DNA from: an uncultured Chloroflexia bacterium
Lineage (GTDB): Bacteria; Chloroflexota; Limnocylindria; Limnocylindrales; CSP1-4
Assembly: GCA_963748625.1 (NCBI GenBank)
Contig: CAVVJT010000004.1
Span: 1-64,000 of the forward strand
Direction: 5' to 3'
Length of the DNA stretch: 64,000 nt
Position numbers and translations under genes: made by a program. Each line of letters starts with the position of its first letter. Positions within the stretch are counted from its first letter, which is position 1. This document shows positions 1 to 64,000 of this stretch, in pieces. The notes beneath the pieces were generated by a model that saw only the letters and a list, made by a program, of their open reading frames with translations, was not told where the DNA came from and did no database searches.

Positions 1-1291
1 CGACGGCGGCCATGACGTACGGGAGGACGACCATCACCGCCGCGGCGGCGAGGAGGGTCATCCCGATCAGCTCGAGGTTGGCCTGCAGCATGGTCGCGGT
101 CAGGAGGATGACCATCAGTGGCGCCTTGAACAGCACGACGAGGAAGCCGGCCATGACCCCGCCGATCACCACGTCCACGGGCAGGCCGGGGAACAGGAGG
201 CTGATCGCCAGCGCGACGCACACCGAGGCGAAGATGGCGGGGAAGGTCGGCCCGCCGAGGAAGCCGCTCTTGAATGCGACCGCCAGCAGTGCGAGCTTCA
301 CGACGGCCATCGCGACGAGGACGAGCGGGCCGTACTTCGCGGGATCGGCGGCCACTTCCTTGATCTGCGTCTCGCCTGAGAAGAGGAGGATCGGCGCAAG
401 CATGCCCACGATGCTGAAGATCACGCCCGCGACGAGCGCCCGCTCGACCTCCCGGCCCTTGAAACGACCGAACAGGGCCGCAGCGGCACGGAAGAGGACG
501 CTCGAGATCACGGCGAGCACCAGGCCGATGAGCCCGAACACCACCACCAGGAGGAGGTCGATCGGCGCGTACGCGCTGCTCTCCGCGAGTCCGAGATAGT
601 CCTGGAGCCCCGTGTTCCCCACCGCGAAGAACACGAAGTAGCCGATGGCGCCGCCGATGAGGTTGGCCGGCAGGTTGCGGCTTCGTGCCTCCGGGTCCGC
701 GATCAGCTCGGTGCCCAGGACGCCGGTGAACAGCGGGTTGGCGATCAGGCCGTTGTACGCGGACGCGAGGGTCGAGAAGACGAGCCGGGAGCGGTGCTCC
801 ACGGGGATCCCCACCTTCTCAGCGTAGAGGGCCGCGATCTTGGAGCCGATCCCGCCGATGCCGCCCTCCGGCCCGAGGACCGCCCCCGAGAACAGGGACG
901 CCCAGGCCATGAGGACGTTCACGGGCAGCGCGCGCCAGTCGATCTTCGTCACGTCGCCCGCCAGGCTGTCGAGCAGCGACTCATCGAGGGTCGTCGGGGC
1001 GTGGCGGTACTTCACGAGCAGGCCGACCAGGAGCGAGAAGGGCAGACAGATCACCGGGAACATCCACGGGGTGGCGAGGACGAACTCGTTCTCCCAGAGG
1101 GCCTTGTTCACCACCTCGAAGATGATCAGCCAGGCGAGCACGGACACCGCGCCGATGATGGCCACGACCACGACGTGCACGTACGGGTGGACCGGCCGCG
1201 CAGCCGAAACCGAATCGCTGATCTCGCGCTCGTTCCCGGCGCCGGCCACGGACAGCGGGTCGTCGGCCGGGTCGCCGCTGGACTGGCTCAT
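1..1291 (-). CDS. ClC-family chloride channel / H+:Cl- antiporter (3' end runs off the window)
   Basis: Manual minus-strand translation from ATG at 1291 (MSQSSGDP...). Highly hydrophobic, with ClC-like motifs SLFSGAVLGPEGG and KSGFLGGPTFPAIF. No stop inside the window, so absent from the ORF track. Confidence 0.85.
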   Translation of the reverse strand, partial: MSQSSGDPADDPLSVAGAGNEREISDSVSAARPVHPYVHVVVVAIIGAVSVLAWLIIFEVVNKALWENEFVLATPWMFPVICLPFSLLVGLLVKYRHAPTTLDESLLDSLAGDVTKIDWRALPVNVLMAWASLFSGAVLGPEGGIGGIGSKIAALYAEKVGIPVEHRSRLVFSTLASAYNGLIANPLFTGVLGTELIADPEARSRNLPANLIGGAIGYFVFFAVGNTGLQDYLGLAESSAYAPIDLLLVVVFGLIGLVLAVISSVLFRAAAALFGRFKGREVERALVAGVIFSIVGMLAPILLFSGETQIKEVAADPAKYGPLVLVAMAVVKLALLAVAFKSGFLGGPTFPAIFASVCVALAISLLFPGLPVDVVIGGVMAGFLVVLFKAPLMVILLTATMLQANLELIGMTLLAAAAVMVVLPYVMAAV

Positions 1292-1690
1292 CGCACCCCT
1301 GCTCCGTGAGGACGCTACGCGGCGGTCGCGTCCAAGCTGTTGACCGCCGGACATCACCAGGTCCCGTCGAGGACTGTGGGACCTGGACGGTCCATGCGGA
1401 GGATAAGGAACCACGGCTGCCAGCGCGCGGTGTGGCGGTGCGTGGTCGTCGCAAACCGAACCGTCCCGAACTGTCTGCCACACGCCGCCCGCCGAGAGCG
1501 TCTCAAGGGCGAGTCCACGTAGTCGGCGGTGCGACATGACCACTGCCCGCCCTGACCTCTTGCGGCGCGCTTCCACCCCAACGGCCGCCCGGTCGAGAGG
1601 TGCCTGCTCGGCCGACTTGGTTGGCAGGTCCAGGGCGGTTCTCGCGGGCAGCGCCGCGGATCGCATCTCCGCGCCGGAAAGGAGCCAGCG

Positions 1691-3175
1691 ATGAACGCAC
1701 GCCCATGGAGGCGCCTCGGATGTGCCTCGCTCGCCATCGTCGTCGCACTCCTCGGCTTCGCCCCGCCCGGATCCGCCGCTTCCCGGCCGGATGCACCCGA
1801 CGTCACCGCGCTTGCGCCTTCCATCGACGCGTTGCTGCCGGTCCCGCGTTCGTCGGTCGGCTCGGATGACGTGAAGATGGCCCCCGCGCCGAGCGGCCGC
1901 CTGTTCATCGCGATCCGGAGGCCCGCCAGCACCGTCATCGCGGGACTCGACGCCCGTGGCCGCCTGCTCGCCGGGTGGCCCAAGCTGCTCGACGGCTGGA
2001 CCGGTTGCTCCATCGGAACGGTGGCAAGCGACAGTTCCGTCCGCCTGGTGTGCGGGAACCGGCGCGGGTCCGTCCGGGCGTTCGGCTTCGACGCGGGCGG
2101 CCGACGGCTCACTGGCTGGCCGGTGAATGTGACGGCCGCCGCCGGGGCGCAGTTCACCGACTACGATCACTTCGTCAACGCGGGTGACGAGCCGAGGGTG
2201 GTAGGAGGGAGTCTCTACATCCTCCTGCAGCGCTGGGACGGCGGGCAGGCCGTCCGACTCGTGCGGATCTCGCCGGCGGGTCGGATCAAGGTCGGCCGGG
2301 CGTTCGACTTCCCCGGCGGCGAGTGCGTGCTCGAGTGGGCTCGCGCGCTCGGCTCCGACGGCACGGCCTTCGTCGTGCGCCAGCGCGCAGGCGCCGGGTG
2401 CCCCGGGGGCGACTCCTCCCGGATCTACGCGCTTGGCCTCGAAGGTGTGCGCCCCGGATGGCCGGTACGGGTTGCCGGCACCGCGTCCGAGCCCGTCGTG
2501 GGTCCCGAGGGGCGCGTGTACCTCGTCCGCCGGACGTCACGGTCGAGTGCCCGCGTCCGCGTGTTTGAAGCCGACGGCTCGAGGGTCGCTTCGTGGTCTC
2601 CCCTCCTCCAGGTCGAGCCATCCTCGGCGTGGTATGGGGCCGGCGGGTGGACCCCGGCGCCGCCCGTCGTCGCTCCGGACGGCAGCGCGTGGCTGGTCGG
2701 CGGCAGCAGCCCGGCCTACTCCACTGACCCCGTCACGAAGTCGTTTGCCCTGGCGCGAGACGGCTCCGTCCGTTCCGGCTGGCCCTACGTGACCGCCACC
2801 GCCGTGTCAGAGCAGAACGTCGTCGAGGCGTGCTCGACCGGGGGTGGCAGCCTGCGGGTCTCGCCCGTCGTGGGCCCGGGCAAGATCCTGTACCTCGCCC
2901 TGGAGCCGACGTCGTCGGGGATCGGCGGCCGCATCGTCGCCCTTGCCCCCAATGGCCGGGTGGAGCCCGGATGGCCGGTGGCGCTCGTCCGGTCCGCGTC
3001 GCGGTTCCGGTCCCTGGCTGTTGGCAAGGACGGCACCGTTTATGCCCTGGCCACCGAGGTCGAACGGCGGGAACGGGTCGAGGGCTGCCCGGGGACGGAG
3101 GTCAACTCGGCCACGATTGTCGCGCTGGGGCCGACAGGCGTGGTGCGGTACCGGCGAACGGTCATGCTTCCCTGA
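1691..3175 (+). CDS. Secreted protein with repeated GWP blades (probable beta-propeller)
   Basis: Signal-peptide-like N-terminus; about six repeats of DGxxxxGWPV (AGWPKL, TGWPVN, PGWPVR, ASWSPL, SGWPYV, PGWPVA); GGAG RBS upstream. Confidence 0.7.
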   Translation: MNARPWRRLGCASLAIVVALLGFAPPGSAASRPDAPDVTALAPSIDALLPVPRSSVGSDDVKMAPAPSGRLFIAIRRPASTVIAGLDARGRLLAGWPKLLDGWTGCSIGTVASDSSVRLVCGNRRGSVRAFGFDAGGRRLTGWPVNVTAAAGAQFTDYDHFVNAGDEPRVVGGSLYILLQRWDGGQAVRLVRISPAGRIKVGRAFDFPGGECVLEWARALGSDGTAFVVRQRAGAGCPGGDSSRIYALGLEGVRPGWPVRVAGTASEPVVGPEGRVYLVRRTSRSSARVRVFEADGSRVASWSPLLQVEPSSAWYGAGGWTPAPPVVAPDGSAWLVGGSSPAYSTDPVTKSFALARDGSVRSGWPYVTATAVSEQNVVEACSTGGGSLRVSPVVGPGKILYLALEPTSSGIGGRIVALAPNGRVEPGWPVALVRSASRFRSLAVGKDGTVYALATEVERRERVEGCPGTEVNSATIVALGPTGVVRYRRTVMLP

Positions 3176-3265
3176 ACGCCCGCCGGCCGTCCCGGCTCCG
3201 TGCCTGCGGCGCACTGGGGCGCCAGCACAGTCGGAGCGCGGAGAGGCGGGTCAGCGTGTCCGGGG

Positions 3266-3831
3266 TCAGCGCGCCACGCGGTAGCGGAGGTAGACGACCT
3301 TCGAACTGAAGGTGCGGGTCTCGACGAGCTCGAGATCCACCCGGCGCTCGCGCTGTGGGAAGAACGGGATGCCACCGCCGACCAGCACCGGGTGGACCAT
3401 CGGCCCGGTACTCGTCGATCAGGTCCAGCGCGGCCGCCTCGGCCGCCAGCGTCGCGCCGCCGATCGCGATGTCGCCCTCGCCCGGCTCGGCCCGCAGCCG
3501 CTCGATCTCCTCGGCCAGGCCGCCGGAGGCCAGGCGGGCATTGCCCTCCACCGCCGACAGCGTGGTGGAGAACACCACCTTCGGAAGCGGTTTCCACAGT
3601 GCGGTCCACTCGCGCTCCGCGTCGTCGAGCGATGGATCCTGGTCGGCGGTCTCCCAGTACAGCATCGTCTCGTACAGCCGCCGTCCCATCAGGTGGACGC
3701 CGACCTCTCGAGATCTCGTCGATCCAGAAGCGGAAGACCTCGTCGTCGGGCGTCCCCCAGTCGAAGCCGCCGTCCGGCCCGACGATGAAGCCGTCGAGTG
3801 AGATGCCCATCGCATAGGTCACGGGGCGCAT
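3266..3831 (-). pseudogene. Dihydrofolate reductase-like (RibD C-terminal) protein with two +1 frameshifts
   Basis: MRPVTYAMGISLDGFI..., LMGRRLYE...PKVVFSTTL...IAIGGATLA...LIDEYR and VHPVLVGGGIPFF lie in three consecutive frames; breaks near 3710 and 3403; GAGGAGG RBS. Confidence 0.85.
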
Positions 3832-3933
3832 CAGCAGTCCTCCTCGGTATCGGACTCGACAATACCCCGGGCGTCGGCCTGCCCACGATCAGTGGCCGGC
3901 AGGGCACGGACGGACTGCCGCGCGAGGTGCTGG

Positions 3934-4800
3934 CTACGGGGTCGTCGTCGTTCCCTCGAGGACCACCGTGCGCACTCCCCGCTCGGTCGAATCCGCGATC
4001 TCCAGGATCGCCCGCGCCGGCCCGGGCCGCAACGGCGTGAAGCGGATGGTCACCTGGCACGACGACCCCATGTCAAGCGGTGTCCCGGAGCAGTTGTCGG
4101 CGACGATGTAGAAGGCGTCTGCGTCGAGGCCCGTTAGCCGACCCGAGACCGCCTGATCCACGTCACCAGGGTTGTCGAGGGAGACCGTTTGGTCTGCCGC
4201 GGGCGATCCCACTCCCGCCGGATCGAAGGCGACGCGCGTCCGGTCGGCGCGGAGGGCTGCGACCGGGACGGTCGAGTTGATCCGGACCTCGCCGTACACC
4301 GCGGGAACGGCCCCATCGCAGAACCACGTGTAGCTCAGCGCGAGGACCGTCACGCGCCCGTCGGGGGCTGCCTCCAGTTCATGGATCTTGAACAACGAGG
4401 CCGATCGCTCGCAGGCCTGGGAGTTGGGTCCGCCATAGAGGCTGAGCGACGTGGTCTGGCCGAAGGTGCCGGACTGCCACATGCCCACCCACGAGCCCGT
4501 GGCAGGGGCCCCCTCCTCCACGCTGTGCACCTGGATGAACCACCGCACGTCCGTCGTGGTGTCGTGCGCCTGGACCGACAGCGTCTCCCCGTAGAGCACG
4601 CCGGCTTCCACGATTGCGCCCACACCACCGATCACGGCGACGTCGTTCTGAAGCAGCGGCACGCCCGGCTCCGCATCCACGACGAACACCGTCGCGGGTG
4701 CCGGGGCAGCGGAGACGGCCCGCACGAAGAGGGTTCCGCCTGCGGCCACTGACGCGAGGGCGACGGCCGCCGCCAGCAGGGACACCGACGCTCGCCTCAT
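3934..4800 (-). CDS. Secreted protein with C-terminal choice-of-anchor D / ASH-like Ig domain
   Basis: Start MRRASVSLLAAAVALAS (signal peptide) overlaps the upstream stop (ATGA). C-terminus FYIVADNCSGTPL...SCQVTIRFTP...AILEIAD. Confidence 0.75.
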   Translation of the reverse strand: MRRASVSLLAAAVALASVAAGGTLFVRAVSAAPAPATVFVVDAEPGVPLLQNDVAVIGGVGAIVEAGVLYGETLSVQAHDTTTDVRWFIQVHSVEEGAPATGSWVGMWQSGTFGQTTSLSLYGGPNSQACERSASLFKIHELEAAPDGRVTVLALSYTWFCDGAVPAVYGEVRINSTVPVAALRADRTRVAFDPAGVGSPAADQTVSLDNPGDVDQAVSGRLTGLDADAFYIVADNCSGTPLDMGSSCQVTIRFTPLRPGPARAILEIADSTERGVRTVVLEGTTTTP

Positions 4801-7250
4801 CGCATCACCACGAATGCGTCGAGCACCACGCGTCGGCCACTCGAGGCGGCGGACGAGCGGATGGCGACAACCTTGAGCACGTGCTTCCCCGCGGCCGCCG
4901 GCACGACCCGGACGATCCTGCGGTGCCGCGCGACAGGCGAGTACAGGTCGATCGTTCCCACCCGAGCCCCGTCGAGGTACACGGCGAGGCGGCCCCCGTC
5001 GCTCCCCATCGCAGCAACCACGCCGACCGCGCTGCCGGTGAACGAGAGGCGCGCCGTCGCGCCGACGGCCGTCGTGCGGCGTACCGAGACTCCCGAGGCC
5101 CATGAGGGCGTGCGGCGGACCCATGGGCCGCCGTAGCGCACCGTGCTGCTCCCGTCCTGGACGGTCGACAGACTGAACACGCGGCCCGCCGCGATCGTGC
5201 TCCAGTTGCCGGCGACGTCCTCCGCGGCGGACCGGAACGCATGGGTGGTGCCACTCCGCAGGTTCCGGACCGCTGCGGTCACGGCGTCGGGCAGCTTGAC
5301 GGTCCCCCACGAACCGGCACCCGTCCGGGCCTCCAGCCGGTAGGCGCCGACACCGCTGTACGTGTCCGTCGTCCCATACGCCACGGTCACCGGAACAGTT
5401 CCTGCGTCCAGCGTCGCGCCAGACGTGAGACCTGCGGTCGGTGCCCGTGGGGCAGGCGCTGCGCGGTCCAGCAGGATGTCGTCGACGGCGGGGTCGGACA
5501 GGTTCCCCGCAGCATCGCGAACCTGGACCCAGACCTGCTTGGGCCCATCCGGCCCGCTGAACGTCCACGGGCGCTCCATGAAGGGCATCTCCGTCCAGGT
5601 GATCTGTGGCTGCCACAGGATCCACGGGTCCCACGTTGTGCCGTTCTGGGAGTACCGCACAGCGTCGATGCCGCCGGACGGCTCCGCGTCCGATGCGGTC
5701 ACCCGCAGCACCAGCCAGTCCGAGGTACACCAGATCGCCCCCGAGCCAAGCTGAATCGACGCATCGGGTCTCGTGGTGTCCGCTGGTGCGATCGACACCT
5801 GTGCCGATGACCCCGAGACGGAGCCTGAGCCGCTGTACTCCGCCGCGATGGTGTGACCGGCCGCGTCCGGTGCGACCGCGCGCAGCTCGGCCACGCCCGG
5901 CGTCACGGTCAGGCTCGCGAGCGTCATGCCGACGGTGAGATCCCGGATCGTGAGTGTGCCCGCAGTCGCCTGCTGCCGTCCGGCGACGTCCACGCTCGCG
6001 AACAGCCTCACGTCGGCACCAGCGGCCGCCGAGACCGCGGAAACCTCGAGCGTCGTGCGCGACGCGAGTGACGCCACGTGGACCGTCGTCTCGCTCGTGC
6101 TGCCTTGGTACGGCGCCGTGCCGAGGTACTCCGCGCGCAGGCGGTGGGTGCCGGCGGGCAGCGCCGCCCACATCGTCACGGTGCCGGCGTCGGGGGTAGG
6201 CACGGCGAGCATGCCGATCCGGGTGTCCCCGTCGTAGATTGCGACGTCGCCCGACCGCGGCACGGGGCTGACGGTCGCACTGATCGTCGTCCCGCCGGGG
6301 AAGCCGGATGCATCAGCGACCTCGAGCGTCGTGGTCGTCGGGGCGAGGCCCATCCCGGTGAGGTCGATCTCGCGCCATCCGCGTGGCGTCGAGTCCTCGA
6401 CGATGAGATCGGCTTCGCGGATGTCGTACCGGTCCGGTGCGAACCTGACGGACAGGACGCACGTCATCTCAGGCGCAAGTTCGGCATCGCAGGTGGAACC
6501 GGTGATCTCGAACTGGTCGGCGTCCGGGCCCGCGAGTCGCGGAGCCAGCGATTGCGGCAGGGTCCCGGTGTTCTGCAGCGTCACGTCCGCGGGCGGCCCG
6601 GCTTCGCCCAGGTTCACGGGGCCGAAGTCGACGGCGCGGGGTGCGTATGACAGCGCGGCGACGGGCGTCGTGGCGTCCAGGCGGATTGACCCGAACAGGC
6701 GGGCCGGCGTCACCTCGCAGACGTGCTCGAAGTCCATCGCGAGCCGCGTGATCCGGCCCTCGGTGTCGCGATCCAGCTCGAAGATCTCGAACTGCCCCGA
6801 GGACGCGTTGCAGCCGCTGCCGTTGGCATCCACGTCGAGCTGCGGGGCGTCGGCCTCCCGGAACCGCGTCGCGTTCGGGTAGACGCCGACGGCAAGAGCC
6901 TCTCCGTACGGCGCAGCGAAACGGATCGTGATCGACTCGCCAGGCTCGCCTCCGACGGGCGCCCCACTGACATAGATCCAGCCCTGGCCCGGATCGAACG
7001 GGAGCTGCAGGGTCGAGGAGACCGAACCCCCGGGTGCCCGGAAGGTCCCGGTCCGGTCCTTCATCAGCCACTCGTCCTCGCCGTCGAGGAAGGCGAGGGT
7101 GTACGGAGTGGGGGCCGGCGCGGGGTCGGCGGCCTGCGCGGGGCTAGCGCCCGGGACGAGCAGGGGCAGGACGAGCGCCGCCATGACAAGGATGGCTCGG
7201 GCGCGCCCGTGCGCCAGGCTCCGTGCTCCCGATCCTGCCCGTCGCGTCAA
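4797..7250 (-). CDS. Large secreted multidomain protein (choice-of-anchor D, Ig-like repeats, C-terminal beta-sandwich)
   Basis: Signal peptide ending PAQA; ASH-like domain (TCVLSVRFAP); Big_3-like repeats (GTHRLRAEYLG, GHTIAAEYSG). Start uncertain (7250 TTG or 7184 ATG). Confidence 0.75.
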   Translation of the reverse strand: MTRRAGSGARSLAHGRARAILVMAALVLPLLVPGASPAQAADPAPAPTPYTLAFLDGEDEWLMKDRTGTFRAPGGSVSSTLQLPFDPGQGWIYVSGAPVGGEPGESITIRFAAPYGEALAVGVYPNATRFREADAPQLDVDANGSGCNASSGQFEIFELDRDTEGRITRLAMDFEHVCEVTPARLFGSIRLDATTPVAALSYAPRAVDFGPVNLGEAGPPADVTLQNTGTLPQSLAPRLAGPDADQFEITGSTCDAELAPEMTCVLSVRFAPDRYDIREADLIVEDSTPRGWREIDLTGMGLAPTTTTLEVADASGFPGGTTISATVSPVPRSGDVAIYDGDTRIGMLAVPTPDAGTVTMWAALPAGTHRLRAEYLGTAPYQGSTSETTVHVASLASRTTLEVSAVSAAAGADVRLFASVDVAGRQQATAGTLTIRDLTVGMTLASLTVTPGVAELRAVAPDAAGHTIAAEYSGSGSVSGSSAQVSIAPADTTRPDASIQLGSGAIWCTSDWLVLRVTASDAEPSGGIDAVRYSQNGTTWDPWILWQPQITWTEMPFMERPWTFSGPDGPKQVWVQVRDAAGNLSDPAVDDILLDRAAPAPRAPTAGLTSGATLDAGTVPVTVAYGTTDTYSGVGAYRLEARTGAGSWGTVKLPDAVTAAVRNLRSGTTHAFRSAAEDVAGNWSTIAAGRVFSLSTVQDGSSTVRYGGPWVRRTPSWASGVSVRRTTAVGATARLSFTGSAVGVVAAMGSDGGRLAVYLDGARVGTIDLYSPVARHRRIVRVVPAAAGKHVLKVVAIRSSAASSGRRVVLDAFVVMR

Positions 7251-7395
7251 CCAGCCAACCCCCAGCCCGGGCTCTGTCTCGCCGGATCGCCGCGCCGCGT
7301 CCAGGCAGCGCGGCCGTAGCGTACTCCTGCCGTCGGGCGACGGCGGTTGACCTTCGGCACGCCCGCGGACGGCCACCTCAGCACGGGAGTTCGCG

Positions 7396-7683
7396 ATGGC
7401 CGGAAAGGTTCTGCAGCCGGGCGGGACCCTCGCCGGGGAGGACCTGGCGCGGGCCCGCGCTGCCTTCCTGACGGACCTGGGCGCGCTCTCGATCATCGAG
7501 CTCGATGCGGACACCTGCCAGACGGCGGCCTCCATCGCGGAGGCGTCGGCCGTGCGGACGCTGGATGCCCTGCACCTCGCGGCCGCGCAGCGGGTCGCCG
7601 AGCCCGGCATGCGCTTCCTCACCTTCGACCTCCGGCAGTCCCAGGCCGCCCGGGCACTCGGGCTCGAGGTCGTGCCTGCCTGA
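7396..7683 (+). pseudogene. N-terminally truncated VapC/PIN toxin
   Basis: RTLDALHLAAA...FLTFDLRQSQAARALGL is the C-terminal half of a PIN domain. No N-terminal DTS/DSS motif and no antitoxin upstream. Confidence 0.65.
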
Positions 7684-7924
7684 GCTATCGGCTGAGCACC
7701 TCGCCGCGGGCTCCGTCGCAGCGTCGTTCGTCAGCGTTCGTGCCTGCCAAGCCGTCGCGACCGATGACCCTTGACAGCGCGGGAGGTGCCCTGCTCTTGT
7801 CCTGATCAGGAGTCGGAGACACCAGTGAGCGAGAACGCCCGACTGTGACCGCGCATCGCGAGCAGGTTGCCATCACGCGGACCTTCGGTTGTGTCGGAAG
7901 ACCACCGCGGGCGCTTGCTGCTCG

Positions 7925-10276
7925 ATGACGCCCATCCCCAGGCGGACCGCTCGACGCGAGCCGCATGCACGGCCGGCGCGACACGCCCGGGTGCACGCAC
8001 ATCCCGCCGCCGCCGGCGTGCCGGGCTTCCGCCCCGACATCCAGGGCCTTCGAGCCATCGCCGTGCTCCTGGTCGTCGCCTTCCACCTCTGGCCCGAGGC
8101 TGTCACGGGCGGCTTCGTCGGCGTCGACGTCTTCTTCGTGATCTCGGGCTTTCTCATCACGGGTCACCTGCTGCAGCATCCGCCGCGATCTGCCCGTGAC
8201 CTGCTCGACTTCTGGGGTCGCCGGATTCGCCGGATCCTCCCCGCCGCCCTGCTCGTCCTGGCCGTCACCGCAGTCGCGACGCGCATCCTGGTCCCCGAGA
8301 CCCGCTGGGTGGCCGATGCGTCCGAGATCATCGCCTCAGCGCTCTACGTCGAGAACTGGGCGCTCGCGGCCAACTCGGTCGACTACCTCGCGGCAGCCGC
8401 CGCCCCGTCGCCCGTGCAGCACTACTGGTCGCTCTCGATCGAGGAGCAGTTCTACATCGTCTGGCCGGTGGTGCTGCTGGGTGCCTACTGGCTCGCCCGG
8501 CGGCTCCCGCTGGCTCCCCGTCCCGTCGTCCGGCTGGCGATGCTCGCGATCATCGGCGGGTCCCTGCTCATCTCGGCGACGGCCACCGCCAACGATCCGG
8601 CCAGCGCGTACTTCGTCACGCAGACGCGGGTCTGGGAGCTGGCACTGGGCGGCTTCGTGGCCACCCTGGTGCCCTTCGGGTGGTCGCTGCGCTCCACGCT
8701 CGTGGGCGACGGCCTCGCCTGGCTGGGCGTGGCAATGATCTGCGTGGCCGGCCTCGTCTTCACCGAGACCACCCCGTTCCCCGGAACCGCCGCGCTGCTC
8801 CCCGTCCTTGGGGCAGCCCTCGTCATCCTCGCCGCGGCGAGTGGACGACGCTCACCCACCCGTGTGCTCGCCTTCCGGCCGATCCAGCACATCGGGGACA
8901 CGTCCTACTCGATCTACCTCTGGCACTGGCCCCTCATCGTGCTCTGGCCGTACGCCTTCGGCCAGGTCGACCCGCTGCCGATCCTCGTCGCGTCGCTCGT
9001 GCTGGCCTGGGTCACCAAGGTCCTGGTTGAGGACCGGGTCCGGTTCGCCCCATCGCTGCAGCCGCTCGTGCCCACCTTCCGCTTCGCCGCCGTCGGCATG
9101 CTCGTCGTGTGCCTGATGGGTGTGGGGCTGCAGCTCGAGGGGCAGCGCAGGATCGATGCAGCCGTGGCGAGCGCCGCGAGCCCCGAGGGGCAGGCAGGCG
9201 ACGCATCCCCCGGTGGCGGCGGCGATGCTTGGGACACCGCGGTGGTCGACGTGTCGCTCGCGGAGGACGACCCGGAGATCACCGTGGAGGAAGGAGTCCT
9301 CGACGACCAGGAGCCCCAGCCAACGGCGGAGCCTTCGGCCGATGCCGCCGTCCTTGCACCGCCGGCCGCCACATCGGCGCCCGCCTCACCGAGCCCCTCA
9401 CCCGACCCGAACGCTGGCATCCGCACGTGCCTCGGCGCGGCCTCGATCGTTCGAGGGTTCGACGCGTGTCCCCAGGACCCGTCGGGACGCATGCGGCCCG
9501 ATCCCCTGGCCGCCAGGGGTGACGTGTCCGCCGCGTATCGGGACGGCTGCTGGATCTATCCGCCGTTCACCGCCCGCACGACCTGTCGCTATGGAAGCGG
9601 CAAGGTGAAGATCGCCCTTGTGGGCAACTCGCACGCCGGGCAGTGGCTGCCGGCGCTCCAGGTCCTGGCGAAGCGGCACGGGTGGACGATCACGACGTTC
9701 CTCGCGTCGCGGTGCAACGCGACGGACGCGAAGCTCGAGCTCTACGGCGGAACGGCCGGCTGCGCCACGTATGGCCAGTGGGTGCTGGACAAGACGAAGG
9801 GCGACGCGTTCGACCTGGTGATCACCTCCGAGCGCCAGTCCGTGGCGGCCAACGGCGAAGAGGATGAGAGCTCCCGCGCGGCCGCCGAGGACGGGTACCA
9901 GTCGTATCTCAAGAAGTGGAGCAGGGCCGGCACCAACGTGTTCATCCTGCGCGACACCCCATTCCCGGGTCACACGCTGAACTCGGTGCCCGACTGCCTC
10001 GCCTCGCACCGGTCGAAGCAGACCGCATGCTCGGGGACCCGCAAGGAGTGGCGCTCCTCCGACCCGCTGTACGACATCGCCGTCAAGCTCGGGCTGCCCG
10101 GGATCACCACGTTCGACACGACGCCCCTCCTGTGCTCGGCCACAACATGTCCGGCCGTCATCGGGTCGGTGGTGGCGTACTTCGACGCGTCGCACATCTC
10201 CGCGACCTACGCCCGATCGGCCGCCCGGTTCATCGATGCACCCATCCGCGCCGCGCTGGCGAAGGCGACGCGCTAG
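7925..10276 (+). CDS. Acyltransferase-3 plus SGNH domain O-acetyltransferase (OatA/OafA type)
   Basis: FRPDIQGLRAIAV, GGFVGVDVFFVISGFLIT, HYWSLSIEEQFY, SYSIYLWHWP; SGNH motifs GNSHA and DASH. Confidence 0.93.
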   Translation: MTPIPRRTARREPHARPARHARVHAHPAAAGVPGFRPDIQGLRAIAVLLVVAFHLWPEAVTGGFVGVDVFFVISGFLITGHLLQHPPRSARDLLDFWGRRIRRILPAALLVLAVTAVATRILVPETRWVADASEIIASALYVENWALAANSVDYLAAAAAPSPVQHYWSLSIEEQFYIVWPVVLLGAYWLARRLPLAPRPVVRLAMLAIIGGSLLISATATANDPASAYFVTQTRVWELALGGFVATLVPFGWSLRSTLVGDGLAWLGVAMICVAGLVFTETTPFPGTAALLPVLGAALVILAAASGRRSPTRVLAFRPIQHIGDTSYSIYLWHWPLIVLWPYAFGQVDPLPILVASLVLAWVTKVLVEDRVRFAPSLQPLVPTFRFAAVGMLVVCLMGVGLQLEGQRRIDAAVASAASPEGQAGDASPGGGGDAWDTAVVDVSLAEDDPEITVEEGVLDDQEPQPTAEPSADAAVLAPPAATSAPASPSPSPDPNAGIRTCLGAASIVRGFDACPQDPSGRMRPDPLAARGDVSAAYRDGCWIYPPFTARTTCRYGSGKVKIALVGNSHAGQWLPALQVLAKRHGWTITTFLASRCNATDAKLELYGGTAGCATYGQWVLDKTKGDAFDLVITSERQSVAANGEEDESSRAAAEDGYQSYLKKWSRAGTNVFILRDTPFPGHTLNSVPDCLASHRSKQTACSGTRKEWRSSDPLYDIAVKLGLPGITTFDTTPLLCSATTCPAVIGSVVAYFDASHISATYARSAARFIDAPIRAALAKATR

Positions 10277-10947
10277 CGCTCCAGGATCTCCCAGCCCCGC
10301 AACTGTGCCTCGTGGCGGAGCCCGGCGTCCGGAGCCACTGCGACCGCTCGCACCGCCAGCCGGAGCAGCGGGATGTCTGCGTACGAGTCCCCGAACGCGG
10401 CGAGCACCTCGCCACCGGCGGCCTCCGCAGCGACGGCTGCTGCCTTCGCCTCGCCGTTCTGCGTCGGCCCCGACAGAGCCCCGGTCGCCACCCCGTCGCG
10501 CACCTCCAGCGGCGTCCCGAGCGCCGCGTCCGCCCCGATCCGCCTCCCGAACGCCTCGCCCAGCTGCCGGTACGCCCCCGTCGCCAGCAGCAGCCGGGAG
10601 CCGGGATATGCCGCACGAGCCGCCTCCGCGGCTGCCATCACCGCATCAATCGCGACCTGGCGTCGTCCGGGCCAGAGGTGCCGCTCCACGACCCACTCGG
10701 CCATATCGGTCAGGCGCGCCTCCGGCAGGTCACGCAACAGGCGTGCCTGGTCCGCCATCCACCCGACCCGGAACGCCTCCCTATCGAGCCGCCCAGTCGT
10801 GGCAAGCACGACCCTCGGCAGCCGCACAACGACAAAGCGCCGGGCCGCTGGCGACGGGTGGTGCTCACGGATCCATCCCAGCACGGCTCGCCACGGGTAC
10901 GTGGCGAGGGTGCCGTCCATGTCGCTGACGACAACGGGGGCCGTCAT
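10273..10947 (-). CDS. HAD-IB family hydrolase (SerB-like)
   Basis: Motif I SDMDGT, LATG, GEAK, FGDSYADIPLL. Confidence 0.88.
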   Translation of the reverse strand: MTAPVVVSDMDGTLATYPWRAVLGWIREHHPSPAARRFVVVRLPRVVLATTGRLDREAFRVGWMADQARLLRDLPEARLTDMAEWVVERHLWPGRRQVAIDAVMAAAEAARAAYPGSRLLLATGAYRQLGEAFGRRIGADAALGTPLEVRDGVATGALSGPTQNGEAKAAAVAAEAAGGEVLAAFGDSYADIPLLRLAVRAVAVAPDAGLRHEAQLRGWEILER

Positions 10948-10972
10948 CGGCAAGCGATCGCCACGAGGGAGA

Positions 10973-11162
10973 TCAACGGTGTGCCAGGGCCAGCACGGCC
11001 AGAACGATCGCCTTCTCCTTGTCCACGTTCAAGCCGGCTACCTCGAGCATCGATCCGTTCTTGATCGCGAACAGCATGCCCGCATAGAAGGCGTCTTCGC
11101 CCAGTCCCCGGCATGTCTGCATAGCCATCGAGTGAATTGTATTCGAGCCGCGAGATCTCCAA
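10973..11162 (-). pseudogene. Frameshifted gene remnant with lower GC
   Basis: Removing one G from GGGG near 11107 gives EISRLEYNSLDGYADMPGLGEDAFYAGMLFAIKNGSMLEVAGLNVDKEKAIVLAVLALAHR. Confidence 0.4.
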
Positions 11163-11337
11163 ATGCTCGTTGGTCGTCGGGCTCGCTGGGCTAACCGGCA
11201 CTGGCGCAGTGCGGGACCGGTCCGTACCGTTCGACAGACGCGGGAGGCGATGACGCGCGGTCCATGCTCTGGCCGCCGAGGACCACGTCGAGCCACTGGC
11301 GAGACCGACCCGCGGGTGCGTCCCTGGGAGACAGGGT

Positions 11338-11835
11338 ATGCGCAAGATCCTGGCCGTCGGAGCCGCCGCGCTCCTGACGCTCGCCATCGCCGTGCCGCTC
11401 GCCACCGCGGGTACGACGACGGCGCCGAAGACCGTGACCGGCAGCTTCATCGGGACCTACACGGGCGATGGAGGGGGCGGCGCGCCCGTCATGTTCCGGT
11501 TCGAGGTCCGCACCGATGCGTCGGGCGCCGTGCAGTTCGGCTACTACCAGCAGCAGCCGCTGCCGGACCCGAATGGCTGGAGCAGCGTCGGGGTCGTGGA
11601 CAGCGTGCAGTTCTTCCGGGACGCCAGCGGCGCGAAGGCCGCCCGGCTGAACATCACGGAGTGCAACATCGCCTCGGGCGAATGCAACGACCAGGCGGTC
11701 GTGATCGTCAGCGACGGGACGTCGGACACCTTCTGCGGCGGCATCCCGACCCCGGCCAAGCCGTGTCTGTACCCGTTCAGCATCGACAAAGGCAACATCT
11801 CGATCTCAGCGACCACCGGGCAGAACGGGCACTAA
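11338..11835 (+). CDS. Secreted hypothetical protein (4 Cys)
   Basis: Signal peptide MRKILAVGAAALLTLAIAVPLATA; GC3-rich codons; GGAG RBS. Confidence 0.75.
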   Translation: MRKILAVGAAALLTLAIAVPLATAGTTTAPKTVTGSFIGTYTGDGGGGAPVMFRFEVRTDASGAVQFGYYQQQPLPDPNGWSSVGVVDSVQFFRDASGAKAARLNITECNIASGECNDQAVVIVSDGTSDTFCGGIPTPAKPCLYPFSIDKGNISISATTGQNGH

Positions 11836-11926
11836 CGGGACCGCTGGGGGGCCCGAGCTCGCCACTGACGGGCGACGATTTCGCGCCACCTCGCGTGCTC
11901 TTGAGGCGCCAGGATGGAGGTTCGGC

Positions 11927-13630
11927 ATGGGAACGGACCACGCGCACGGCGTCGCAGGACCGCTGGTCGCGTTTGCACTTGCCCTGATCGCCGCCGGCTC
12001 GATCGGTGCGGCCTTCGGCGCAGACCCGAGCTCCGGCCCGCAGCCCCTGGCGGAGGGCCGCCACGTCCAGGACAACGGCGAGGTCCTCACCCCGGCCGAA
12101 GCTGCGAGGGTGGAGGCGTTCGCGGCCAGCATCGAGGCGGCCGGAGGTGGCCGCGTCGTTGTGTACACCGAGCCCGATCCAGCGCAGGTTCCCGCTGCCC
12201 CGACGCTTGCCGCGCGCTGGGACGTGGACGGCTTGCTGCTCAGCGGCTCCGGCGGCAGCATGACCTTCCTGCGGGCGACCATCGGCGACACGCTCAAGCG
12301 CAGGCTCAACGCCGACCAGCTCCGGTACCTGGCAGACAACATGATGTCCGGGGTCCACAGTGCCCCGGGGTGGGCGACGAGCACATTGGCCCGGGTTGAC
12401 GCCTTCCTCGGTGGCAGGCACGTCTTCGACGGCGCCGGGGTGCTCGACATGACGGGCATCCAGCAGGCGGAGACCGCGACCGCGAACCTGGGCAGCCAGC
12501 TCGAAGCCCCGGTCTACATCGACATCGCGTCGACCGACTCCGACCCCACTTCCGAGGCGGTGTTCAACAGCAGTTCGAGGCCCGGCCGCTCGCTGGTCAT
12601 CGCGCTGGCCGTGGGTGACGGAACGATCGGCGGTCGCGTCGGCTCCGACAGTTCGCTGTGGGACAGCTACCAGACCGGCGAACCCTGGTCCGGCGACAGC
12701 CTGTCCACCCGCACCGTCCCGGACGACGACCGCCAGGCCGTGGTGCTCGATGCCATCAGCGCCGTTGAGAAGCCGCCGCTGATCCCCCTGGAGACGGCCG
12801 TGTTCATCGGCATCATGGTGCTGGTGATGGCGCTTGCCCTCGCGGCGACCTTCTCGACGAGGTTCAACCGGGCGATCGCCCAGCGGCTCACCGGGACGAC
12901 GAGCTCGATCGCCAACGGGGTCGCCGGCACAGCCGTGATCGTGAGCATCGCCGACACGGGCGCAACCGTCTCGGCACGATCGGTCGGTCCGGACGCCCCC
13001 GTCTACAAGCTGGGCCTCGAGGTGTCCCGGGACGGGGGCGAACCCTACCCCAGCGAAGCCAAGGTGATCGTCCCCCGGATCTTCGTGCCCCTCATCGTCC
13101 CGGGCACGGAGGTGCCGGTCGTCATCGACCCTCGGAATCGCGCGCGGGTCACCGTGGACTTCGAGAGCTTCGGCGAGGGGTCCGAAGCGGGCGAGCCTGG
13201 CGCGGCCCGTGCAGGGTCGCTGGAGATCGGGTTCGACACCGCCGGCCGACCCGACAGCGGTGACCTGTCGGCGATGGTGGGGGCCATCGGCAGCGGCAGC
13301 CTGCCGGTGATCAAGGGCAGCGCCGATCAGCTGCTCCTCACAGGCACCCACGGCACGGCGATCATCACGACGGCCCAGCCGCTCGGCAAGAAGGTTCGCG
13401 ACGTCAACCCGGCCGCCGACCCGTCGCGTCTTGACGACCCGGTCTGGCTGTTCACTGTCGCCGTGACCCTGCCCGGGCAGACTCCGTTCCCGGCGGTCTT
13501 CGGCCATCGGGTCCCGATCGCCAAGGTGACACAGGTTGCGCCGGGGGTGAAGCTGGCCGTGGCGGTCGACCAGCGGGACCGGAACGAGGAGGTCGCGATC
13601 GACTGGGACCACTCGCCGCTGACCGGCTGA
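11927..13630 (+). CDS. Membrane protein: TPM-like extracellular region, TM helix and two repeated DUF3592-like domains
   Basis: HVQDNGEVLT and HVFDGAGVLD resemble TPM domain starts; duplicated GTAxI...PV(Y/W)xxxxxV...PG...P...VP...PG...V.(I/V)D unit. Confidence 0.65.
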   Translation: MGTDHAHGVAGPLVAFALALIAAGSIGAAFGADPSSGPQPLAEGRHVQDNGEVLTPAEAARVEAFAASIEAAGGGRVVVYTEPDPAQVPAAPTLAARWDVDGLLLSGSGGSMTFLRATIGDTLKRRLNADQLRYLADNMMSGVHSAPGWATSTLARVDAFLGGRHVFDGAGVLDMTGIQQAETATANLGSQLEAPVYIDIASTDSDPTSEAVFNSSSRPGRSLVIALAVGDGTIGGRVGSDSSLWDSYQTGEPWSGDSLSTRTVPDDDRQAVVLDAISAVEKPPLIPLETAVFIGIMVLVMALALAATFSTRFNRAIAQRLTGTTSSIANGVAGTAVIVSIADTGATVSARSVGPDAPVYKLGLEVSRDGGEPYPSEAKVIVPRIFVPLIVPGTEVPVVIDPRNRARVTVDFESFGEGSEAGEPGAARAGSLEIGFDTAGRPDSGDLSAMVGAIGSGSLPVIKGSADQLLLTGTHGTAIITTAQPLGKKVRDVNPAADPSRLDDPVWLFTVAVTLPGQTPFPAVFGHRVPIAKVTQVAPGVKLAVAVDQRDRNEEVAIDWDHSPLTG

Positions 13631-13669
13631 GCCGGCGACGGCCAGGCCTGGGGCTACAGGAGAGCAGCG

Positions 13670-13864
13670 ATGCGCAACCAATCTCGCCCGCCATGGATCC
13701 TGGTCCTCGGTGGGATCGTCGTCGTGGCCATCGTCCTTGCCACAATCTGGGCGATGGCTCCAGAGGACGCGCGCGGACTTCTGATGCTGGCCGGGGGCGC
13801 GATAACCGTGGCGGTGTACCTGGCCCTCTTCGCCATCCAGCGGCGCCGCCATTGGCGTTCGTGA
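13670..13864 (+). CDS. Small two-TM membrane protein
   Basis: 64 aa with two hydrophobic helices; AGGAG RBS. Confidence 0.6.
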   Translation: MRNQSRPPWILVLGGIVVVAIVLATIWAMAPEDARGLLMLAGGAITVAVYLALFAIQRRRHWRS

Positions 13865-13892
13865 TCCGGCTGACGCTCGTCGACCAGCCACT

Positions 13893-13957
13893 TCGCGCCC
13901 CCGGACGGACTCGCGGACTCGGAAGCCAAAACCGCAGGCCGGCACTCGTGGTACGCG
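13893..13957 (+). repeat. att-like junction R1 (tRNA-Arg 3'-end copy plus TGGTAC tail)
   Basis: TcGCGCCCCCGGACGGA matches the tRNA core 16/17; TGGTACGCG at 13949 (+56). Confidence 0.7.
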
Positions 13958-13989
13958 ATGACGTGCGACGCGCCCAATAGGATGGCGCC

Positions 13990-14655
13990 ATGACAGTCGA
14001 CCTCGAGGACCTCCGCCTCGCCATCTACACGTCCCTTGCCACAACCGGACGCGCGCCTGACACCACGGCGCTGGTGACGGTCCTCCGGGCCGGCCCGGGC
14101 GAAGTCGAGGCAGGTCTGCGAGAGCTCGCCGCCGCCCGGCACCTCGCGCTGGACGCGGACGGCCACGTCGTACTCGCGCATCCCTTCTCCACGATCGACC
14201 TCGGCTTCTCGGTGAAGGGCAGCCACACGCTCTGGTGGGGCGGCTGCATCTGGGACTCGTTCGCGATCCCCCACCTCGTGCCGGACGAGCCGGAGGTCCT
14301 CGTCGCCACGACCTGCCGGGGCTGCGGGCGGGCGCACGCCTGGGTCGTGGGCCGCGACGCGCCGCCTGCGGGCGACCAGCTCGCCCACTTCCTGGTCCCG
14401 GCCGCACACATGTGGGATGACGTCGCCTTCACGTGCGGCAACCAGCGGGTCTTCTGCGACGACGACTGCCTCGACACCTGGCTCGCCCGGGAGGGCCACG
14501 AGCGTGGATATGCGACGGATCTCGCCACCGTGTGGCGCCTCGCGAGCGGCTGGTACGCGGGCCGGCTCGACCGCGGCTACGTCCGGCGCGAGCCCGCGGC
14601 GGCCCTCGAGTACATGCGCAGCGTCGGACTCTCTGGGGCGTTCTGGGGGCTTTGA
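13990..14655 (+). CDS. Organomercurial lyase MerB-like protein
   Basis: N-terminal wHTH; AHPFS, WGGCIWD (compare MerB WCALD), TCRGC, TCGNQRVFC. Confidence 0.8.
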   Translation: MTVDLEDLRLAIYTSLATTGRAPDTTALVTVLRAGPGEVEAGLRELAAARHLALDADGHVVLAHPFSTIDLGFSVKGSHTLWWGGCIWDSFAIPHLVPDEPEVLVATTCRGCGRAHAWVVGRDAPPAGDQLAHFLVPAAHMWDDVAFTCGNQRVFCDDDCLDTWLAREGHERGYATDLATVWRLASGWYAGRLDRGYVRREPAAALEYMRSVGLSGAFWGL

Positions 14656-14845
14656 AGGCGCGCAGATCGCGAACCGGTGACCGGAGGGACGCTGCGGCCT
14701 GCCCCGAACCTTGACTGTCGACGGCCGCGCACTGCTGCTCGCCTGGTCCGCTCATGGCTGACGAGCGGACCTCATCCCCTGTGAACGTCCGCGGCGTCCG
14801 GCTCCACCCTTGCGCGAACGAGGTCCCGGCAGCGAACATCAGGCT

Positions 14846-15190
14846 ATGCAGATCGTTGCCGGACAGATCACCGTGGATGCCCTCACCGCCATGGCCGAGG
14901 CCACGTTTGGCGATCTTGTCAAGGCCGTCGTCGACGTGAGCCGGGGCCTTCTCGCGGTTGACGCCGGCATGCACAGCGACCTGGAGGCGCTGTTGCTCGA
15001 CGCGGGGTCGCGCCAGGGCGACCTCTGGGGCATCAACTTCTACCCGGCCGAGTTCGGCACCGCGGGGTTCCTCGAGTTCGACTCGATGATCAACCTTCGG
15101 CCGGGTCAAGGAAACCGGACGCGTTCGGTTGACGACCCCGCTGCGCGCGCTGCGATCGAGGAGCTCGTCGGCAAGGTGGTGGTCCCGTGA
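14846..15190 (+). CDS. DUF5674 family protein
   Basis: FGDLVKAVVD...MHSDLEALLL..GS.Q..LWGIN..P...EFDSMINLRP.QGNR signature. Confidence 0.8.
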   Translation: MQIVAGQITVDALTAMAEATFGDLVKAVVDVSRGLLAVDAGMHSDLEALLLDAGSRQGDLWGINFYPAEFGTAGFLEFDSMINLRPGQGNRTRSVDDPAARAAIEELVGKVVVP

Positions 15191-15519
15191 CCCTCCACCC
15201 GGATCTCGTGCCGGAGCGCTGGGAGAGGTTGACGCTCGCCGAGCAGCTCGGGAATGCCGGTGCGGACGTCGGACGGGCGATCAGGGCACGCGACGCCGGG
15301 AACGAGAGCCGCTGTGCGGCCGCCCTCGCGAGGGCCCTCGCCCAGCTCGATCTCACCCTCGCCGACCCCCGCTGGGCCGGCCATCGCCGGCGCGAACTTG
15401 CCCGTGCCCGAGAGGTCGTCTGCGACCTCCTCGCCGGCGACAACGTCTACGGTTCGACACCGGCCCAGACCGAGGCGTGGTTCATGGCGTACGCCGCACA
15501 GGCTCGCGCTGGACGCTGA
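15187..15519 (+). CDS. Conserved helical hypothetical protein coupled to DUF5674
   Basis: GTGA overlap with the upstream gene; RWERLTLAEQLGN...ELARAREVVCD...GDNVYGST. Confidence 0.75.
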   Translation: MTLHPDLVPERWERLTLAEQLGNAGADVGRAIRARDAGNESRCAAALARALAQLDLTLADPRWAGHRRRELARAREVVCDLLAGDNVYGSTPAQTEAWFMAYAAQARAGR

Positions 15520-15739
15520 CTCTACGGTCGATCAAGAACGGGCGGCTTTCCGCCGGGCCGTCGCCACGAGCGCCCGCACGTGCGGGTCCGGGTTCGAAGT
15601 CCTCCAGCCAACAGGATCTCCGCGGGCAGCATGCCGTCGACCGGGCGTCGCAGTGCGGATCATCAGGTCAAGCGTCGCTCGAGATGATCGATAAGCCGCA
15701 CTGTCGCCTCGATGCCGGGCTGTCGCCTACCCTTCGCCC

Positions 15740-16285
15740 ATGACGAAGTACGTGGTGCTCCTGCGCGGCATCAACGTCGGCGGCAAGAACCTGGTGTCGA
15801 TGGCTCGCCTGCGCGAAGTGCTCGAGGAGCTGGGCTACGCGAATATCGTCACGTACATCGCGAGTGGCAACGTGATCCTGCGCTCAAGACGGGGGCCGGA
15901 TCGAATCAGGCGCGAGATCGAGGCCACCCTGCCCACGGCCTTCACGCTCCACAGCGAGCTCGTCGCCGTCCTGGTGCTGAGCGCGGCCCAGCTTCGGGCC
16001 GTCGTCGAGAACCGTCCGAAGGGCTTCGGCGATGAGCCCGATCGCTATCACAGTGACGCGATCTTCCTGATGGGGATCGACGCGACAGCGGCGATGGCGC
16101 TGTTCGACCCGCGACCCGGCGTCGACACCGTGTGGCCGGGCGATGGCGTGATCTACGCACAGCGACTGAGCGCGGAACGCACGAAGAGTCGCCTGAGCAG
16201 GATCGTGGCCAGTCCGATGTACCTGTCGATGACGATCCGAAGCTGGGCCACCACGACCAGGCTCGCGGAGCTCGTCGCGGAGTGA
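15740..16285 (+). CDS. DUF1697 domain protein
   Basis: YVVLLRGINVGGKN...V.TYIASGNVI...TIRSWAT. Confidence 0.9.
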   Translation: MTKYVVLLRGINVGGKNLVSMARLREVLEELGYANIVTYIASGNVILRSRRGPDRIRREIEATLPTAFTLHSELVAVLVLSAAQLRAVVENRPKGFGDEPDRYHSDAIFLMGIDATAAMALFDPRPGVDTVWPGDGVIYAQRLSAERTKSRLSRIVASPMYLSMTIRSWATTTRLAELVAE

Positions 16286-16487
16286 GGTGAGTCGGGTCCA
16301 GCCGGTCACGTCCAACCTCGCGAACGAGGAGGGCGCCGGCTGGGAGCCCGTCGCCCGGTGACCACTGGATGGGCTCGAGAGCGCTCGGACTGACCGTGTC
16401 GCGTTCCGCCCCAGCACATGCTCACGGTCCTTGACGTCTGGCGGAGCGTTGGGCACGGTGCCCAGAACAACCTGCGAGGAGGCACCG

Positions 16488-16874
16488 ATGGAGCAAGCTC
16501 GACCGATGGTGGTCCGGCCCGGTGAGGGTGTCCAGCCAGCCGGCCTGCCCACGCCCGGAATGGACCGTCGCCAGCTCTTGGACCATGAGGATTGCTGGGT
16601 GGGTTGGGTGCGGACCGATGCCGGACTCGCCGGCGGCTGGCACCACCATGGAGCGCGCGACTCCTACATCTACGTGCTCCGCGGCACGGTGACGATCGAA
16701 TACGGTCTCGCGGGGCTCGAGCGGGTGACGGCCGTGGCCGGGGACTTCATCTTCAATCCCGCCCGGATGGTGCATCGCGAGATCACTGCCCCCGACGAGC
16801 CGGCAGATCTCTTCGTCGTCCGCGTTGGGACCGGGCCGCAGAACGTCAACGTCGACGGCCCGGATGTCGTGTGA
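16488..16874 (+). CDS. Cupin domain protein
   Basis: GWHHHG...YIYVLRG and GDFIFNPARMVHRE; GAGGAGG RBS. Confidence 0.85.
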   Translation: MEQARPMVVRPGEGVQPAGLPTPGMDRRQLLDHEDCWVGWVRTDAGLAGGWHHHGARDSYIYVLRGTVTIEYGLAGLERVTAVAGDFIFNPARMVHREITAPDEPADLFVVRVGTGPQNVNVDGPDVV

Positions 16875-17094
16875 ACTCGCCAGACTTGGCCCGTGAGCGT
16901 GGCAGGCACCTGTCACGTGCGTCTCCGCGTGGTTCTCACAGACGCACGAGGCGAGCCGCACGGGCCGGTCCGTACATCTCAGCCGGCGTCGTCGAGAACG
17001 TGGTCGTGCGACAGGAGGTGTCAGGAGACGGAGCTCAGGGTGGGACAATCAGCCGGACAGCACGTTCCGAAGATCGGCCCGTAGAGAGGTCCTG

Positions 17095-17421
17095 ATGAGC
17101 CAGCCGAGCCGCCGAGTGCTACGCCACGTCGTCCTGTTCGCCTTCAACGAGACGGCGACCCCCGACCAGCTCCAGGCCATCGAACAGGCCTTCACCGCCC
17201 TGCCGGCCCAGATCGCCGAGATCAAGGACTATGAGTGGGGCACCGATGTGAGCGTCGAGAACCTGGCCGATGGCTACACGCACTGCTTCCTGGTCACCTT
17301 CGCGAGCCTGCCCGACCGGGACACCTACCTGGTCCATCCCGCCCACCAGGCGTTTGTCGCCGGGCTCCAACCTCACCTGGCCAAAGCGTTGGTCATCGAC
17401 TACTGGACTGGCAGGCTGTAG
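17095..17421 (+). CDS. Dabb family (stress-responsive A/B barrel) protein
   Basis: LRHVVLFAF...EWGTDVS.E....GYTHCFLVTF...YLVHPAHQAF...VIDY. Confidence 0.92.
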   Translation: MSQPSRRVLRHVVLFAFNETATPDQLQAIEQAFTALPAQIAEIKDYEWGTDVSVENLADGYTHCFLVTFASLPDRDTYLVHPAHQAFVAGLQPHLAKALVIDYWTGRL

Positions 17422-17528
17422 CCGGCTTCACTTCCGCTTCCAGTCGCTCCAGGCGCTCCAAGCGCTCCGCGGTCGATCCCACCCGGAACCCGCCTGCTCG
17501 CTCGTTCTACGAGGCGGTTGCGTTGCTG

Positions 17529-17608
17529 TGGCGCCCCCGCGCGGTCTTGGAGGAGCGGCAGGCCCCACCGAGGACCCGCTCGCGTGGTACGCCGCGTTCG
17601 CCGGGTGA
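17529..17608 (+). repeat. att-like junction R2
   Basis: Degenerate core TGGCGCCCCCGcgCGG; TGGTACGCC at 17585 (+56); reads VAPPRGLGGAAGPTEDPLAWYAAFAG*. Confidence 0.7.
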
Positions 17609-17692
17609 CCGTGTCACGGCGCAGCCGCCGCGACCGTCCCGCCCGCGGACAGGGCACAGCGAACCGATCGCGCCCCAGCGAGAGGTGGTCGT

Positions 17693-19273
17693 GTGACGAA
17701 GCTGCGGCATTTCGCGGAGCACCTTGGAGTCGCGGGCATCATCCTCGCGCTCGTCGCCGGGTGCTCCCTGGCACCAGTCACCTCGTCGCAGTCGGCCGAA
17801 ACTGCGACCCCACCTTCGCCCGCGATGGTCGCTCCGACGCCAGCCCCGTCTGCCACGTCGATGGCGGTCTCCGCGGCGTCGCCTCCCGCGTCCCCGAGGG
17901 AGGCGCCACAGGCGCAACGGTGGCGTCTCCAAGTGGGCCCCGCCGCCGGGTTGGGCCCGACAACCGGAGTCGCCGTCGGCGGGATGGTGAGCCTGGACAA
18001 CCAGTGGGCCAGCCTGTCGGACAGTGACTGCGGCGGTGTCGGGTTCGAGAATGCGGGCGCGCCAGAGCGAGCCACGGTCATCAAGTTCGTGCTGCCGGAG
18101 GTCCCGGTAGGTGCACACCCAGTCCGGGCCACCCTCCTGATCCACGACGCCACGCCGGACGCGCTCGGCCGGATGAGCGTGACCGGCTACACGGGGCAAG
18201 GGAGCTATGGCGGCCCGCCACCTACCGCGCCAACGGGCTCGATCCTGGTCACTCCCGCAGCATCGGCCGGGCGCGACTCGTGGGACGTTACCGCGTTGGT
18301 CACCGAAGACTCGCTCGAGTTCGGGCTGGTCGGCTTCTGGCTTCGCCTTGAGCCCGACGTGATCGGCCTCCACCGCTTCACGTGCTCCGGCACGACGCTT
18401 GGACCCATTCTCACGGTCGAGTACGTCGGCGACCCGGATCCCGGTCCGGCCGAGGGCCAGCTTCGCGTCGGGGGCGATCTGGGCACCTCCAACGAGCTCC
18501 GCAAGGCGGACGAGGACGACGGTTGGTGGTTCCCCACGAGCTGGCTCTGCGGCGAGGTCGGCCGGGATGTCGCGTCGGGGATGGAGGCCAGGCTTGCGGT
18601 CGGCTTCAAGCTCGCTGGCCTGCCCTCTGAGGCGATCGTCACGGGTGCCACGCTCGCACTCTATGACGGGAACCCGGGTGCACCGGGCGCCGTCGCAATC
18701 GAGGGGTACCTGAGCCCCGGTATGACCTTCGGCGACGGGCTTCGCGATGGGGAGCCCCTCGAACCTACCGGACGCGTGGTCATCAGACCAAACGACGGCG
18801 ACCGTGAGATCTGGGTGGTCGATGCCCTTGTGACACCGCCCATGGTTGCCGGAGGGCGGGCCGACTTTCTTCTCCGTGCAGCCGACGAGACCGATGGCCT
18901 CCACGAGTTCGCCTGTGCACGTGAGCCGAAGTTCCCGATCCTCACGCTCAGCTATCGAGTCGAGGACGCCACCCCGACGACGCAGGCCAGCCCGCACGAA
19001 GTGCTGGCGCCGGGAAGTTGGATGGTCACCCTCGGGGACACCCTCCGCGTCCGATCGCAGCCGCGTATCTCCGACGACTCGAAGATGTACGAGCCGCTGC
19101 TGCCGAAGGGGACGAACTTCTCGATCATCAGCGGCCCGGTGTTCGCTTCCGGCTACTGGTGGTACCGGGTGGAGCTCGCGGCGGGAGTGCTTCACGGCGG
19201 GATCACGCAAGGCTGGGTCGCGGAAGGCGACCACGACGGGACGCCGTGGATCAAGAACATCGGGATCGACTAG
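17693..19273 (+). CDS. Lipoprotein with duplicated beta-sandwich domain and C-terminal SH3-like domain
   Basis: Lipobox LVAGC; Pro/Ala linker; two C-G...F.L......ATL..(H/Y)D...W.V.ALVT...F.C...PILT..Y repeats; LRVRSQP...GPV...GYWWYRV...GWVA. Confidence 0.75.
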   Translation: MTKLRHFAEHLGVAGIILALVAGCSLAPVTSSQSAETATPPSPAMVAPTPAPSATSMAVSAASPPASPREAPQAQRWRLQVGPAAGLGPTTGVAVGGMVSLDNQWASLSDSDCGGVGFENAGAPERATVIKFVLPEVPVGAHPVRATLLIHDATPDALGRMSVTGYTGQGSYGGPPPTAPTGSILVTPAASAGRDSWDVTALVTEDSLEFGLVGFWLRLEPDVIGLHRFTCSGTTLGPILTVEYVGDPDPGPAEGQLRVGGDLGTSNELRKADEDDGWWFPTSWLCGEVGRDVASGMEARLAVGFKLAGLPSEAIVTGATLALYDGNPGAPGAVAIEGYLSPGMTFGDGLRDGEPLEPTGRVVIRPNDGDREIWVVDALVTPPMVAGGRADFLLRAADETDGLHEFACAREPKFPILTLSYRVEDATPTTQASPHEVLAPGSWMVTLGDTLRVRSQPRISDDSKMYEPLLPKGTNFSIISGPVFASGYWWYRVELAAGVLHGGITQGWVAEGDHDGTPWIKNIGID

Positions 19274-19341
19274 GTCGCCGCGCCAACCGTCCAGCGGGAC
19301 CCCTGCCTTTGCGGATCCGGCGCGCTGCGACCCGGCCCCGC

Positions 19342-19509
19342 AAGTTGGCCGACCTCTACGGCTGGGACGACTACGGCTGGGACGACAGGGAGGAGGTCGA
19401 GTACCGCAAGGCCAAGACCGAGGCCGCGCTCGCGGCGCTCCCGACCGACAGCGACCGGCTGGTGCTATTCGACTCCCACCGGGCACGGATCGCGAGTCTG
19501 GGCGACGAG
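19342..19509 (+). pseudogene. Probable large serine recombinase C-terminal (coiled-coil) remnant
   Basis: KLADLYGWDD...EYRKAKTEAALAALP..DRLVLFD resembles the KL..LY..G....EY...K...L coiled-coil of large serine recombinases; contains a 15-bp tandem duplication at 19356-19385. Pattern recall, not a database hit. Confidence 0.5.
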
Positions 19510-19580
19510 CAAACCGGACGACGCCCTCGCGTGGTTCGCGACCGGATACCCAGGGCCCCCTGGACGCTCCAGCTGGCGGG

Positions 19581-19992
19581 TTATGCCGTCGGGTCCAGGA
19601 GGGGCACCCCAGTCCGCACGACATCCCGCGTGTTGCGGGTGACGAGCGTCAGTCCATGAACGCGAGCCGTGGCCGCGAGCAGCCCGTCGACCGTGGGCAC
19701 TGGGTACTGGGACGTTGAGCCTCCCCCACTCTTCGGCCACCGTGCGATCCACAGGCAGGATGCGATCGGCGAAGCCATCGGTCAGGGCGGCAAGCCAGTG
19801 CTCCAGCGCCAGCGAGGACGGGACGTCCCGCCGGCGAAGCGACTCGATCCCGCGCCGGATCTCTCCGATCACGAGGACACTCGTGAACAGGGTGTCCTCG
19901 TCGGCGTCAGTGAACCAGGCGCGGAGCCGCGGGTCGGCACGCTCCCCCTTCCGCAGCTCGGAGACGATGTTCGTGTCGAGCAACCAGCTCAC
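19581..19992 (-). CDS. vapC: VapC/FitB PIN toxin (one +1 frameshift near 19705)
   Basis: WLLDTNIVSELRK...IGEIRRGIE...EEWGRLNVP, then PVPTVDGLLAATARVHGLTLVTRN in the next frame. Confidence 0.88.
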
Positions 19993-20222
19993 GCGAGGTC
20001 CCGCGGCAGGTCGCGGTCGAACACGAAGTCCTCGTCAGCACCGACGTCGGGCATGGATGCCAGGGCCTGTTTGAACGACGCCCGGGCGAGATCACCCCGG
20101 AGCGCCTCCCGCAGGATCTCGCGGTGCTCCGCCTCCGCCGACCGGCCATGCCGCGAGGCGCGCCGCTTCAGGGCACGGGCAATGTCGTCATCCACGTTGC
20201 GCACGATCAACTGCCTGACCAT
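19989..20222 (-). CDS. FitA-like ribbon-helix-helix antitoxin
   Basis: QLIVRNVDD....ALKRRA..HGRSAEAEHREIL; overlaps the toxin start; GGAGG RBS. Confidence 0.9.
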   Translation of the reverse strand: MVRQLIVRNVDDDIARALKRRASRHGRSAEAEHREILREALRGDLARASFKQALASMPDVGADEDFVFDRDLPRDLA

Positions 20223-20234
20223 CGCCACCTCCAG

Positions 20235-20251
20235 TGATAGCAATGATAGCA
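20235..20251 (-). promoter_or_regulatory. Putative FitA operator: two direct TGCTATCA octamers
   Basis: Minus strand reads TGCTATCA-T-TGCTATCA immediately before the RBS; same octamer as the Neisseria FitAB half-site. Confidence 0.65.
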
Positions 20252-20293
20252 CCCGCACTGGATTCTTCGCCTGGCCGGACCCCGTCTTGGTTT

Positions 20294-20364
20294 TGGCGCC
20301 CCCGGACGTATTCCAGCCCCCAATACCCACGCAGCGTTCTCAACTGGTACCTCGAGGTCGGGTG
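20294..20364 (+). repeat. att-like junction R3
   Basis: TGGCGCCCCCGGACGtATTCcAgCC extends the match into the tRNA T-arm; TGGTAC at 20345 (+51); tail SVLNWYLEVG*. Confidence 0.75.
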
Positions 20365-20469
20365 AGTGGGCTTCCCGGTCGTCCGACGCCGGACACGGGT
20401 CGTGACCTGTAGCACTTGCCGGCACGTCCCCGCCAATCGATCATGTTCGATCAAGTCGCAGGGAGGACC

Positions 20470-21227
20470 ATGGCGAGGCGAGCGGAGTGGCTGCTGGCGG
20501 CGGGCCTCGTGGCTGGCGCGGCCCTTGTGTGGCTCGCCCAGTACCTGGGTGAGGCAGTCGGCCCCCTGGCCTGGCTCGGTGGTGGCCTGCTCCTCTTCGT
20601 CTCGATGCTCGGGCTCCTGCTGCTCGGGGCCATCGACCATCACGGGACGCATCTACCGGCGCTGGACGTGGCGGCCCACGCAGTCTCTGGCCGTGGGGCA
20701 GGCCGAGTACGGGCGACAGCTCGCGACCTCCAGGACCGAGCGGACCCTGAAGACGCCGGGTGGACCTGGCACCTCGTGGGTCACCTCCCTGGCTCATCCG
20801 CAAGGGACGGCTCGTTCCATGCTCCACCCTCGAGGTCACCTTCACCGTGGGGTCCGACCTTGGCCGCACGGCGCAGGCGGTGATGTCCGCCCTGGTCTCT
20901 CCTGGCTGGGAGGCCGCCGCTACCGACACGGTGGTCGACAACATGGGCGAGGCCGTGCATGTGACACGCGCCCCGGCGGGGCCGGTCGATCCTGACGCCA
21001 CGTACCTCGGCCAGGAGGCCGTCGGCGGCCTGACCCGGAGTCCCCGTGTGATCGTGCGCGCGTCGCTCCGAAAGGCGGGGCCGGCATCGACCGCGATCAC
21101 CCTGTCGGGCGCCTGCAGCACCTCGATGTGGGGCGAGAAGCGGGCAGCCGTGCACCTCGCGGACGCGCTCAACATGCTGATCGACCGCACCTTGGCGCTG
21201 GTGGGTGTGCAAGCGCCAGCACGCTGA
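20470..21227 (+). pseudogene. Membrane-anchored hypothetical protein with two +1 frameshifts
   Basis: GGGAGG RBS and two TM helices. Removing one base near 20636 and one near 20758 joins three ORF pieces into one frame ending at 21227. Confidence 0.55.
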
Positions 21228-21234
21228 GGGGTAC

Positions 21235-21323
21235 TGGCGCCCCCGGACGGACGCCGGGGCCCGCGAAGCAAAGCCGACGACGCGCTGACTTGGTACGCCG
21301 CAGATGTTCGTCAGCCGGTGTGA
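21235..21323 (+). repeat. att-like junction R4
   Basis: Perfect 17-nt core followed by CGCCGGGGCCCGCGAAGCAAA; TGGTACGCC at 21291 (+56). Confidence 0.9.
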
Positions 21324-21450
21324 ATCCGCAAGGCCCCGCTGCGAGATGGCCGGCAATCGGGTCGACTGGCACGATCGCCTGCCTGCCCGGGGCCGCGCCT
21401 CCAGTGTCAGCGACTGCCAAGTTCGGCTCGGTCTCGACCACGGCCGCGGA

Positions 21451-22308
21451 TCACACGGCAGGATCGGCGAAGACCGGCTCCCGCTCCTCGACGAAGGCGC
21501 GGATGCCTTCCATCCGGTCGGGATGGACGACCGAGCGCCAGTGCTCCTCCATCATGATCGCGACCGCCTGCTCGACGGGCTCGCCCTGGCCCAGCTGCAC
21601 CGCCCGCTTCACTGCCTGCACCGCGGTCGGCGAGTTGCTGGCGATCTGCTCGGCGATCCGCAGCGCGGCATCCATGAGCTCGGCTCTCGGGTGGATCTCG
21701 TTGACCATGCCCAGCCGGTACGCCTCCTGGGCACTGATGGGCTGACCCGTCATCAGCATCTGCATCGCCTTGCCGGGCGGCAGGAAGCGGGGCAGGAAGA
21801 CCGGCGAACCGCCGCCCGCCGACAGCCCGACCATCGCCTCGGGCTGGCCGAACACGGCGTCGTCGCTGGCGATGATGAAGTCGGTGCTGATCGCCATCTC
21901 GCAGCCGCCACCGTAGGCCATCCCGTGCACGGCGGTGAAGATCGGCCGGCGCGACTGGCGCAGCTCGAACAGCACGCGGTCGAACACCTGGCGCTGGCGG
22001 AGCCACTGCTCCTGGGTCATCGACCTGCGCTCGTACAGGTCGCCGCCGACGGAGAAGGCCTCGTCGCCCGCGCTCGTGAGGATGGCCACGCGAACCGAGG
22101 CGCGAGCGCTGATCGTCTCGAGGATCTCGATGAGCTGCGCTGCGAGGGCCGTCGTGACGGCGTTGAGGGCATGGGGCCGGTTGAGGGTGATGACCGCGAT
22201 CCGACCCTCGGAGACGTACTCCACGAGCACGAGCTGCTCGGGCTCCGGGACCGCGTCGGGTGCGCGGTAGCCAAGCTGCTGCATCCGGGTGCCGGTGGAC
22301 GTTGCCAT
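21451..22308 (-). CDS. Enoyl-CoA hydratase/isomerase
   Basis: ITLNRPHALNA, AFSVGGDL, YGGGCEMA, FGQPEAMVGL. Confidence 0.93.
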   Translation of the reverse strand: MATSTGTRMQQLGYRAPDAVPEPEQLVLVEYVSEGRIAVITLNRPHALNAVTTALAAQLIEILETISARASVRVAILTSAGDEAFSVGGDLYERRSMTQEQWLRQRQVFDRVLFELRQSRRPIFTAVHGMAYGGGCEMAISTDFIIASDDAVFGQPEAMVGLSAGGGSPVFLPRFLPPGKAMQMLMTGQPISAQEAYRLGMVNEIHPRAELMDAALRIAEQIASNSPTAVQAVKRAVQLGQGEPVEQAVAIMMEEHWRSVVHPDRMEGIRAFVEEREPVFADPAV

Positions 22309-22591
22309 CGCGAAAGCGCCTCCGTGGGCTGGCGGCCGGAACGGCGTCCCGGGATCTGCGTCGAGCAGACCATGCCGGCAGGGTCCCGGCATCGCCTGAT
22401 TCGGTCGGAGTTGGCTTTCGCGTCGCCTGGCGCCGCGGGGCCCGCAGTCTCGCGGCCGTCGCCTGCGTACGGCTGCCTCGACAAGCTCGGTTTCCGGCAC
22501 GTGCCCACGTGCCGGGCAGGAACTGGCGCTCCCGGACGGGCGCGAGCACAAGGCGGTGGATCGGCTCGCCTGGTCGCGTCGACGTGAACGA

Positions 22592-23257
22592 CTACGTCGT
22601 CCGTCGGCTGGTGTCCTGACATTCGTCCCGGAGTAGCGCCCCGCGGACCATCCGTCGCGTCACGTCCGTCACGACCGAAGCGTCGGGCCGCTCTCCGCGT
22701 GCGCGGTGGCCGGCGGCATGAAGCAGGTCGAACAGCAGATCCGCGGCCACTGCGATGTCCGCCGCCTCCAGCGCGCCCGATTCGACGCCCGCCCGGAGTA
22801 CCGTTCGCAATCGCTCCCGGAGACGGTCCACCACAACCTCCTCACCCCTGCCAGCGCCGTGGGCGTGCGGCTGGTGGGCAAGGATCTCGTGGATCGACCA
22901 GTGTGCGGCGAGGAAGGCGAGCGTTCCGTCGACAAGGGCATCGAGCGCGTCCGGCCAGTCGTCTACCTCGGAGGGTATGGGGAGCGCGGCGAGTTGCGTC
23001 GCCGCAGCCTCCGCAAGCCGGACCCGAAGGGCATCGAGCAGGTCGTCGCGGGACGAGAAGTGGACGTAGAACGTGCCCTTGGCAACTCCCGCCCGATTGG
23101 TGATGTCCGCCACGGACACGGCGTCGATCCCCGACTCGACGAACGCTGCCTCGGCGGCGTCCAGAAGCTCGGCCCGCCGTACATCCGAAGGCTTGATGAC
23201 CCGTCGCGGGCGCGTCGGGGCACTGACGGCAGGTCGCTGATCCGTCTCGTCGTCCAT
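22592..23257 (-). CDS. TetR/AcrR family regulator
   Basis: RRAELLDAA...F...G....SVADIT.RAGVAKGTFYVHF. Confidence 0.92.
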   Translation of the reverse strand: MDDETDQRPAVSAPTRPRRVIKPSDVRRAELLDAAEAAFVESGIDAVSVADITNRAGVAKGTFYVHFSSRDDLLDALRVRLAEAAATQLAALPIPSEVDDWPDALDALVDGTLAFLAAHWSIHEILAHQPHAHGAGRGEEVVVDRLRERLRTVLRAGVESGALEAADIAVAADLLFDLLHAAGHRARGERPDASVVTDVTRRMVRGALLRDECQDTSRRTT

Positions 23258-23283
23258 GTCGTGAGTATCCGCCGTTGTGGAAG

Positions 23284-23315
23284 TGACCGCCAGTCAGTAG
23301 AATGACCATCGGTCA
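23284..23315. promoter_or_regulatory. Tandem TGAC-N5-GTCA palindromes (putative TetR operators)
   Basis: TGACCGCCAGTCA (23284-23296) and TGACCATCGGTCA (23303-23315) between the divergent tetR and membrane genes. Confidence 0.65.
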
Positions 23316-23339
23316 CTCGCTTGATGCGAGGCCATTCAT

Positions 23340-23897
23340 GTGACTGGAGGCCCGCTCGTGATTGGCACCGTGATTGCGGTCTCAGCCCTTGCGACCTATG
23401 CAACCGCCGTCGCGCTGGGAACGCTGCTGGCAGGCCGGCTCGTGCTGCCACCCGGACGGCGCAGGCTGTTCCGGCTGCACCGAGCGGTCGCCGTGGTCGC
23501 GGTGATCCTGGCCGGAGCCCACGTCATGACAGTCACGCTCGGCGCCTCCAGACTCGGCGGCGGCGGCTGGACCGGCGTGGGGCTCGGCATCACGGCCCTT
23601 GCGGGGGTCGTGCTCGCGGCGGCGAGTTGGACGCTCCGGGGGCGCCTCGGACGCGCGGGGCCCGGAGGCGGATCGAGTCTTCGGCCTCCCTGGCGGCGCG
23701 TGCATGTCCTCGCGGATGCCGGCCTCGCGGTCGCGCTTGTGCACGCGGTGGTCGCCCACCCGCCCGGCATGCCGCACCCGGAGGCAGTTGCCTATGCCGT
23801 CGGCGCTGGCATCGTCGGCTGGCTGATCCTGCGTCGGGTACGTGCCGGAACGGCCGGTCGCCGTGGGAGTGCAACCGGGCCAGCGTCAGCGGCTTGA
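23340..23897 (+). CDS. Membrane protein, ferric-reductase-like TM domain
   Basis: About 5 TM helices with paired His (RLHR...AH; RRVH...VH). Confidence 0.55.
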   Translation: MTGGPLVIGTVIAVSALATYATAVALGTLLAGRLVLPPGRRRLFRLHRAVAVVAVILAGAHVMTVTLGASRLGGGGWTGVGLGITALAGVVLAAASWTLRGRLGRAGPGGGSSLRPPWRRVHVLADAGLAVALVHAVVAHPPGMPHPEAVAYAVGAGIVGWLILRRVRAGTAGRRGSATGPASAA

Positions 23898-24131
23898 GGG
23901 CCAAGGCTGCGATGCTCGCGGGTGAGCGTCTCGAGCTCGCGGCTGAACCGGCTCGCTCAAGGCCCCGCGAGCGGTGGCAGCGCGTCGTCCTCGCGCGGCG
24001 CGCTCCGTCTGTGCTCGCCCACGCAGCGCACCCGAGATTGAGCACCCTGGATCGACACCGTTGGCGCTGTTTGCCCAGGCTGTGCCCTTGACACGGCCGA
24101 AATGCGGACCAAGGTCACGAGTCTGGGTTGC

Positions 24132-24196
24132 TGGCGCCCCCGGACGGACGCCGGGGCCCGCGAAGCAAACCGTTTGACGCCCTGTCGTGGTACGCG
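24132..24196 (+). repeat. att-like junction R5
   Basis: Perfect core and the same tail start as R4; TGGTACGCG at 24188 (+56). Confidence 0.9.
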
Positions 24197-24321
24197 ACCA
24201 ATGATGGGGTGGCGTTCGTCGGATTGCACTGAAACGTTGGCGGGTGATGTGGCGGGCGACCAGCTTCCTCGCCGCGGATTCGTGTCACGTCGCCGTTGAC
24301 CCTCGGACGGAAGGCGCCGAG

Positions 24322-25230
24322 TCAGCCCCGGCCGGCACCGGCCTGGAGGGCTTCGACGAGGGCCAGCGCGACGGCGGGACGCAGCACGGCCATGTGACTG
24401 ACCACGCCATCGGCCAGGAGCGCGGCGAATCTGCGTCCGCGGCTGGTGAGCACGATCGAGACGGCGCGCCGGTCCCCGCCCACGGGTCCGAGAACCCGCG
24501 TGATGAGCCCGGCCTGCTCGACGCGGTCGAGCAGCTTTGTCGTCCCGCCCGTCGTCATGCCCGTCGCGCGGCGGAGCTGACCGGGACGCATCGGCCCGTG
24601 GAGGTAGAGCTGGGCGACGACGATCGACGAGAGGTTGTCCACCAGCTCGCCGTCGGCCTCGCCGCGGAAGATCGTCAGCAGTTGGTGGCCCAGCCTCGCC
24701 ATCGCGAGCTGGTAGCGCATCGCGGCCTCCAGGGGGTCGCCGCAAGCTGCGTCCGGGAGCGCTCGGGGGCCCACCTCCTCCGCTTCGTCCACGAGGCCGA
24801 GCATCCGCGTGAGGCCCGCGACGATGGCGTCGCGCGTGTCGATCACCCCCTGCGCGTGCTGGTGCGCGGCGGCGCGCCCGGCATCGGTCAGGATGATCGA
24901 TGTGGCGCGCCGGTCGCCGTCCACGGGCCCCGCCACACGTGAGACGAGCCCGGCCGCCTCCAGGCGCTCGAGGAGGGCGGACAGGCCGCCTGCCGTGAGG
25001 CCGGTCTCGAGCCGGAGCTGCGTCGGCCGCAGGGGGCCGCGGATGCGGAGGTTCAGCAGGGCCACGACGGTCGTGTTGGCGAGGAGCTCGGGATCGTTGC
25101 CGACGTCGAGCCACCACCGCGTCACCGCTTCGGCGATGCCGGCGAACTCGAACACGAGCGCAAGGGCGGCGGCGTGCGCAGGGGCGATCGGCGCCGGGCG
25201 GTCGGCGTGTTCGGGGCGGCTCGCGGTCAT
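24322..25230 (-). CDS. Tandem double-MarR regulator
   Basis: Two copies of GP(L/M)RP.QL...TG.T.GG...LL.R.E.AGL..RV.GPV.GDRRA..I.LT..GR. Confidence 0.85.
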   Translation of the reverse strand: MTASRPEHADRPAPIAPAHAAALALVFEFAGIAEAVTRWWLDVGNDPELLANTTVVALLNLRIRGPLRPTQLRLETGLTAGGLSALLERLEAAGLVSRVAGPVDGDRRATSIILTDAGRAAAHQHAQGVIDTRDAIVAGLTRMLGLVDEAEEVGPRALPDAACGDPLEAAMRYQLAMARLGHQLLTIFRGEADGELVDNLSSIVVAQLYLHGPMRPGQLRRATGMTTGGTTKLLDRVEQAGLITRVLGPVGGDRRAVSIVLTSRGRRFAALLADGVVSHMAVLRPAVALALVEALQAGAGRG

Positions 25231-25259
25231 GGCATGGTCGAATGTACCGCGCGCGGGGC

Positions 25260-25478
25260 TCAGTCCTTGGAGCCGGTCGCTCCCTTGATGGAGTCGCTGA
25301 TGTCCGCGAGTGCGTGCTGGGCATCGCCGACGGTCTTCTGCACCTTGCCAGTGAGCTGGTCGACCTGGCCCTCGGACTTGAGGCTCGAGTCGCCCGTGAG
25401 GTCGCCGACGCCTTCCTTGACCTTGCCCTTGACCTGGTTGAGGCTGCCCTCGAGCTGCTTGTCGTTCATGGTGCCCAT
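25260..25478 (-). CDS. CsbD family protein
   Basis: QVKGKVKEGVGDLTGD..LKSEGQVDQ..GKVQ. Confidence 0.9.
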   Translation of the reverse strand: MGTMNDKQLEGSLNQVKGKVKEGVGDLTGDSSLKSEGQVDQLTGKVQKTVGDAQHALADISDSIKGATGSKD

Positions 25479-25488
25479 CCTCTGCTGA

Positions 25489-27777
25489 CTACTTGAGGTC
25501 GATCACGATCTTGCTGAGCGCGCCCGTGAACTTGTAGGGCACGTCGTAGGACATGTCCACCGGCGTTCCCGTGTCCTCGCCGACGTCCAGCGTTTCCTCC
25601 GTGGAGAAGCGGAACGGGATCGTCCGCTCCACGCGCACGCTTGTGACCTCGACGTCGTCCACGAGGACCGACGCCGTGCCGCCCTTGCCCACGCCCCCGC
25701 CGTCGTAGGCGAAGTCCATGACGACCGAATGCCTGCCGGCGGGCACGGGATCGGCTGCGACACCGCGGTAGTTCGAGCCGTTGGCATGGGTGTAGCTGAA
25801 GACCGGCCTGCCGTCCTCGAAGTAGAGCGCCCAGCCGCCGAACAGGCCGCCCTGCGTCGCGATGACGCCGGACTCGCCGCCCGCGACGGTGACGTCGGCG
25901 GTGAGCGACCAAGAGCGGTTCTTGATGTTGGGCGCGGCGCCCTCCGGGATCCGCTTCAGGCCCGCCGTGTAGGTGAAGGAGGCGCGGTCGCCGGTCAGGT
26001 TGGGCCGGATCCCGTCGCCGAACCGCTCGGCGGCGGACGTGTCGATCGGCAGCACGTTGAACTTGGCCGCTTCCGCGTAGAAGCGGACCTGCATCTCGCG
26101 CAGCTTCTCAGGCATCTCCGCGGCGAGGTCATCGGCCTGGGAGAAGTCCTCGTCGATGTTGTAGAGCTCCCACTTCGTGGTCAGCACGTCCATGGCGGTG
26201 CCGACGCCGCTCCACGGCAGGCGCACGGGCGTCGTCGAGGCGAACCAGCCGTCGTGGTAGACCCCGGAGTTGCCGAAGATCTCGAAGTACTGCGTGTGCC
26301 GCCGCCCCTTGGCCTCGCCGTCGTCGAACGTGTAGGCCAGGCTGACGCCCTCGATGGGGTGCTGGGTCACGCCGTTCACCATGTTCGGCTGCGGCAGCCC
26401 GGCCACCTCGAGGATGGTCGGCACGATGTCGATGACGTGGTGGAACTGGGAGCGGATCTCGCCGCGGGCCTTGATGCCCGCAGGCCAGGACACGACCATG
26501 CCGTTGCGCGTGCCGCCGAAGTGGCTGGCCACCTGCTTGCACCACTGGAACGGCGTGTTCATCGCCCAGGCCCACGCCACCGGGTACAGGTTGGACGACT
26601 TCCAAGTGCCGAAGTCGGCGAGGCGGCTCTCCTTGTAGTCGAGGGTCTCCTCGGTCTGGGCGACGACGTTCATGTCGTTGAAGGAGCCCTTGAGCGAGCC
26701 CTCGCCGGCCGCGCCGTTGTCGCCCACGATGTAGATCACGAGAGTGTTGTCGGTCTGGCCCAGGTCGTCGACGGCGTCCAGCACCCGGCCGAGGTTGTAG
26801 TCGGCCTGCGCGAGGTGCGCGGCTGCGAGCTCCATCATGGCCGCGTAGACCTTCTGCTCGCGCGGGCTGGCCTCGTCCCAGGCGGGGATCTCCTTGGGCC
26901 TCGGTGTCAGGTTGGCATCAGGCGGGATGACGCCCAGCTCCTTCTGGCGCGCGAAGGTCTCCTCGCGCACCCTGTCCCAGCCCTGGTCGAACTGGCCCTT
27001 GAACTTCGCAATCCACTCGGGCGTGGCCTGCTGCGGCGCATGGCCGGCGGCCGTGGCGTAGTAGACGAAGAACGGCTTGTCCGGGGCCATCGTCTTCTGC
27101 ATCGTCATCCAGCCGATGGCCTGGTCGGCGAGGTCGAAGTCGAGGTTGTACTCGGGCTTGCCGAGGTAGGGCTCGATCGGCGTCGTGCCGTCGTAGAGGG
27201 CCGGCCGCCAGTTGTTGGCGACGCCGCCGAGGAAGCCGTAGAACTTCTCGAAGCCCTGGCTGGTCGGCCAGCGGTCGAAAGGCCCGGCCTGGCTGGACTC
27301 CCAGTCGGGCACGTTGTGGTCCTTGCCGAACCACGCGGTGTTGTAGCCGTTGTGCTTGAGGATCTCGGCGACCGTGACCATGTCGTGGCCGAGCACCGAG
27401 TCGTAGCCCGGATAACCCGTCGCCATCTCCATGACCGCGCCCGTGTGGGCCGTGTGGTGGTTGCGTCCCGTAAGCAGGGCCGCGCGGGTCGGGCTGCACA
27501 CCGCCGTGGTGTGGAAGCGGTCGTAGCGGACCCCGGCGTCCGCGAGGCGCTGGAGGGTCGGCGTCTCGATCGGCCCGCCGAAGGGCGTCGCCGCTCCATA
27601 GCCCACGTCGTCGAGCAGGATGAGCACGACGTTCGGTGCCCCGTCCGGCGCCGCCACCGCGGCCGGGAAGGACGGCGTGGACTCGCTCGCCCGCAGCCCG
27701 ATGGTGCCCCCGAACGGCGCCGGTGGGATCGGCAGGACCGAGCGATCGACGTGCGGGGTTGCGTGCGTTGCGCTCAT
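25489..27777 (-). CDS. Arylsulfatase (Cys-type, formylglycine dependent)
   Basis: PNVVLILLDDVG, CSPTRAALLTGR (CxPxR), FGKDH, GDNG; C-terminal LamG-like domain. Confidence 0.95.
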   Translation of the reverse strand: MSATHATPHVDRSVLPIPPAPFGGTIGLRASESTPSFPAAVAAPDGAPNVVLILLDDVGYGAATPFGGPIETPTLQRLADAGVRYDRFHTTAVCSPTRAALLTGRNHHTAHTGAVMEMATGYPGYDSVLGHDMVTVAEILKHNGYNTAWFGKDHNVPDWESSQAGPFDRWPTSQGFEKFYGFLGGVANNWRPALYDGTTPIEPYLGKPEYNLDFDLADQAIGWMTMQKTMAPDKPFFVYYATAAGHAPQQATPEWIAKFKGQFDQGWDRVREETFARQKELGVIPPDANLTPRPKEIPAWDEASPREQKVYAAMMELAAAHLAQADYNLGRVLDAVDDLGQTDNTLVIYIVGDNGAAGEGSLKGSFNDMNVVAQTEETLDYKESRLADFGTWKSSNLYPVAWAWAMNTPFQWCKQVASHFGGTRNGMVVSWPAGIKARGEIRSQFHHVIDIVPTILEVAGLPQPNMVNGVTQHPIEGVSLAYTFDDGEAKGRRHTQYFEIFGNSGVYHDGWFASTTPVRLPWSGVGTAMDVLTTKWELYNIDEDFSQADDLAAEMPEKLREMQVRFYAEAAKFNVLPIDTSAAERFGDGIRPNLTGDRASFTYTAGLKRIPEGAAPNIKNRSWSLTADVTVAGGESGVIATQGGLFGGWALYFEDGRPVFSYTHANGSNYRGVAADPVPAGRHSVVMDFAYDGGGVGKGGTASVLVDDVEVTSVRVERTIPFRFSTEETLDVGEDTGTPVDMSYDVPYKFTGALSKIVIDLK

Positions 27778-27905
27778 GCGGGGGCTCCCTCGAGGAACGG
27801 GTCGGCTGCCGGCCAGGGCGGATTTGCGCGCACCGTTCTGCGCGAGCAGACAAGGACCGGCCGCCGCGAGCCGTTCGCCGCGACCGGTCCGCGCTGCGTG
27901 GCGAA

Positions 27906-28397
27906 TCAGCTCTGGCTGATGGCCTCGTCGATGTCGGCCTCGACCTCCGCGGGGACCTCGTGGCTCTCGGCGGCGCCGCCGAGCTCGGTCAGCTTGGCCG
28001 AGACGTCGGCCGCCTTGAGGTCGCCCACCAGGACGCCCACCGCCGCCTTGCCGCCCGCGAGCTCGCCCGAGATCCGCTCGCGGTCCTCGGTCTTGAGTCC
28101 CAGGCCCTTGCCGGAGATTGCGCCCAGGACGCCGCCCGCGATCGGCAGGAAGAGCGGGCCGCCGATGAGCGTGCCGAAGAGCACGGTGATCACGATGCCC
28201 GCGCCGGCGCCCTTCGCGGCGGTCGCGACGCGACCCGGCACGGAGCTCTTGAGCTTGCCCTTCTCGTCCACCGTGAGGACCGCGACCGTGTCGAGCGTGA
28301 TGGACTTCTCGGCCTTGTCCCAGGCCTCGAGCGAGGCTGCGGCCGCCTCTGCGGCGGCCTCGTCGGCGAACAGCGCCAGGATGACTTGCTTTGCCAT
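27906..28397 (-). CDS. DUF1269 domain protein
   Basis: VAVLTVDEKGKLK...KGAGAG..., glycine-rich hairpin, EL..GKAAVGVLV. Confidence 0.7.
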   Translation of the reverse strand: MAKQVILALFADEAAAEAAAASLEAWDKAEKSITLDTVAVLTVDEKGKLKSSVPGRVATAAKGAGAGIVITVLFGTLIGGPLFLPIAGGVLGAISGKGLGLKTEDRERISGELAGGKAAVGVLVGDLKAADVSAKLTELGGAAESHEVPAEVEADIDEAISQS

Positions 28398-28654
28398 GTG
28401 GTGGCGAACCCCTCGGTGCCGCCGATCGGGGCCCGGCGGCCTTGGCCTTGGTGTGACGGTGGCGGCTGCCTGCCGCGGCGAACCGCGAGCGTAGAGCCCG
28501 GACTGGCGGTGCGCAAGTCGCTTCCGCGCAGGTATTGTTCGGCCGACAGGGGCCCACGGATGGGTGGGCCGCCGATGCTCCCCGTCCGCCGCCAACGAGG
28601 AAGACCGCGTGCCCACCGCCCACCTCGCGCCGCCCGCACGACGCGGAGGCCACC

Positions 28655-29397
<743 letters not shown>

Positions 29398-29422
<25 letters not shown>

Positions 29423-30957
29423 GGCTCGCCTCCCAGCTCCGGGCCCTCGGGTCCGGCGGGACGGCAGCCCGCGTCGGCTTCATCGCCACATGGCTGGTCG
29501 CGCTTGCCCTGGGCATCGGCGCAGGCCGGGCGTTCGGGGCACTCGGCGTCAAGGGCACGGCGGGCGCGGACCTCCTGACCGTCCTCATCCCCACCCTGAT
29601 CCTCCTCGGCTGGGCGACGGTGCCCGTGTTCCTGCCCGCGGCTGCGGACCAGGTGGCCGACCCGGCGCGCCTGGAGCAGTTCCCGATCAGCGCGCAGGAC
29701 CAGGTCCTCGGCATCCTGCTCGGCGGCCTCATCGCGCCCACGGCCATGTTCACGTTCCTCCTCGCATCGGGTGGAACGCTCCTCGACGGGGCGACCCTCG
29801 GCGTGCGTCTCGTCACTGTGGCCGGGGCCGCGGTCTTCACGATCCTCTGCGTGACCGCGTCGCGCACCATCCAGGCTGTCCTCGCCGGCGCCGTGAACAC
29901 GCGCCGCGGCAAGGATGTCGTGGTGCTGGCCTCTGCCGGCGTCGCGATCGGGATCTACCTGCTCTCCCAGAGCTTCGACACGATCGTGGCCGCGCTCGAG
30001 ACCGGCGACGTCGGTGGCGTGACGGCCCTGCTCTCGTGGCTCCCGACCGGCGCGGCGGGTGGCGCCCATCTCGCGGCGCGCGATGGAGACTGGGCGGGCG
30101 CGATGGTCCGGCTCGTCATCGTGGGGGCCACCGTGCTCGTGCTCCTCGTCGCCTGGATCGGCGCGATCCGCGGCCGCGTCGACGGGAAGGGCGGTGGCTC
30201 GAGCTCCAAGGCGTCGAAGGCGACGGTGTCCGGCCTGCGGCTCATCACCTCGCCCCTTGGCGCCATCGCCCCGTCGGTGGTCACCGCCACCGCCAGCCAG
30301 CAGCTCCGCTACTTCTTCTTCCGCTCGTCCAAGGCGCTCCAGTCGATGACCATCGGGATCGTCTTCGCCGCGCTCATCGCGCTCGGCCTGCCCGCCGACG
30401 CGTCAGCGATGGCCGGGGCCACGGCCGGGATGCTGCTGGTGACCCTGACCGCGCTCAACATGTTCGCCTTCGACGGCCCCGGCTTCGCCTACCTCGTGCA
30501 GGCGGGTGCGCCCTGGCGGCAGGTCATGGCCGGCAAGGCGCTCGGCTGGCTCGTCGTCCTGCTGGGCGGCGTCACGGCGATCACGGTCGCGGGCGCCGTG
30601 ATCCACGGAACCCTGGGGGAGCTGCCCGCCACGTGGCTGACCGGCATGACCGTCGGGCTGGTAGGCATCGGCCTCGGTGCCATGACGAGCATCCTCGGGC
30701 CGTCGAGCAGCGTCGACTCCGGCGGCAAGCCGGGCGCCGGCTCCAAGATCGCCTTCGGTGTCGGGCTCTTCGTCATGTTCCTGGTCATGGTGGGCGTCGC
30801 ACTGGGCGCGTCGATCCTGGGCGCCGCGCTGGGGCCATTTGCCGTCGGTATCACGCTGTTCGTGATCGCGGCAGGGATCGCGATCGTGCTCGTGCGTCTT
30901 GCGGGAACCATGCTCGAGCGGGACCCCTACAGGATCGACCGGGCGCTCAACGGGTAG
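29398..30957 (+). CDS. ABC-2 type exporter permease
   Basis: More than 10 TM helices; overlaps the ATPase gene. Confidence 0.8.
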
Positions 30958-31209
30958 GACCATTCTCCTGCACCGCCGGGACGTGCCCGGGCGAGCGGGC
31001 GGCGCTTGGACACTGCCCAGCGCCAGGACGCGGGTCCGCGGTGCCAGCCGCCTCGCTTGGTCGGCTATCCCGCCTCCGACCGTGGCCACCGCAGGCGCTG
31101 CACCGGGGGACGCGCCGGTGGTGGGCCAGTTGCGGGGAGGCCGACGGCTGCCGTCCGCGTGATCCTGCTCGCAGCGAACACCTCGTTCGCGCCACAGGCA
31201 CTTTGACTA

Positions 31210-31283
31210 TGGCGCCCCCGGACGGACGCCGGGGCCTACGAAGCAAAGCGCTCGACGCGCTCGGCTGGTACGCCACCGCGTGA
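31210..31283 (+). repeat. att-like junction R6
   Basis: Perfect core followed by CGCCGGGGCCTACGAAGCAAA; TGGTACGCC at 31266 (+56); reads MAPPDGRRGLRSKALDALGWYATA*. Confidence 0.9.
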
Positions 31284-31314
31284 TGGACGGGCCCGATGCG
31301 CGCCTCGCGGCTCG

Positions 31315-32220
31315 TCAGGAGTGCGGGGGCTCTTCCGCCGCCATCGCGAACTCGGAACACACGGCGAGGAACACGTTGAGGGCCGGGTTCGCGAGCGAGA
31401 GCCTTGCGGCGAAGCCCATCTCGAGCCTCGCGGGCTTCGGGGCCACGACGCGCGAGAGGTCGAGTTCGTCCGGCGCCATGTGCCAGAGCACGTAGGGCCC
31501 GAGGAACACGGTGTTGGGCGTCCGCAGCTTCCGCGCGACCAAGTCGATCTGGTGGGCGTCGACGGTCGAGGCAGGCGCAACCCCGGCGTCCTCGAGGATC
31601 CCGTGGATGACGTCCATGTACTGCGGGTCCTCGGAGAGCTCGACCAGCGTCAGGTCTCGCAGGTCGGCAAGCGGCCGTCCCTCCGGCCGTGCGCCCTCGC
31701 CGCGGGCCGCGAAGAAGTACAGCTCGCCGTAGCTCAGGTGCTGGAACAGGAAGCGCTCGGGCGGCAGCGCTGACGTCCGCATGATCAGGCCGACGTCGAG
31801 CGACCCGTCGAGGACGCCCTCGACGACCTGGTGGGCCTGGAGCGAGCGCACGGACAGGCGCAGGTGGGGGTAGCGCTCCTCCATCGCTGCGAGGATGGGG
31901 TCCAACTGCTCGTGGAGCCCGTAGTACGGCGCGCCGATGGTGAGCGACCCGGCGATGCCTGCCCGACGGGCGTCCACCTCCGCCTTCAGACCGCCGTACA
32001 GATCGAGGATCTCCCGGAAGCCCCCGAGGCACCGCTGCCCCACGTCCGTCAGGACGACCGAGTGCGTGGTCCGGTCGAGGAGCTGGGTGCCGAGCTCCTG
32101 CTCGAGGTCCTGGACGTGCTTGGTCAGCGTCGGCTGCGAGACGTACAGACGGTTCGCGGCGACCGTGTAGTTCAGCGTCTCGGCGAGCATCACGAACTCG
32201 GCCATGTGCTCGAGCTTCAC
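31315..32220 (-). CDS. LysR family regulator
   Basis: LAETLNYTVAANRLYVSQPTLTKHVQDLEQELGTQLLDR; GTG start after GGAGGAGG. Confidence 0.92.
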   Translation of the reverse strand: MKLEHMAEFVMLAETLNYTVAANRLYVSQPTLTKHVQDLEQELGTQLLDRTTHSVVLTDVGQRCLGGFREILDLYGGLKAEVDARRAGIAGSLTIGAPYYGLHEQLDPILAAMEERYPHLRLSVRSLQAHQVVEGVLDGSLDVGLIMRTSALPPERFLFQHLSYGELYFFAARGEGARPEGRPLADLRDLTLVELSEDPQYMDVIHGILEDAGVAPASTVDAHQIDLVARKLRTPNTVFLGPYVLWHMAPDELDLSRVVAPKPARLEMGFAARLSLANPALNVFLAVCSEFAMAAEEPPHS

Positions 32221-32440
32221 GCCTCTGCCACGCCTCCTCCTCCAGCCTCCGCGCCCGACGCACATGACTCTACCGATGATCGTGCGCCGCGGCATGACTT
32301 CATCGGAGATCTTCATTTCCCCTTCCGGAAGCGGCCTCGTAGGCTCGGCGCAGCGACCTGGAGTGGGCGCGCCGTGCGCGGCACGGGCCGACCCGACGCG
32401 ATCACGGAGACTCCGGGCGACACGTTGAAAGGGCTCGTCG

Positions 32441-33821
32441 ATGTCGGAGCGATACCTCAAGCAGACGCCGTATGTGCCGTACGACAAGGACGTCTTCACC
32501 TGGGTCATGAGCGAGGGCGGCCCGATCGCCACGTTCAGCGGTGGCGGCTTCCACCCCTACGAGTACACCGGGTGGCAGGACGAGTGCCTGTCCTGGCACG
32601 AGAGCTGCTTCATCCACGCCGGCCTCAACCCGACGACGACGGCCATCGTCAAGGGCCCCGACGCGCTCAAGATGTTCTCGGACCTGTGCGTGAACAGCTT
32701 CGCCAAGTTCGAGATCGGCCGCTCCAAGCACGCCATCATGTGCGACGAGTTCGGCAAGGTCGTCATCCACGGCGCCCTCCAGAGGCTGGCCGAGGACACC
32801 TTCCGCACCTACTGGCTGTGGCCCTGGGTCGAGTTCGCGGCGCAGCGCGGCAACTACGACGTCGAGGTCGAGAACCTCACCGGCAAGGTCTTCCTCTACC
32901 AGCTCGGTGGCCCCCGCTCGCTCGAGGTGGTCGAAGCCGCGGCCGGCGTCGACCTGCACGACCTCAAGTTCCTCGCCTTCACCGACACCGAGATCGACGG
33001 TCACAAGGTGACCGTCTTCCGAAATCGGCATGTGCGGCACGCTCGCCTACGAGGTGCACGGCGCGATCGAGGACGCCATCCCGGTCTACGAGGCACTGCT
33101 CAAAGCCGGCGAGGCGTTCGGGATCCGCAGGATGGGCCGTAACGCCTACCGCGTGGTCCACACGGAGGGCGGCTTCCCGCAGATCTACTACCACTGGCCG
33201 TTCTCCATCTGGCCGGGCCTGATGGAGTTCGTGGGAGCGCAGGAGGACATCTACGGTCTGGCGCCGTTCTTCTTCACCGGCAGCTCGGACCCGGACTACC
33301 TGGCACACCTGCGGAGCCCGATCGAGCTCGGCTGGTCGCACATGGTCAAGTTCGACCACGAGTTCACGGGCCGCGCCGCGCTTCAGGCCGAGATGGCCGC
33401 CCCGAGGCGGGCCATGGTGACGCTCGAGTGGAATCCTGACGACATCCTGGGCATCTACCAGTCCCAGTTCAACCGCGAGACCGCGGCCACGCCGATGGGC
33501 TGGTCGGACGACTTCGACTTCTACCACGGCAACGGGAACGTCCACGTCGACAAGGTCGTGGACAGCGACGGCAACACCATCGGCCTGAGCTCGGGCCGCA
33601 TGTTCAGCCCGTTCTACCGCCAGATGATCTCGCTCTGCTCGATCGACGTGGCCTACGCGAAGCTCGGCACCGAGGTCACACTCGTGTGGGGCGAGCGCGG
33701 CACGCCCCAGCGGAACATCCGTGCCACCGTCGCCCGGTTCCCCTACGTCGACGAGGGCCGCAATGAGAAGGTCGACACCAACACGATCCCGAGGCTCGCG
33801 GTCGCGCAACCCGTCGGCTAA
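32441..33821 (+). CDS. THF-dependent aminomethyltransferase family (LigM/DesA-like O-demethylase); +1 frameshift near 33023
   Basis: PYEYTGWQDE.LSW..., YQLGGPRSLEV, R-IGMCGTLAYEVHG, VKFDHEFTGR, RQMISLCSID; extra A in CGAAATC. Confidence 0.85.
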
Positions 33822-33863
33822 CCGCCAACACGATCCAGCAGCGCGGTCCAAGTTGACATATCA

Positions 33864-33892
33864 GCAGGGCCTGCCCACCGGGCAGGCCCTGC
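33864..33892. terminator. 13-bp GC hairpin, probable terminator
   Basis: GCAGGGCCTGCCC-ACC-GGGCAGGCCCTGC followed by GATTCGTTT. Confidence 0.65.
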
Positions 33893-33995
33893 GATTCGTT
33901 TCGCTCTCTTGAGGCCCCAAACCCTGAGACGCGACGGAGCCGCGGGCCTTGACAGGGCGACAACGTCGCACATGCTCATGGGTTGGGCTGGAACT

Positions 33996-34071
33996 TGGCG
34001 CCCCCGGACGGATTCGAACCGCCGACGCCAGCCTTAGGACGGCTGCGCTCTATCCACTGAGCTACGGGGGC
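33996..34071 (-). tRNA. tRNA-Arg(CCT)
   Basis: GCCCCCGTAGCTCAGTGGATAGAGCG CAGCC-GTCCTAA-GGCTG ... GGTTCGAATCC ... GGGGGCGCCA; 76 nt with encoded CCA. Confidence 0.97.
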
Positions 34072-34172
34072 GCGCGCAGGGATCGTACCGGACTGCGCGA
34101 GCACCAGCATCCGCGGGCGCGCTTCCACTCCGATCTTCCGTCGCCGCCACCGATGCAGGCGTGCGACAGAGT

Positions 34173-34298
34173 CAACGAAACCCCGCAAGGAGGCGCCGTA
34201 CGCGTGCAAATGGGCGCGGACGCTGCGCGACAGGCAACGAATCGCCCCAAACGGCCGAGTATCAGGGCGAAACACGCCCCCATTGCGGGGTTTCGTTG
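34173..34298. repeat. 126-bp element bounded by a 16-bp perfect inverted repeat (MITE/REP-like)
   Basis: CAACGAAACCCCGCAA (34173-34188) and TTGCGGGGTTTCGTTG (34283-34298). Confidence 0.6.
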
Positions 34299-34373
34299 CG
34301 AAGCAGGCAATTCCCGCTCGGCGGGCACCTCGCCGGGACGGGTAGGCGATCAGCCCTGCCAGTCCGTCGGCCC

Positions 34374-34763
34374 CTACTCGCGGTTGCGCATCGCGTCGGC
34401 CGCCATCGCCATGTACTCGTGGAGACGAGTGGCGATCTCGGGCGCCGCCCCGGAGGCATCAATGGCCGCACGCATGTGGAGCAGCCACCGGTCCCGCTCG
34501 AGCTCGCCGATCGAGAACGGGAGGTGGCGCGCCCGCAGCCGCGGGTGGCCGCGCTCCGCGAGATAGGTGGTGGGGCCGCCCCAGTACTGGACGAGGAACA
34601 GCGTGAGGCGCCTGCGGGCCCCCGCGAGGTCCTCCTCCGGATACAGCGGGCGGAGCACGTCATCGGTGGCTACGCCCTCGTAGAACCGGTCCACGAGGCA
34701 CTCGAAGAAGGGCATGCCGCCGGCCTGCTCGTACAACGTTGCGGTGGTGGGCTCGGGAGACAT
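34374..34763 (-). CDS. glbO: Group II truncated hemoglobin
   Basis: LYEQAGG...LVDRFYEGV..D..LRPLYP...FLVQYWGGP..Y...RGHPRLRARH.PF.I...ERDRWL. Confidence 0.92.
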   Translation of the reverse strand: MSPEPTTATLYEQAGGMPFFECLVDRFYEGVATDDVLRPLYPEEDLAGARRRLTLFLVQYWGGPTTYLAERGHPRLRARHLPFSIGELERDRWLLHMRAAIDASGAAPEIATRLHEYMAMAADAMRNRE

Positions 34764-34831
34764 CGCAACGATTCTAGGCAGACCCCATCCCGCACGAAGG
34801 CCGATCCCGCAAGCTTGCCTACAATGCCCCC

Positions 34832-35125
34832 GTGACCACTCCCCTCCCCGACGTCCCCGAACTCGTGTTCTACAGCCGGCCGGGCTGCCACCTGTGCGAG
34901 CAGGCCCACGAGGCGCTCGACGCCGCGCTCGCCCAGCGGGCGGCCGCCGGCCTTCCGAACCCGACGGTCGTGACACGCGACATCGACCAGGATGACGAGC
35001 TCCACAAGCGCTACATGGTGACGATCCCGGTGATCGCGTTTGGCGGCCAGGAGCTCGAGATGGTCACCAGCCCCGCCAGGATCCGCCGCCTCCTCGCCGA
35101 GACGCTCGACGGAATCACCGCATGA
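34832..35125 (+). CDS. Glutaredoxin-like (DUF836) protein
   Basis: YSRPGCHLCE...DIDQD.EL..RY...IPV. Confidence 0.88.
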   Translation: MTTPLPDVPELVFYSRPGCHLCEQAHEALDAALAQRAAAGLPNPTVVTRDIDQDDELHKRYMVTIPVIAFGGQELEMVTSPARIRRLLAETLDGITA

Positions 35126-35937
35126 CCGCCGGCACAGACCCGACCCTGCTGCTCGCGATCGTCGCGGGCCTGCTCTCGTTCGTCTCGCCCTGCGTCCTGC
35201 CGCTGGTGCCCGCGTACCTCGGCCAGCTCACCGCGGTGTCCGTCGCAGCCTCCGGGCCGGGCATCCAGCCCAGCCGCTGGCGCGCCGTGCGCCACGCCTG
35301 CGTCTACGTGCTGGGCTTCGGCTCCATCTTCACCTTGCTCGGCCTGACGGCCACGTTCGCCGGCGGGTTCCTGGTGGACTACATGCGCCCGCTGCGCATC
35401 ATCGGCGGCGCGATCCTCGTGATCATGGGCCTCAGCCTCGCGGGACTCCTCAAGATCCCGGTCCTGGAGCGCGCCTGGCGGCCGCTCGATGCCGGCGCCG
35501 CCGCGGGGGTGTCCGAGATGACCGGCAGCATGAGCCTCGCCCCGGCGGGTGGAGCCGGCGTCGGCGGCAAGGTCGGCAACAGGCTCGTGGGCAACCGGGC
35601 GGGCTACACCGCCTCGTTCATGCTCGGGGCGGTCTTCGCCGTGGGCTGGACGCCGTGCATCGGGCCGATGCTCGGCGGCATCCTCATGCTCGCCTCGTCG
35701 TCCACCACGCAGCTCCAGGGCGCGCTGCTCCTGGTTGCCTACACGCTGGGCCTGGGGATCCCGTTCATCATCATCGCGGCCTTCTACGACCGCTCCCGGC
35801 GGTTCATGCGGTTCCTCGTCAAGCACGGCAGGGTCATGGCGCTCGTCGGCGGCCTTCTGGTCGCGGCGATCGGGCTCGCGATGATGTTCGACATGCTCTC
35901 GCTGCTGCCGCGGTACTTCAACTTCGGGGCGCTGTGA
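35122..35937 (+). CDS. ccdA: Cytochrome c biogenesis protein CcdA
   Basis: AGLLSFVSPCVLPLVPAY and FAVGWTPCIGP. Confidence 0.93.
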   Translation: MTAGTDPTLLLAIVAGLLSFVSPCVLPLVPAYLGQLTAVSVAASGPGIQPSRWRAVRHACVYVLGFGSIFTLLGLTATFAGGFLVDYMRPLRIIGGAILVIMGLSLAGLLKIPVLERAWRPLDAGAAAGVSEMTGSMSLAPAGGAGVGGKVGNRLVGNRAGYTASFMLGAVFAVGWTPCIGPMLGGILMLASSSTTQLQGALLLVAYTLGLGIPFIIIAAFYDRSRRFMRFLVKHGRVMALVGGLLVAAIGLAMMFDMLSLLPRYFNFGAL

Positions 35938-36632
35938 CGCAGGACGACGAGACGCCCCCCGCCCGCGGGGCACCAGGACGACGTGGTCTCATCGGTCCGT
36001 TCACCGCGCGCCAGCTGGGCATCGCCGCCGCCGTCGTGATCGTCGCCGCGGTCGGCCTCTTCGTCCTGACCCGCCCCATCGCGAGCGTGCCCGGCGCGGG
36101 CAGCCTGCCCACCCCGCTGCCCCAGGCGACCCCGTATCTCGTCGGCGAGGCGAAGGAGGGGCTCAAGGTCGGCGACCTCGCGCCAGAGCTCAGCTGGCAG
36201 GCCGACGACGGCTCCACCGCCACGCTGACCGATCTCGACGGCAACGCCATCACCCTCGAGAGCCTGCGCGGCAAGCTCGTGTGGCTCAACTTCTGGGCCT
36301 CCTGGTGCCCGCCGTGCCAGGGCGAGACGCCGGTCCTGCGCGAGCTCGACGAGCGCTACCGGGACCAGGGCCTCGCGATCGTCGGCGTCGCAGTCCAGGA
36401 GACAGCTCCGGGTGTCGTCCGCGGGTACGTGGAGAAGTACGGACTCGAGTTCCCCATCGGCTTCGACGCCACCGCCGACGTCTTCGATCGCTACCGCGTG
36501 TTCGCCCTGCCCACGCAGTACTTCATCGGGCCGGACGGGCGGATTCTGGGCGTGGTGAACGGCCCGCTCGATACCGATCAAGGCGCACGCCTGGTGGAAG
36601 GCTGGCTGCCGGCCGACGCCACCGGCGGCTGA
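35934..36632 (+). CDS. TlpA/ResA-like thiol-disulfide oxidoreductase
   Basis: TM anchor; LNFWASWCPPC; LPTQYFI. Confidence 0.92.
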   Translation: MTQDDETPPARGAPGRRGLIGPFTARQLGIAAAVVIVAAVGLFVLTRPIASVPGAGSLPTPLPQATPYLVGEAKEGLKVGDLAPELSWQADDGSTATLTDLDGNAITLESLRGKLVWLNFWASWCPPCQGETPVLRELDERYRDQGLAIVGVAVQETAPGVVRGYVEKYGLEFPIGFDATADVFDRYRVFALPTQYFIGPDGRILGVVNGPLDTDQGARLVEGWLPADATGG

Positions 36633-36681
36633 CGGGTCCGCTACGCTCCGGGCACGCGCAGCCACCACGCCACGGAGTCCC

Positions 36682-37461
36682 ATGTTCGCGTCGCAGCTCC
36701 TCGATCCGGTCCCCGTCCTGGGTGTCTTCCTCGGCTTTGCGATCCTCGCCCTGATCGTGTTCGAGATCGGGTTCCGCTTCGGCAGGTGGTGGCAGCACCG
36801 CACGCCCGACCACAAGGAGGGCCCGACCGGCATGCTGGTGGGCTCCCTGCTCGCGCTGTTGGGCTTCCTGCTGGCGGTCACGATGGGGATGGCGGCCGAC
36901 CGGTTCGACACCCGCCGGGCGCTCGTGCTCACCGAGGCCAACGCGATCGGCACCACCTACCTGCGCGCCGGCTACCTGCCGGAGCCCTATGCGACCGACG
37001 CGAGGCGCCTGTTGCGCGTCTACGTCCCGCTGCGCGTCAACAACGCCGACGCCGCGACGTTCCGGGCCAACCAGGTCGCGTCCGGCAAGGTCCTCGAGCT
37101 GCTCTGGACCGATGTCGAGGCGATGGCGCCCACAGAGGGCGACTCCGAGATCTTCGCGCTCTACGTGGAGACGCTCAACGAGACGATCGACCTCCAGAAT
37201 GCCCGCGGCGTGGCCGTGCTGTACGCCCGCGTGCCTGAGACGGTCCTCCTGATGCTGCTGCTGGGCGAGATCCTCACGATGGGCGTGGTGGGCTACAGCG
37301 CAGGCCTGTCAGGCAGCCGGGGCATCCTCACCGCCGTGGTGCTGGTGATGGTCCTGGGGGCCGTCCTGACGCTGGTGGTGGACCTCGACCGGCCGCGCGA
37401 CGGGCTCCTCACGGTGAACCAGCAGCCGATGATCGACCTCGCGGAGCAGATCGACTCCTGA
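36682..37461 (+). CDS. DUF4239-like membrane protein
   Basis: RFDTRR.LV..EANAIGTTYLRA; DLDRPRDG. Confidence 0.75.
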   Translation: MFASQLLDPVPVLGVFLGFAILALIVFEIGFRFGRWWQHRTPDHKEGPTGMLVGSLLALLGFLLAVTMGMAADRFDTRRALVLTEANAIGTTYLRAGYLPEPYATDARRLLRVYVPLRVNNADAATFRANQVASGKVLELLWTDVEAMAPTEGDSEIFALYVETLNETIDLQNARGVAVLYARVPETVLLMLLLGEILTMGVVGYSAGLSGSRGILTAVVLVMVLGAVLTLVVDLDRPRDGLLTVNQQPMIDLAEQIDS

Positions 37462-37498
37462 AGCCGTGCGGCGCCAGCGTGCGCGGCGCGAGCGGGAG

Positions 37499-38365
37499 CT
37501 ACAGGCCGTCGAACCTGAACCGGTCCCTGTCCGGGATCAGCTTGCCCACCGGCATCCGCGCCTCGTGGCTCAGCACGACCGTCCAGTCGTCCTCGACGGC
37601 GCGCCGGAACAGCTCGCCCTTGACCTGGACCGAGTCCAGCGGGAAGTCGTCGAAGGCCGTGACCCAGCGCGGATTGGCCGACCAGGGCCGCATCGCCAGA
37701 TCGCCGAAGAACGCGACGGACCTGGCCCCCGGGCCCGTGCCGCGGATGACCACCGCCTGGTGGCCCGCTGAGTGGCCGCCGGTCCGCACCACGCTCACGC
37801 CCGGCAGCAGCTCGCGGTCACCCTCGACCCAGCCCTCCGCACCCCAGTCCGCGACGAGGCGCAGCTCGGGCTGGTCGTAGGACGCCAGCACCCGGGAGTT
37901 CCCGCCCAGCGCGATCTCCCACTCGGCGCGCTGGGCCACGATCGTCGCCCGCGGGAACGCCTTCGTCCCATCCGCGAGCAGCAGCCCGCCCGCGTGGTCG
38001 AAGTGCAGGTGGCTCATCGCCACGACGTCCACCGACGCCGGGTCGAAACCCGCCTGGCGGAGCGCAGGCACGACGGGTGCGCCCGTGTAGCCGCGCATCG
38101 CGGTGTGCTTGGCGTCCATGCGCTCGCCGATGCCGGTCTCGATCAGCACCCGGCCGGCCGGCGTCTCCACGAGCAGACAGTTGAGCGCCTGGGTCAGGCG
38201 CCGGTCCTCGTCGAGCTCCGCCTCGGCCCACGGCCGCCAGAGGATCCAGGGCACCGGGCCCAGCAGGGTGCCGGCGTCGGACTTGAAGGTCCCGGCCTGG
38301 ATGAGCGCGACAGTTGTCCCGCCACCGAGGTCCGCACGCCAGTGGACGGCGTCGTTGATCCCCAT
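37499..38365 (-). CDS. MBL-fold metallo-hydrolase (YtnP-like)
   Basis: SHLHFDHAGG, GGHSAGH, FFGDL, LSHE. Confidence 0.9.
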   Translation of the reverse strand: MGINDAVHWRADLGGGTTVALIQAGTFKSDAGTLLGPVPWILWRPWAEAELDEDRRLTQALNCLLVETPAGRVLIETGIGERMDAKHTAMRGYTGAPVVPALRQAGFDPASVDVVAMSHLHFDHAGGLLLADGTKAFPRATIVAQRAEWEIALGGNSRVLASYDQPELRLVADWGAEGWVEGDRELLPGVSVVRTGGHSAGHQAVVIRGTGPGARSVAFFGDLAMRPWSANPRWVTAFDDFPLDSVQVKGELFRRAVEDDWTVVLSHEARMPVGKLIPDRDRFRFDGL

Positions 38366-38375
38366 CCGCCGGTCC

Positions 38376-38969
38376 TCAGCTCTTCCCGGGCAGCTTCCGG
38401 CCGCGTTCGAAGTCCGCGTGGAAGGCGGACGCCGTGGGCTCCGACTGGCCCTGGTACTTGGAGCCGAGCTCCTTGGAGCCGTACGGGCGCTCCACGGGCG
38501 AGCTCATCCGGAAGAAGCTGATCTGGCCGATGCGCATCCCGAAGTAGAGCGCGATCGGCAGGTTGGCCACGTTGGACAGCTCGAGGGTGAGCGTGCCCTT
38601 CCAGCCCGGGTCCACGTAGCCCGCGGTGGAGTGGATGAGCAGCCCGAGCCGGCCCAGCGAGGACTTGCCCTCCAGGCGTGCGACCAGGTCGTCCGGCAGC
38701 TCCACCCATTCGAGCGTCTGGCCCAGCACGAACTCGCCCGGGTGCAGGATGAAGGGCTCGTCGTCCCCCACCGTCAGCATCTCCGTGAGGTCCGGCTGCG
38801 GCATGCGCGGGTCGATGAACGCGTAGCGGTTGTTGCGGAAGACGCGGAAGCTGCGGTCCAGGTGCAGGTCCACCGACGACGGCTGCAGGTCAGCCGGGTC
38901 GTACGGATCGATCCGGACCCGCCCGGACTCCAGCTCCGTGCGGATGTCGCGATCAGCCAGGACGCTCAT
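38376..38969 (-). CDS. dcd: dCTP deaminase
   Basis: [47 protein letters not shown]. Confidence 0.96.
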
Positions 38970-39449
38970 CTACCCTCGCTTCCCTTTCTTCGGCGTGCCC
39001 TCGGCCAGCAGCGCGTCCACCTCGCGCTTGAGATCCTCGAGGTCCTCGAAGCTCTGGTAGACCGATGCGAACCGGATATAGGCGATGTGGTCCAAGGCAC
39101 GCAAGCGGTCCATCGCGAGCGCCCCGACGCGGGAGCTGGGGATCTCCGACTGGCCTGAGCCGCGCAGCTCCGTCTCGATGGAGTCCGCCGCACGCTCGGC
39201 CGCATCGTCCGGGACCGGGCGACGGGTCAGTGCCTTCGCCAGCCCCGATGCGAGCTTCTCCCGATCGAACTCCTGGCGGGTGCCATCGCGCTTGACCACG
39301 ACCAGGCGCGCCGCCTCCACGCGCTCGTAGGTGGTGAAGCGGGCGGTGCAGGCCGGGCACTCCCGGCGCCGACGGATCGTGGTGGACTCGTCGAGGTCAC
39401 GCGAGTCCACGACGCGCGTGTCCCGGGTTGCGCACTGGGGGCAGCGCAT
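38970..39449 (-). CDS. nrdR: Transcriptional repressor NrdR
   Basis: MRCPQC...VVDSR...RRRRECPAC..RFTTYE; ATP cone; AYIRFASVY. Confidence 0.97.
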   Translation of the reverse strand: MRCPQCATRDTRVVDSRDLDESTTIRRRRECPACTARFTTYERVEAARLVVVKRDGTRQEFDREKLASGLAKALTRRPVPDDAAERAADSIETELRGSGQSEIPSSRVGALAMDRLRALDHIAYIRFASVYQSFEDLEDLKREVDALLAEGTPKKGKRG

Positions 39450-39471
39450 TGGCCCTCGAATCCTCCTCGCA

Positions 39472-39518
39472 CCACTATCCCTTGTGGTGTGGGGTCAGGA
39501 TACCACTACATGCGGTGG
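39472..39518. promoter_or_regulatory. Tandem NrdR boxes
   Basis: CCACTATCCCTTGTGG (39472) and CCACTACATGCGGTGG (39503): 16-bp imperfect palindromes 31 bp apart, directly upstream of nrdR. Confidence 0.8.
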
Positions 39519-39520
39519 TC

Positions 39521-40132
39521 TCAGGACCCGATCGGCAGGTCGTCCTCGACGCTCCCGTAGATGGGCAGGCTGGCGGTCGCGACCGCTCCGGCCACGGCGC
39601 CGGGATGGTCCATGTCGGCCGGCACGAGATTCCCGATCCTGACCGCGAGTCGCGAGGCCTCGTCGATCGCATTGCGCAGGTTCAGCGCGGCGCGCTTGAG
39701 CGACGTTGACGCCTCCGCCTGCCGCGTCGCGCGCTGGTCGAGCATGCCGGCGAGGCCCAGCTCTGCAAGTTCGGCGGACCGGAGCGCACGGGCCACCTCG
39801 CCTGCGAGCGCACCGGCGAGCGGCTCCAGGCCCCGGGGTGCGTGGAGACCGCCCCTGGCCTCCTCGGCGACGGCTCGCAGCGCCGGGAGCACCGTGCCAA
39901 GCCGCTCTTGCGTGACCGCCGGATCCGCACTCCGGCGACGCAGGTCCTCCAGGTCGCGGACAAGCGGGTCACCGGCAGCGGCAAGGGTGCGGGCCACGCG
40001 GGTGGCGGCCAGCTGGAACTGGGCAAGCTCGCGCGCGCGGCGCAACGTCCGCACAAGCTGGGCCACGGTGGCCACCGCCAGCAGTGCGAGCGCGGCCAGC
40101 AGGCCGACCAGCACCAGCGCTTCGAGCGTCAC
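39521..40132 (-). CDS. Hypothetical membrane-anchored helical protein
   Basis: N-terminal TM helix then Ala/Arg-rich helices; in the same operon direction as etfA. Confidence 0.65.
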   Translation of the reverse strand: MTLEALVLVGLLAALALLAVATVAQLVRTLRRARELAQFQLAATRVARTLAAAGDPLVRDLEDLRRRSADPAVTQERLGTVLPALRAVAEEARGGLHAPRGLEPLAGALAGEVARALRSAELAELGLAGMLDQRATRQAEASTSLKRAALNLRNAIDEASRLAVRIGNLVPADMDHPGAVAGAVATASLPIYGSVEDDLPIGS

Positions 40133-40172
40133 TCCCTGTCCCCCGTCCCCTGCTACCTGCTCCCTGGATCGA

Positions 40173-41156
40173 TCAACCCTTCCGGGCACGCACCTCGGCT
40201 GCCAGTGCCGGCGCCACCTCGAAGAGGTCGCCGATCACGAACAAGTCCGCGATCTCGGTCATCGGGGCGTCCGGGTCCTTGTTCACGCAGATGATCGTCT
40301 CGGACCCCTGCATGCCCACACGATGCTGCATCGCGCCTGAGACGCCAAGTCCCACGTAGAGCGCAGGCTTGACGATGCGCCCCGTCTGGCCGACCTGGCG
40401 GGAGTACGGGATCCAGCCCGCATCCACCGCGGCCCTTGAGGCACCCACGACCCCGCCGAGCGCGTCCGCGAGGTCCTCGACCGTCGCGAAGCCCTCGACG
40501 CTCCCGACGCCCCGGCCGCCGACGACGACGACGCGGGCCTCCTCGAGCGACACCTGGCCGCCTGCCTCGGCGACGCGGTCCACCACCGTCACCGCGGCGA
40601 CAGCCGGGTCGGCGACGGGCTCGCGCGTCTCAACCGCGCCCGGGGCCTCGGCCTCGACGGCGGTCACGGCGCTGGACCGGACGGTGAGCGCGCCGTTTGC
40701 AACGGTCAACGTGCTCCGCACCACGGCCTTGCCGCCCAGGACCGCGGACGTCATCACCGGCGCGTCACCGCTCCAGGTGGCGGCGTCGGCGTTGGCGAGG
40801 TAGCCCCAGCCGGTGAAGGCCAGCAGGCCGCCGATCACGTCGCGGCCATCGGCGGTGGCTCCGGCGAGCACGTGGGTGACACCCTCGTCCACCAGCCGCC
40901 GGACCTCGGCGAGCACGTGCGGGGCGGGCACGCCGGACGCCACCCGGGGCTCCACAACGACAACGACGCGCGGCAGGTACGCCGCCAGCTCCTCGCCCAC
41001 AGCGGCGGCGGCGCCGGGATCGGCGTCCACAACCAGGCCCAGGGCCTGCCCGCCGGCCTCCCCGGCCAGGGAGCGCGCCAGCGTGGCGACTTCCGCGGAG
41101 AGCCGGGTGAGCTGGCCGTCAGCGACCTCCGCGACGGCGAGGATGACGGGGGGCAT
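40173..41156 (-). CDS. etfA: Electron transfer flavoprotein alpha subunit
   Basis: VVGGRGVG, GASRAAVDAGW, QVGQTG, GVSGAMQH..GM, NKDPDAP. Confidence 0.96.
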   Translation of the reverse strand: MPPVILAVAEVADGQLTRLSAEVATLARSLAGEAGGQALGLVVDADPGAAAAVGEELAAYLPRVVVVVEPRVASGVPAPHVLAEVRRLVDEGVTHVLAGATADGRDVIGGLLAFTGWGYLANADAATWSGDAPVMTSAVLGGKAVVRSTLTVANGALTVRSSAVTAVEAEAPGAVETREPVADPAVAAVTVVDRVAEAGGQVSLEEARVVVVGGRGVGSVEGFATVEDLADALGGVVGASRAAVDAGWIPYSRQVGQTGRIVKPALYVGLGVSGAMQHRVGMQGSETIICVNKDPDAPMTEIADLFVIGDLFEVAPALAAEVRARKG

Positions 41157-41941
41157 CAGATGATCCTCCGGTCGGCGAGCAGGTCGGCGATCTCGCGTGC
41201 GGCGTCGGCCGCTGGTGCGGTGATCACGCGCCCGGCGGCCCTGGTGGGCGGCGGGTCCGCGGCCAGCACGGTGCTCGTCCAGGCACCCCCTGCCGGGGCA
41301 AGGTCGGCACCGAGATCGGCGAGCGAGAGCTGGCGGATCTCACGGGTCCGGGCCGCCATGATCCCCTTGAGCGACGGGTAGCGCGGTGTGCCCAGGGCCT
41401 GCGTGCCCGAGATGACCGCGGGCATCGGTGCCTCGACAAGGTCGTAGCCCCTTGCCGAGAGGCGTCGGACGCGAACGGTGCCCGCACCAGGGTCGGGCTC
41501 GATCTTCGCCGCCTGCGAGATCAGCGGCAGGCCCAGCAGCGCGGCGACGCCGGCCGCGACCACCCCGCCGGCGCCGTCGGACGTGTCGATGCCCGCCAGC
41601 AGCAGGTCGAACTCCTCCGTGCGGGCGGCCGCCGCGAGGACCCGGATCGTGGTGGGCACGTCGGCGCCGGCGAGCGCGTCATCGGTCACGAGCACGCCGC
41701 GCATCGCCCCCATCGCGAGCGCCTTGCGCATTGTCTCCCGGCCACCGGCGGGGGCCATCGTGAGCAGCGCGACCTCGCCGCCGTGCACCTCGACCAGCTG
41801 CAGGGCCGCCTCGAGCGCGTACTCGTCATTGCCGTTGACGACGTTCGGGACCGTGGCCCGATCGAGCCGCAGGTCCGGCCCCAGGCGCTCGGCATTGGCC
41901 GCCGTGTCCGGGACGGGCTTGGTCAGGATGAGAATTCGCAC
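41156..41941 (-). CDS. etfB: Electron transfer flavoprotein beta subunit
   Basis: KPVPD, DEYALEAAL, RKALAMGA, PRYPSLKGIMAA. Confidence 0.95.
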   Translation of the reverse strand: MRILILTKPVPDTAANAERLGPDLRLDRATVPNVVNGNDEYALEAALQLVEVHGGEVALLTMAPAGGRETMRKALAMGAMRGVLVTDDALAGADVPTTIRVLAAAARTEEFDLLLAGIDTSDGAGGVVAAGVAALLGLPLISQAAKIEPDPGAGTVRVRRLSARGYDLVEAPMPAVISGTQALGTPRYPSLKGIMAARTREIRQLSLADLGADLAPAGGAWTSTVLAADPPPTRAAGRVITAPAADAAREIADLLADRRII

Positions 41942-41986
41942 GTGCGCTGTGCTCCCAAGTGCGTGCGTGGATCCTGCCCGGCCGAC

Positions 41987-43159
41987 TCAGCCGGCGAGCA
42001 GGGCGCGGGCGACGATGAGCCGCTGGATCTGCTGGGTGCCCTCGTAGAGCTGGGTGATCTTCGCGTCGCGCATCATCCGCTCGACGGGATACTCGTCGAT
42101 GTAGCCGTAGCCGCCGAAGACCTGGACGGCATCGGTGGTGACCTTCATGGCCGCGTCCCCGGCGACCAGCTTCGCGATGGCGGCCCACCGCGCGGCGTCG
42201 GGCGTGCCCGCCTCGATCTCCACGCAGGCGGTGTACAGCAGCTGGCGAGCAGCCTCGGTGGCGGCGTCCATGTCCGCGAGCAGCGCCTGGACCATCTGGA
42301 GCTCGGCGATCGGCTTGCCGAACTGGACGCGCTGCTTCGCATATGCGGTGGCCGCCTCGAGCGCGCCCTGGGCGATGCCGACCGCCTGCGCCGCGATCCC
42401 CGGGCGGGAGCGCTCGAAGGTCTTCATGGCGATGCCGAAGCCCTCGCCCTCGGCACCCAGGCGGTTCGTCGCCGGGACCCGGACACCCTCGAGTGCGAGC
42501 TCGGCCGTGGGCGAGCCGCGGAGGCCCATCTTGTGCTCGGTCCGGGCCACCGTGAAGCCCGGTCGATCCGTCTCCACCACGATCGCCGACAGGCGGCGGC
42601 TGGGCTTGTGGGCATCCGGGTTGGTGACCGCGAAGACGACGACGTAGTCCGCCACGGACCCATGGCTGATGAAGCGCTTGGAGCCGGTGATGACGTACTC
42701 GTCACCGTCGCGGACCGCCCGGGTCCGGATCCCGGACGGATCGGAGCCGGCATCCGCCTCGGTCAGACCGAAGGCGATCAGCTTGCGTCCGGCGGCCAGG
42801 TCCGGGAGCCAGCGGTCCTGCTGCTCCTGCGTGCCGGCTGCCTGGATGGGGATGGCGCCCAAGGCCTGGACCGCCAGGATCAGGCCGGTCGTGGCGCACG
42901 CGCGGGAGAGCTGCTCGATCGCGAGGCACAGGGTCAGGAGGTCCGCGCCGAGGCCGCCGTGCCGCTCGTGGAACGGGATGGCGAACACGTCGGCTGCGGC
43001 AAGCGCCTGACGGATGTCCTCCGGCCAGGTGCCGGTCCGGTCGATCTCCGCGGCCCGCGGGGCGACGACCTCGTCGGCGAGGACCTTGACGGCATCGCGG
43101 AGGAGGATCTGCTCCTCCGTCAGGCGGGCGGACCCGGGGACGGTTGCGGTGCTGCTCAC
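41987..43159 (-). CDS. Acyl-CoA dehydrogenase
   Basis: FGLTEADAGSD, KMGLRGSPT, RVQFGKPI, QVFGGYGY, YEGTQQIQ. Confidence 0.96.
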   Translation of the reverse strand: MSSTATVPGSARLTEEQILLRDAVKVLADEVVAPRAAEIDRTGTWPEDIRQALAAADVFAIPFHERHGGLGADLLTLCLAIEQLSRACATTGLILAVQALGAIPIQAAGTQEQQDRWLPDLAAGRKLIAFGLTEADAGSDPSGIRTRAVRDGDEYVITGSKRFISHGSVADYVVVFAVTNPDAHKPSRRLSAIVVETDRPGFTVARTEHKMGLRGSPTAELALEGVRVPATNRLGAEGEGFGIAMKTFERSRPGIAAQAVGIAQGALEAATAYAKQRVQFGKPIAELQMVQALLADMDAATEAARQLLYTACVEIEAGTPDAARWAAIAKLVAGDAAMKVTTDAVQVFGGYGYIDEYPVERMMRDAKITQLYEGTQQIQRLIVARALLAG

Positions 43160-43237
43160 GCGGCTGATGCTAGCAGCGTGGGTGGTGTGGCGGCACGCCC
43201 GGCGCCCCGCCACCCGCCACCCGCTACCCGCCACGCG

Positions 43238-45367
43238 CTAGACGACGTTGAGGCGCCGGCTCTCCGGGACCTCCCGCTCGCCGAACGGCGCGATGGCCGC
43301 CGCGAGCAGCTCGCTGATGTCCTGGCTGGTCACCGGGTTCTCGGCGTCCGGGCCGCGGCCCTCGTCCGTGAGGCCGTCACGGAGCATGACCATGCAGAAG
43401 GGGCAGGCCGTGGCGACCGTGTCGGCGCCGGTCTCGAGGACCTGGAGCGTGCGCGCCGCGTTGACGCGCGTCCCGCGGTTCTCCTCCATCCACATGTGGC
43501 CGCCGCCCGCGCCGCAGCAGAAGGTCTGCCGGCCGCGGTTGTCCATCTCGACCAGCTGCACGCCGTCGACCTGCCCGAGGATCTCCCGCGGCGCCTTGAT
43601 CACGCCGTTGTAGCGCGCCAGGTAGCAGGAGTCGTGGTAGGTGATCTTGCGCTGCGGCAGGCCGTTCTCCGCGAGGACCAGCCGGCCGCTCGTGAGCAGG
43701 TCGGACAGGAACTGGGAATGGTGCTTGATCGAGAACTTGCCGCCCATCTGCTCGTACTCGTTGCCGATCGTGTTGAAGCAGTGCGGGCAGGCGGTGACGA
43801 TCGTCTTCTCGGCGATCCTGTACTTGTTGAGCGTCTCGATGTTGGAGCTGGCCAGCATCTGGTAGACGTACTCGTTGCCCATGCGGCGGGCCGGGTCGCC
43901 GGTGCAGTTCTCCTCCTGGCCCAGGACGGCGAACGACACACCGGCGGCGTCGAGGCACGTTGCCACGGCCCGGGCGACCTTCTTGTTGCGGTCATCGAAC
44001 GCGGCAGCGCAGCCCACCCAGTAGAGGACCTCGAGGGCGTCGAGCTGGCCCGCGGCCTTGACCTCCTGCGCGGTCCTGACCGTGAAGGGCAGGCCCTTCG
44101 TCCAGTCGAGACGGGCGCTGGGCGGCTGGCCCCACGGGTTGGAGACGCTCTCCATGCCCCGGAAGACCGATGTGAGCTCGGCCGGGAACTTCGCGTCCTC
44201 CAGCACCATGTTCCGGCGCATCCCGACGATCTTGTCCACGTGCTCGATGAGCACCGGGCACGCCTCGACGCAGGCGCCGCAGGTGAGGCAGTCCCACGTG
44301 GCGTCGTAGCTGAGGATCCCGTCGATGAGCGGGCGCTCGACGGCCTCGGTCTTGATGGTGTCGTCGAGGCCGTAGGTGGAGCGCACCGCCGGCGAGTTGG
44401 GGATGTAGGGCACGGTCAGCTCGGCGACGGTCGCCTCGGCCCGGATGGCCATGATCATGGCCTTGGGGTTGAGCGGCTTGCCGGTGTTGAAGGCCGGGCA
44501 TGCCTGCTGGCAGCGGCCACACTCGGTGCAGGTGTACCCGTCGAGCAGGTCCTTCCACGACAGGTCGGCGAGGGTCTTGAGGCCGAACGTGACGTTCTCG
44601 TCCTCGAAGTCCATGGCCGGCAGCTGGCCGCGCGGGGTGAGCTTGCGGAACCAGATGTTCACGAAGCTCACGTACACGTGGAAGTGCTTGTTGAACGGGA
44701 TGTAGATGAGGAACGCCGAGAGCACGAGGACGTGCGCCCACCACAGGACGCCGAAGACCGCGGCCAGCGTCTCCTCCGGCATGCCCTCGAGCGGGACGGC
44801 GAGCGCGTTGGTGATGAACGCCCCCGAGATCGCCCCGAACGCGGCCGCCTCGAAGACGAGCGCGAGGAACTCGGTCGAGACGACCAGGAAGATGAACAGC
44901 AGGATCAGGAGGCCGGTGCGCGACAGGGTCAGCCGTGCGGGCCGGATCACCAGGCGCCGGAAGGCGGCCACCGCGACCGCCGCGAGGGCGAACACCGCGA
45001 CCACCTGCTGGATGGCCACCAGGAGCGTCCAGATGAGCCCGTCGAAGGGGATGGAGACGATCGCCTGCGGCAGGCCGCCCAGCACGAAGTTCATGTTCCC
45101 GAGCAGCAGGATCGTGGATCCCAGGAACAGGCCCAGGTGCATGACGCCGACGGTGCCCTCGCGGAACATCCTCGTCTGGACGATCGCATAGCGGAGCACG
45201 CCCCACGCACGGATGCCCGTGCTGGTGAGACCGCGGGGGCCCTCGGCCCGCACCGCCTGCATCACCCGCAGGTGCCGTCCCACGACGACCAGGAATATGG
45301 CGAACGCGCCCCAGAACACGGGGAACACCAGGGGGTAGAACGGAACCTCCGCGAAGGTCTCGAACAT
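43238..45367 (-). CDS. Membrane Fe-S oxidoreductase, FadF/HdrF-like (probable ETF:quinone oxidoreductase)
   Basis: NarI-like TM domain; two 4Fe-4S motifs (CTECGRCQQACP, CLTCGACVEACP); CCG domains (CCGAGGG, TACPFC). Confidence 0.9.
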   Translation of the reverse strand: MFETFAEVPFYPLVFPVFWGAFAIFLVVVGRHLRVMQAVRAEGPRGLTSTGIRAWGVLRYAIVQTRMFREGTVGVMHLGLFLGSTILLLGNMNFVLGGLPQAIVSIPFDGLIWTLLVAIQQVVAVFALAAVAVAAFRRLVIRPARLTLSRTGLLILLFIFLVVSTEFLALVFEAAAFGAISGAFITNALAVPLEGMPEETLAAVFGVLWWAHVLVLSAFLIYIPFNKHFHVYVSFVNIWFRKLTPRGQLPAMDFEDENVTFGLKTLADLSWKDLLDGYTCTECGRCQQACPAFNTGKPLNPKAMIMAIRAEATVAELTVPYIPNSPAVRSTYGLDDTIKTEAVERPLIDGILSYDATWDCLTCGACVEACPVLIEHVDKIVGMRRNMVLEDAKFPAELTSVFRGMESVSNPWGQPPSARLDWTKGLPFTVRTAQEVKAAGQLDALEVLYWVGCAAAFDDRNKKVARAVATCLDAAGVSFAVLGQEENCTGDPARRMGNEYVYQMLASSNIETLNKYRIAEKTIVTACPHCFNTIGNEYEQMGGKFSIKHHSQFLSDLLTSGRLVLAENGLPQRKITYHDSCYLARYNGVIKAPREILGQVDGVQLVEMDNRGRQTFCCGAGGGHMWMEENRGTRVNAARTLQVLETGADTVATACPFCMVMLRDGLTDEGRGPDAENPVTSQDISELLAAAIAPFGEREVPESRRLNVV

Positions 45368-45369
45368 GG

Positions 45370-45924
45370 TCAGGCGTCCTCCGGGGTGCCGGCGGGCAGG
45401 TCGCGCCGTCCGGCGGCTACAGCTGCGGCATGGTCGAACGGACCAGCCAGCGTTTCGAGGGCATGCTCGAGGACGGGGACGACGGCCTCGAGGTTCTCCA
45501 GCGCACCCTTGGGTGAGCCGGGCACGTTGATGACAAGGGTGCCGCCGCGCACGCCGACCAGGCCGCGCGAGAGCACCGCGAGGGGGGTGTGGGCACGACC
45601 GTCGGCGCGCATGGCCTCCGCGATGCCCGGGATCTCGTAGTCCAGCACCGTGGCCGTGGCCTGCGGTGTCACGTCACGGGGCGTCAGGCCGGTGCCGCCG
45701 GTGGTCAGGACCAGGCGGTTGCGGACCGCGCCCTCGCGGATCGCGTCCGCGATGGCCGCGACCTCGTCGGGCACGACGATCCGCTCCACGGTGAAGCCCA
45801 GGCCCGCGAGGCGCGCTTCCAGGCGATCGCCCGATTCGTCGGCGCGCGTGCCCTCGAAGCAGCGGTCGCTGACCGTGAGCACGAGGGCGGGCCGGGAGGC
45901 GAGGGGCGGCCGGGCCGGGCTCAT
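45370..45924 (-). CDS. moaB: MogA/MoaB molybdenum cofactor biosynthesis protein
   Basis: LTVSD...DESG, TTGGTGLTPRDVTP, NVPGSP. Confidence 0.92.
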   Translation of the reverse strand: MSPARPPLASRPALVLTVSDRCFEGTRADESGDRLEARLAGLGFTVERIVVPDEVAAIADAIREGAVRNRLVLTTGGTGLTPRDVTPQATATVLDYEIPGIAEAMRADGRAHTPLAVLSRGLVGVRGGTLVINVPGSPKGALENLEAVVPVLEHALETLAGPFDHAAAVAAGRRDLPAGTPEDA

Positions 45925-46511
45925 CCAGCAGGCTTCCGCTTGCCGACGCGGCCGGCCATTCGGTCACCGGGCCGCCGGCCGCGACTGGGCGCCTCGGCGC
46001 TCTGCTGCGGACGGTGCCACTCCCCGCTCTTGCCGCCGGTCTTGGACACCAGGCGGAGCCCGCGGATCTCGACCCCGCGCTCCACGCCCTTGACCATGTC
46101 GTACACAGTGAGTGCGGCCACGGCGGCGGCGGTCATCGCCTCCATCTCCACGCCGGTGGGGCCCGTGGTGGCCGCCTCCGCGCGGATCCGCAGGACCGAG
46201 GCGGTACGGTCTGGCGTGATGGTCACCAGCACGTCGGTCAGCGCGATCGGATGGCAGAGCGGGATGAGCTCCGCGGTGCGCTTCGCGCCCATCACGCCCG
46301 CAAGCTCGGCGACGGTCAGGACGTCGCCCTTCGCCGCGGTTCCGTCGATCACCAGGCTCATGGTCTCGGCGGCGACGGCGACCTCTGCCTCGGCGACGGC
46401 ACGACGGGCAGTCGGCGGCTTGGCGCCCACATCCACCATGCGCGGACGTCCACGACGGTCGACATGCGTGAGGCGGCGGCGCTCGGCGCGCGTGGGGTCG
46501 GTGCGTTCCAA
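45921..46511 (-). CDS. moaC: Cyclic pyranopterin monophosphate synthase
   Basis: LTHVD...MVDV..K, KGDVL, LIPLCHP, TGVEMEA, YDMVK, KTGGKSG. Confidence 0.96.
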   Translation of the reverse strand: MERTDPTRAERRRLTHVDRRGRPRMVDVGAKPPTARRAVAEAEVAVAAETMSLVIDGTAAKGDVLTVAELAGVMGAKRTAELIPLCHPIALTDVLVTITPDRTASVLRIRAEAATTGPTGVEMEAMTAAAVAALTVYDMVKGVERGVEIRGLRLVSKTGGKSGEWHRPQQSAEAPSRGRRPGDRMAGRVGKRKPAG

Positions 46512-46590
46512 TGGGTCCTCCTGCTCGCGTGGATGCTAGCGGGAGGCGGTGGGGTTGCGCAGCGTCATACCGCGCATTCTGCAGCCTGTG

Positions 46591-47733
46591 TCAACTGTCA
46601 ACAGGACCGCGCTGCGCCGCTTCGCTCCGTCGCCGGATCAGTTTGCCGATCGTCGAGCTCGTGACGAGGCCCAGCAGCTCGCCCCCGTCCACCACGGCCA
46701 GGCCGTCGAGCCCCCGGCGATCCATCAGTTCAGCTGCGTCCCAGAGCGGATCGCCGGGTGCGAGCACGGGCGCATCGGGCGGCGCAACCATGACATCACC
46801 CGCCCGCGTGGCGGCAAAGCGCTTCCGGCCGAGTCGCTGCAGGCGCCGGACGCCGACGACCCCGAGCACCCGCCCCTCGTCCACCACGGCGATCGCACGG
46901 ACGCCCGTCTCGCCCTCGTAGCGGTCCGCGAACGTGTCGATCGTGAGGTTGGGCGCCACGACAGGCCCGTCCGCGGCGAGCGCGTCGCCCACAGTCGCAT
47001 CCCGCAGCAGGTCCTCCAGCCCGAGGCGCCGGGTGTACGCCTGCGAGCTGCGGGTCAGGACCCAGCCGAGGGCGAGGACGAGGAGGCCCTCCGTGAACCG
47101 GTCCAGGCCCGCCAGTGCCACACCGACGCCCAGGGTGGTCCAGCCGACGTACTTCCCGGCGCGGGCGGTGATCCGTCCAGCCCGCCGCCGGTCACCGGTC
47201 CGGGCCAGAGCAAGCGCTCGGACGGCGCGGGCACCATCGAGCGGCACCGCGGGCAGCAGGCTCAGCGCGCCGAGCACGAGGTTGAGGCCGCCGACGATGA
47301 TCACGCCACCGGCAACTGCGGCCATGGGGCCACCGGCAACCCCGGCCACGACCGCCACCGGCACACAGGCGAGCGCGATCAGGAGCGAGAGCACCGGCCC
47401 CGCCAGGGCGATCGCGAGCTCATCGCGAGGGCGCTCGGCCTGCGCCACGGCCGCGCCGATCCCGCCAGCGAAACCGACGACGACATGCTCCACGGCCACG
47501 CCCACCCGGCGCCCGACCACCGCATGGGCGAGCTCATGGACGACGACGGACGCCAGGAACCCGGCAGCGACGAGCGCTCCGAGCGCCCACTGGGCCACCA
47601 CTGGGAGCCCCGGCGCAGCCATCGCGGCCTGCTGCGCGCCGACGACGGTGACGACGGCAGCCAGCACGACCCACGCCGGCGAGATCCGGACAACGATGCC
47701 GAAGAGGCGGCCGATGGGCAGCCCGCTGTTCAC
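46591..47733 (-). CDS. Site-2 (M50) protease with CBS domains
   Basis: HELAH, IALAGP, LLPAVPLDG; C-terminal CBS pair. Confidence 0.9.
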   Translation of the reverse strand: MNSGLPIGRLFGIVVRISPAWVVLAAVVTVVGAQQAAMAAPGLPVVAQWALGALVAAGFLASVVVHELAHAVVGRRVGVAVEHVVVGFAGGIGAAVAQAERPRDELAIALAGPVLSLLIALACVPVAVVAGVAGGPMAAVAGGVIIVGGLNLVLGALSLLPAVPLDGARAVRALALARTGDRRRAGRITARAGKYVGWTTLGVGVALAGLDRFTEGLLVLALGWVLTRSSQAYTRRLGLEDLLRDATVGDALAADGPVVAPNLTIDTFADRYEGETGVRAIAVVDEGRVLGVVGVRRLQRLGRKRFAATRAGDVMVAPPDAPVLAPGDPLWDAAELMDRRGLDGLAVVDGGELLGLVTSSTIGKLIRRRSEAAQRGPVDS

Positions 47734-48401
47734 GCGCCGGCCGCCCGCTCCCGGCGTCGTGCAAACCACGCCAGCAGCAGGCCCAGGGCGATGACCACGC
47801 CGCCGACGGCGATGGTGGACTCCACCCAGAACTGCTCCGGGAACAGCTGGACCAGGCGCTCCGTGCGCGGGTCGAACAGGTAGCTGCCCGCCGGGAAGAA
47901 GACCGTGTGGAAGATCTCGAAGGCGACATCGAAGGCCGCGACGCCGACCACGCCCACGACGACGGTGCCCACGGCCACCGCGACGCCCGTCCGTTTCAGG
48001 TGCCGCCAGTAGCGCGCCTTCCCCTCGCGTGCGGAGGCCAGGATCCACAGCACCACCAGCGTGACTGCCGCCAGCGCCGCGACCATGTAGAACTGGGCGA
48101 ACACGGCGCGCACGTCGCGCATGTGCCCGCGCTCGCGCTCGTTGAGGACCGGGGCGCCGTCAAGGGTGACATCGAAGTCCGGCGGCCCGAGGACCAAGTC
48201 CCCGAGGATCTCGCCGGTGACCGCCTGGAGCTGCTCCGACGTGAAGCCCGTCCATGCCTGCGCCTGCGCCCGCTCCTGGCCGAAGCCGACCCACACGGGG
48301 TTGAGAAACGGCAGGATCGCGAGGGCGACCACCACGACCAGGGCGGAGATGCCGGTCAGGATGGCGACGAGGACGCGGCCGATGGCGCGCAGGATGTCCA
48401 T
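47730..48401 (-). CDS. TIGR01906 / DUF1461 family membrane protein
   Basis: E..HMRDVR.VF; FEIFHTVFF...YLFDP....LVQLFPEQFW. Confidence 0.85.
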   Translation of the reverse strand: MDILRAIGRVLVAILTGISALVVVVALAILPFLNPVWVGFGQERAQAQAWTGFTSEQLQAVTGEILGDLVLGPPDFDVTLDGAPVLNERERGHMRDVRAVFAQFYMVAALAAVTLVVLWILASAREGKARYWRHLKRTGVAVAVGTVVVGVVGVAAFDVAFEIFHTVFFPAGSYLFDPRTERLVQLFPEQFWVESTIAVGGVVIALGLLLAWFARRRERAAGA

Positions 48402-48418
48402 TCGAGGCCTCGACGGGC

Positions 48419-48808
48419 CTACGCCTCCTCGAGCGTTCGGGCCTGCTCCCACCACGTCTCGACCATGAGCGCGTCGGGGGCGTCCACGGTGAGCTCGTCG
48501 GCGGCGAGCGCCAGGCGCTTGCGGAAGTCCGCGAGATCCAGGGCCAGCAGGTCCGCGAGGCCTTCGACGCCGGCCTGGATGAGGAGCCGGTGCTCAGCGG
48601 GACCAAAGCCGGCGAGGTTGAGCATCAGGGCCTCGTCGCGCCAGACCAGCACATCGTTCGGTGTGGCCTTGACGTGGTCCGCGAGCGACTGGCGGCGCGT
48701 CGGCGTCTCGGACGTCTCGAGGAGGATGCCCGTGGTGAAGATGCCCTGCTTCTGCAGCCGGGCGAGGTACACGGGCTCGATACGGGTCAGTTCGGTGATG
48801 GGCGGCAC
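48419..48808 (-). CDS. DUF4332 domain protein
   Basis: HhH-like repeats (RLQKQGIFTT..LL; LL..AGV..LADL); WWEQAR. Confidence 0.75.
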   Translation of the reverse strand: MPPITELTRIEPVYLARLQKQGIFTTGILLETSETPTRRQSLADHVKATPNDVLVWRDEALMLNLAGFGPAEHRLLIQAGVEGLADLLALDLADFRKRLALAADELTVDAPDALMVETWWEQARTLEEA

Positions 48809-49204
48809 GGGAGCGTCGGCCTCCGGCAGGTGTCGGGTCGGTCGGACAATTCGGTGGGCGTCAGTATCGCGGATGATGCCGCACGGCGCGAGACAGGCGC
48901 GGGACAGGCGCGGGACGGTGCAGGCATCCCAACGTCACTGCTGGCCGACCGGCTCCCGGTTCCCGGCTCAGGCCCGGCACCGCTCGGGTTCCCGGCTCCC
49001 GGCTCCCGGCTCAGGCCCGGATGGGCGGCTCCGGCCCGGATGCGCGGCCAGCGTGCGTACGGGCGGGTGCCCTGCGGTTCCTGCGCGCCTGGCGCACGGG
49101 AACGATGCTCCCCGGGCCCGGGAGGCGCGGAGATGGGCGCTGGGCGCGCAGGAGTGACGGGTCACGCTCCCGTAGGCTCGCCTGGCGCGCACGAGCATGG
49201 GCGT

Positions 49205-49271
49205 GGGCCAGGGGCGGGGCCGGTGCCGGGCGAGGGCCAGGGGCGGGGCCGGTGCCGGGCGAGGGCCAGGG
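49205..49271. repeat. 29-bp tandem repeat, about 2.3 copies
   Basis: GGGCCAGGGGCGGGGCCGGTGCCGGGCGA twice, plus a partial copy. Confidence 0.8.
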
Positions 49272-49438
49272 CCGGCGCGGGCGATGGAATGCTTCCGGCG
49301 CCAGGAGCGGAATGCGCAGGGCATTGCCCCGACGGCCCCGTGGCACGTTCGGGCAGCGCTTCGACCCGTTCGGGAAGCGACGCTTGCGGCGCGGACGTCT
49401 AGCATCGGCCTGACGACCGAACGCCGATGAGGGATGCC

Positions 49439-49888
49439 ATGCCGGGGGCCCGCGACCACCTCGATTCGTCCGAGCGCGACGTTGCCCGGGCTCCGCGTCC
49501 CGACGCCGGCCCTGCACGGTCCGAGCGCCCGGCGATCACCGGCGCCGCGGATCCCCGCCTTGCCGACGGATCGGCGGGCACCCGGGCGGATCTCATGCAC
49601 GTCCAGCGGACCGCAGGCAACGCCGCGGTCGCGTCGCTCGTGGCGCCCGCGGTGCAGCGCGTGGTCGCGATCGACGAGGTCGCGTCCGAGGTCGCGGCGC
49701 CGGCCGAGGACACGGGCGCGAGCCCCGTGGGTGATGCGGCGCCGGAGATGGACCACACGATCAACGCTGCCCACATCGGGTTGAACGCGCCGATGGTCGA
49801 GGCGCCCGGCATCATCCGCGCCAACACGGTGATCGCAGACTCGATCGTCGCGTCGAGCTACACGCCCGGCGCCGGTAACGCCTGGTAG
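49439..49888 (+). CDS. Small protein with eCIS-cargo-like QRTAGNAAV motif and spike-like C-terminus
   Basis: DLMHVQRTAGNAAVASL...VQR; ends ANTVIADSIVASSYTPGAGNAW; GAGGG RBS. Confidence 0.65.
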   Translation: MPGARDHLDSSERDVARAPRPDAGPARSERPAITGAADPRLADGSAGTRADLMHVQRTAGNAAVASLVAPAVQRVVAIDEVASEVAAPAEDTGASPVGDAAPEMDHTINAAHIGLNAPMVEAPGIIRANTVIADSIVASSYTPGAGNAW

Positions 49889-49965
49889 TCGGTCGGCTCG
49901 GTGAGGGCCCGCCCTGGCCCAACAGTGGCGGGAGCCGATCCCATCAGCAGGTGGCGGAACGCCGG

Positions 49966-50325
49966 CTAGCGCTCGAGGGTCTGGGGCTCCAGGACCACGT
50001 CCCAGTGCGCCTCGAGCAGCTCGAACCGGCGGCGCTCCTCGGCCTTGAACGTGTCCTGGTCGGGATAGAGGCGGAGGACCAGGCCCGGATCGGCGTGCTC
50101 CTCGATCGCGGCCCAGTCACGGTAGGTGATGGACACCATCACGTCCCACGCCGCATCACCGGTCCCGTGGAAGCGGGCGGTGGCAAGCTCCACATTCGTG
50201 TAGCGGCCCGCCGCCCACTGCTCGCGCAGGATCGGCCAGTGGTTCTTGCGGAAGAGGGCCACGAACTCGTCGTGCGAGCCCCAGGCGGTGCGATAGAAGT
50301 ACAGGACCTCGACGGGCGCGGACAT
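49966..50325 (-). CDS. Dimeric alpha/beta barrel (NIPSNAP-like) hypothetical protein
   Basis: YFYRTAWG..DEFVALF.KNHWPIL...WDV.V.I.Y...EE.RRFELLEAHWD. Confidence 0.7.
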   Translation of the reverse strand: MSAPVEVLYFYRTAWGSHDEFVALFRKNHWPILREQWAAGRYTNVELATARFHGTGDAAWDVMVSITYRDWAAIEEHADPGLVLRLYPDQDTFKAEERRRFELLEAHWDVVLEPQTLER

Positions 50326-50357
50326 GACGGGGGTCTCCAGGCTGGAAGCGGATGACG

Positions 50358-51878
50358 TCAGGGGGCCTGCCGGAGCGCGGCCTGGCGGAGGGCTTCGGCG
50401 CGGAGCAGGTCCCACGCAAGCTCCACGTGTCGTGGCTGGGTCCGCAGGTTGCCGATGGCGATGCGGATGGTGAACCGCCCAGCGAGCCGGGTGTGGGACA
50501 GGAAGACGCGCCCCGTCCGGTTCACGCCATCCATCAGGGCGGTGTTGACCTCGTCCAGCCACGTCTCCACGTCCGGCTCGCCGGTGCGATCTGCGAGGGA
50601 CGCCGGACGGTAGCGGAAGCAGACGGTGGAGAACGGGGCGGGTGCCAGCCGCTCCCAGTCCGGGTCCGCGTCCACCCACGCCGCGAAGCGCTCCGCCTGC
50701 ACGATGTGGCCCGCGATCCGCCGGCGGAGACCCTCCAGGCCGAACCAGCGCAGCTGCATCCAGAGCTTGAGCGCGCGCATCCGGCGGCCGAGCTGCGGCT
50801 GGTACTCCGTGTAGTCGAGCACGGGGTTGGCGCGGTCGAGCGTGCGCAGGTACTCGGGCACCAGGCTGAACGCCGTCCGGAGCACGTCCATGCGCCGGGT
50901 CACCAGCAGCGAGGCGTCGAGCGGCGTGAACAGCCACTTGTGCGGGTTGACCACGATGGAGTCGGCGCGCTCCCACCCCGCGAACGGCCCACGCAGCTCC
51001 GGCAGCAGCGCGACGACGCCGGCATAGGCACTGTCCACGTGGAGCCAGAGGCCCTCCCGCTCCGCGATGTCGGCCACGGCCGCCACCGGGTCCACCGAGG
51101 TCGAGGAGGTGGTGCCGATGGTGGCCACGATGGCGATCGGCCGGTGGCCGGCCGCGCGGTCCTCGGCGATGGCATGGCTGAGCAGGTCGGGCACCAGCTC
51201 GAACCGGTCGTTGGTGGGGATCTTGACCACCGCCGCACGGCCCAGGCCAAGGGTCATGCAGGCCTTCTCGATCGAGCTGTGCGCCTCGGTGGACGCGTAG
51301 ACCCGCGGCCGGCCGAGCGAGCGGCCCGCGAGCCCTTCGGCCGAGGCGTCGAGGCCTGCCGCCTCACGCGCGGCGGCGAGGGCGATCAGCGTGGACGTGG
51401 AGGCGGTGTCGGTGAGCAGCCCGTCGAACGTCTCCGGCAGGCCCAGCGCGTCCGCCAGCCAGCGCACCACCACGCCCTCGAGCTCGGTGCCGATGGGCGA
51501 CGTCCGCCACAGCATGGGGTTCTGGCCCAGGGCCGCCGTGAGGAACTCGCCCAGCATCCCGGGTCCGGATGCGCTGGTGGCGAAGTAGGCGAAGAAGCCC
51601 GGGTGCTGCCAGTGGGTCGCGTTCGGGAAGACCAGGCGGTCAACGTCAGCGAGGATGTCGGCGATCGGCTCCGGCCCCTCGGGCGCGTGGGCCGGGAGCA
51701 GCGGGCGGATCGACCCGGGCTCGATGGAGGGCAGGACGTCGTGCTCCTCGACCGAGGCGAGGTAGTCCGCGATGCGGTCGACCACGACGTGGGCGGCGGC
51801 CCGGAACGCCTCCGGGTCCATGTCGGTCAGGCCGTCCACCTGGGCGGCGTCGAGCGGGTGGGTGTCGGGCGTGCTCAC
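50358..51878 (-). CDS. PLP-dependent aromatic L-amino acid decarboxylase
   Basis: THWQHPGFFAYF, AHSSIEKA, WLHVDSAYAG, NPHKW, RALKLW. Confidence 0.93.
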   Translation of the reverse strand: MSTPDTHPLDAAQVDGLTDMDPEAFRAAAHVVVDRIADYLASVEEHDVLPSIEPGSIRPLLPAHAPEGPEPIADILADVDRLVFPNATHWQHPGFFAYFATSASGPGMLGEFLTAALGQNPMLWRTSPIGTELEGVVVRWLADALGLPETFDGLLTDTASTSTLIALAAAREAAGLDASAEGLAGRSLGRPRVYASTEAHSSIEKACMTLGLGRAAVVKIPTNDRFELVPDLLSHAIAEDRAAGHRPIAIVATIGTTSSTSVDPVAAVADIAEREGLWLHVDSAYAGVVALLPELRGPFAGWERADSIVVNPHKWLFTPLDASLLVTRRMDVLRTAFSLVPEYLRTLDRANPVLDYTEYQPQLGRRMRALKLWMQLRWFGLEGLRRRIAGHIVQAERFAAWVDADPDWERLAPAPFSTVCFRYRPASLADRTGEPDVETWLDEVNTALMDGVNRTGRVFLSHTRLAGRFTIRIAIGNLRTQPRHVELAWDLLRAEALRQAALRQAP

Positions 51879-51964
51879 ACCGTGGAGTCTACCGGGCGGC
51901 GGGCAGGCCTCAGGGCGACGTCACGTTGTCGCCAGGTCGACGCCAGGTCGACGTCAGGCCGACG

Positions 51965-52948
51965 TCAGATGGAGCCGCCCACCTCGAGGAGGATCTCCTG
52001 GACCTGGGTTCCGAGGGCGATGAGGCCCACGATCGCGACGATCGGCAGGACCACGAACAGGATCACCGTCAGGACGAGACACGGGACCACTGGCCCCTCG
52101 TTGCCCTCGGGCGCGACGATCGCGGACCCTGCGACACGGTCGTGGAGGCCCTGGCGGGTGTCGCTCAGGGCGGTGCTCACCAGCAGCACGACCTCCCAGA
52201 TCATGAGCAGGCCGGACACGATGATCGCCAGCTCGGGCACGACCCCGATCAGCGTGAACGGGTACCCCATCGCCACCCAGCGCACGACCGCCTGGGTCAT
52301 CGTCAGGGTGCGCCCATCGGCTGCCTGTCCGATCTGCAGGTGGAAGAGGCGCATGCCTGGGGTCGCCCGCCCGCCGCTGGTCCAGAAGCCGATGAAGTAG
52401 AGGGCAAAGACGCCGGTGCTCAGCACGGTCGTGATCACCAGTGAGTCGACGCCGCTGCCGCCGATCGCGCCGAGCACCGCGCCGATGACCCACACGACGA
52501 TGCTGACCAGGGTGCTGTCGAGCAAGTAGGCAAGGAGGCGCGGCAGGACGCCACCGAATTTGAGCGTGCCGGGCGGGGGCTGGTACACGGCCTGGGGCGG
52601 CTGCCACGTGCCGCCTGGCGGCGCGTAGCCACCCGCGGGCTGGAAGGGCGGCGGCTGTGCGGCTGGCGGCTGTGCGGCCGGCATGACCGGCGGTTGGGTC
52701 AGGACCGGCGGATCCGGCACGACCGGCTGCTGAGGGGCCAGCGAGGGCTGCTCTGCGATCTCCGCCGGGTAGAGATAGTCGCCGGGTCCGGTCGGCACCG
52801 GGGTCACGGGCGCCCCGGGCGGGGGCGGTGGAGCCGGCGGCGGCTCGGCCGGAAGCTGGGAGCCCGACGCTGCGGCCGGCCAGGCCACTTGCGTGTCGTC
52901 CTCCGGTGGCTCACCCGGTGTGCCCGATCCCCCACCCTGCCATGTCAC
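51965..52948 (-). CDS. RDD family protein with Pro-rich N-terminus
   Basis: RLLAYLLD, ATPGMRLF.L, RQGLHDRVAGS. Confidence 0.88.
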   Translation of the reverse strand: MTWQGGGSGTPGEPPEDDTQVAWPAAASGSQLPAEPPPAPPPPPGAPVTPVPTGPGDYLYPAEIAEQPSLAPQQPVVPDPPVLTQPPVMPAAQPPAAQPPPFQPAGGYAPPGGTWQPPQAVYQPPPGTLKFGGVLPRLLAYLLDSTLVSIVVWVIGAVLGAIGGSGVDSLVITTVLSTGVFALYFIGFWTSGGRATPGMRLFHLQIGQAADGRTLTMTQAVVRWVAMGYPFTLIGVVPELAIIVSGLLMIWEVVLLVSTALSDTRQGLHDRVAGSAIVAPEGNEGPVVPCLVLTVILFVVLPIVAIVGLIALGTQVQEILLEVGGSI

Positions 52949-53012
52949 GGTCGTCTCCCATGGTCCAGCCCAGCGGTCGCTCCGGTCACTCTACGCCCGG
53001 GCGTGCGCTCCG

Positions 53013-55487
53013 TCAGGCCTTCACGCGCAGCCGGTCGGGGTCGTACATCGGACGCAGCGACGCCTTCACCGGGTACCTGCGGCCGACGATCTCCACCTCG
53101 AACCGGCCCTCCGCGACGGCCGCGGCCGGGATCCCCGCCTCGTCCTCGATGACCGCCAGGCCCACGGCTCCACCAAGCGTGTGCCCATACGCACCCGCCC
53201 GGTTGTAGCCGATCCAGACGCCGTCACGCAGGATGGGCTCACCGTGGTACAGGAGCGGCTCGGGATCCTCGACGAGGAACTGGATGTAACGCCGCTTCGG
53301 GGAGCCTGCCTGTGCCTTCTGGGCGAGGAGCGCGTCCCGGCCGATGAAGCCGCCGGGCTTGTCCCACGCGACCGCGAAACCAAGGCCCACATCGAGCGGG
53401 GTGTCGGTCACGTCGATGTCCACGCCCAGGTCCCGGTAGGCCTTCTCGATGCGCAGGCTGCTCAAGGCGGCCATGCCCACGTTGCGGTACCCGAGGTCGC
53501 CGCCGGCTGCCATCAGCGCGTCGTACACGGTGAGCGCCTGGTCCGCCGGCACGTGCAGCTCCCACCCCAGCTCGCCCACGTAGGTCACGCGCATCGCGAG
53601 CACGCGGGCATAGTCGAGGTCGATCTCCTGGGCCGTCATGTACGGGAAGGCATCGTTGGAGAGGTCTGCGCTGGTGAGCCGGGCCAGCAGCTCCCGGCTG
53701 CGCGGGCCCTGGACCGTCATGAGCGTGGTGCCGGCGGAGACGTCCGTCACGATCGCCTGCTCGCCCTCGCGGGTGTGGCGCTCGATCCAGGGCGCCATCC
53801 GGCGCTGGACCGTGTCGGTGACGACGAGCAGGAAGACGGTCTCGGACAGCCGCGTGACCGTGAGGTCAGCGACGATCCCGCCAGCCTGGTTGCACCATTG
53901 GGTGTACACCACGCGGCCCACGGGCACCGCAACGTCGTTGGCACAGACGCGGTTGAGCACGGTCTCGGCGTCGCGGCCCTGGACCAGCAGGTTGGCCATC
54001 ATGGACATGTCGAGCATGCCCACGGACTCGCGGACGGCCCGGTGCTCCTCCTGCCGGTAGCGCCAGGCACCATCGCGTCCCCATCCCTGCTCGATGACGG
54101 GATGGATGGCATCGACGTCGAACCACTCCGGGTACTCGAAGCCGCTCGTCACGCCGAAGTGGGCGCCCGACGCGGCCAGCCGGTCGTGGATTGCGGAACG
54201 GCGGACGTTGCGCGCCAGCCTCGGCTTCCAGCTCGGGAAGCCCGCGTCGCCGATCAGGGATCCCAGCAGCTCCACGGTCTTGTCGTGCCGGTACTTCCGC
54301 CCGGTCTCGTAGGGCTGGCTGCGGTCCACCGCCATGCCACCCAGGTCGATCGGTGGCACACCGGTGATGATCCATTCGGCGATGGCACTGCCCACCCCGC
54401 CCGAGTTGAGGATGCCGATGCTGTTGAGGCCGGCCGCCACGAAGAAGTTGCGCAGCTCGGGCGCTTCCCCGAGCATCGGACCGTTGTCGGTGGTGAAGCT
54501 CTCGGGTCCGCAGAACATCGTCCGGATGCCCGCATCACGGAGCGACGGGAAGCGCGACATTGCAGCGTCCAGGAACGGGGTGATGCGCTCCCAGTCGGGC
54601 TCGAGGCTCGCGAAGGCGATGTCCTTGGGGACGCGGTCCAGCGACCAGGCCTTCGCCTCCGGCTCGAACAGGCCCACGAGGATGCCGCCGCCCTCTTCCC
54701 GGTAGTAGCCGTAGAGGTCCGGGTCCTCCACGACCGGGAGGTCCGGATGGGCCCAGGACACGGTGTCGGTGATCAGGTAGTAGTGCTCGGCCGCCTGCAG
54801 GGGGACGGTGACGCCGGCCATGGCGCCCACCTCGCGACCCCAGAGGCCGGCGGCGTTCACGACGTACTCGGCACGGATGTGGCCGTGGTCGGTGTCGACC
54901 CCGGTGACGACGCCCTTCGCCTTCGTGATGCCGGTGACGGTCACGCCCTCGACGATGCGGGCGCCGCGCATCCGTGCGCCGCGGGCATACGCCTGCGTCA
55001 GGTCCGCGGGGTTCGCGCGACCCTCGTCAGGAACCCAGAAGCCCGCGAGGATGTCGTCCGCACGGATCGCGGGCCAGTGGCGCTGGACCTCGGCGGCCGA
55101 GATCTCCTCGTTGGGCACGCCGAACCCGCGGGCGAAGGCCGCCTCCCTGCGCATCGACTCGCGCCGCTGTGGCGTCGTGGCGATGTGGAGGTGGCCGATC
55201 GGACGAAAGCCGGTGGACTGGCCGGTCTCGGCCTCCAGCTCCGGGATGAGCTTCGTGGTGTAGCGCGACATCCACAGCAGCGTCTCGGACGACATGCCGG
55301 CCGATGTGATGAGGCCCGCGGCGTGCCACGTCGTGCCCGCGGTGAGCTGGCGGCGCTCCAGGAGGACGACATCGGTCCAGCCGGCCTTCGCGAGGTGGTA
55401 CGTGATGCTGGTGCCGATGGCGCCGCCGCCGATGACCACCACGCGCGCCTGCTCGGGCACGCTGTTCCGGCTCTGCTGCTCGTCCAT
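53013..55487 (-). CDS. GcvT-family FAD oxidoreductase (dimethylglycine/sarcosine dehydrogenase-like)
   Basis: VVIGGGAIG, GTTWHAAG, GPESFTTD; C-terminal aminomethyltransferase domain (TYVGELGWELH, SLRIEKAY). Confidence 0.92.
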   Translation of the reverse strand: MDEQQSRNSVPEQARVVVIGGGAIGTSITYHLAKAGWTDVVLLERRQLTAGTTWHAAGLITSAGMSSETLLWMSRYTTKLIPELEAETGQSTGFRPIGHLHIATTPQRRESMRREAAFARGFGVPNEEISAAEVQRHWPAIRADDILAGFWVPDEGRANPADLTQAYARGARMRGARIVEGVTVTGITKAKGVVTGVDTDHGHIRAEYVVNAAGLWGREVGAMAGVTVPLQAAEHYYLITDTVSWAHPDLPVVEDPDLYGYYREEGGGILVGLFEPEAKAWSLDRVPKDIAFASLEPDWERITPFLDAAMSRFPSLRDAGIRTMFCGPESFTTDNGPMLGEAPELRNFFVAAGLNSIGILNSGGVGSAIAEWIITGVPPIDLGGMAVDRSQPYETGRKYRHDKTVELLGSLIGDAGFPSWKPRLARNVRRSAIHDRLAASGAHFGVTSGFEYPEWFDVDAIHPVIEQGWGRDGAWRYRQEEHRAVRESVGMLDMSMMANLLVQGRDAETVLNRVCANDVAVPVGRVVYTQWCNQAGGIVADLTVTRLSETVFLLVVTDTVQRRMAPWIERHTREGEQAIVTDVSAGTTLMTVQGPRSRELLARLTSADLSNDAFPYMTAQEIDLDYARVLAMRVTYVGELGWELHVPADQALTVYDALMAAGGDLGYRNVGMAALSSLRIEKAYRDLGVDIDVTDTPLDVGLGFAVAWDKPGGFIGRDALLAQKAQAGSPKRRYIQFLVEDPEPLLYHGEPILRDGVWIGYNRAGAYGHTLGGAVGLAVIEDEAGIPAAAVAEGRFEVEIVGRRYPVKASLRPMYDPDRLRVKA

Positions 55488-55701
55488 CGGTGGCCCTCGT
55501 CCTCTCCCCGGTCGTGCTGGGCGCCCTGTGTCGGGGGTGCCGGGGTCGTGGGGTGATCGTAGCGGCCGCGTGATCGTCGTCGCGGGGTGCATCGGCGCAC
55601 CGGCAGGTTGCATGGACCGGGCCTGGCGGGACATCCGTCCATACCGCGCATGCCGCATCGAGGACTACGATGGCGTGGCAAGCACCCTTAGGAGAATCGC
55701 C

Positions 55702-56742
55702 GTGGCGTCTGCCTCACGTCTCCCCCGCCGACTGGCCTCGACATCGCTGGCCGTCGCCCTCGCTGCCTCCGCGCTCGGCGCGTTGCCGGCATCCGCAGCG
55801 GTCCTGGTCACGCCGGACGGCTGTTCCACCGTGGAGCTGACGAGCCCGTCCCCGCTCGTGGTCCACGTCATGGTCGCCGGCTGCGGCGACCCGGCCGACG
55901 GGGTCGGCGTGGTCGCCGATCTCACCCAGGACTCGACAACTGGGAGCGTCAAGAGCTGGGGCAGCCCGTCCGCGGTCCTTGGGACCTGGATCGACGAGAA
56001 CCTCAACGTTCCCGCCCAGGGCGGGTACACGCTGACGATCCGCGCCGGCCTTGCGGAGGTCGTGTCGACCTACCACGTGGCCGTGCTCGGCGGGGTCGCC
56101 GTGACGGTGTCCCACCCGGAGCTGCGCTTCCGCCCCGGGTCGATGACGGGCTCGTCCTGGCCGGCGGTCGTCAAGTGGTCGAACACGAGCATCAACGCCA
56201 CCTTCGGCTACCGGATCCGCGTCAGCGTGGACGGGGTCTGGGGTGCCTGGAAGAGCACCATCAAGGACGACTACAACCTGCGCGTCAGTCCCGGGCATGA
56301 CTACCAGTTCCAGGTCCGCGGCCTCAACCTCGCCAAGGTGGCCGGACCGCCGATGGCGAGCATCGTCTACCGGCCGAGGGGCTACTCGGAGGCCAGCTCG
56401 AAGATCACCTACAGCGGTGGGTGGAGGACCAGCTTCGACTCGAGGTTCTGGGGCAATCGCGCCAAGTTCGCCAAGGCCACGGGCGCGACGGCGCGGTTCA
56501 CGTTCACCGGCGCTGCCGCGGCCATCGTGGCTCCCCTTGGACCGACGCGCGGCTCGTTCAAGGTGTACGCGGACGGCTTCTACCAGCGGACCGTGAAGAC
56601 CTACAGCAGCAGCACCGGCTACAAGTACGTCGTGTATGCGATCGCCTGGCCCGAGGACGGTCTCCACACCGTGACAATCCGCGTCAAGGGCACCGCCGGC
56701 CACCCGCGCGTGGACCTCGACGGGATCCTGACCCTCGAGTAG
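55702..56742 (+). CDS. Secreted protein with FN3-like and C-terminal beta-sandwich domains
   Basis: Signal peptide ending PASA; YQFQVRG; YSGGW...ARFTFTG...GPTRG...VYADG...HTVTIRV.GT...RVDLDG. Start approximate. Confidence 0.75.
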   Translation: MASASRLPRRLASTSLAVALAASALGALPASAAVLVTPDGCSTVELTSPSPLVVHVMVAGCGDPADGVGVVADLTQDSTTGSVKSWGSPSAVLGTWIDENLNVPAQGGYTLTIRAGLAEVVSTYHVAVLGGVAVTVSHPELRFRPGSMTGSSWPAVVKWSNTSINATFGYRIRVSVDGVWGAWKSTIKDDYNLRVSPGHDYQFQVRGLNLAKVAGPPMASIVYRPRGYSEASSKITYSGGWRTSFDSRFWGNRAKFAKATGATARFTFTGAAAAIVAPLGPTRGSFKVYADGFYQRTVKTYSSSTGYKYVVYAIAWPEDGLHTVTIRVKGTAGHPRVDLDGILTLE

Positions 56743-57090
56743 CCCGAGTACACGAAGGCCCCGACGACTCTGGGGGGATAGAGCCGCCGGGGCACCGCCA
56801 GCGTAACGGGTCGCTGCCACCCTGTCGCGGGGGAGTCGGCCCGATTCTCCGGGCCGTCGGGAGTTCGCAGGGTCGCCGGCGAGTTCCCGAGTTCCCAGGG
56901 TCGCCGCCGACGGACGGACTCCGCAACGCCGGAGGGTGTGCTGAGTACCGGTGTCCACGCCAGTGGCGAACAGCCTCTGGGTGATGCGCGGGGCCGGTGT
57001 CCAGCCGACGCCGGGACTGTGATGACCTGCGTGGGCCGATCGAACCCGCGGCCAGGCCGCGGGGCTGGGACTTCCTGGTCTCCGACGCTC

Positions 57091-59915
57091 CTACGGACTG
57101 CGCGGTGCCACCACTCGGTCATGCCGGCCCTCGACGCCGGATCCTCGTTCCACCCAGGTTGTCGCAACAGCCGCAGGGCCGACGGGGCTCCCGCTCCCCT
57201 TGCGCAGATACTGCCGGTAGCTGGTCGTTCCCGGCGTCCACCCGTTCCACGCCACGTAGCGGACGCTCGCCGACGGCCACACCACCGACGGCCAGTCGTT
57301 GATCCGACGTGTCGACGTCGTGGTCGCTGCAAGCGTCTGTGTGGCGAACCACAGGGATCCGCCGTTTGCCGACTCAGCCCACCGCAGCGCCGCCCAGTTC
57401 AAGCCCTGCGTCACGCTCCCCGTCTCCTCTGCCCAGACGACGGCCACCCGGGACGGATCCTGAAGGGAGACCGAGGGTCCGTACGGAGACGTGCTCGTGT
57501 CGTCGCCAACGCTGGCGACGACGACCGGGTCAGCCCACGTGCCGACGGTTCGAACGCGGACCACGACGTCGTCGCCGGTCGTCCAGGCGACGGCGATCCG
57601 GCTTCCCCGGACCGCCACGCTCAAGCCGCCGTTTGACTCGCTCCCGACGATCTCGGGAGTCGTCCACGTCACACCGTGGTTGGTGGAGACACTCAGCGCG
57701 ATCGTGCCCGCCCCATCGGCGAGCCACGCCACGGCCACGGTCGAGCCCGATGCGGCGATCACTGGCCAGCTGGCCTTACCGTCCGCCACCGACGCACCGG
57801 TCCGCGTCGTGGCACCGACACCGCGCTTCGCCCACGTTGCACCACGGTCCCGACTGCTGGCGACCTTCACGGAGCCCGTGTTCGCATCCGTGTAGGCGAT
57901 GTGCACGTCGTACCCGGTCGCGGCGATGGTCGGGTAGTCCACGCGGCCGCTCGTGCTGGTCAGGCGGACGGCAGACTTCCACGCTGTCCCTGATCCGTGC
58001 CTGGTGTTGACCCGCACGTACAGCACGCGGGGGGCCGCCGGCGCATACCTGACGACCTTCGTCTGGCTTGCCCATACCGCATACACCCGCGAACCGGCGG
58101 AGGCCAGCCCGAAGCGCAGCGCATGCTGGGACCTGGGGTTGAGCCGCTTCGGGCTCGACCACGTCGTGCCGGTCGTGCTCCGGGTGTAGTAGACCCCGGC
58201 GTACGGCCCGCCATCCTTCGCCCACGCCCCGCTGATCCGGTCTGTGACGTAGGCGGCGTGCAGGCGCTGGGTCCCCGACTGGACGGTCCTGGCCAAGGCA
58301 TTGCCGCTCGTCCATGTGTAGGCCGGCCCGGCCTTGGTCGTCGATCCCCAGGAGAGACCGCTCGACGGGCCGGTCGCAACGCCCGTCATCGTCACCGACC
58401 GGCTGCCGATCGGATCCGGGCCCTCCACCACGAGGAGCGCACGGCGCGTCCCCGTCGCGACCGGATCGAAGGCCACGCTCATGGTGCAGGTGCCGCCGGG
58501 AGCCACCGGTGCGTCCGTGCAGGTCTCGGCGGTCAGCGGGAAGTCACCGGGGTTGGGGCCGGCGACCGAGATGGATGTGACAGCCACAGGCGCGGCGCCG
58601 ATGTTGGACACGGTGACGACCTGCGGATCCGCGGCCTGGTCCCAGGCGACACTTCCGAACGTCAGCGCTCCCGGTGCCACGACCACAGGATCAAGCCCTG
58701 TCCCTTCAAGGAGCACCGTGCGCGAGAGCACCGGCGCCGGCCCCGAGAGGACGAGCGTCGCTGACCGCAGCCCGATCTGTCCCGGGGTGAACCCGACCGA
58801 GATCGTGCAGCTCGACAGGGACGCCACCGGTGCCGCCGTGCAGGACTCGTCGATCACCGAGAACTCGGAGGCGGCGGAGCCCCCGACCGAGACTGACTCC
58901 ACCGTCAGGGGTGAGGCCTGGATGTTGGTGACCCGGACGGTGGCAGGGGTGCCCGCAGCGCCCTCGCCGACACCGCCGAAGTCCACTCGACCAGGAACGG
59001 CCGCCATCGCGTCCAGGCGGTCCCACGTGGGGTTGCCCCAGCATGCGACGGTGCCATCGACACGGGCGCCGCAGGTCTGGTGGTCACCGGCCGTGACGGC
59101 CACATAGGCACCCGGCGGCACGGTGCTCTGGCCCCAGCTGGTATCGCCCCAGCACAGGATGGCCTGGTCCGCGCGGAGCGCACACGAGTGGGCCTGCCCG
59201 ACCACGACCGCCGTGAAGGATCCGGCCGGTGACGCGGTGGCTCCTGCGCTCGTGTCACCCCAGCAGGCAAGCGCGCCCGATGACCGGATGGCGCACGTGT
59301 GCGCCTGGCCGGCGGCGACCTTCGTGAAGGTGCCGGAAGGCGGCGAGGCCTTGCCCAGCGTCGTGTCACCCCAGCACGCCAGCGTGCCATCGGCCCGGAT
59401 CGCGCAGGTGTGGGTGCTTCCGGCCGAGACCGTCATGAACGTGCCGGACGGGTTGCTTGCTTGACCGTTCTGGTTGTCACCCCAGCACGCCAGCGATCCG
59501 TTGGTCCGGACGGCGCACGTGTGTAGATTGCCGGCGCTGACAGCCTTGTAGGTGCCCGCGGGGACGGACACCTGGCCGCTGTCCCAGCCGAGGGCGCCCC
59601 AGCACTCGACGACTCCTCCCGTCGCCAGTGCACACGTGTGGGCGAACCCGCCGTCCACCGCGTCGAAGGTGCCTGCGGGCGGCGCAGCCTGCGTCGCGAA
59701 ATCGGCCCCCCAGCAGCCAAGCGAGCCATCTGCAAGGATCGCGCACTCGTGGGCCGAACCCGCCCCGAGCGCGACGACTGCGGCGTCCGGAGCAGTGCCC
59801 TGTACGCCGACGGCCCCAAGGTCGTCGGTGGGGCGCCAGCCGGGCCCACGGCCAGGACGACCGCTGCAAGTGCTGCCGCAATCCGTCTGCCGGCCCACAG
59901 GTACCGGGTCATCAT
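57091..59915 (-). CDS. Secreted RCC1-repeat, double choice-of-anchor D, BNR-propeller protein (frameshift after the signal peptide, near 59830)
   Basis: Seven HTCA...G.L.CWG repeats; two ASH-like domains; Asp-box motifs (SRDRGATW, STNHGVTW). The signal peptide MMTRYLWAGRRIAAALAAVVLA is in another frame. Confidence 0.8.
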
Positions 59916-60271
59916 CCTGCCTCCTCGCCTCGGTTCGCAGTTCGCTGAACGAGGGACGCGCATCGGATGGAGTCGTTGCCGCCATCGGCCCGGCGCCGAC
60001 ACCCGGCGATCGTCGGTCGACCGTACGTGGCCGCAAGTGCCGCACGGACCCCACCGCCCGGCCCGGTGGCGCAGCGTCTGTCGTCAGGCAGTCACGCCAG
60101 CCAAGGCGAGCTACGAAACGGAATGACCGTGCGGCTGCGCGGCCGGTGCGCGGGATCATGGGCTGTCAAGGAGGCCGCGTGCCCCTGTGCGCTATACGCG
60201 TTGGTCGGTCCGAGAGCCATCGCCCGACGAAGTGAAGTGCGGCCACACGGCTTCTTGACGCAGCCATAACG

Positions 60272-60297
60272 AAAACCCTCCGGAGCGATCCGGAGGG
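60272..60297 (-). terminator. Rho-independent terminator of tRNA-Pro
   Basis: CCCTCCGGA-TCGC-TCCGGAGGG-TTTT on the minus strand. Confidence 0.8.
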
Positions 60298-60316
60298 CTG
60301 ATTCGTGCGGGGATAG

Positions 60317-60393
60317 TGGTCGGGGCGGAGCGATTCGAACGCTCGACCTCCTGAACCCCATTCAGGTGCGCTACCAGGCTGCGCCACGCCCCG
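60317..60393 (-). tRNA. tRNA-Pro(GGG)
   Basis: CGGGGCGTGGCGCAGCCTGGTAGCGCA CCTGA-ATGGGGT-TCAGG ... GTTCGAATC ... CCCCGACCA. Confidence 0.97.
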
Positions 60394-60468
60394 AGGGCGT
60401 CGAGTCTACCAGACCCAGACAGCGTGTCCGGCCAGCCTGCCACCCGGTGCCGTATGCGTCGCGATCCT

Positions 60469-60614
60469 CCCGCCCAGCGGGCCTTGCGCGCGCAAACCCG
60501 CACGTTCGTGCCGCCTGGCGGGAAGGACGGAGCGAAAACGGGCGAACGGGGCCTGTCCGGCCCGCTCGGCGGCTGGACTGTGCGGAATCCTGTACGCAGT
60601 GCCCGCTGGGCGGG
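60469..60614. repeat. 146-bp element bounded by a 14-bp perfect inverted repeat, running into a 20-bp tandem repeat (60605-60659)
   Basis: CCCGCCCAGCGGGC and GCCCGCTGGGCGGG; tandem unit GCTGGGCGGGCAGCGGCAGG. Confidence 0.55.
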
Positions 60615-60761
60615 CAGCGGCAGGGCTGGGCGGGCAGCGGCAGGGCGGGGCGGGCAGCGCAGCTGAGCTAGGCAGAAGGCTGGCCGGGACCGAACGGGAC
60701 GCTGCCCGGCGCGGGCGGGAGGTTGCCCGACGCGAACCCGGCGGCCACGCCAGGCGGCAGA

Positions 60762-62321
60762 TCAGCGCTTCGGACGACTCTTCGACCGGCCGCGCGGCCG
60801 AACCTCGCGCGCCTGCTCGCGGAAGACCAGGCGGATGGGCGTGCCGTCGAAGCCATATGCCTCGCGCAGCCGGTTCTCCAGGAAGCGCTTGTACGAGAAG
60901 TGGATCGAGGCGGGCTCGGTGGCGAAGAACACGAAGGTGGGTGGCGCCACGCCGGCCTGCGTGGCATAGCGGATCTTCGCGCGCTTGCCGTGCACCATCG
61001 CGGGCGGCGTGCGCTCCACGGCGTCGCGGACCAGGCGGTTGAGCTCCCCGGTCGAGATGCGCTTGCGGCGCTCGCCCCACACGTCCACGGCCATCTCGAG
61101 GATCTTCTGGACGCGCTGGCCGGTCTTGGCGCTGATCGAGACGATCGGTGCGTAGTCGATGAAGGCGAGCTCACGGCGCAGCGTCGTGACGAACTCGTCG
61201 AAGGACTTGTGCGTCTTGTCCTCCACGATGTCCCACTTGTTGACGGCGATCACAAGGCCGCGGCCTTCCTCGATCACGTACCCGGCGACGTGCGCGTCCT
61301 GCGCGGTCAGCCCGTCGGCGGCGTCGAGGACGAGGACCGCGACATCGGCACGGGTGATCGCCTTGAGCGCGCGCATCGTCGAGTACTTCTCGGCGGCCGG
61401 TCCGTTGGCGACCTTGCCGCGCCGCTTGATGCCCGCGGTGTCAATCAGGACGATCTCGGAGCGTCCCCACTCGATAGTGGTGTCGATCGCATCCCGCGTG
61501 GTGCCCGGCGTGGCCGACACGATGGTCCGCTCCTCGCCCAGCAGCGCGTTGAGCAGCGACGACTTGCCGACGTTGGGCCGGCCCACGAAGGCGATCGCCG
61601 GCGGCTCCTCGTCCTCGGCCGCCATCTGGGCATCCCAGCGGGCCTGGAGCTCGCCCGTGGCGATCGCGTCGACGTCGAGCTCGTCCTCTTCCTCGTCGTC
61701 GCCCTCACCGGCCACGTACGGCTCGAGACGTCCCGCGGCCATCTCCTTGGCCCATGCCTCGGCCTCAGTCTCGCGCGCCTTGCGGGCGGTCTCGGCCTCG
61801 CTCTCGGGCGGCATGGCCCAGACGATGGCGTCCAGCAGGTCGGCGACGCCGCGCCCGTGGTTGGCGGAGATGGCGAACGTGTCCTCCCAGCCCAGCTGGT
61901 AGAACTCGGCGGCATCAAGCTCGCGCTTCTGGTTGTCGGCCTTGTTGGCAGCCACCAGCACAGGCTTGGTGGACCGGCGCAGCAGCTCTGCGGCCTCCTC
62001 GTCGGCGGGGGTGAGCCCTGCGACGGCATCGACCAGGAACACGATCACGTCGGCTTCACCGATCGCAAGGCGGGCCTGGAGCTGCACCTGCGCCTCGATC
62101 GGGTCGTCCGGGGCGATCTCGATGCCACCCGTGTCCACGACCACGAACCGGCGACCGTTCCACTCGGCGTCGCCGTACATGCGGTCGCGGGTGGTGCGGG
62201 CGCGATCCTCAACGATCGCCGCGCGCGCATCCCCGACCACCCGGTTGAACAGCGTGCTCTTGCCGACATTCGGGCGCCCCACGAGGGCGACGATGGGCAG
62301 GCCGGCCGATCGACGGGCCAC
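60762..62321 (-). CDS. der: Ribosome biogenesis GTPase Der
   Basis: Two GRPNVGKS G-domains, DTGG and DTAG, NKAD and NKWD, KH-like C-terminus. Confidence 0.97.
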   Translation of the reverse strand: MARRSAGLPIVALVGRPNVGKSTLFNRVVGDARAAIVEDRARTTRDRMYGDAEWNGRRFVVVDTGGIEIAPDDPIEAQVQLQARLAIGEADVIVFLVDAVAGLTPADEEAAELLRRSTKPVLVAANKADNQKRELDAAEFYQLGWEDTFAISANHGRGVADLLDAIVWAMPPESEAETARKARETEAEAWAKEMAAGRLEPYVAGEGDDEEEDELDVDAIATGELQARWDAQMAAEDEEPPAIAFVGRPNVGKSSLLNALLGEERTIVSATPGTTRDAIDTTIEWGRSEIVLIDTAGIKRRGKVANGPAAEKYSTMRALKAITRADVAVLVLDAADGLTAQDAHVAGYVIEEGRGLVIAVNKWDIVEDKTHKSFDEFVTTLRRELAFIDYAPIVSISAKTGQRVQKILEMAVDVWGERRKRISTGELNRLVRDAVERTPPAMVHGKRAKIRYATQAGVAPPTFVFFATEPASIHFSYKRFLENRLREAYGFDGTPIRLVFREQAREVRPRGRSKSRPKR

Positions 62322-62323
62322 GG

Positions 62324-63286
62324 TCAGCCGATGCCAGCGGTGGTCAGGACCCGCGGAAGCGAGGTGGTGCGGCCGGCGGGTGTGGCCGCCACGTCGAGGG
62401 CGGCGGCGGCGAGGTCCCCTGCCTGCTCACGCATCTCGGGCGAGCCCGCGAGCCGGAAGATGTGCTCGGCCACGTCTCGCAGGTCCTCCACCGGGGTGGA
62501 TGTGCCACCGGTCACGCCCACCACGCGGGCACGCTCGAATGGGACGGGGTCCACGAGATCCTGGGCATTCTCGATCTGGAGCGCCGGGGTCCCGGCGATC
62601 GCGCAGAGCCGCGTCAGCTCCTTGGTGTTGGCGGAGTGGCGCCCACCGACGACCACCATCAGGTCCACGGCGCGTGCAGTCTCGAGGGTGTCCTCCTGGC
62701 GGCGGATCGTCACCGGACAGACCGTGTTCACGATCTTGAGCTCGTGGGCACGGGAGACCATGAAGGCGGCGAGCTTCTCGAACTTCCAGGGCGGCTGGGT
62801 GGACTGGGTGATCAGGGCCATCCGCTTCCGGCGCGGGATGGACGGCCAGTCCTCCTCATCATCCACGACGATCGCGTCGGGGGCGAACCCGAGCAGGCCG
62901 ACGACCTCGGGGTGCTTGGGCGTGCCCAGCAGGACGATGGTGTAGCCCTCGTCCACGAGCGACTTGAGCTGGCGCTGCTCCTGGATCACCCAGCTGCAGG
63001 TGCCGTCGATGATCTCCAGCTCGCGCTCGCGGGCCGCAGCGAACGTCTCTGGTTTCACGCCGTGCGCCCGGATGACCACCACGGAGCCGTGCTCCACCTC
63101 CTCGAGCGAGGTGACGCTCTCGACGCCCAACTGCTCGAGGTCACGGACAACGCCCTCGTTGTGGACGACCTGCCCGAGGGTATGGGTGTCCTTGCCGTCG
63201 GCCGCCGACACCTTCGCCTTGTCGATGGCCTCACGCACGCCATAGCAGAAGCCAGTGCGGTTGGCGATGCGGACTTCCTGAACCAT
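62324..63286 (-). CDS. ispH: 4-hydroxy-3-methylbut-2-enyl diphosphate reductase
   Basis: GFCYGV, VHN, AHG, DGTC, HPEV, NTVC, SANT, STP. Confidence 0.93.
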   Translation of the reverse strand: MVQEVRIANRTGFCYGVREAIDKAKVSAADGKDTHTLGQVVHNEGVVRDLEQLGVESVTSLEEVEHGSVVVIRAHGVKPETFAAARERELEIIDGTCSWVIQEQRQLKSLVDEGYTIVLLGTPKHPEVVGLLGFAPDAIVVDDEEDWPSIPRRKRMALITQSTQPPWKFEKLAAFMVSRAHELKIVNTVCPVTIRRQEDTLETARAVDLMVVVGGRHSANTKELTRLCAIAGTPALQIENAQDLVDPVPFERARVVGVTGGTSTPVEDLRDVAEHIFRLAGSPEMREQAGDLAAAALDVAATPAGRTTSLPRVLTTAGIG

Positions 63287-63349
63287 TCCCATTGCCTTCC
63301 GATGTTCGCACACGTCAGGCGATCACGCCGCAGCGTGTGCCTCCCCCGC

Positions 63350-64000
63350 TCAAGGTTCGGATGAGGCGTCCGTTCGGATGGCATCAGCGTAGAAGCCGCG
63401 GTGGCGCGGGTCCACGAGCTCGGCGATCCGGCCCATGATGGCGGTGGTCGCGACGGACTTGGCCGTCCTGCGATCGGTGCCTGCCGGGACCACATCCTCC
63501 ACTCGGAACGGCGTGCCGATGCGGACGGTGACCCTCCGGCGCGGGATCGGCATGGGCAGCTTGCGGCCCTTCGGCCAGATCGCATCCGTGTTGCTGACGC
63601 CGATGGGCAGGATCTGGGCGCCGGTCCGCATCGCGAGCATGGCCGTGCCGTCCTTGGCCTCCTGCAGCGCACCCGTGGGGCTGCGGGTGCCCTCAGGGAA
63701 GACCAGGAGGACATACCCCTTCTCCAGGATCCGGGTGGCGAGACGGAAGGCCTCCACGTCAGCAGTGCCTCGATCGACCGGATGGACACCGCCGATCGCA
63801 CACATCCAGCCGAAGACCGGCCAGTCGAACAGCTCGCGCTTGCCCAGCCAGTGGATCCGTCGCTTGCCGATGGCCTCGTTGACCCAGGCGCCACCGTAGA
63901 TCGGGTCGAGGTTGGAGATGTGGTTGATGGCCAGCAGGACGGGTCCGCGCCTGGGCACGTTCTCCAGGCCCTCGACACGGGTGTCGGCGAGGAGGCGGCC
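63350..64000 (-). CDS. plsC: 1-acyl-sn-glycerol-3-phosphate acyltransferase (5' end outside the window)
   Basis: NHISNLD (HxxxxD) and FPEGTRS. Confidence 0.9.
   Translation of the reverse strand, partial: GRLLADTRVEGLENVPRRGPVLLAINHISNLDPIYGGAWVNEAIGKRRIHWLGKRELFDWPVFGWMCAIGGVHPVDRGTADVEAFRLATRILEKGYVLLVFPEGTRSPTGALQEAKDGTAMLAMRTGAQILPIGVSNTDAIWPKGRKLPMPIPRRRVTVRIGTPFRVEDVVPAGTDRRTAKSVATTAIMGRIAELVDPRHRGFYADAIRTDASSEP

Follow-up and report, generated by a model that had tools for sequence, protein, structure and literature searches.

In Dehalococcoides, ssrA islands lie in tandem downstream of the tDNA and are bounded by 20-bp direct repeats of its 3' end (McMurdie et al. 2011, PMC3146451). 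In the account given there, insertion was mapped to the T-loop region, and a serine recombinase of ~540 aa, DsiB, is encoded next to the target, with the 3' end of its gene always overlapping the att site (PMC3146451). Because of this overlap, the DsiB frame, as described, reaches its stop codon only within the next island or within the target gene itself. The same account lists 15 islands without the integration module, which its authors suggest to be cis-mobilizable (PMC3146451). The locus analyzed here shares with these islands, by description, the phylum (Chloroflexota), the tandem units at a tDNA, and a serine recombinase gene that overlaps att.

Elements of the staphylococcal cassette chromosome type (SCC, pseudo-SCC) are inserted by large serine recombinases (LSRs) into a single conserved gene at its 3' end and form arrays split by short direct repeats of this end. 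Their composite islands include recombinase-less members; the target is rlmH/orfX, a protein gene, and the enzymes are CcrA together with CcrB, or CcrC alone. The likeness of SCC to the present array is one of description, and we know of no SCC element for which an attP within the recombinase ORF has been described. Cis-mobilizable elements (CIMEs) that arise by accretion of the ICESt1/ICESt3 type are flanked by functional att sites, lack recombination genes, and travel with a related autonomous element; in this type, tyrosine integrases act at the 3' end of fda, and mobilisation was demonstrated experimentally. In integrons, the tyrosine recombinase IntI is encoded adjacent to attI, and the cassettes end in attC, an imperfect inverted repeat on which recombination acts in its folded, single-stranded form.

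Organization of the tRNA-Arg(CCT) array

The window is a stretch of 64,000 nt from an uncultured Chloroflexota bacterium of soil or freshwater, whose genome of 4.63 Mb (10 contigs, 71% G+C) is 98% complete. Between 13.9 and 34.0 kb, at least nine small units are stacked next to tRNA-Arg(CCT) (Table 1). The original prediction had placed displaced copies of the last 17 nt of this tRNA at six positions, and a pattern search located all of them in the same + orientation. The 17-mer is exact at 21235, 24132, and 31210, as in the tRNA itself (33996), has one mismatch at 13893 and 20294, and has three mismatches at 17529. The unit sizes derived from these copies (2786, 7078, 2897, 941, 2765, and 3636 bp) follow from the coordinates, and the predicted gene content agrees with Pfam. 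Two more junctions were found. A displaced core at 22524, with two mismatches and its own tail, divides the unit with the enoyl-CoA hydratase and TetR genes, and a core-less tail at 19503-19547 divides the unit with FitAB and a predicted lipoprotein gene. The window thus holds eight displaced junctions (seven core copies and one core-less tail). The repeat exceeds 17 nt, as each displaced copy has a tail of ~60 nt that is absent from the tRNA. The copies are intergenic with respect to the gene calls, as predicted, with two close cases: the core at 21235 starts 8 nt past a stop codon, and that at 20294 overlaps only an unsupported 5' extension of FitA. Two further core matches (27702 and 27640) lack a tail and were set aside as chance matches.

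Given the G+C content of 71% and the G+C-rich core, such copies could belong to a generic repeat of REP or MITE type, dispersed over the genome, or recur by chance. However, at ≤3 mismatches, the window contains 10 core matches compared to 2.0 ± 1.5 in shuffled sequences, and 0 of 100 shuffles reached 10. In the whole genome, all four exact cores and six of the seven copies at ≤1 mismatch fall in the array, with the seventh located at C7:344207. Both tail profiles match only the array. The same applies to the L1 end module described below, whose profile gave two matches (nhmmer), both in the array. All copies in the array lie on one strand, downstream of one tRNA. Shuffles and whole-genome searches refute the generic or chance origin, whose probability we regard as negligible, and the confinement of core plus tail to the array excludes a genome-wide REP, which the original prediction had named as its refutation.

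The far end of the island is marked by a displaced, directly oriented fragment of the tDNA 3' end; conserved synteny that could serve as an anchor was not found at the distal boundary of the array. U1, at this end, probably consists of several fused older units, and its modules recur separately in the arrays of other species. The 526-aa ORF of U2a matched no Pfam family. Decay does not follow a perfect gradient along the array, as junction 22524 is degenerate yet flanked by exact junctions.

Table 1. Features of the array downstream of tRNA-Arg(CCT), in window coordinates
Feature	Position	Strand	Description and evidence
tRNA-Arg(CCT), anchor	33996..34071	-	ARAGORN; Rfam RF00005 tRNA, 60 bits
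Core, last 17 nt of tRNA-Arg(CCT)	33996-34012	+ (as read)	17-mer TGGCGCCCCCGGACGGA
L1 module, tRNA-proximal end of U6	33920..33995	+	nhmmer L1 profile, E 1.1e-7; 22-junction alignment
U6 interior	31227..33919		Tail A 31227-31285 reads RRGLRSKALDALGWYATA and stop, tail profile E 8e-16; genes by Pfam
U6 LysR gene	31315-32532	-	Pfam
U6 GCV_T-family gene, split across two frames	32441-33821	+	Pfam
Exact displaced core, left end of U6	31210..31226	+	Pattern search
U5	24132..31209		Exact core and tail A 24132-24205; double MarR, CsbD, sulfatase, DUF1269, ABC ATPase, putative permease; Pfam, tail profile
U4b	22524..24131		Core with 2 mismatches and degenerate tail A 22524-22587; tail profile E 0.004
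U4b TetR gene	22592-23257	-	Pfam
U4b further ORF	23321-24091
Second L1 module, right end of U4a	22452..22523	+	nhmmer E 0.003; alignment
U4a	21235..22451		Exact core and tail A 21235-21308; enoyl-CoA hydratase gene on - strand; Pfam, tail profile
U3	20294..21234		Core with 1 mismatch and tail B 20294-20370 (frame 0 reads WRPRTYSSPQYPRSVLNWYLEVG and stop; tail-B profile E 2e-20); one ORF, stop 8 nt 5' of next core
U2b	19503..20293		Core-less tail A remnant 19503-19547 (..SKPDDALAWFAT); tail profile E 0.002
U2b FitB(PIN)/FitA genes		-	Pfam PIN and FitA
U2b right end			38 nt of last LSR codons (..GFFAWPDPVLVL) adjoining core 20294
LSR gene remnant, 90 residues	19252..19531	+	Family-profile positions 363-452 of 503
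U2a	17529..19251		Core with 3 mismatches and tail A 17529-17597 (..EDPLAWYAAFAG and stop); tail profile E 3e-5
U1	13893..17528		Core with 1 mismatch and tail 13893-13964; MerB-like, DUF5674 pair, DUF1697, cupin, Dabb; Pfam, tail profile

Junction tails and the recombinase at this site

Judged by reading frames and homologues, the ~60-nt tail is identified as the C-terminal coding end (..DxLxWYA and stop) of an LSR gene that carries its putative attachment site inside its own 3' end. A frame is open from the core through D-x-L-x-W-Y-A in 29 of 48 tails, with synonymous codon variety; a test of tail A for three-base periodicity did not reach significance (p about 0.14). A Pfam survey of arrays in relatives of the same genus (99 ORFs from 24 loci) revealed full LSRs (Resolvase, Recombinase, and Zn_ribbon_recom domains) in G006 (530 aa) and G051 (649 aa), and a truncated LSR in G010. 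Both full LSR genes are located at the tRNA-proximal end, with ORFs that continue through the core into the tRNA. The domain order PF00239, PF07508, PF13408 is found in these two proteins and in most of 52 homologues that were found for the G006 LSR in databases; the solved PhiC31 integrase was a distant sequence match only (E 4e-4). Among these homologues, 30 end in read-through peptides antisense to tRNA and 3 in the tail form, e.g., ..GDDALAWYAEAFA. The original prediction proposed to look for a recombinase gene ending in ..APPDG, and the G010 remnant and six database proteins indeed read ..APPDG[LF]EPPT.. across the core. In all three tail classes, the centre of a short dyad falls on core nt 15-16, as read directly from the sequences of the relatives' junctions.

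The elements with a full LSR differ in content: that of G006 encodes a single protein with a Resolvase domain, one AAA_25 ATPase, and an Mrr nuclease, besides small family-less ORFs, and that of G051 (2.6 kb) the LSR alone. Immediately 5' of cores, tblastn detected LSR remnants of every length in 12 genomes (G001, G010, G041, G050, G061, G064, G079, G016, G018, G011, G022, and G004). None of the array ORFs has an integrase or resolvase domain (Pfam), and the units were indeed predicted to lack an intact integrase, but one LSR remnant is present at 19252-19531 (hmmsearch E 2.8e-11; tblastn against the G006 LSR, E 1e-7). Alignment showed that a deletion of ~110 nt removed the core and fused this remnant to the tail of the next unit. 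It is the only statistically supported LSR remnant of the window, the other terminal remnants being too short for such a test. At the right end of U1, before 17529, the profile search gave a weak LSR end remnant (..PPARSFYEAVALL, E 0.45). Directly 5' of the core at 31210, the translation reads ..TSFAPQAL, stop, L, possibly another LSR end remnant, a reading without statistical support.

The Islander paper describes displaced tRNA 3' fragments, directly oriented, as the usual signature of tRNA islands, and the units could accordingly be classical islands that tyrosine integrases formed and that lost these enzymes afterwards. This origin is very improbable, since the reading frame that crosses the core is the continuation of LSR genes, and a Phage_integrase domain, as expected if each island had its own tyrosine integrase, occurs in 0 of 36 window ORFs and 0 of 99 ORFs from the relatives' arrays.

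A cognate LSR for the tRNA-Arg(CCT) junctions was not found in this 98%-complete genome. Its sole LSR is encoded on another contig, at tRNA-Arg(CCG), where both core and tail differ. This gene overlaps tRNA-Arg on the opposite strand, as do those of 9 of 11 full-length relatives, which points to a target preference at the level of DNA. An LSR 3' end that overlaps the att repeat at the target-proximal edge is seen in G006, G051, and G010, in remnants elsewhere, and in the tRNA-Arg(CCG) LSR of the genome itself.

The junctions made of recombinase codons, together with the LSRs inside relatives' units, argue for serial LSR integration and decay, not for an integron. We estimate a probability of about 80% that the array is a stack of units laid serially at tRNA-Arg(CCT) by LSR integrative elements and then decayed. 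In the proposed course, attP would lie inside the 3' end of the LSR gene, on the strand opposite the tRNA, and would comprise three parts. The left motif would consist of the last LSR codons before the site, the core would copy 16-17 nt from the tRNA 3' end, and the tail (..DxLxWYA and stop) would supply about 20 terminal codons. Strand exchange would take place near core positions 15-16. The core copy of the element would restore the tRNA, and the old tRNA end with the tail would be shifted to the far side, so that the integrated LSR would read into the tRNA antisense and acquire an altered C-terminus. Because the rebuilt junction is still target-like, the next element could insert there, and the youngest unit would be nearest the tRNA; we infer the order of integration events on this basis. 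In this genome, the LSR genes would later have been deleted, leaving the 90-residue remnant and a few terminal codons, and some junctions would have decayed or been lost.

L1-ended units and movement of cargo

The exact core is present in 58 of 70 genomes of the genus, and 21 of the 70 have two to four exact copies; multiple copies on one contig are clustered on one strand. The reversed pattern, used as a control, had no match in any of the 70 genomes. Tandem units bounded by repeats of the target 3' end are found both in the window (eight junctions) and as clustered extra cores in these 21 genomes. Unit length across relatives ranges from 604 bp to 8.9 kb, and many units have only one or two genes (0.6-1.6 kb). 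Unit content downstream of tRNA-Arg(CCT) differs between relatives, in line with the original prediction. The FitAB, Dabb, DUF5674-pair, and MerB modules are 77-89% identical in nucleotide sequence to those in other species, compared to 69-71% (68-73% in a second comparison) for the adjacent conserved flank, which indicates that units move between species. U2b is 88.6% identical in nucleotide sequence to the 921-bp FitAB unit of G011. This FitAB module has an LSR-derived end in the present genome and an L1 end in G011.

L1 is composed of the blocks TTGACA, a 17-nt spacer, GCACATGCTCA, and GGGTTGGGC.GGAAC, followed directly by the core, and it looks non-coding. It is carried by 22 of 79 junctions, is conserved in blocks across unrelated cargo, and always adjoins the core exactly. 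No similarity of L1 to LSR genes or codons was found, and an LSR gene or remnant lies next to 0 of the 22 L1-ended junctions. In our reading of the alignment, L1 copies that share a genome resemble each other no more closely than those from different genomes. L1-ended units are tRNA-proximal and have exact cores in the window and in G060, G064, G073, G080, G046, G044, and G041, and less clearly in G007, G024, and G002. U6, which is L1-ended with an exact core, has no counterpart in 36 other loci, except for one partial LysR match of 45% (G018). As the unit nearest the tRNA, it should be the youngest.

These units bear on whether erosion alone formed the array, with every unit once having its own LSR, L1 and other ends being deletion scars or fixed sequence, and no movement of enzyme-less units. 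The LSR remnants beside cores, which occur at every length in 12 genomes, fit this account, as does the junction deletion visible in the window, and a deletion across one junction could bring any cargo beside a surviving L1. However, the absence of LSR similarity from L1 and of an adjacent LSR from all 22 junctions is not explained by simple erosion, and the block conservation of L1 beside unrelated cargo, its exact abutment to the core, the lack of closer likeness among its copies within a genome, and the proximal position of L1-ended units with exact cores also speak against it. Erosion as the sole process is thus rather unlikely. Serially eroded integrative elements as such, which the original prediction had offered as its alternative, fit the LSRs and remnants of relatives and the window remnant well.

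That prediction itself favored an integron-like platform, where the tRNA end would act as an attI-like site and a recombinase encoded elsewhere would move recombinase-less circular cassettes with their own attC-like sites. The recombinase-free window units, the many one- or two-gene units of the genus, the 22 of 79 junctions with conserved L1 and no adjoining LSR, and U6 with its near lack of counterparts could all be expected from such a platform. We nevertheless consider it improbable. An IntI tyrosine recombinase next to the insertion point was not found among the 36 window ORFs (Pfam), and no recombinase gene lies beside the anchor; the nearest PF00589 match (C4:69604-70074) is ~35 kb off, on the other side and outside the window, and the sole LSR lies at another tRNA, with another core, on another contig. 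Moreover, the tails are recombinase codons and do not look like folded sites of attC type, relatives' units carry the recombinase at all stages of decay, and five genomes with L1-ended proximal units, all incomplete MAGs, have no LSR-family match. Of the interpretation as a whole, the att-site scars of tRNA-directed integration and the recombinase-free units hold, and the dedicated platform is not supported. Service in trans may apply to the L1-ended subset, whose 22 junctions have no adjacent LSR.

Within serial LSR integration, L1-ended units would be passengers moved with, or by, a neighbouring LSR element. Together with other LSR-less units that have exact cores and tails, they are att-flanked and have neither recombination nor transfer genes, as is characteristic of CIMEs, and they may be moved by the enzyme of a neighbour, like CIME or pseudo-SCC elements. 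In public sequencing runs, relatives appeared as short contigs only; none of these bridged a junction, and no excision or circle junction was seen there. A bolder proposal, which we regard as rather unlikely, is that the genus runs a true gene-cassette system: LSRs of sibling elements would excise recombinase-less L1+core+tail units and reinsert them at tRNA-Arg(CCT), and integration would switch the LSR C-terminus. If so, integration would replace the DxLxWYA C-terminus with a tRNA-antisense peptide, free and integrated enzyme would differ, and an LSR would regain its proper tail only with another unit behind it.

Comparison with known systems

Tycheposons of Prochlorococcus occupy tRNA-side islands where successive integrations push older elements inward (bioRxiv 10.1101/2020.12.28.424599). 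These islands are described as holding partial tRNA copies and degenerated elements, with an LSR in 27 of 937 elements (10.1101/2020.12.28.424599). In contrast to the present array, tycheposons mostly have tyrosine recombinases and replication modules, and their description, as far as it concerns attachment sites, mentions no recombinase ORF across att. Serine recombinases acting at tRNA genes, such as those at Mycobacterium tRNA-Leu and of phiRSM1 at tRNA-Ser, were called rare by Ghinet et al. 2011 (PMC3218068). Unlike here, the account of these actinobacterial and phiRSM elements describes neither arrays of small recombinase-less units nor an att site inside the recombinase gene (PMC3218068).

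Compared to SCC, the target here is a tRNA, and SCC elements are much larger. The units resemble CIMEs in being att-flanked without recombination genes. As in integrons, small units stand in order at one place, most of them promoter-less or with a single gene, and a recombination site bounds each of them. In contrast to integrons, there is no IntI with an attI beside it, and each junction consists of a tRNA-end copy and pieces of a serine recombinase gene, with a short dyad centred on the core (compared with attC by description).

The array is best compared to the LSR tandem islands of the Dehalococcoides ssrA kind, a similar arrangement that is already known and appears to be its closest precedent, here in a different form. 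The target is tRNA-Arg(CCT), not ssrA (tmRNA), and the units are far smaller (0.6-8.9 kb), many with one or two genes. In the G006 element we found neither the six-gene integration module nor the second small serine recombinase (DsiA) described in Dehalococcoides. Conservation of the displaced C-terminal tail (DxLxWYA) is another difference, as this part of DsiB is described as divergent (PMC3146451). The L1 end module further distinguishes the present array from the ssrA islands.

Core copies and tails behind tRNA-Arg(CCT)

The window, C4:1-64000, is part of a 4.63-Mb assembly (genome G000) in 10 contigs. When it was searched for the core, i.e., the 17-nt 3′ end of tRNA-Arg(CCT), with ≤3 mismatches, 10 matches were obtained, compared to 2.0 ± 1.5 in 100 shuffles, of which 0/100 got to 10. 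Genome-wide, 4/4 exact cores and 6/7 copies with ≤1 mismatch were located within the window. The coordinates and unit sizes of the original prediction were reproduced by this search, and its gene content by Pfam. The copies that it listed are real, but it missed two junctions, one with a 2-mismatch core and one that has retained only its tail. Two further core-like matches, at 27702 and 27640, are not followed by a tail and were attributed to chance.

Positions of the core copies, tails, and other features (window coordinates unless a contig or locus is named)
Feature	Position	Strand	Remarks
tRNA-Arg(CCT)	33996-34071	minus	ARAGORN
Displaced cores, exact	21235, 24132, 31210	same as all other copies	match to reverse complement of the tRNA's last 17 nt; tail A at all three
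Displaced core, 1 mismatch	13893	same as exact copies	17-nt search; tail A (match at 13895)
Displaced core, 1 mismatch	20294	same as exact copies	17-nt search; tail B
Displaced core, 3 mismatches	17529	same as exact copies	17-nt search; tail A
Extra junction	22524		2-mismatch core with its own tail (A), between enoyl-CoA hydratase and TetR genes
Extra junction	19503-19547		core-less tail (A); tail profile and alignment with G011
LSR remnant	19252-19531		family profile, E 2.8e-11
L1, copy 1 of 2	33920-33995
L1, copy 2 of 2	22452-22523
GCV_T-family gene	32441-33821		aminomethyltransferase-like
Terminator-like hairpin	33864-33892		13-bp stem
PIN (FitB) ORF	19465-19992	minus
tRNA-Pro(GGG)	60317-60393
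Tyrosine integrase match	C4:69604-70074		outside the window
LSR gene of G000	C8:27368-28926 (L061:850-2408)		515 aa
Displaced tRNA-Arg(CCG) ends	C7:1271787, C7:1274074		last ~27 nt, 2287 bp apart
LSR-only element of G051	L058:2032-4675		2.6 kb between two cores
Cyclase-STAND ATPase genes	L050:228-3800, L041:171-3602, L043:9384-12476, L044:3074-6436		one each in units of four species
Cores of a further uncultured relative	L093: 698, 3135, 4155, 4765 (oriented)		metagenome contig

In an alignment of the copies, the ~60 nt that follow the core on its right are common to the displaced copies but not shared by the tRNA. When the whole genome was searched with profiles of tail classes A and B, no match was obtained outside the array, and viral contigs contained no match to the core plus tail A. 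In 29/48 tails, the frame stays open between the core and the end of the motif D-x-L-x-W-Y-A, and this motif is encoded with synonymous codon variety (four Leu, four Ala, two Asp, and two Tyr codons). A test of tail A for three-base periodicity gave no significant result, with p about 0.14 in the conserved half and no periodicity across the complete tail.

The exact core was found in 58/70 genomes of the genus, with 2-4 exact copies in 21/70, and the reversed-pattern control gave 0 in all of them. Where several cores occurred on one contig, they were clustered and on the same strand. DNA downstream of tRNA-Arg(CCT) was fetched from 19 genomes and later from 12 more, together with extra contigs of relative G004. 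Extra core copies with the same tail classes were present in 9/19 of the first genomes and in all of the 12 later ones, which had been picked because they were already known to hold several copies. The units in these arrays are 604 bp to 8.9 kb long. Among metagenome loci around the flanking globin gene, 7/80 contained the core; the closest relative was 83% identical (aa), and none was at strain level. One of these loci, the metagenome contig L093, carries four cores over 4 kb behind tRNA-Arg(CCT). The Cys/Met PLP enzyme and DUF2200 genes that flank the relatives' arrays are located on other contigs of the G000 assembly, and the ancestral distal edge of the array is therefore not fixed.

Recombinase genes that read through the core

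Pfam analysis of 99 ORFs from 24 loci of the relatives' arrays detected no tyrosine integrase. It identified complete large serine recombinases (LSRs; Resolvase, Recombinase, and zinc ribbon domains) of 530 aa in G006 and 649 aa in G051; the LSR of G010 is truncated. All three are tRNA-proximal in their unit and on the strand opposite to the tRNA, and because their ORFs run through the core into the tRNA, the core lies within the recombinase gene. LSR remnants of every length were found by tblastn immediately left of the cores in 12 further genomes. Among database homologues of the G006 LSR, 30/52 end in tRNA antisense read-through peptides (..RPRTDSNRRR.., ..PPDG[LF]EPPT.., ..GDSNP.., or ..[FL]EP[PT]T..), 3/52 end in the tail form (e.g., ..GDDALAWYAEAFA), and 19/52 are unclear. 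The sequence left of the core thus represents the penultimate codons of the LSR gene, and its true last ~20 codons are the tail, which lies at the element's other end. This identification of the tail as the LSR C-terminus is supported by the remnants left of the cores, the open tail frames, and the endings of the homologues. The smallest apparently complete element, in G051, carries the recombinase gene only. Its enzyme is 96% identical to the LSR of the 8.7-kb G006 element, which also encodes an Mrr nuclease and an AAA_25 ATPase.

In the window, a family profile constructed from these LSRs detected a single significant LSR remnant (19252-19531) and a weak match before 17529 (E 0.45). Alignment with G011 showed that the former ends in ..RIASLGDE and continues straight into a tail-A remnant (..SKPDDALAWFAT), with ~110 nt, including the core, deleted at this junction. 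Because the remnant runs into a core-less tail, the 2765-bp segment that had been described as a single unit consists of two. Very short putative end-of-gene remnants were read from the translation before 20294 (..GFFAWPDPVLVL|APPD) and 17529 (..PPARSFYEAVALL|WRPR), and perhaps before 31210. The ORFs before 21235 and 24132 stop at distances of 8 and 40 nt, respectively, from the core, and no LSR remnant can be recognised there.

The array is thus a stack of serine-recombinase elements that accumulated at tRNA-Arg(CCT) and have decayed. The integron-like capture platform favoured in the original prediction is not borne out, whereas its alternative, serially eroded integrative elements, agrees with the LSR remnants and with the tails as LSR codons.

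The only intact LSR of G000, on contig C8, runs into tRNA-Arg(CCG), and 9/11 of its full-length relatives overlap an opposite-strand tRNA-Arg gene at the DNA level (eight CCG, one CCT). This LSR was considered as a helper acting in trans on the CCT array. Since both its 17-nt core and its tail are different, nothing speaks for placing it with the CCT array. On contig C7, two displaced copies of the tRNA-Arg(CCG) end lack an adjoining tRNA and have a common conserved tail, unlike that of the CCT array; they make up another array of this kind, separate from the first. The tRNA-Pro(GGG) gene in the window and the tyrosine integrase match ~9 kb beyond it may belong to a conventional island, unrelated to the CCT array.

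A short dyad formed by core and tail, centred at core nt 15-16, is present in all three tail classes: GCCCCCGG, 7 nt, CCGGGGC in tail A; CCGGA, 5 nt, TCCGG in tail B; and GGAC, 1 nt, GTCC in the G006 type. Element and tRNA are identical only as far as nt 16-17 (G006 type), nt 17-18 (tail A), or ~nt 25 (one tail-B copy, G004). Crossover may occur at a GG or GA dinucleotide near core nt 15-16, which would split the tRNA in the T stem. The element's own 15-16-nt copy would then be required to rebuild the tRNA gene, and the rebuilt junction would keep 15 nt of the original target, so that further elements could insert. These shared 15 nt would explain the stacking of elements.

Putative passenger units and movement of cargo between species

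At 22/79 junctions, the recombinase end is replaced by L1, a 75-nt, block-conserved, non-coding-looking module that consists of TTGACA, a 17-nt spacer, GCACATGCTCA, and then GGGTTGGGCAGGAAC. L1 was found neither in the rest of the genome outside the array, nor at the native flank of the tRNA in the sister family (10 genomes), nor upstream of LSR genes. It matched no Rfam family, a consensus scan gave no sigma-70-type site, and no consistent single-strand fold was obtained. An LSR gene or remnant accompanied L1 at 0/22 junctions. The cargo of L1-ended units is unrelated from unit to unit, and in the window and several relatives these units are tRNA-adjacent with exact cores. The FitAB module has a recombinase-derived end in the window, whereas its copy in G011 ends in L1. 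Simple erosion does not explain the L1-ended units. By analogy with the CIME/pseudo-SCC idea, they would be explained as passengers that travel together with a neighbouring element or are mobilised by it.

Because tblastx gave composition-driven matches in this 70% G+C DNA, it was discarded in favour of tblastn and blastn for the comparison of the array with its relatives. The flank beyond the tRNA (globin, glutaredoxin-like, DsbD, and AhpC genes) is 69-71% identical (nt) to that of G011, G007, G067, G050, and G073, and another comparison gave 68-73%. The cargo modules are more alike between species (77.0-88.6% nt) than this conserved flank: FitAB (G011, 88.6%), Dabb (G067, 85.6%), the DUF5674 pair (G050, 84.0%; G073, 83.3%; G007, 77.0%), and MerB (G007, 79.2%). 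In relatives, these modules form separate units (FitAB 921 bp, Dabb 604 bp), and the DUF5674 unit adjoins the tRNA in G073 and G007. Since three of them sit together in the window's oldest unit, this unit probably consists of several fused units with decayed junctions.

In any of seven public sequencing runs, ≤8% of the sampled words were found. Contigs of four runs contained short pieces 90-99% alike to unit U5 (X1, X2) or the tRNA-adjoining unit U6 (X3, X5). They bridged no junction, every listed joint having sides of <33 nt, and are silent either way on excision, circles, and empty sites.

The GCV_T-family gene is split over two overlapping frames and is followed by a terminator-like hairpin just before L1. 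Because an X3 metagenome contig, 97-98% identical, has one base fewer at 33022, this frameshift is possibly an assembly error or a recent mutation. For the FitB ORF, the match to the Pfam model is confined to the first two thirds of the model, and a 1-nt indel near 19705 distinguishes the ORF from its copy in G011. This toxin gene thus appears frameshifted, and FitA looks intact. Units of four species each carry one very large gene for an adenylate/guanylate cyclase-STAND ATPase (1030-1190 aa); three of these units are ~3.6-3.8 kb long, and the fourth, in G067, is 5.9 kb long and contains other genes besides. The arrays look enriched in defence-type cargo, namely STAND ATPase genes, toxin-antitoxin pairs (FitAB, HepT/MNT), and Mrr.

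Comparison with known systems

Islander 2014 described serine recombinases at tRNA genes as unknown. Ghinet 2011 (PMC3218068), which names phage phiRSM1 and tRNA-Leu elements of Mycobacterium, considered such integration rare. In the present case, reading into tRNA genes is a trait of an entire protein family (30/52 homologues, 9/11 loci at the DNA level). The tycheposon preprint (bioRxiv 10.1101/2020.12.28.424599) describes tRNA-side stacking, with a large serine recombinase in 27/937 elements. The literature searched yielded no description of such arrays in Limnocylindria or at tRNA-Arg. In the annotation of these MAGs, short ORFs and "intergenic repeats" that lie downstream of tRNA genes are best read as att scars. 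The conserved, swappable C-terminal tail provides a testable idea of how such enzymes might sense integration, and compact LSR/att pairs, including the 2.6-kb LSR-only element, are possible integration tools.

Compared by description, the closest system is that of the Dehalococcoides ssrA islands. According to McMurdie et al. 2011 (PMC3146451), these islands are arranged in tandem downstream of ssrA, are delimited by 20-bp repeats of the ssrA 3′ end, and are inserted in the T-loop. The 3′ end of the gene for their CcrB-like serine recombinase (540 aa) overlaps the att repeat in every case. Fifteen islands without an integration module were proposed there to be cis-mobilizable. In contrast to those islands, the target here is a true tRNA, the units are much smaller, the six-gene module and the second recombinase are missing, the tail is conserved, and L1 is present. 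The array extends the ssrA-island design, which combines tandem accretion and passengers without a recombinase with a recombinase gene that crosses its own att site, to a second class of Chloroflexota, with a true tRNA as the target and units down to single genes.
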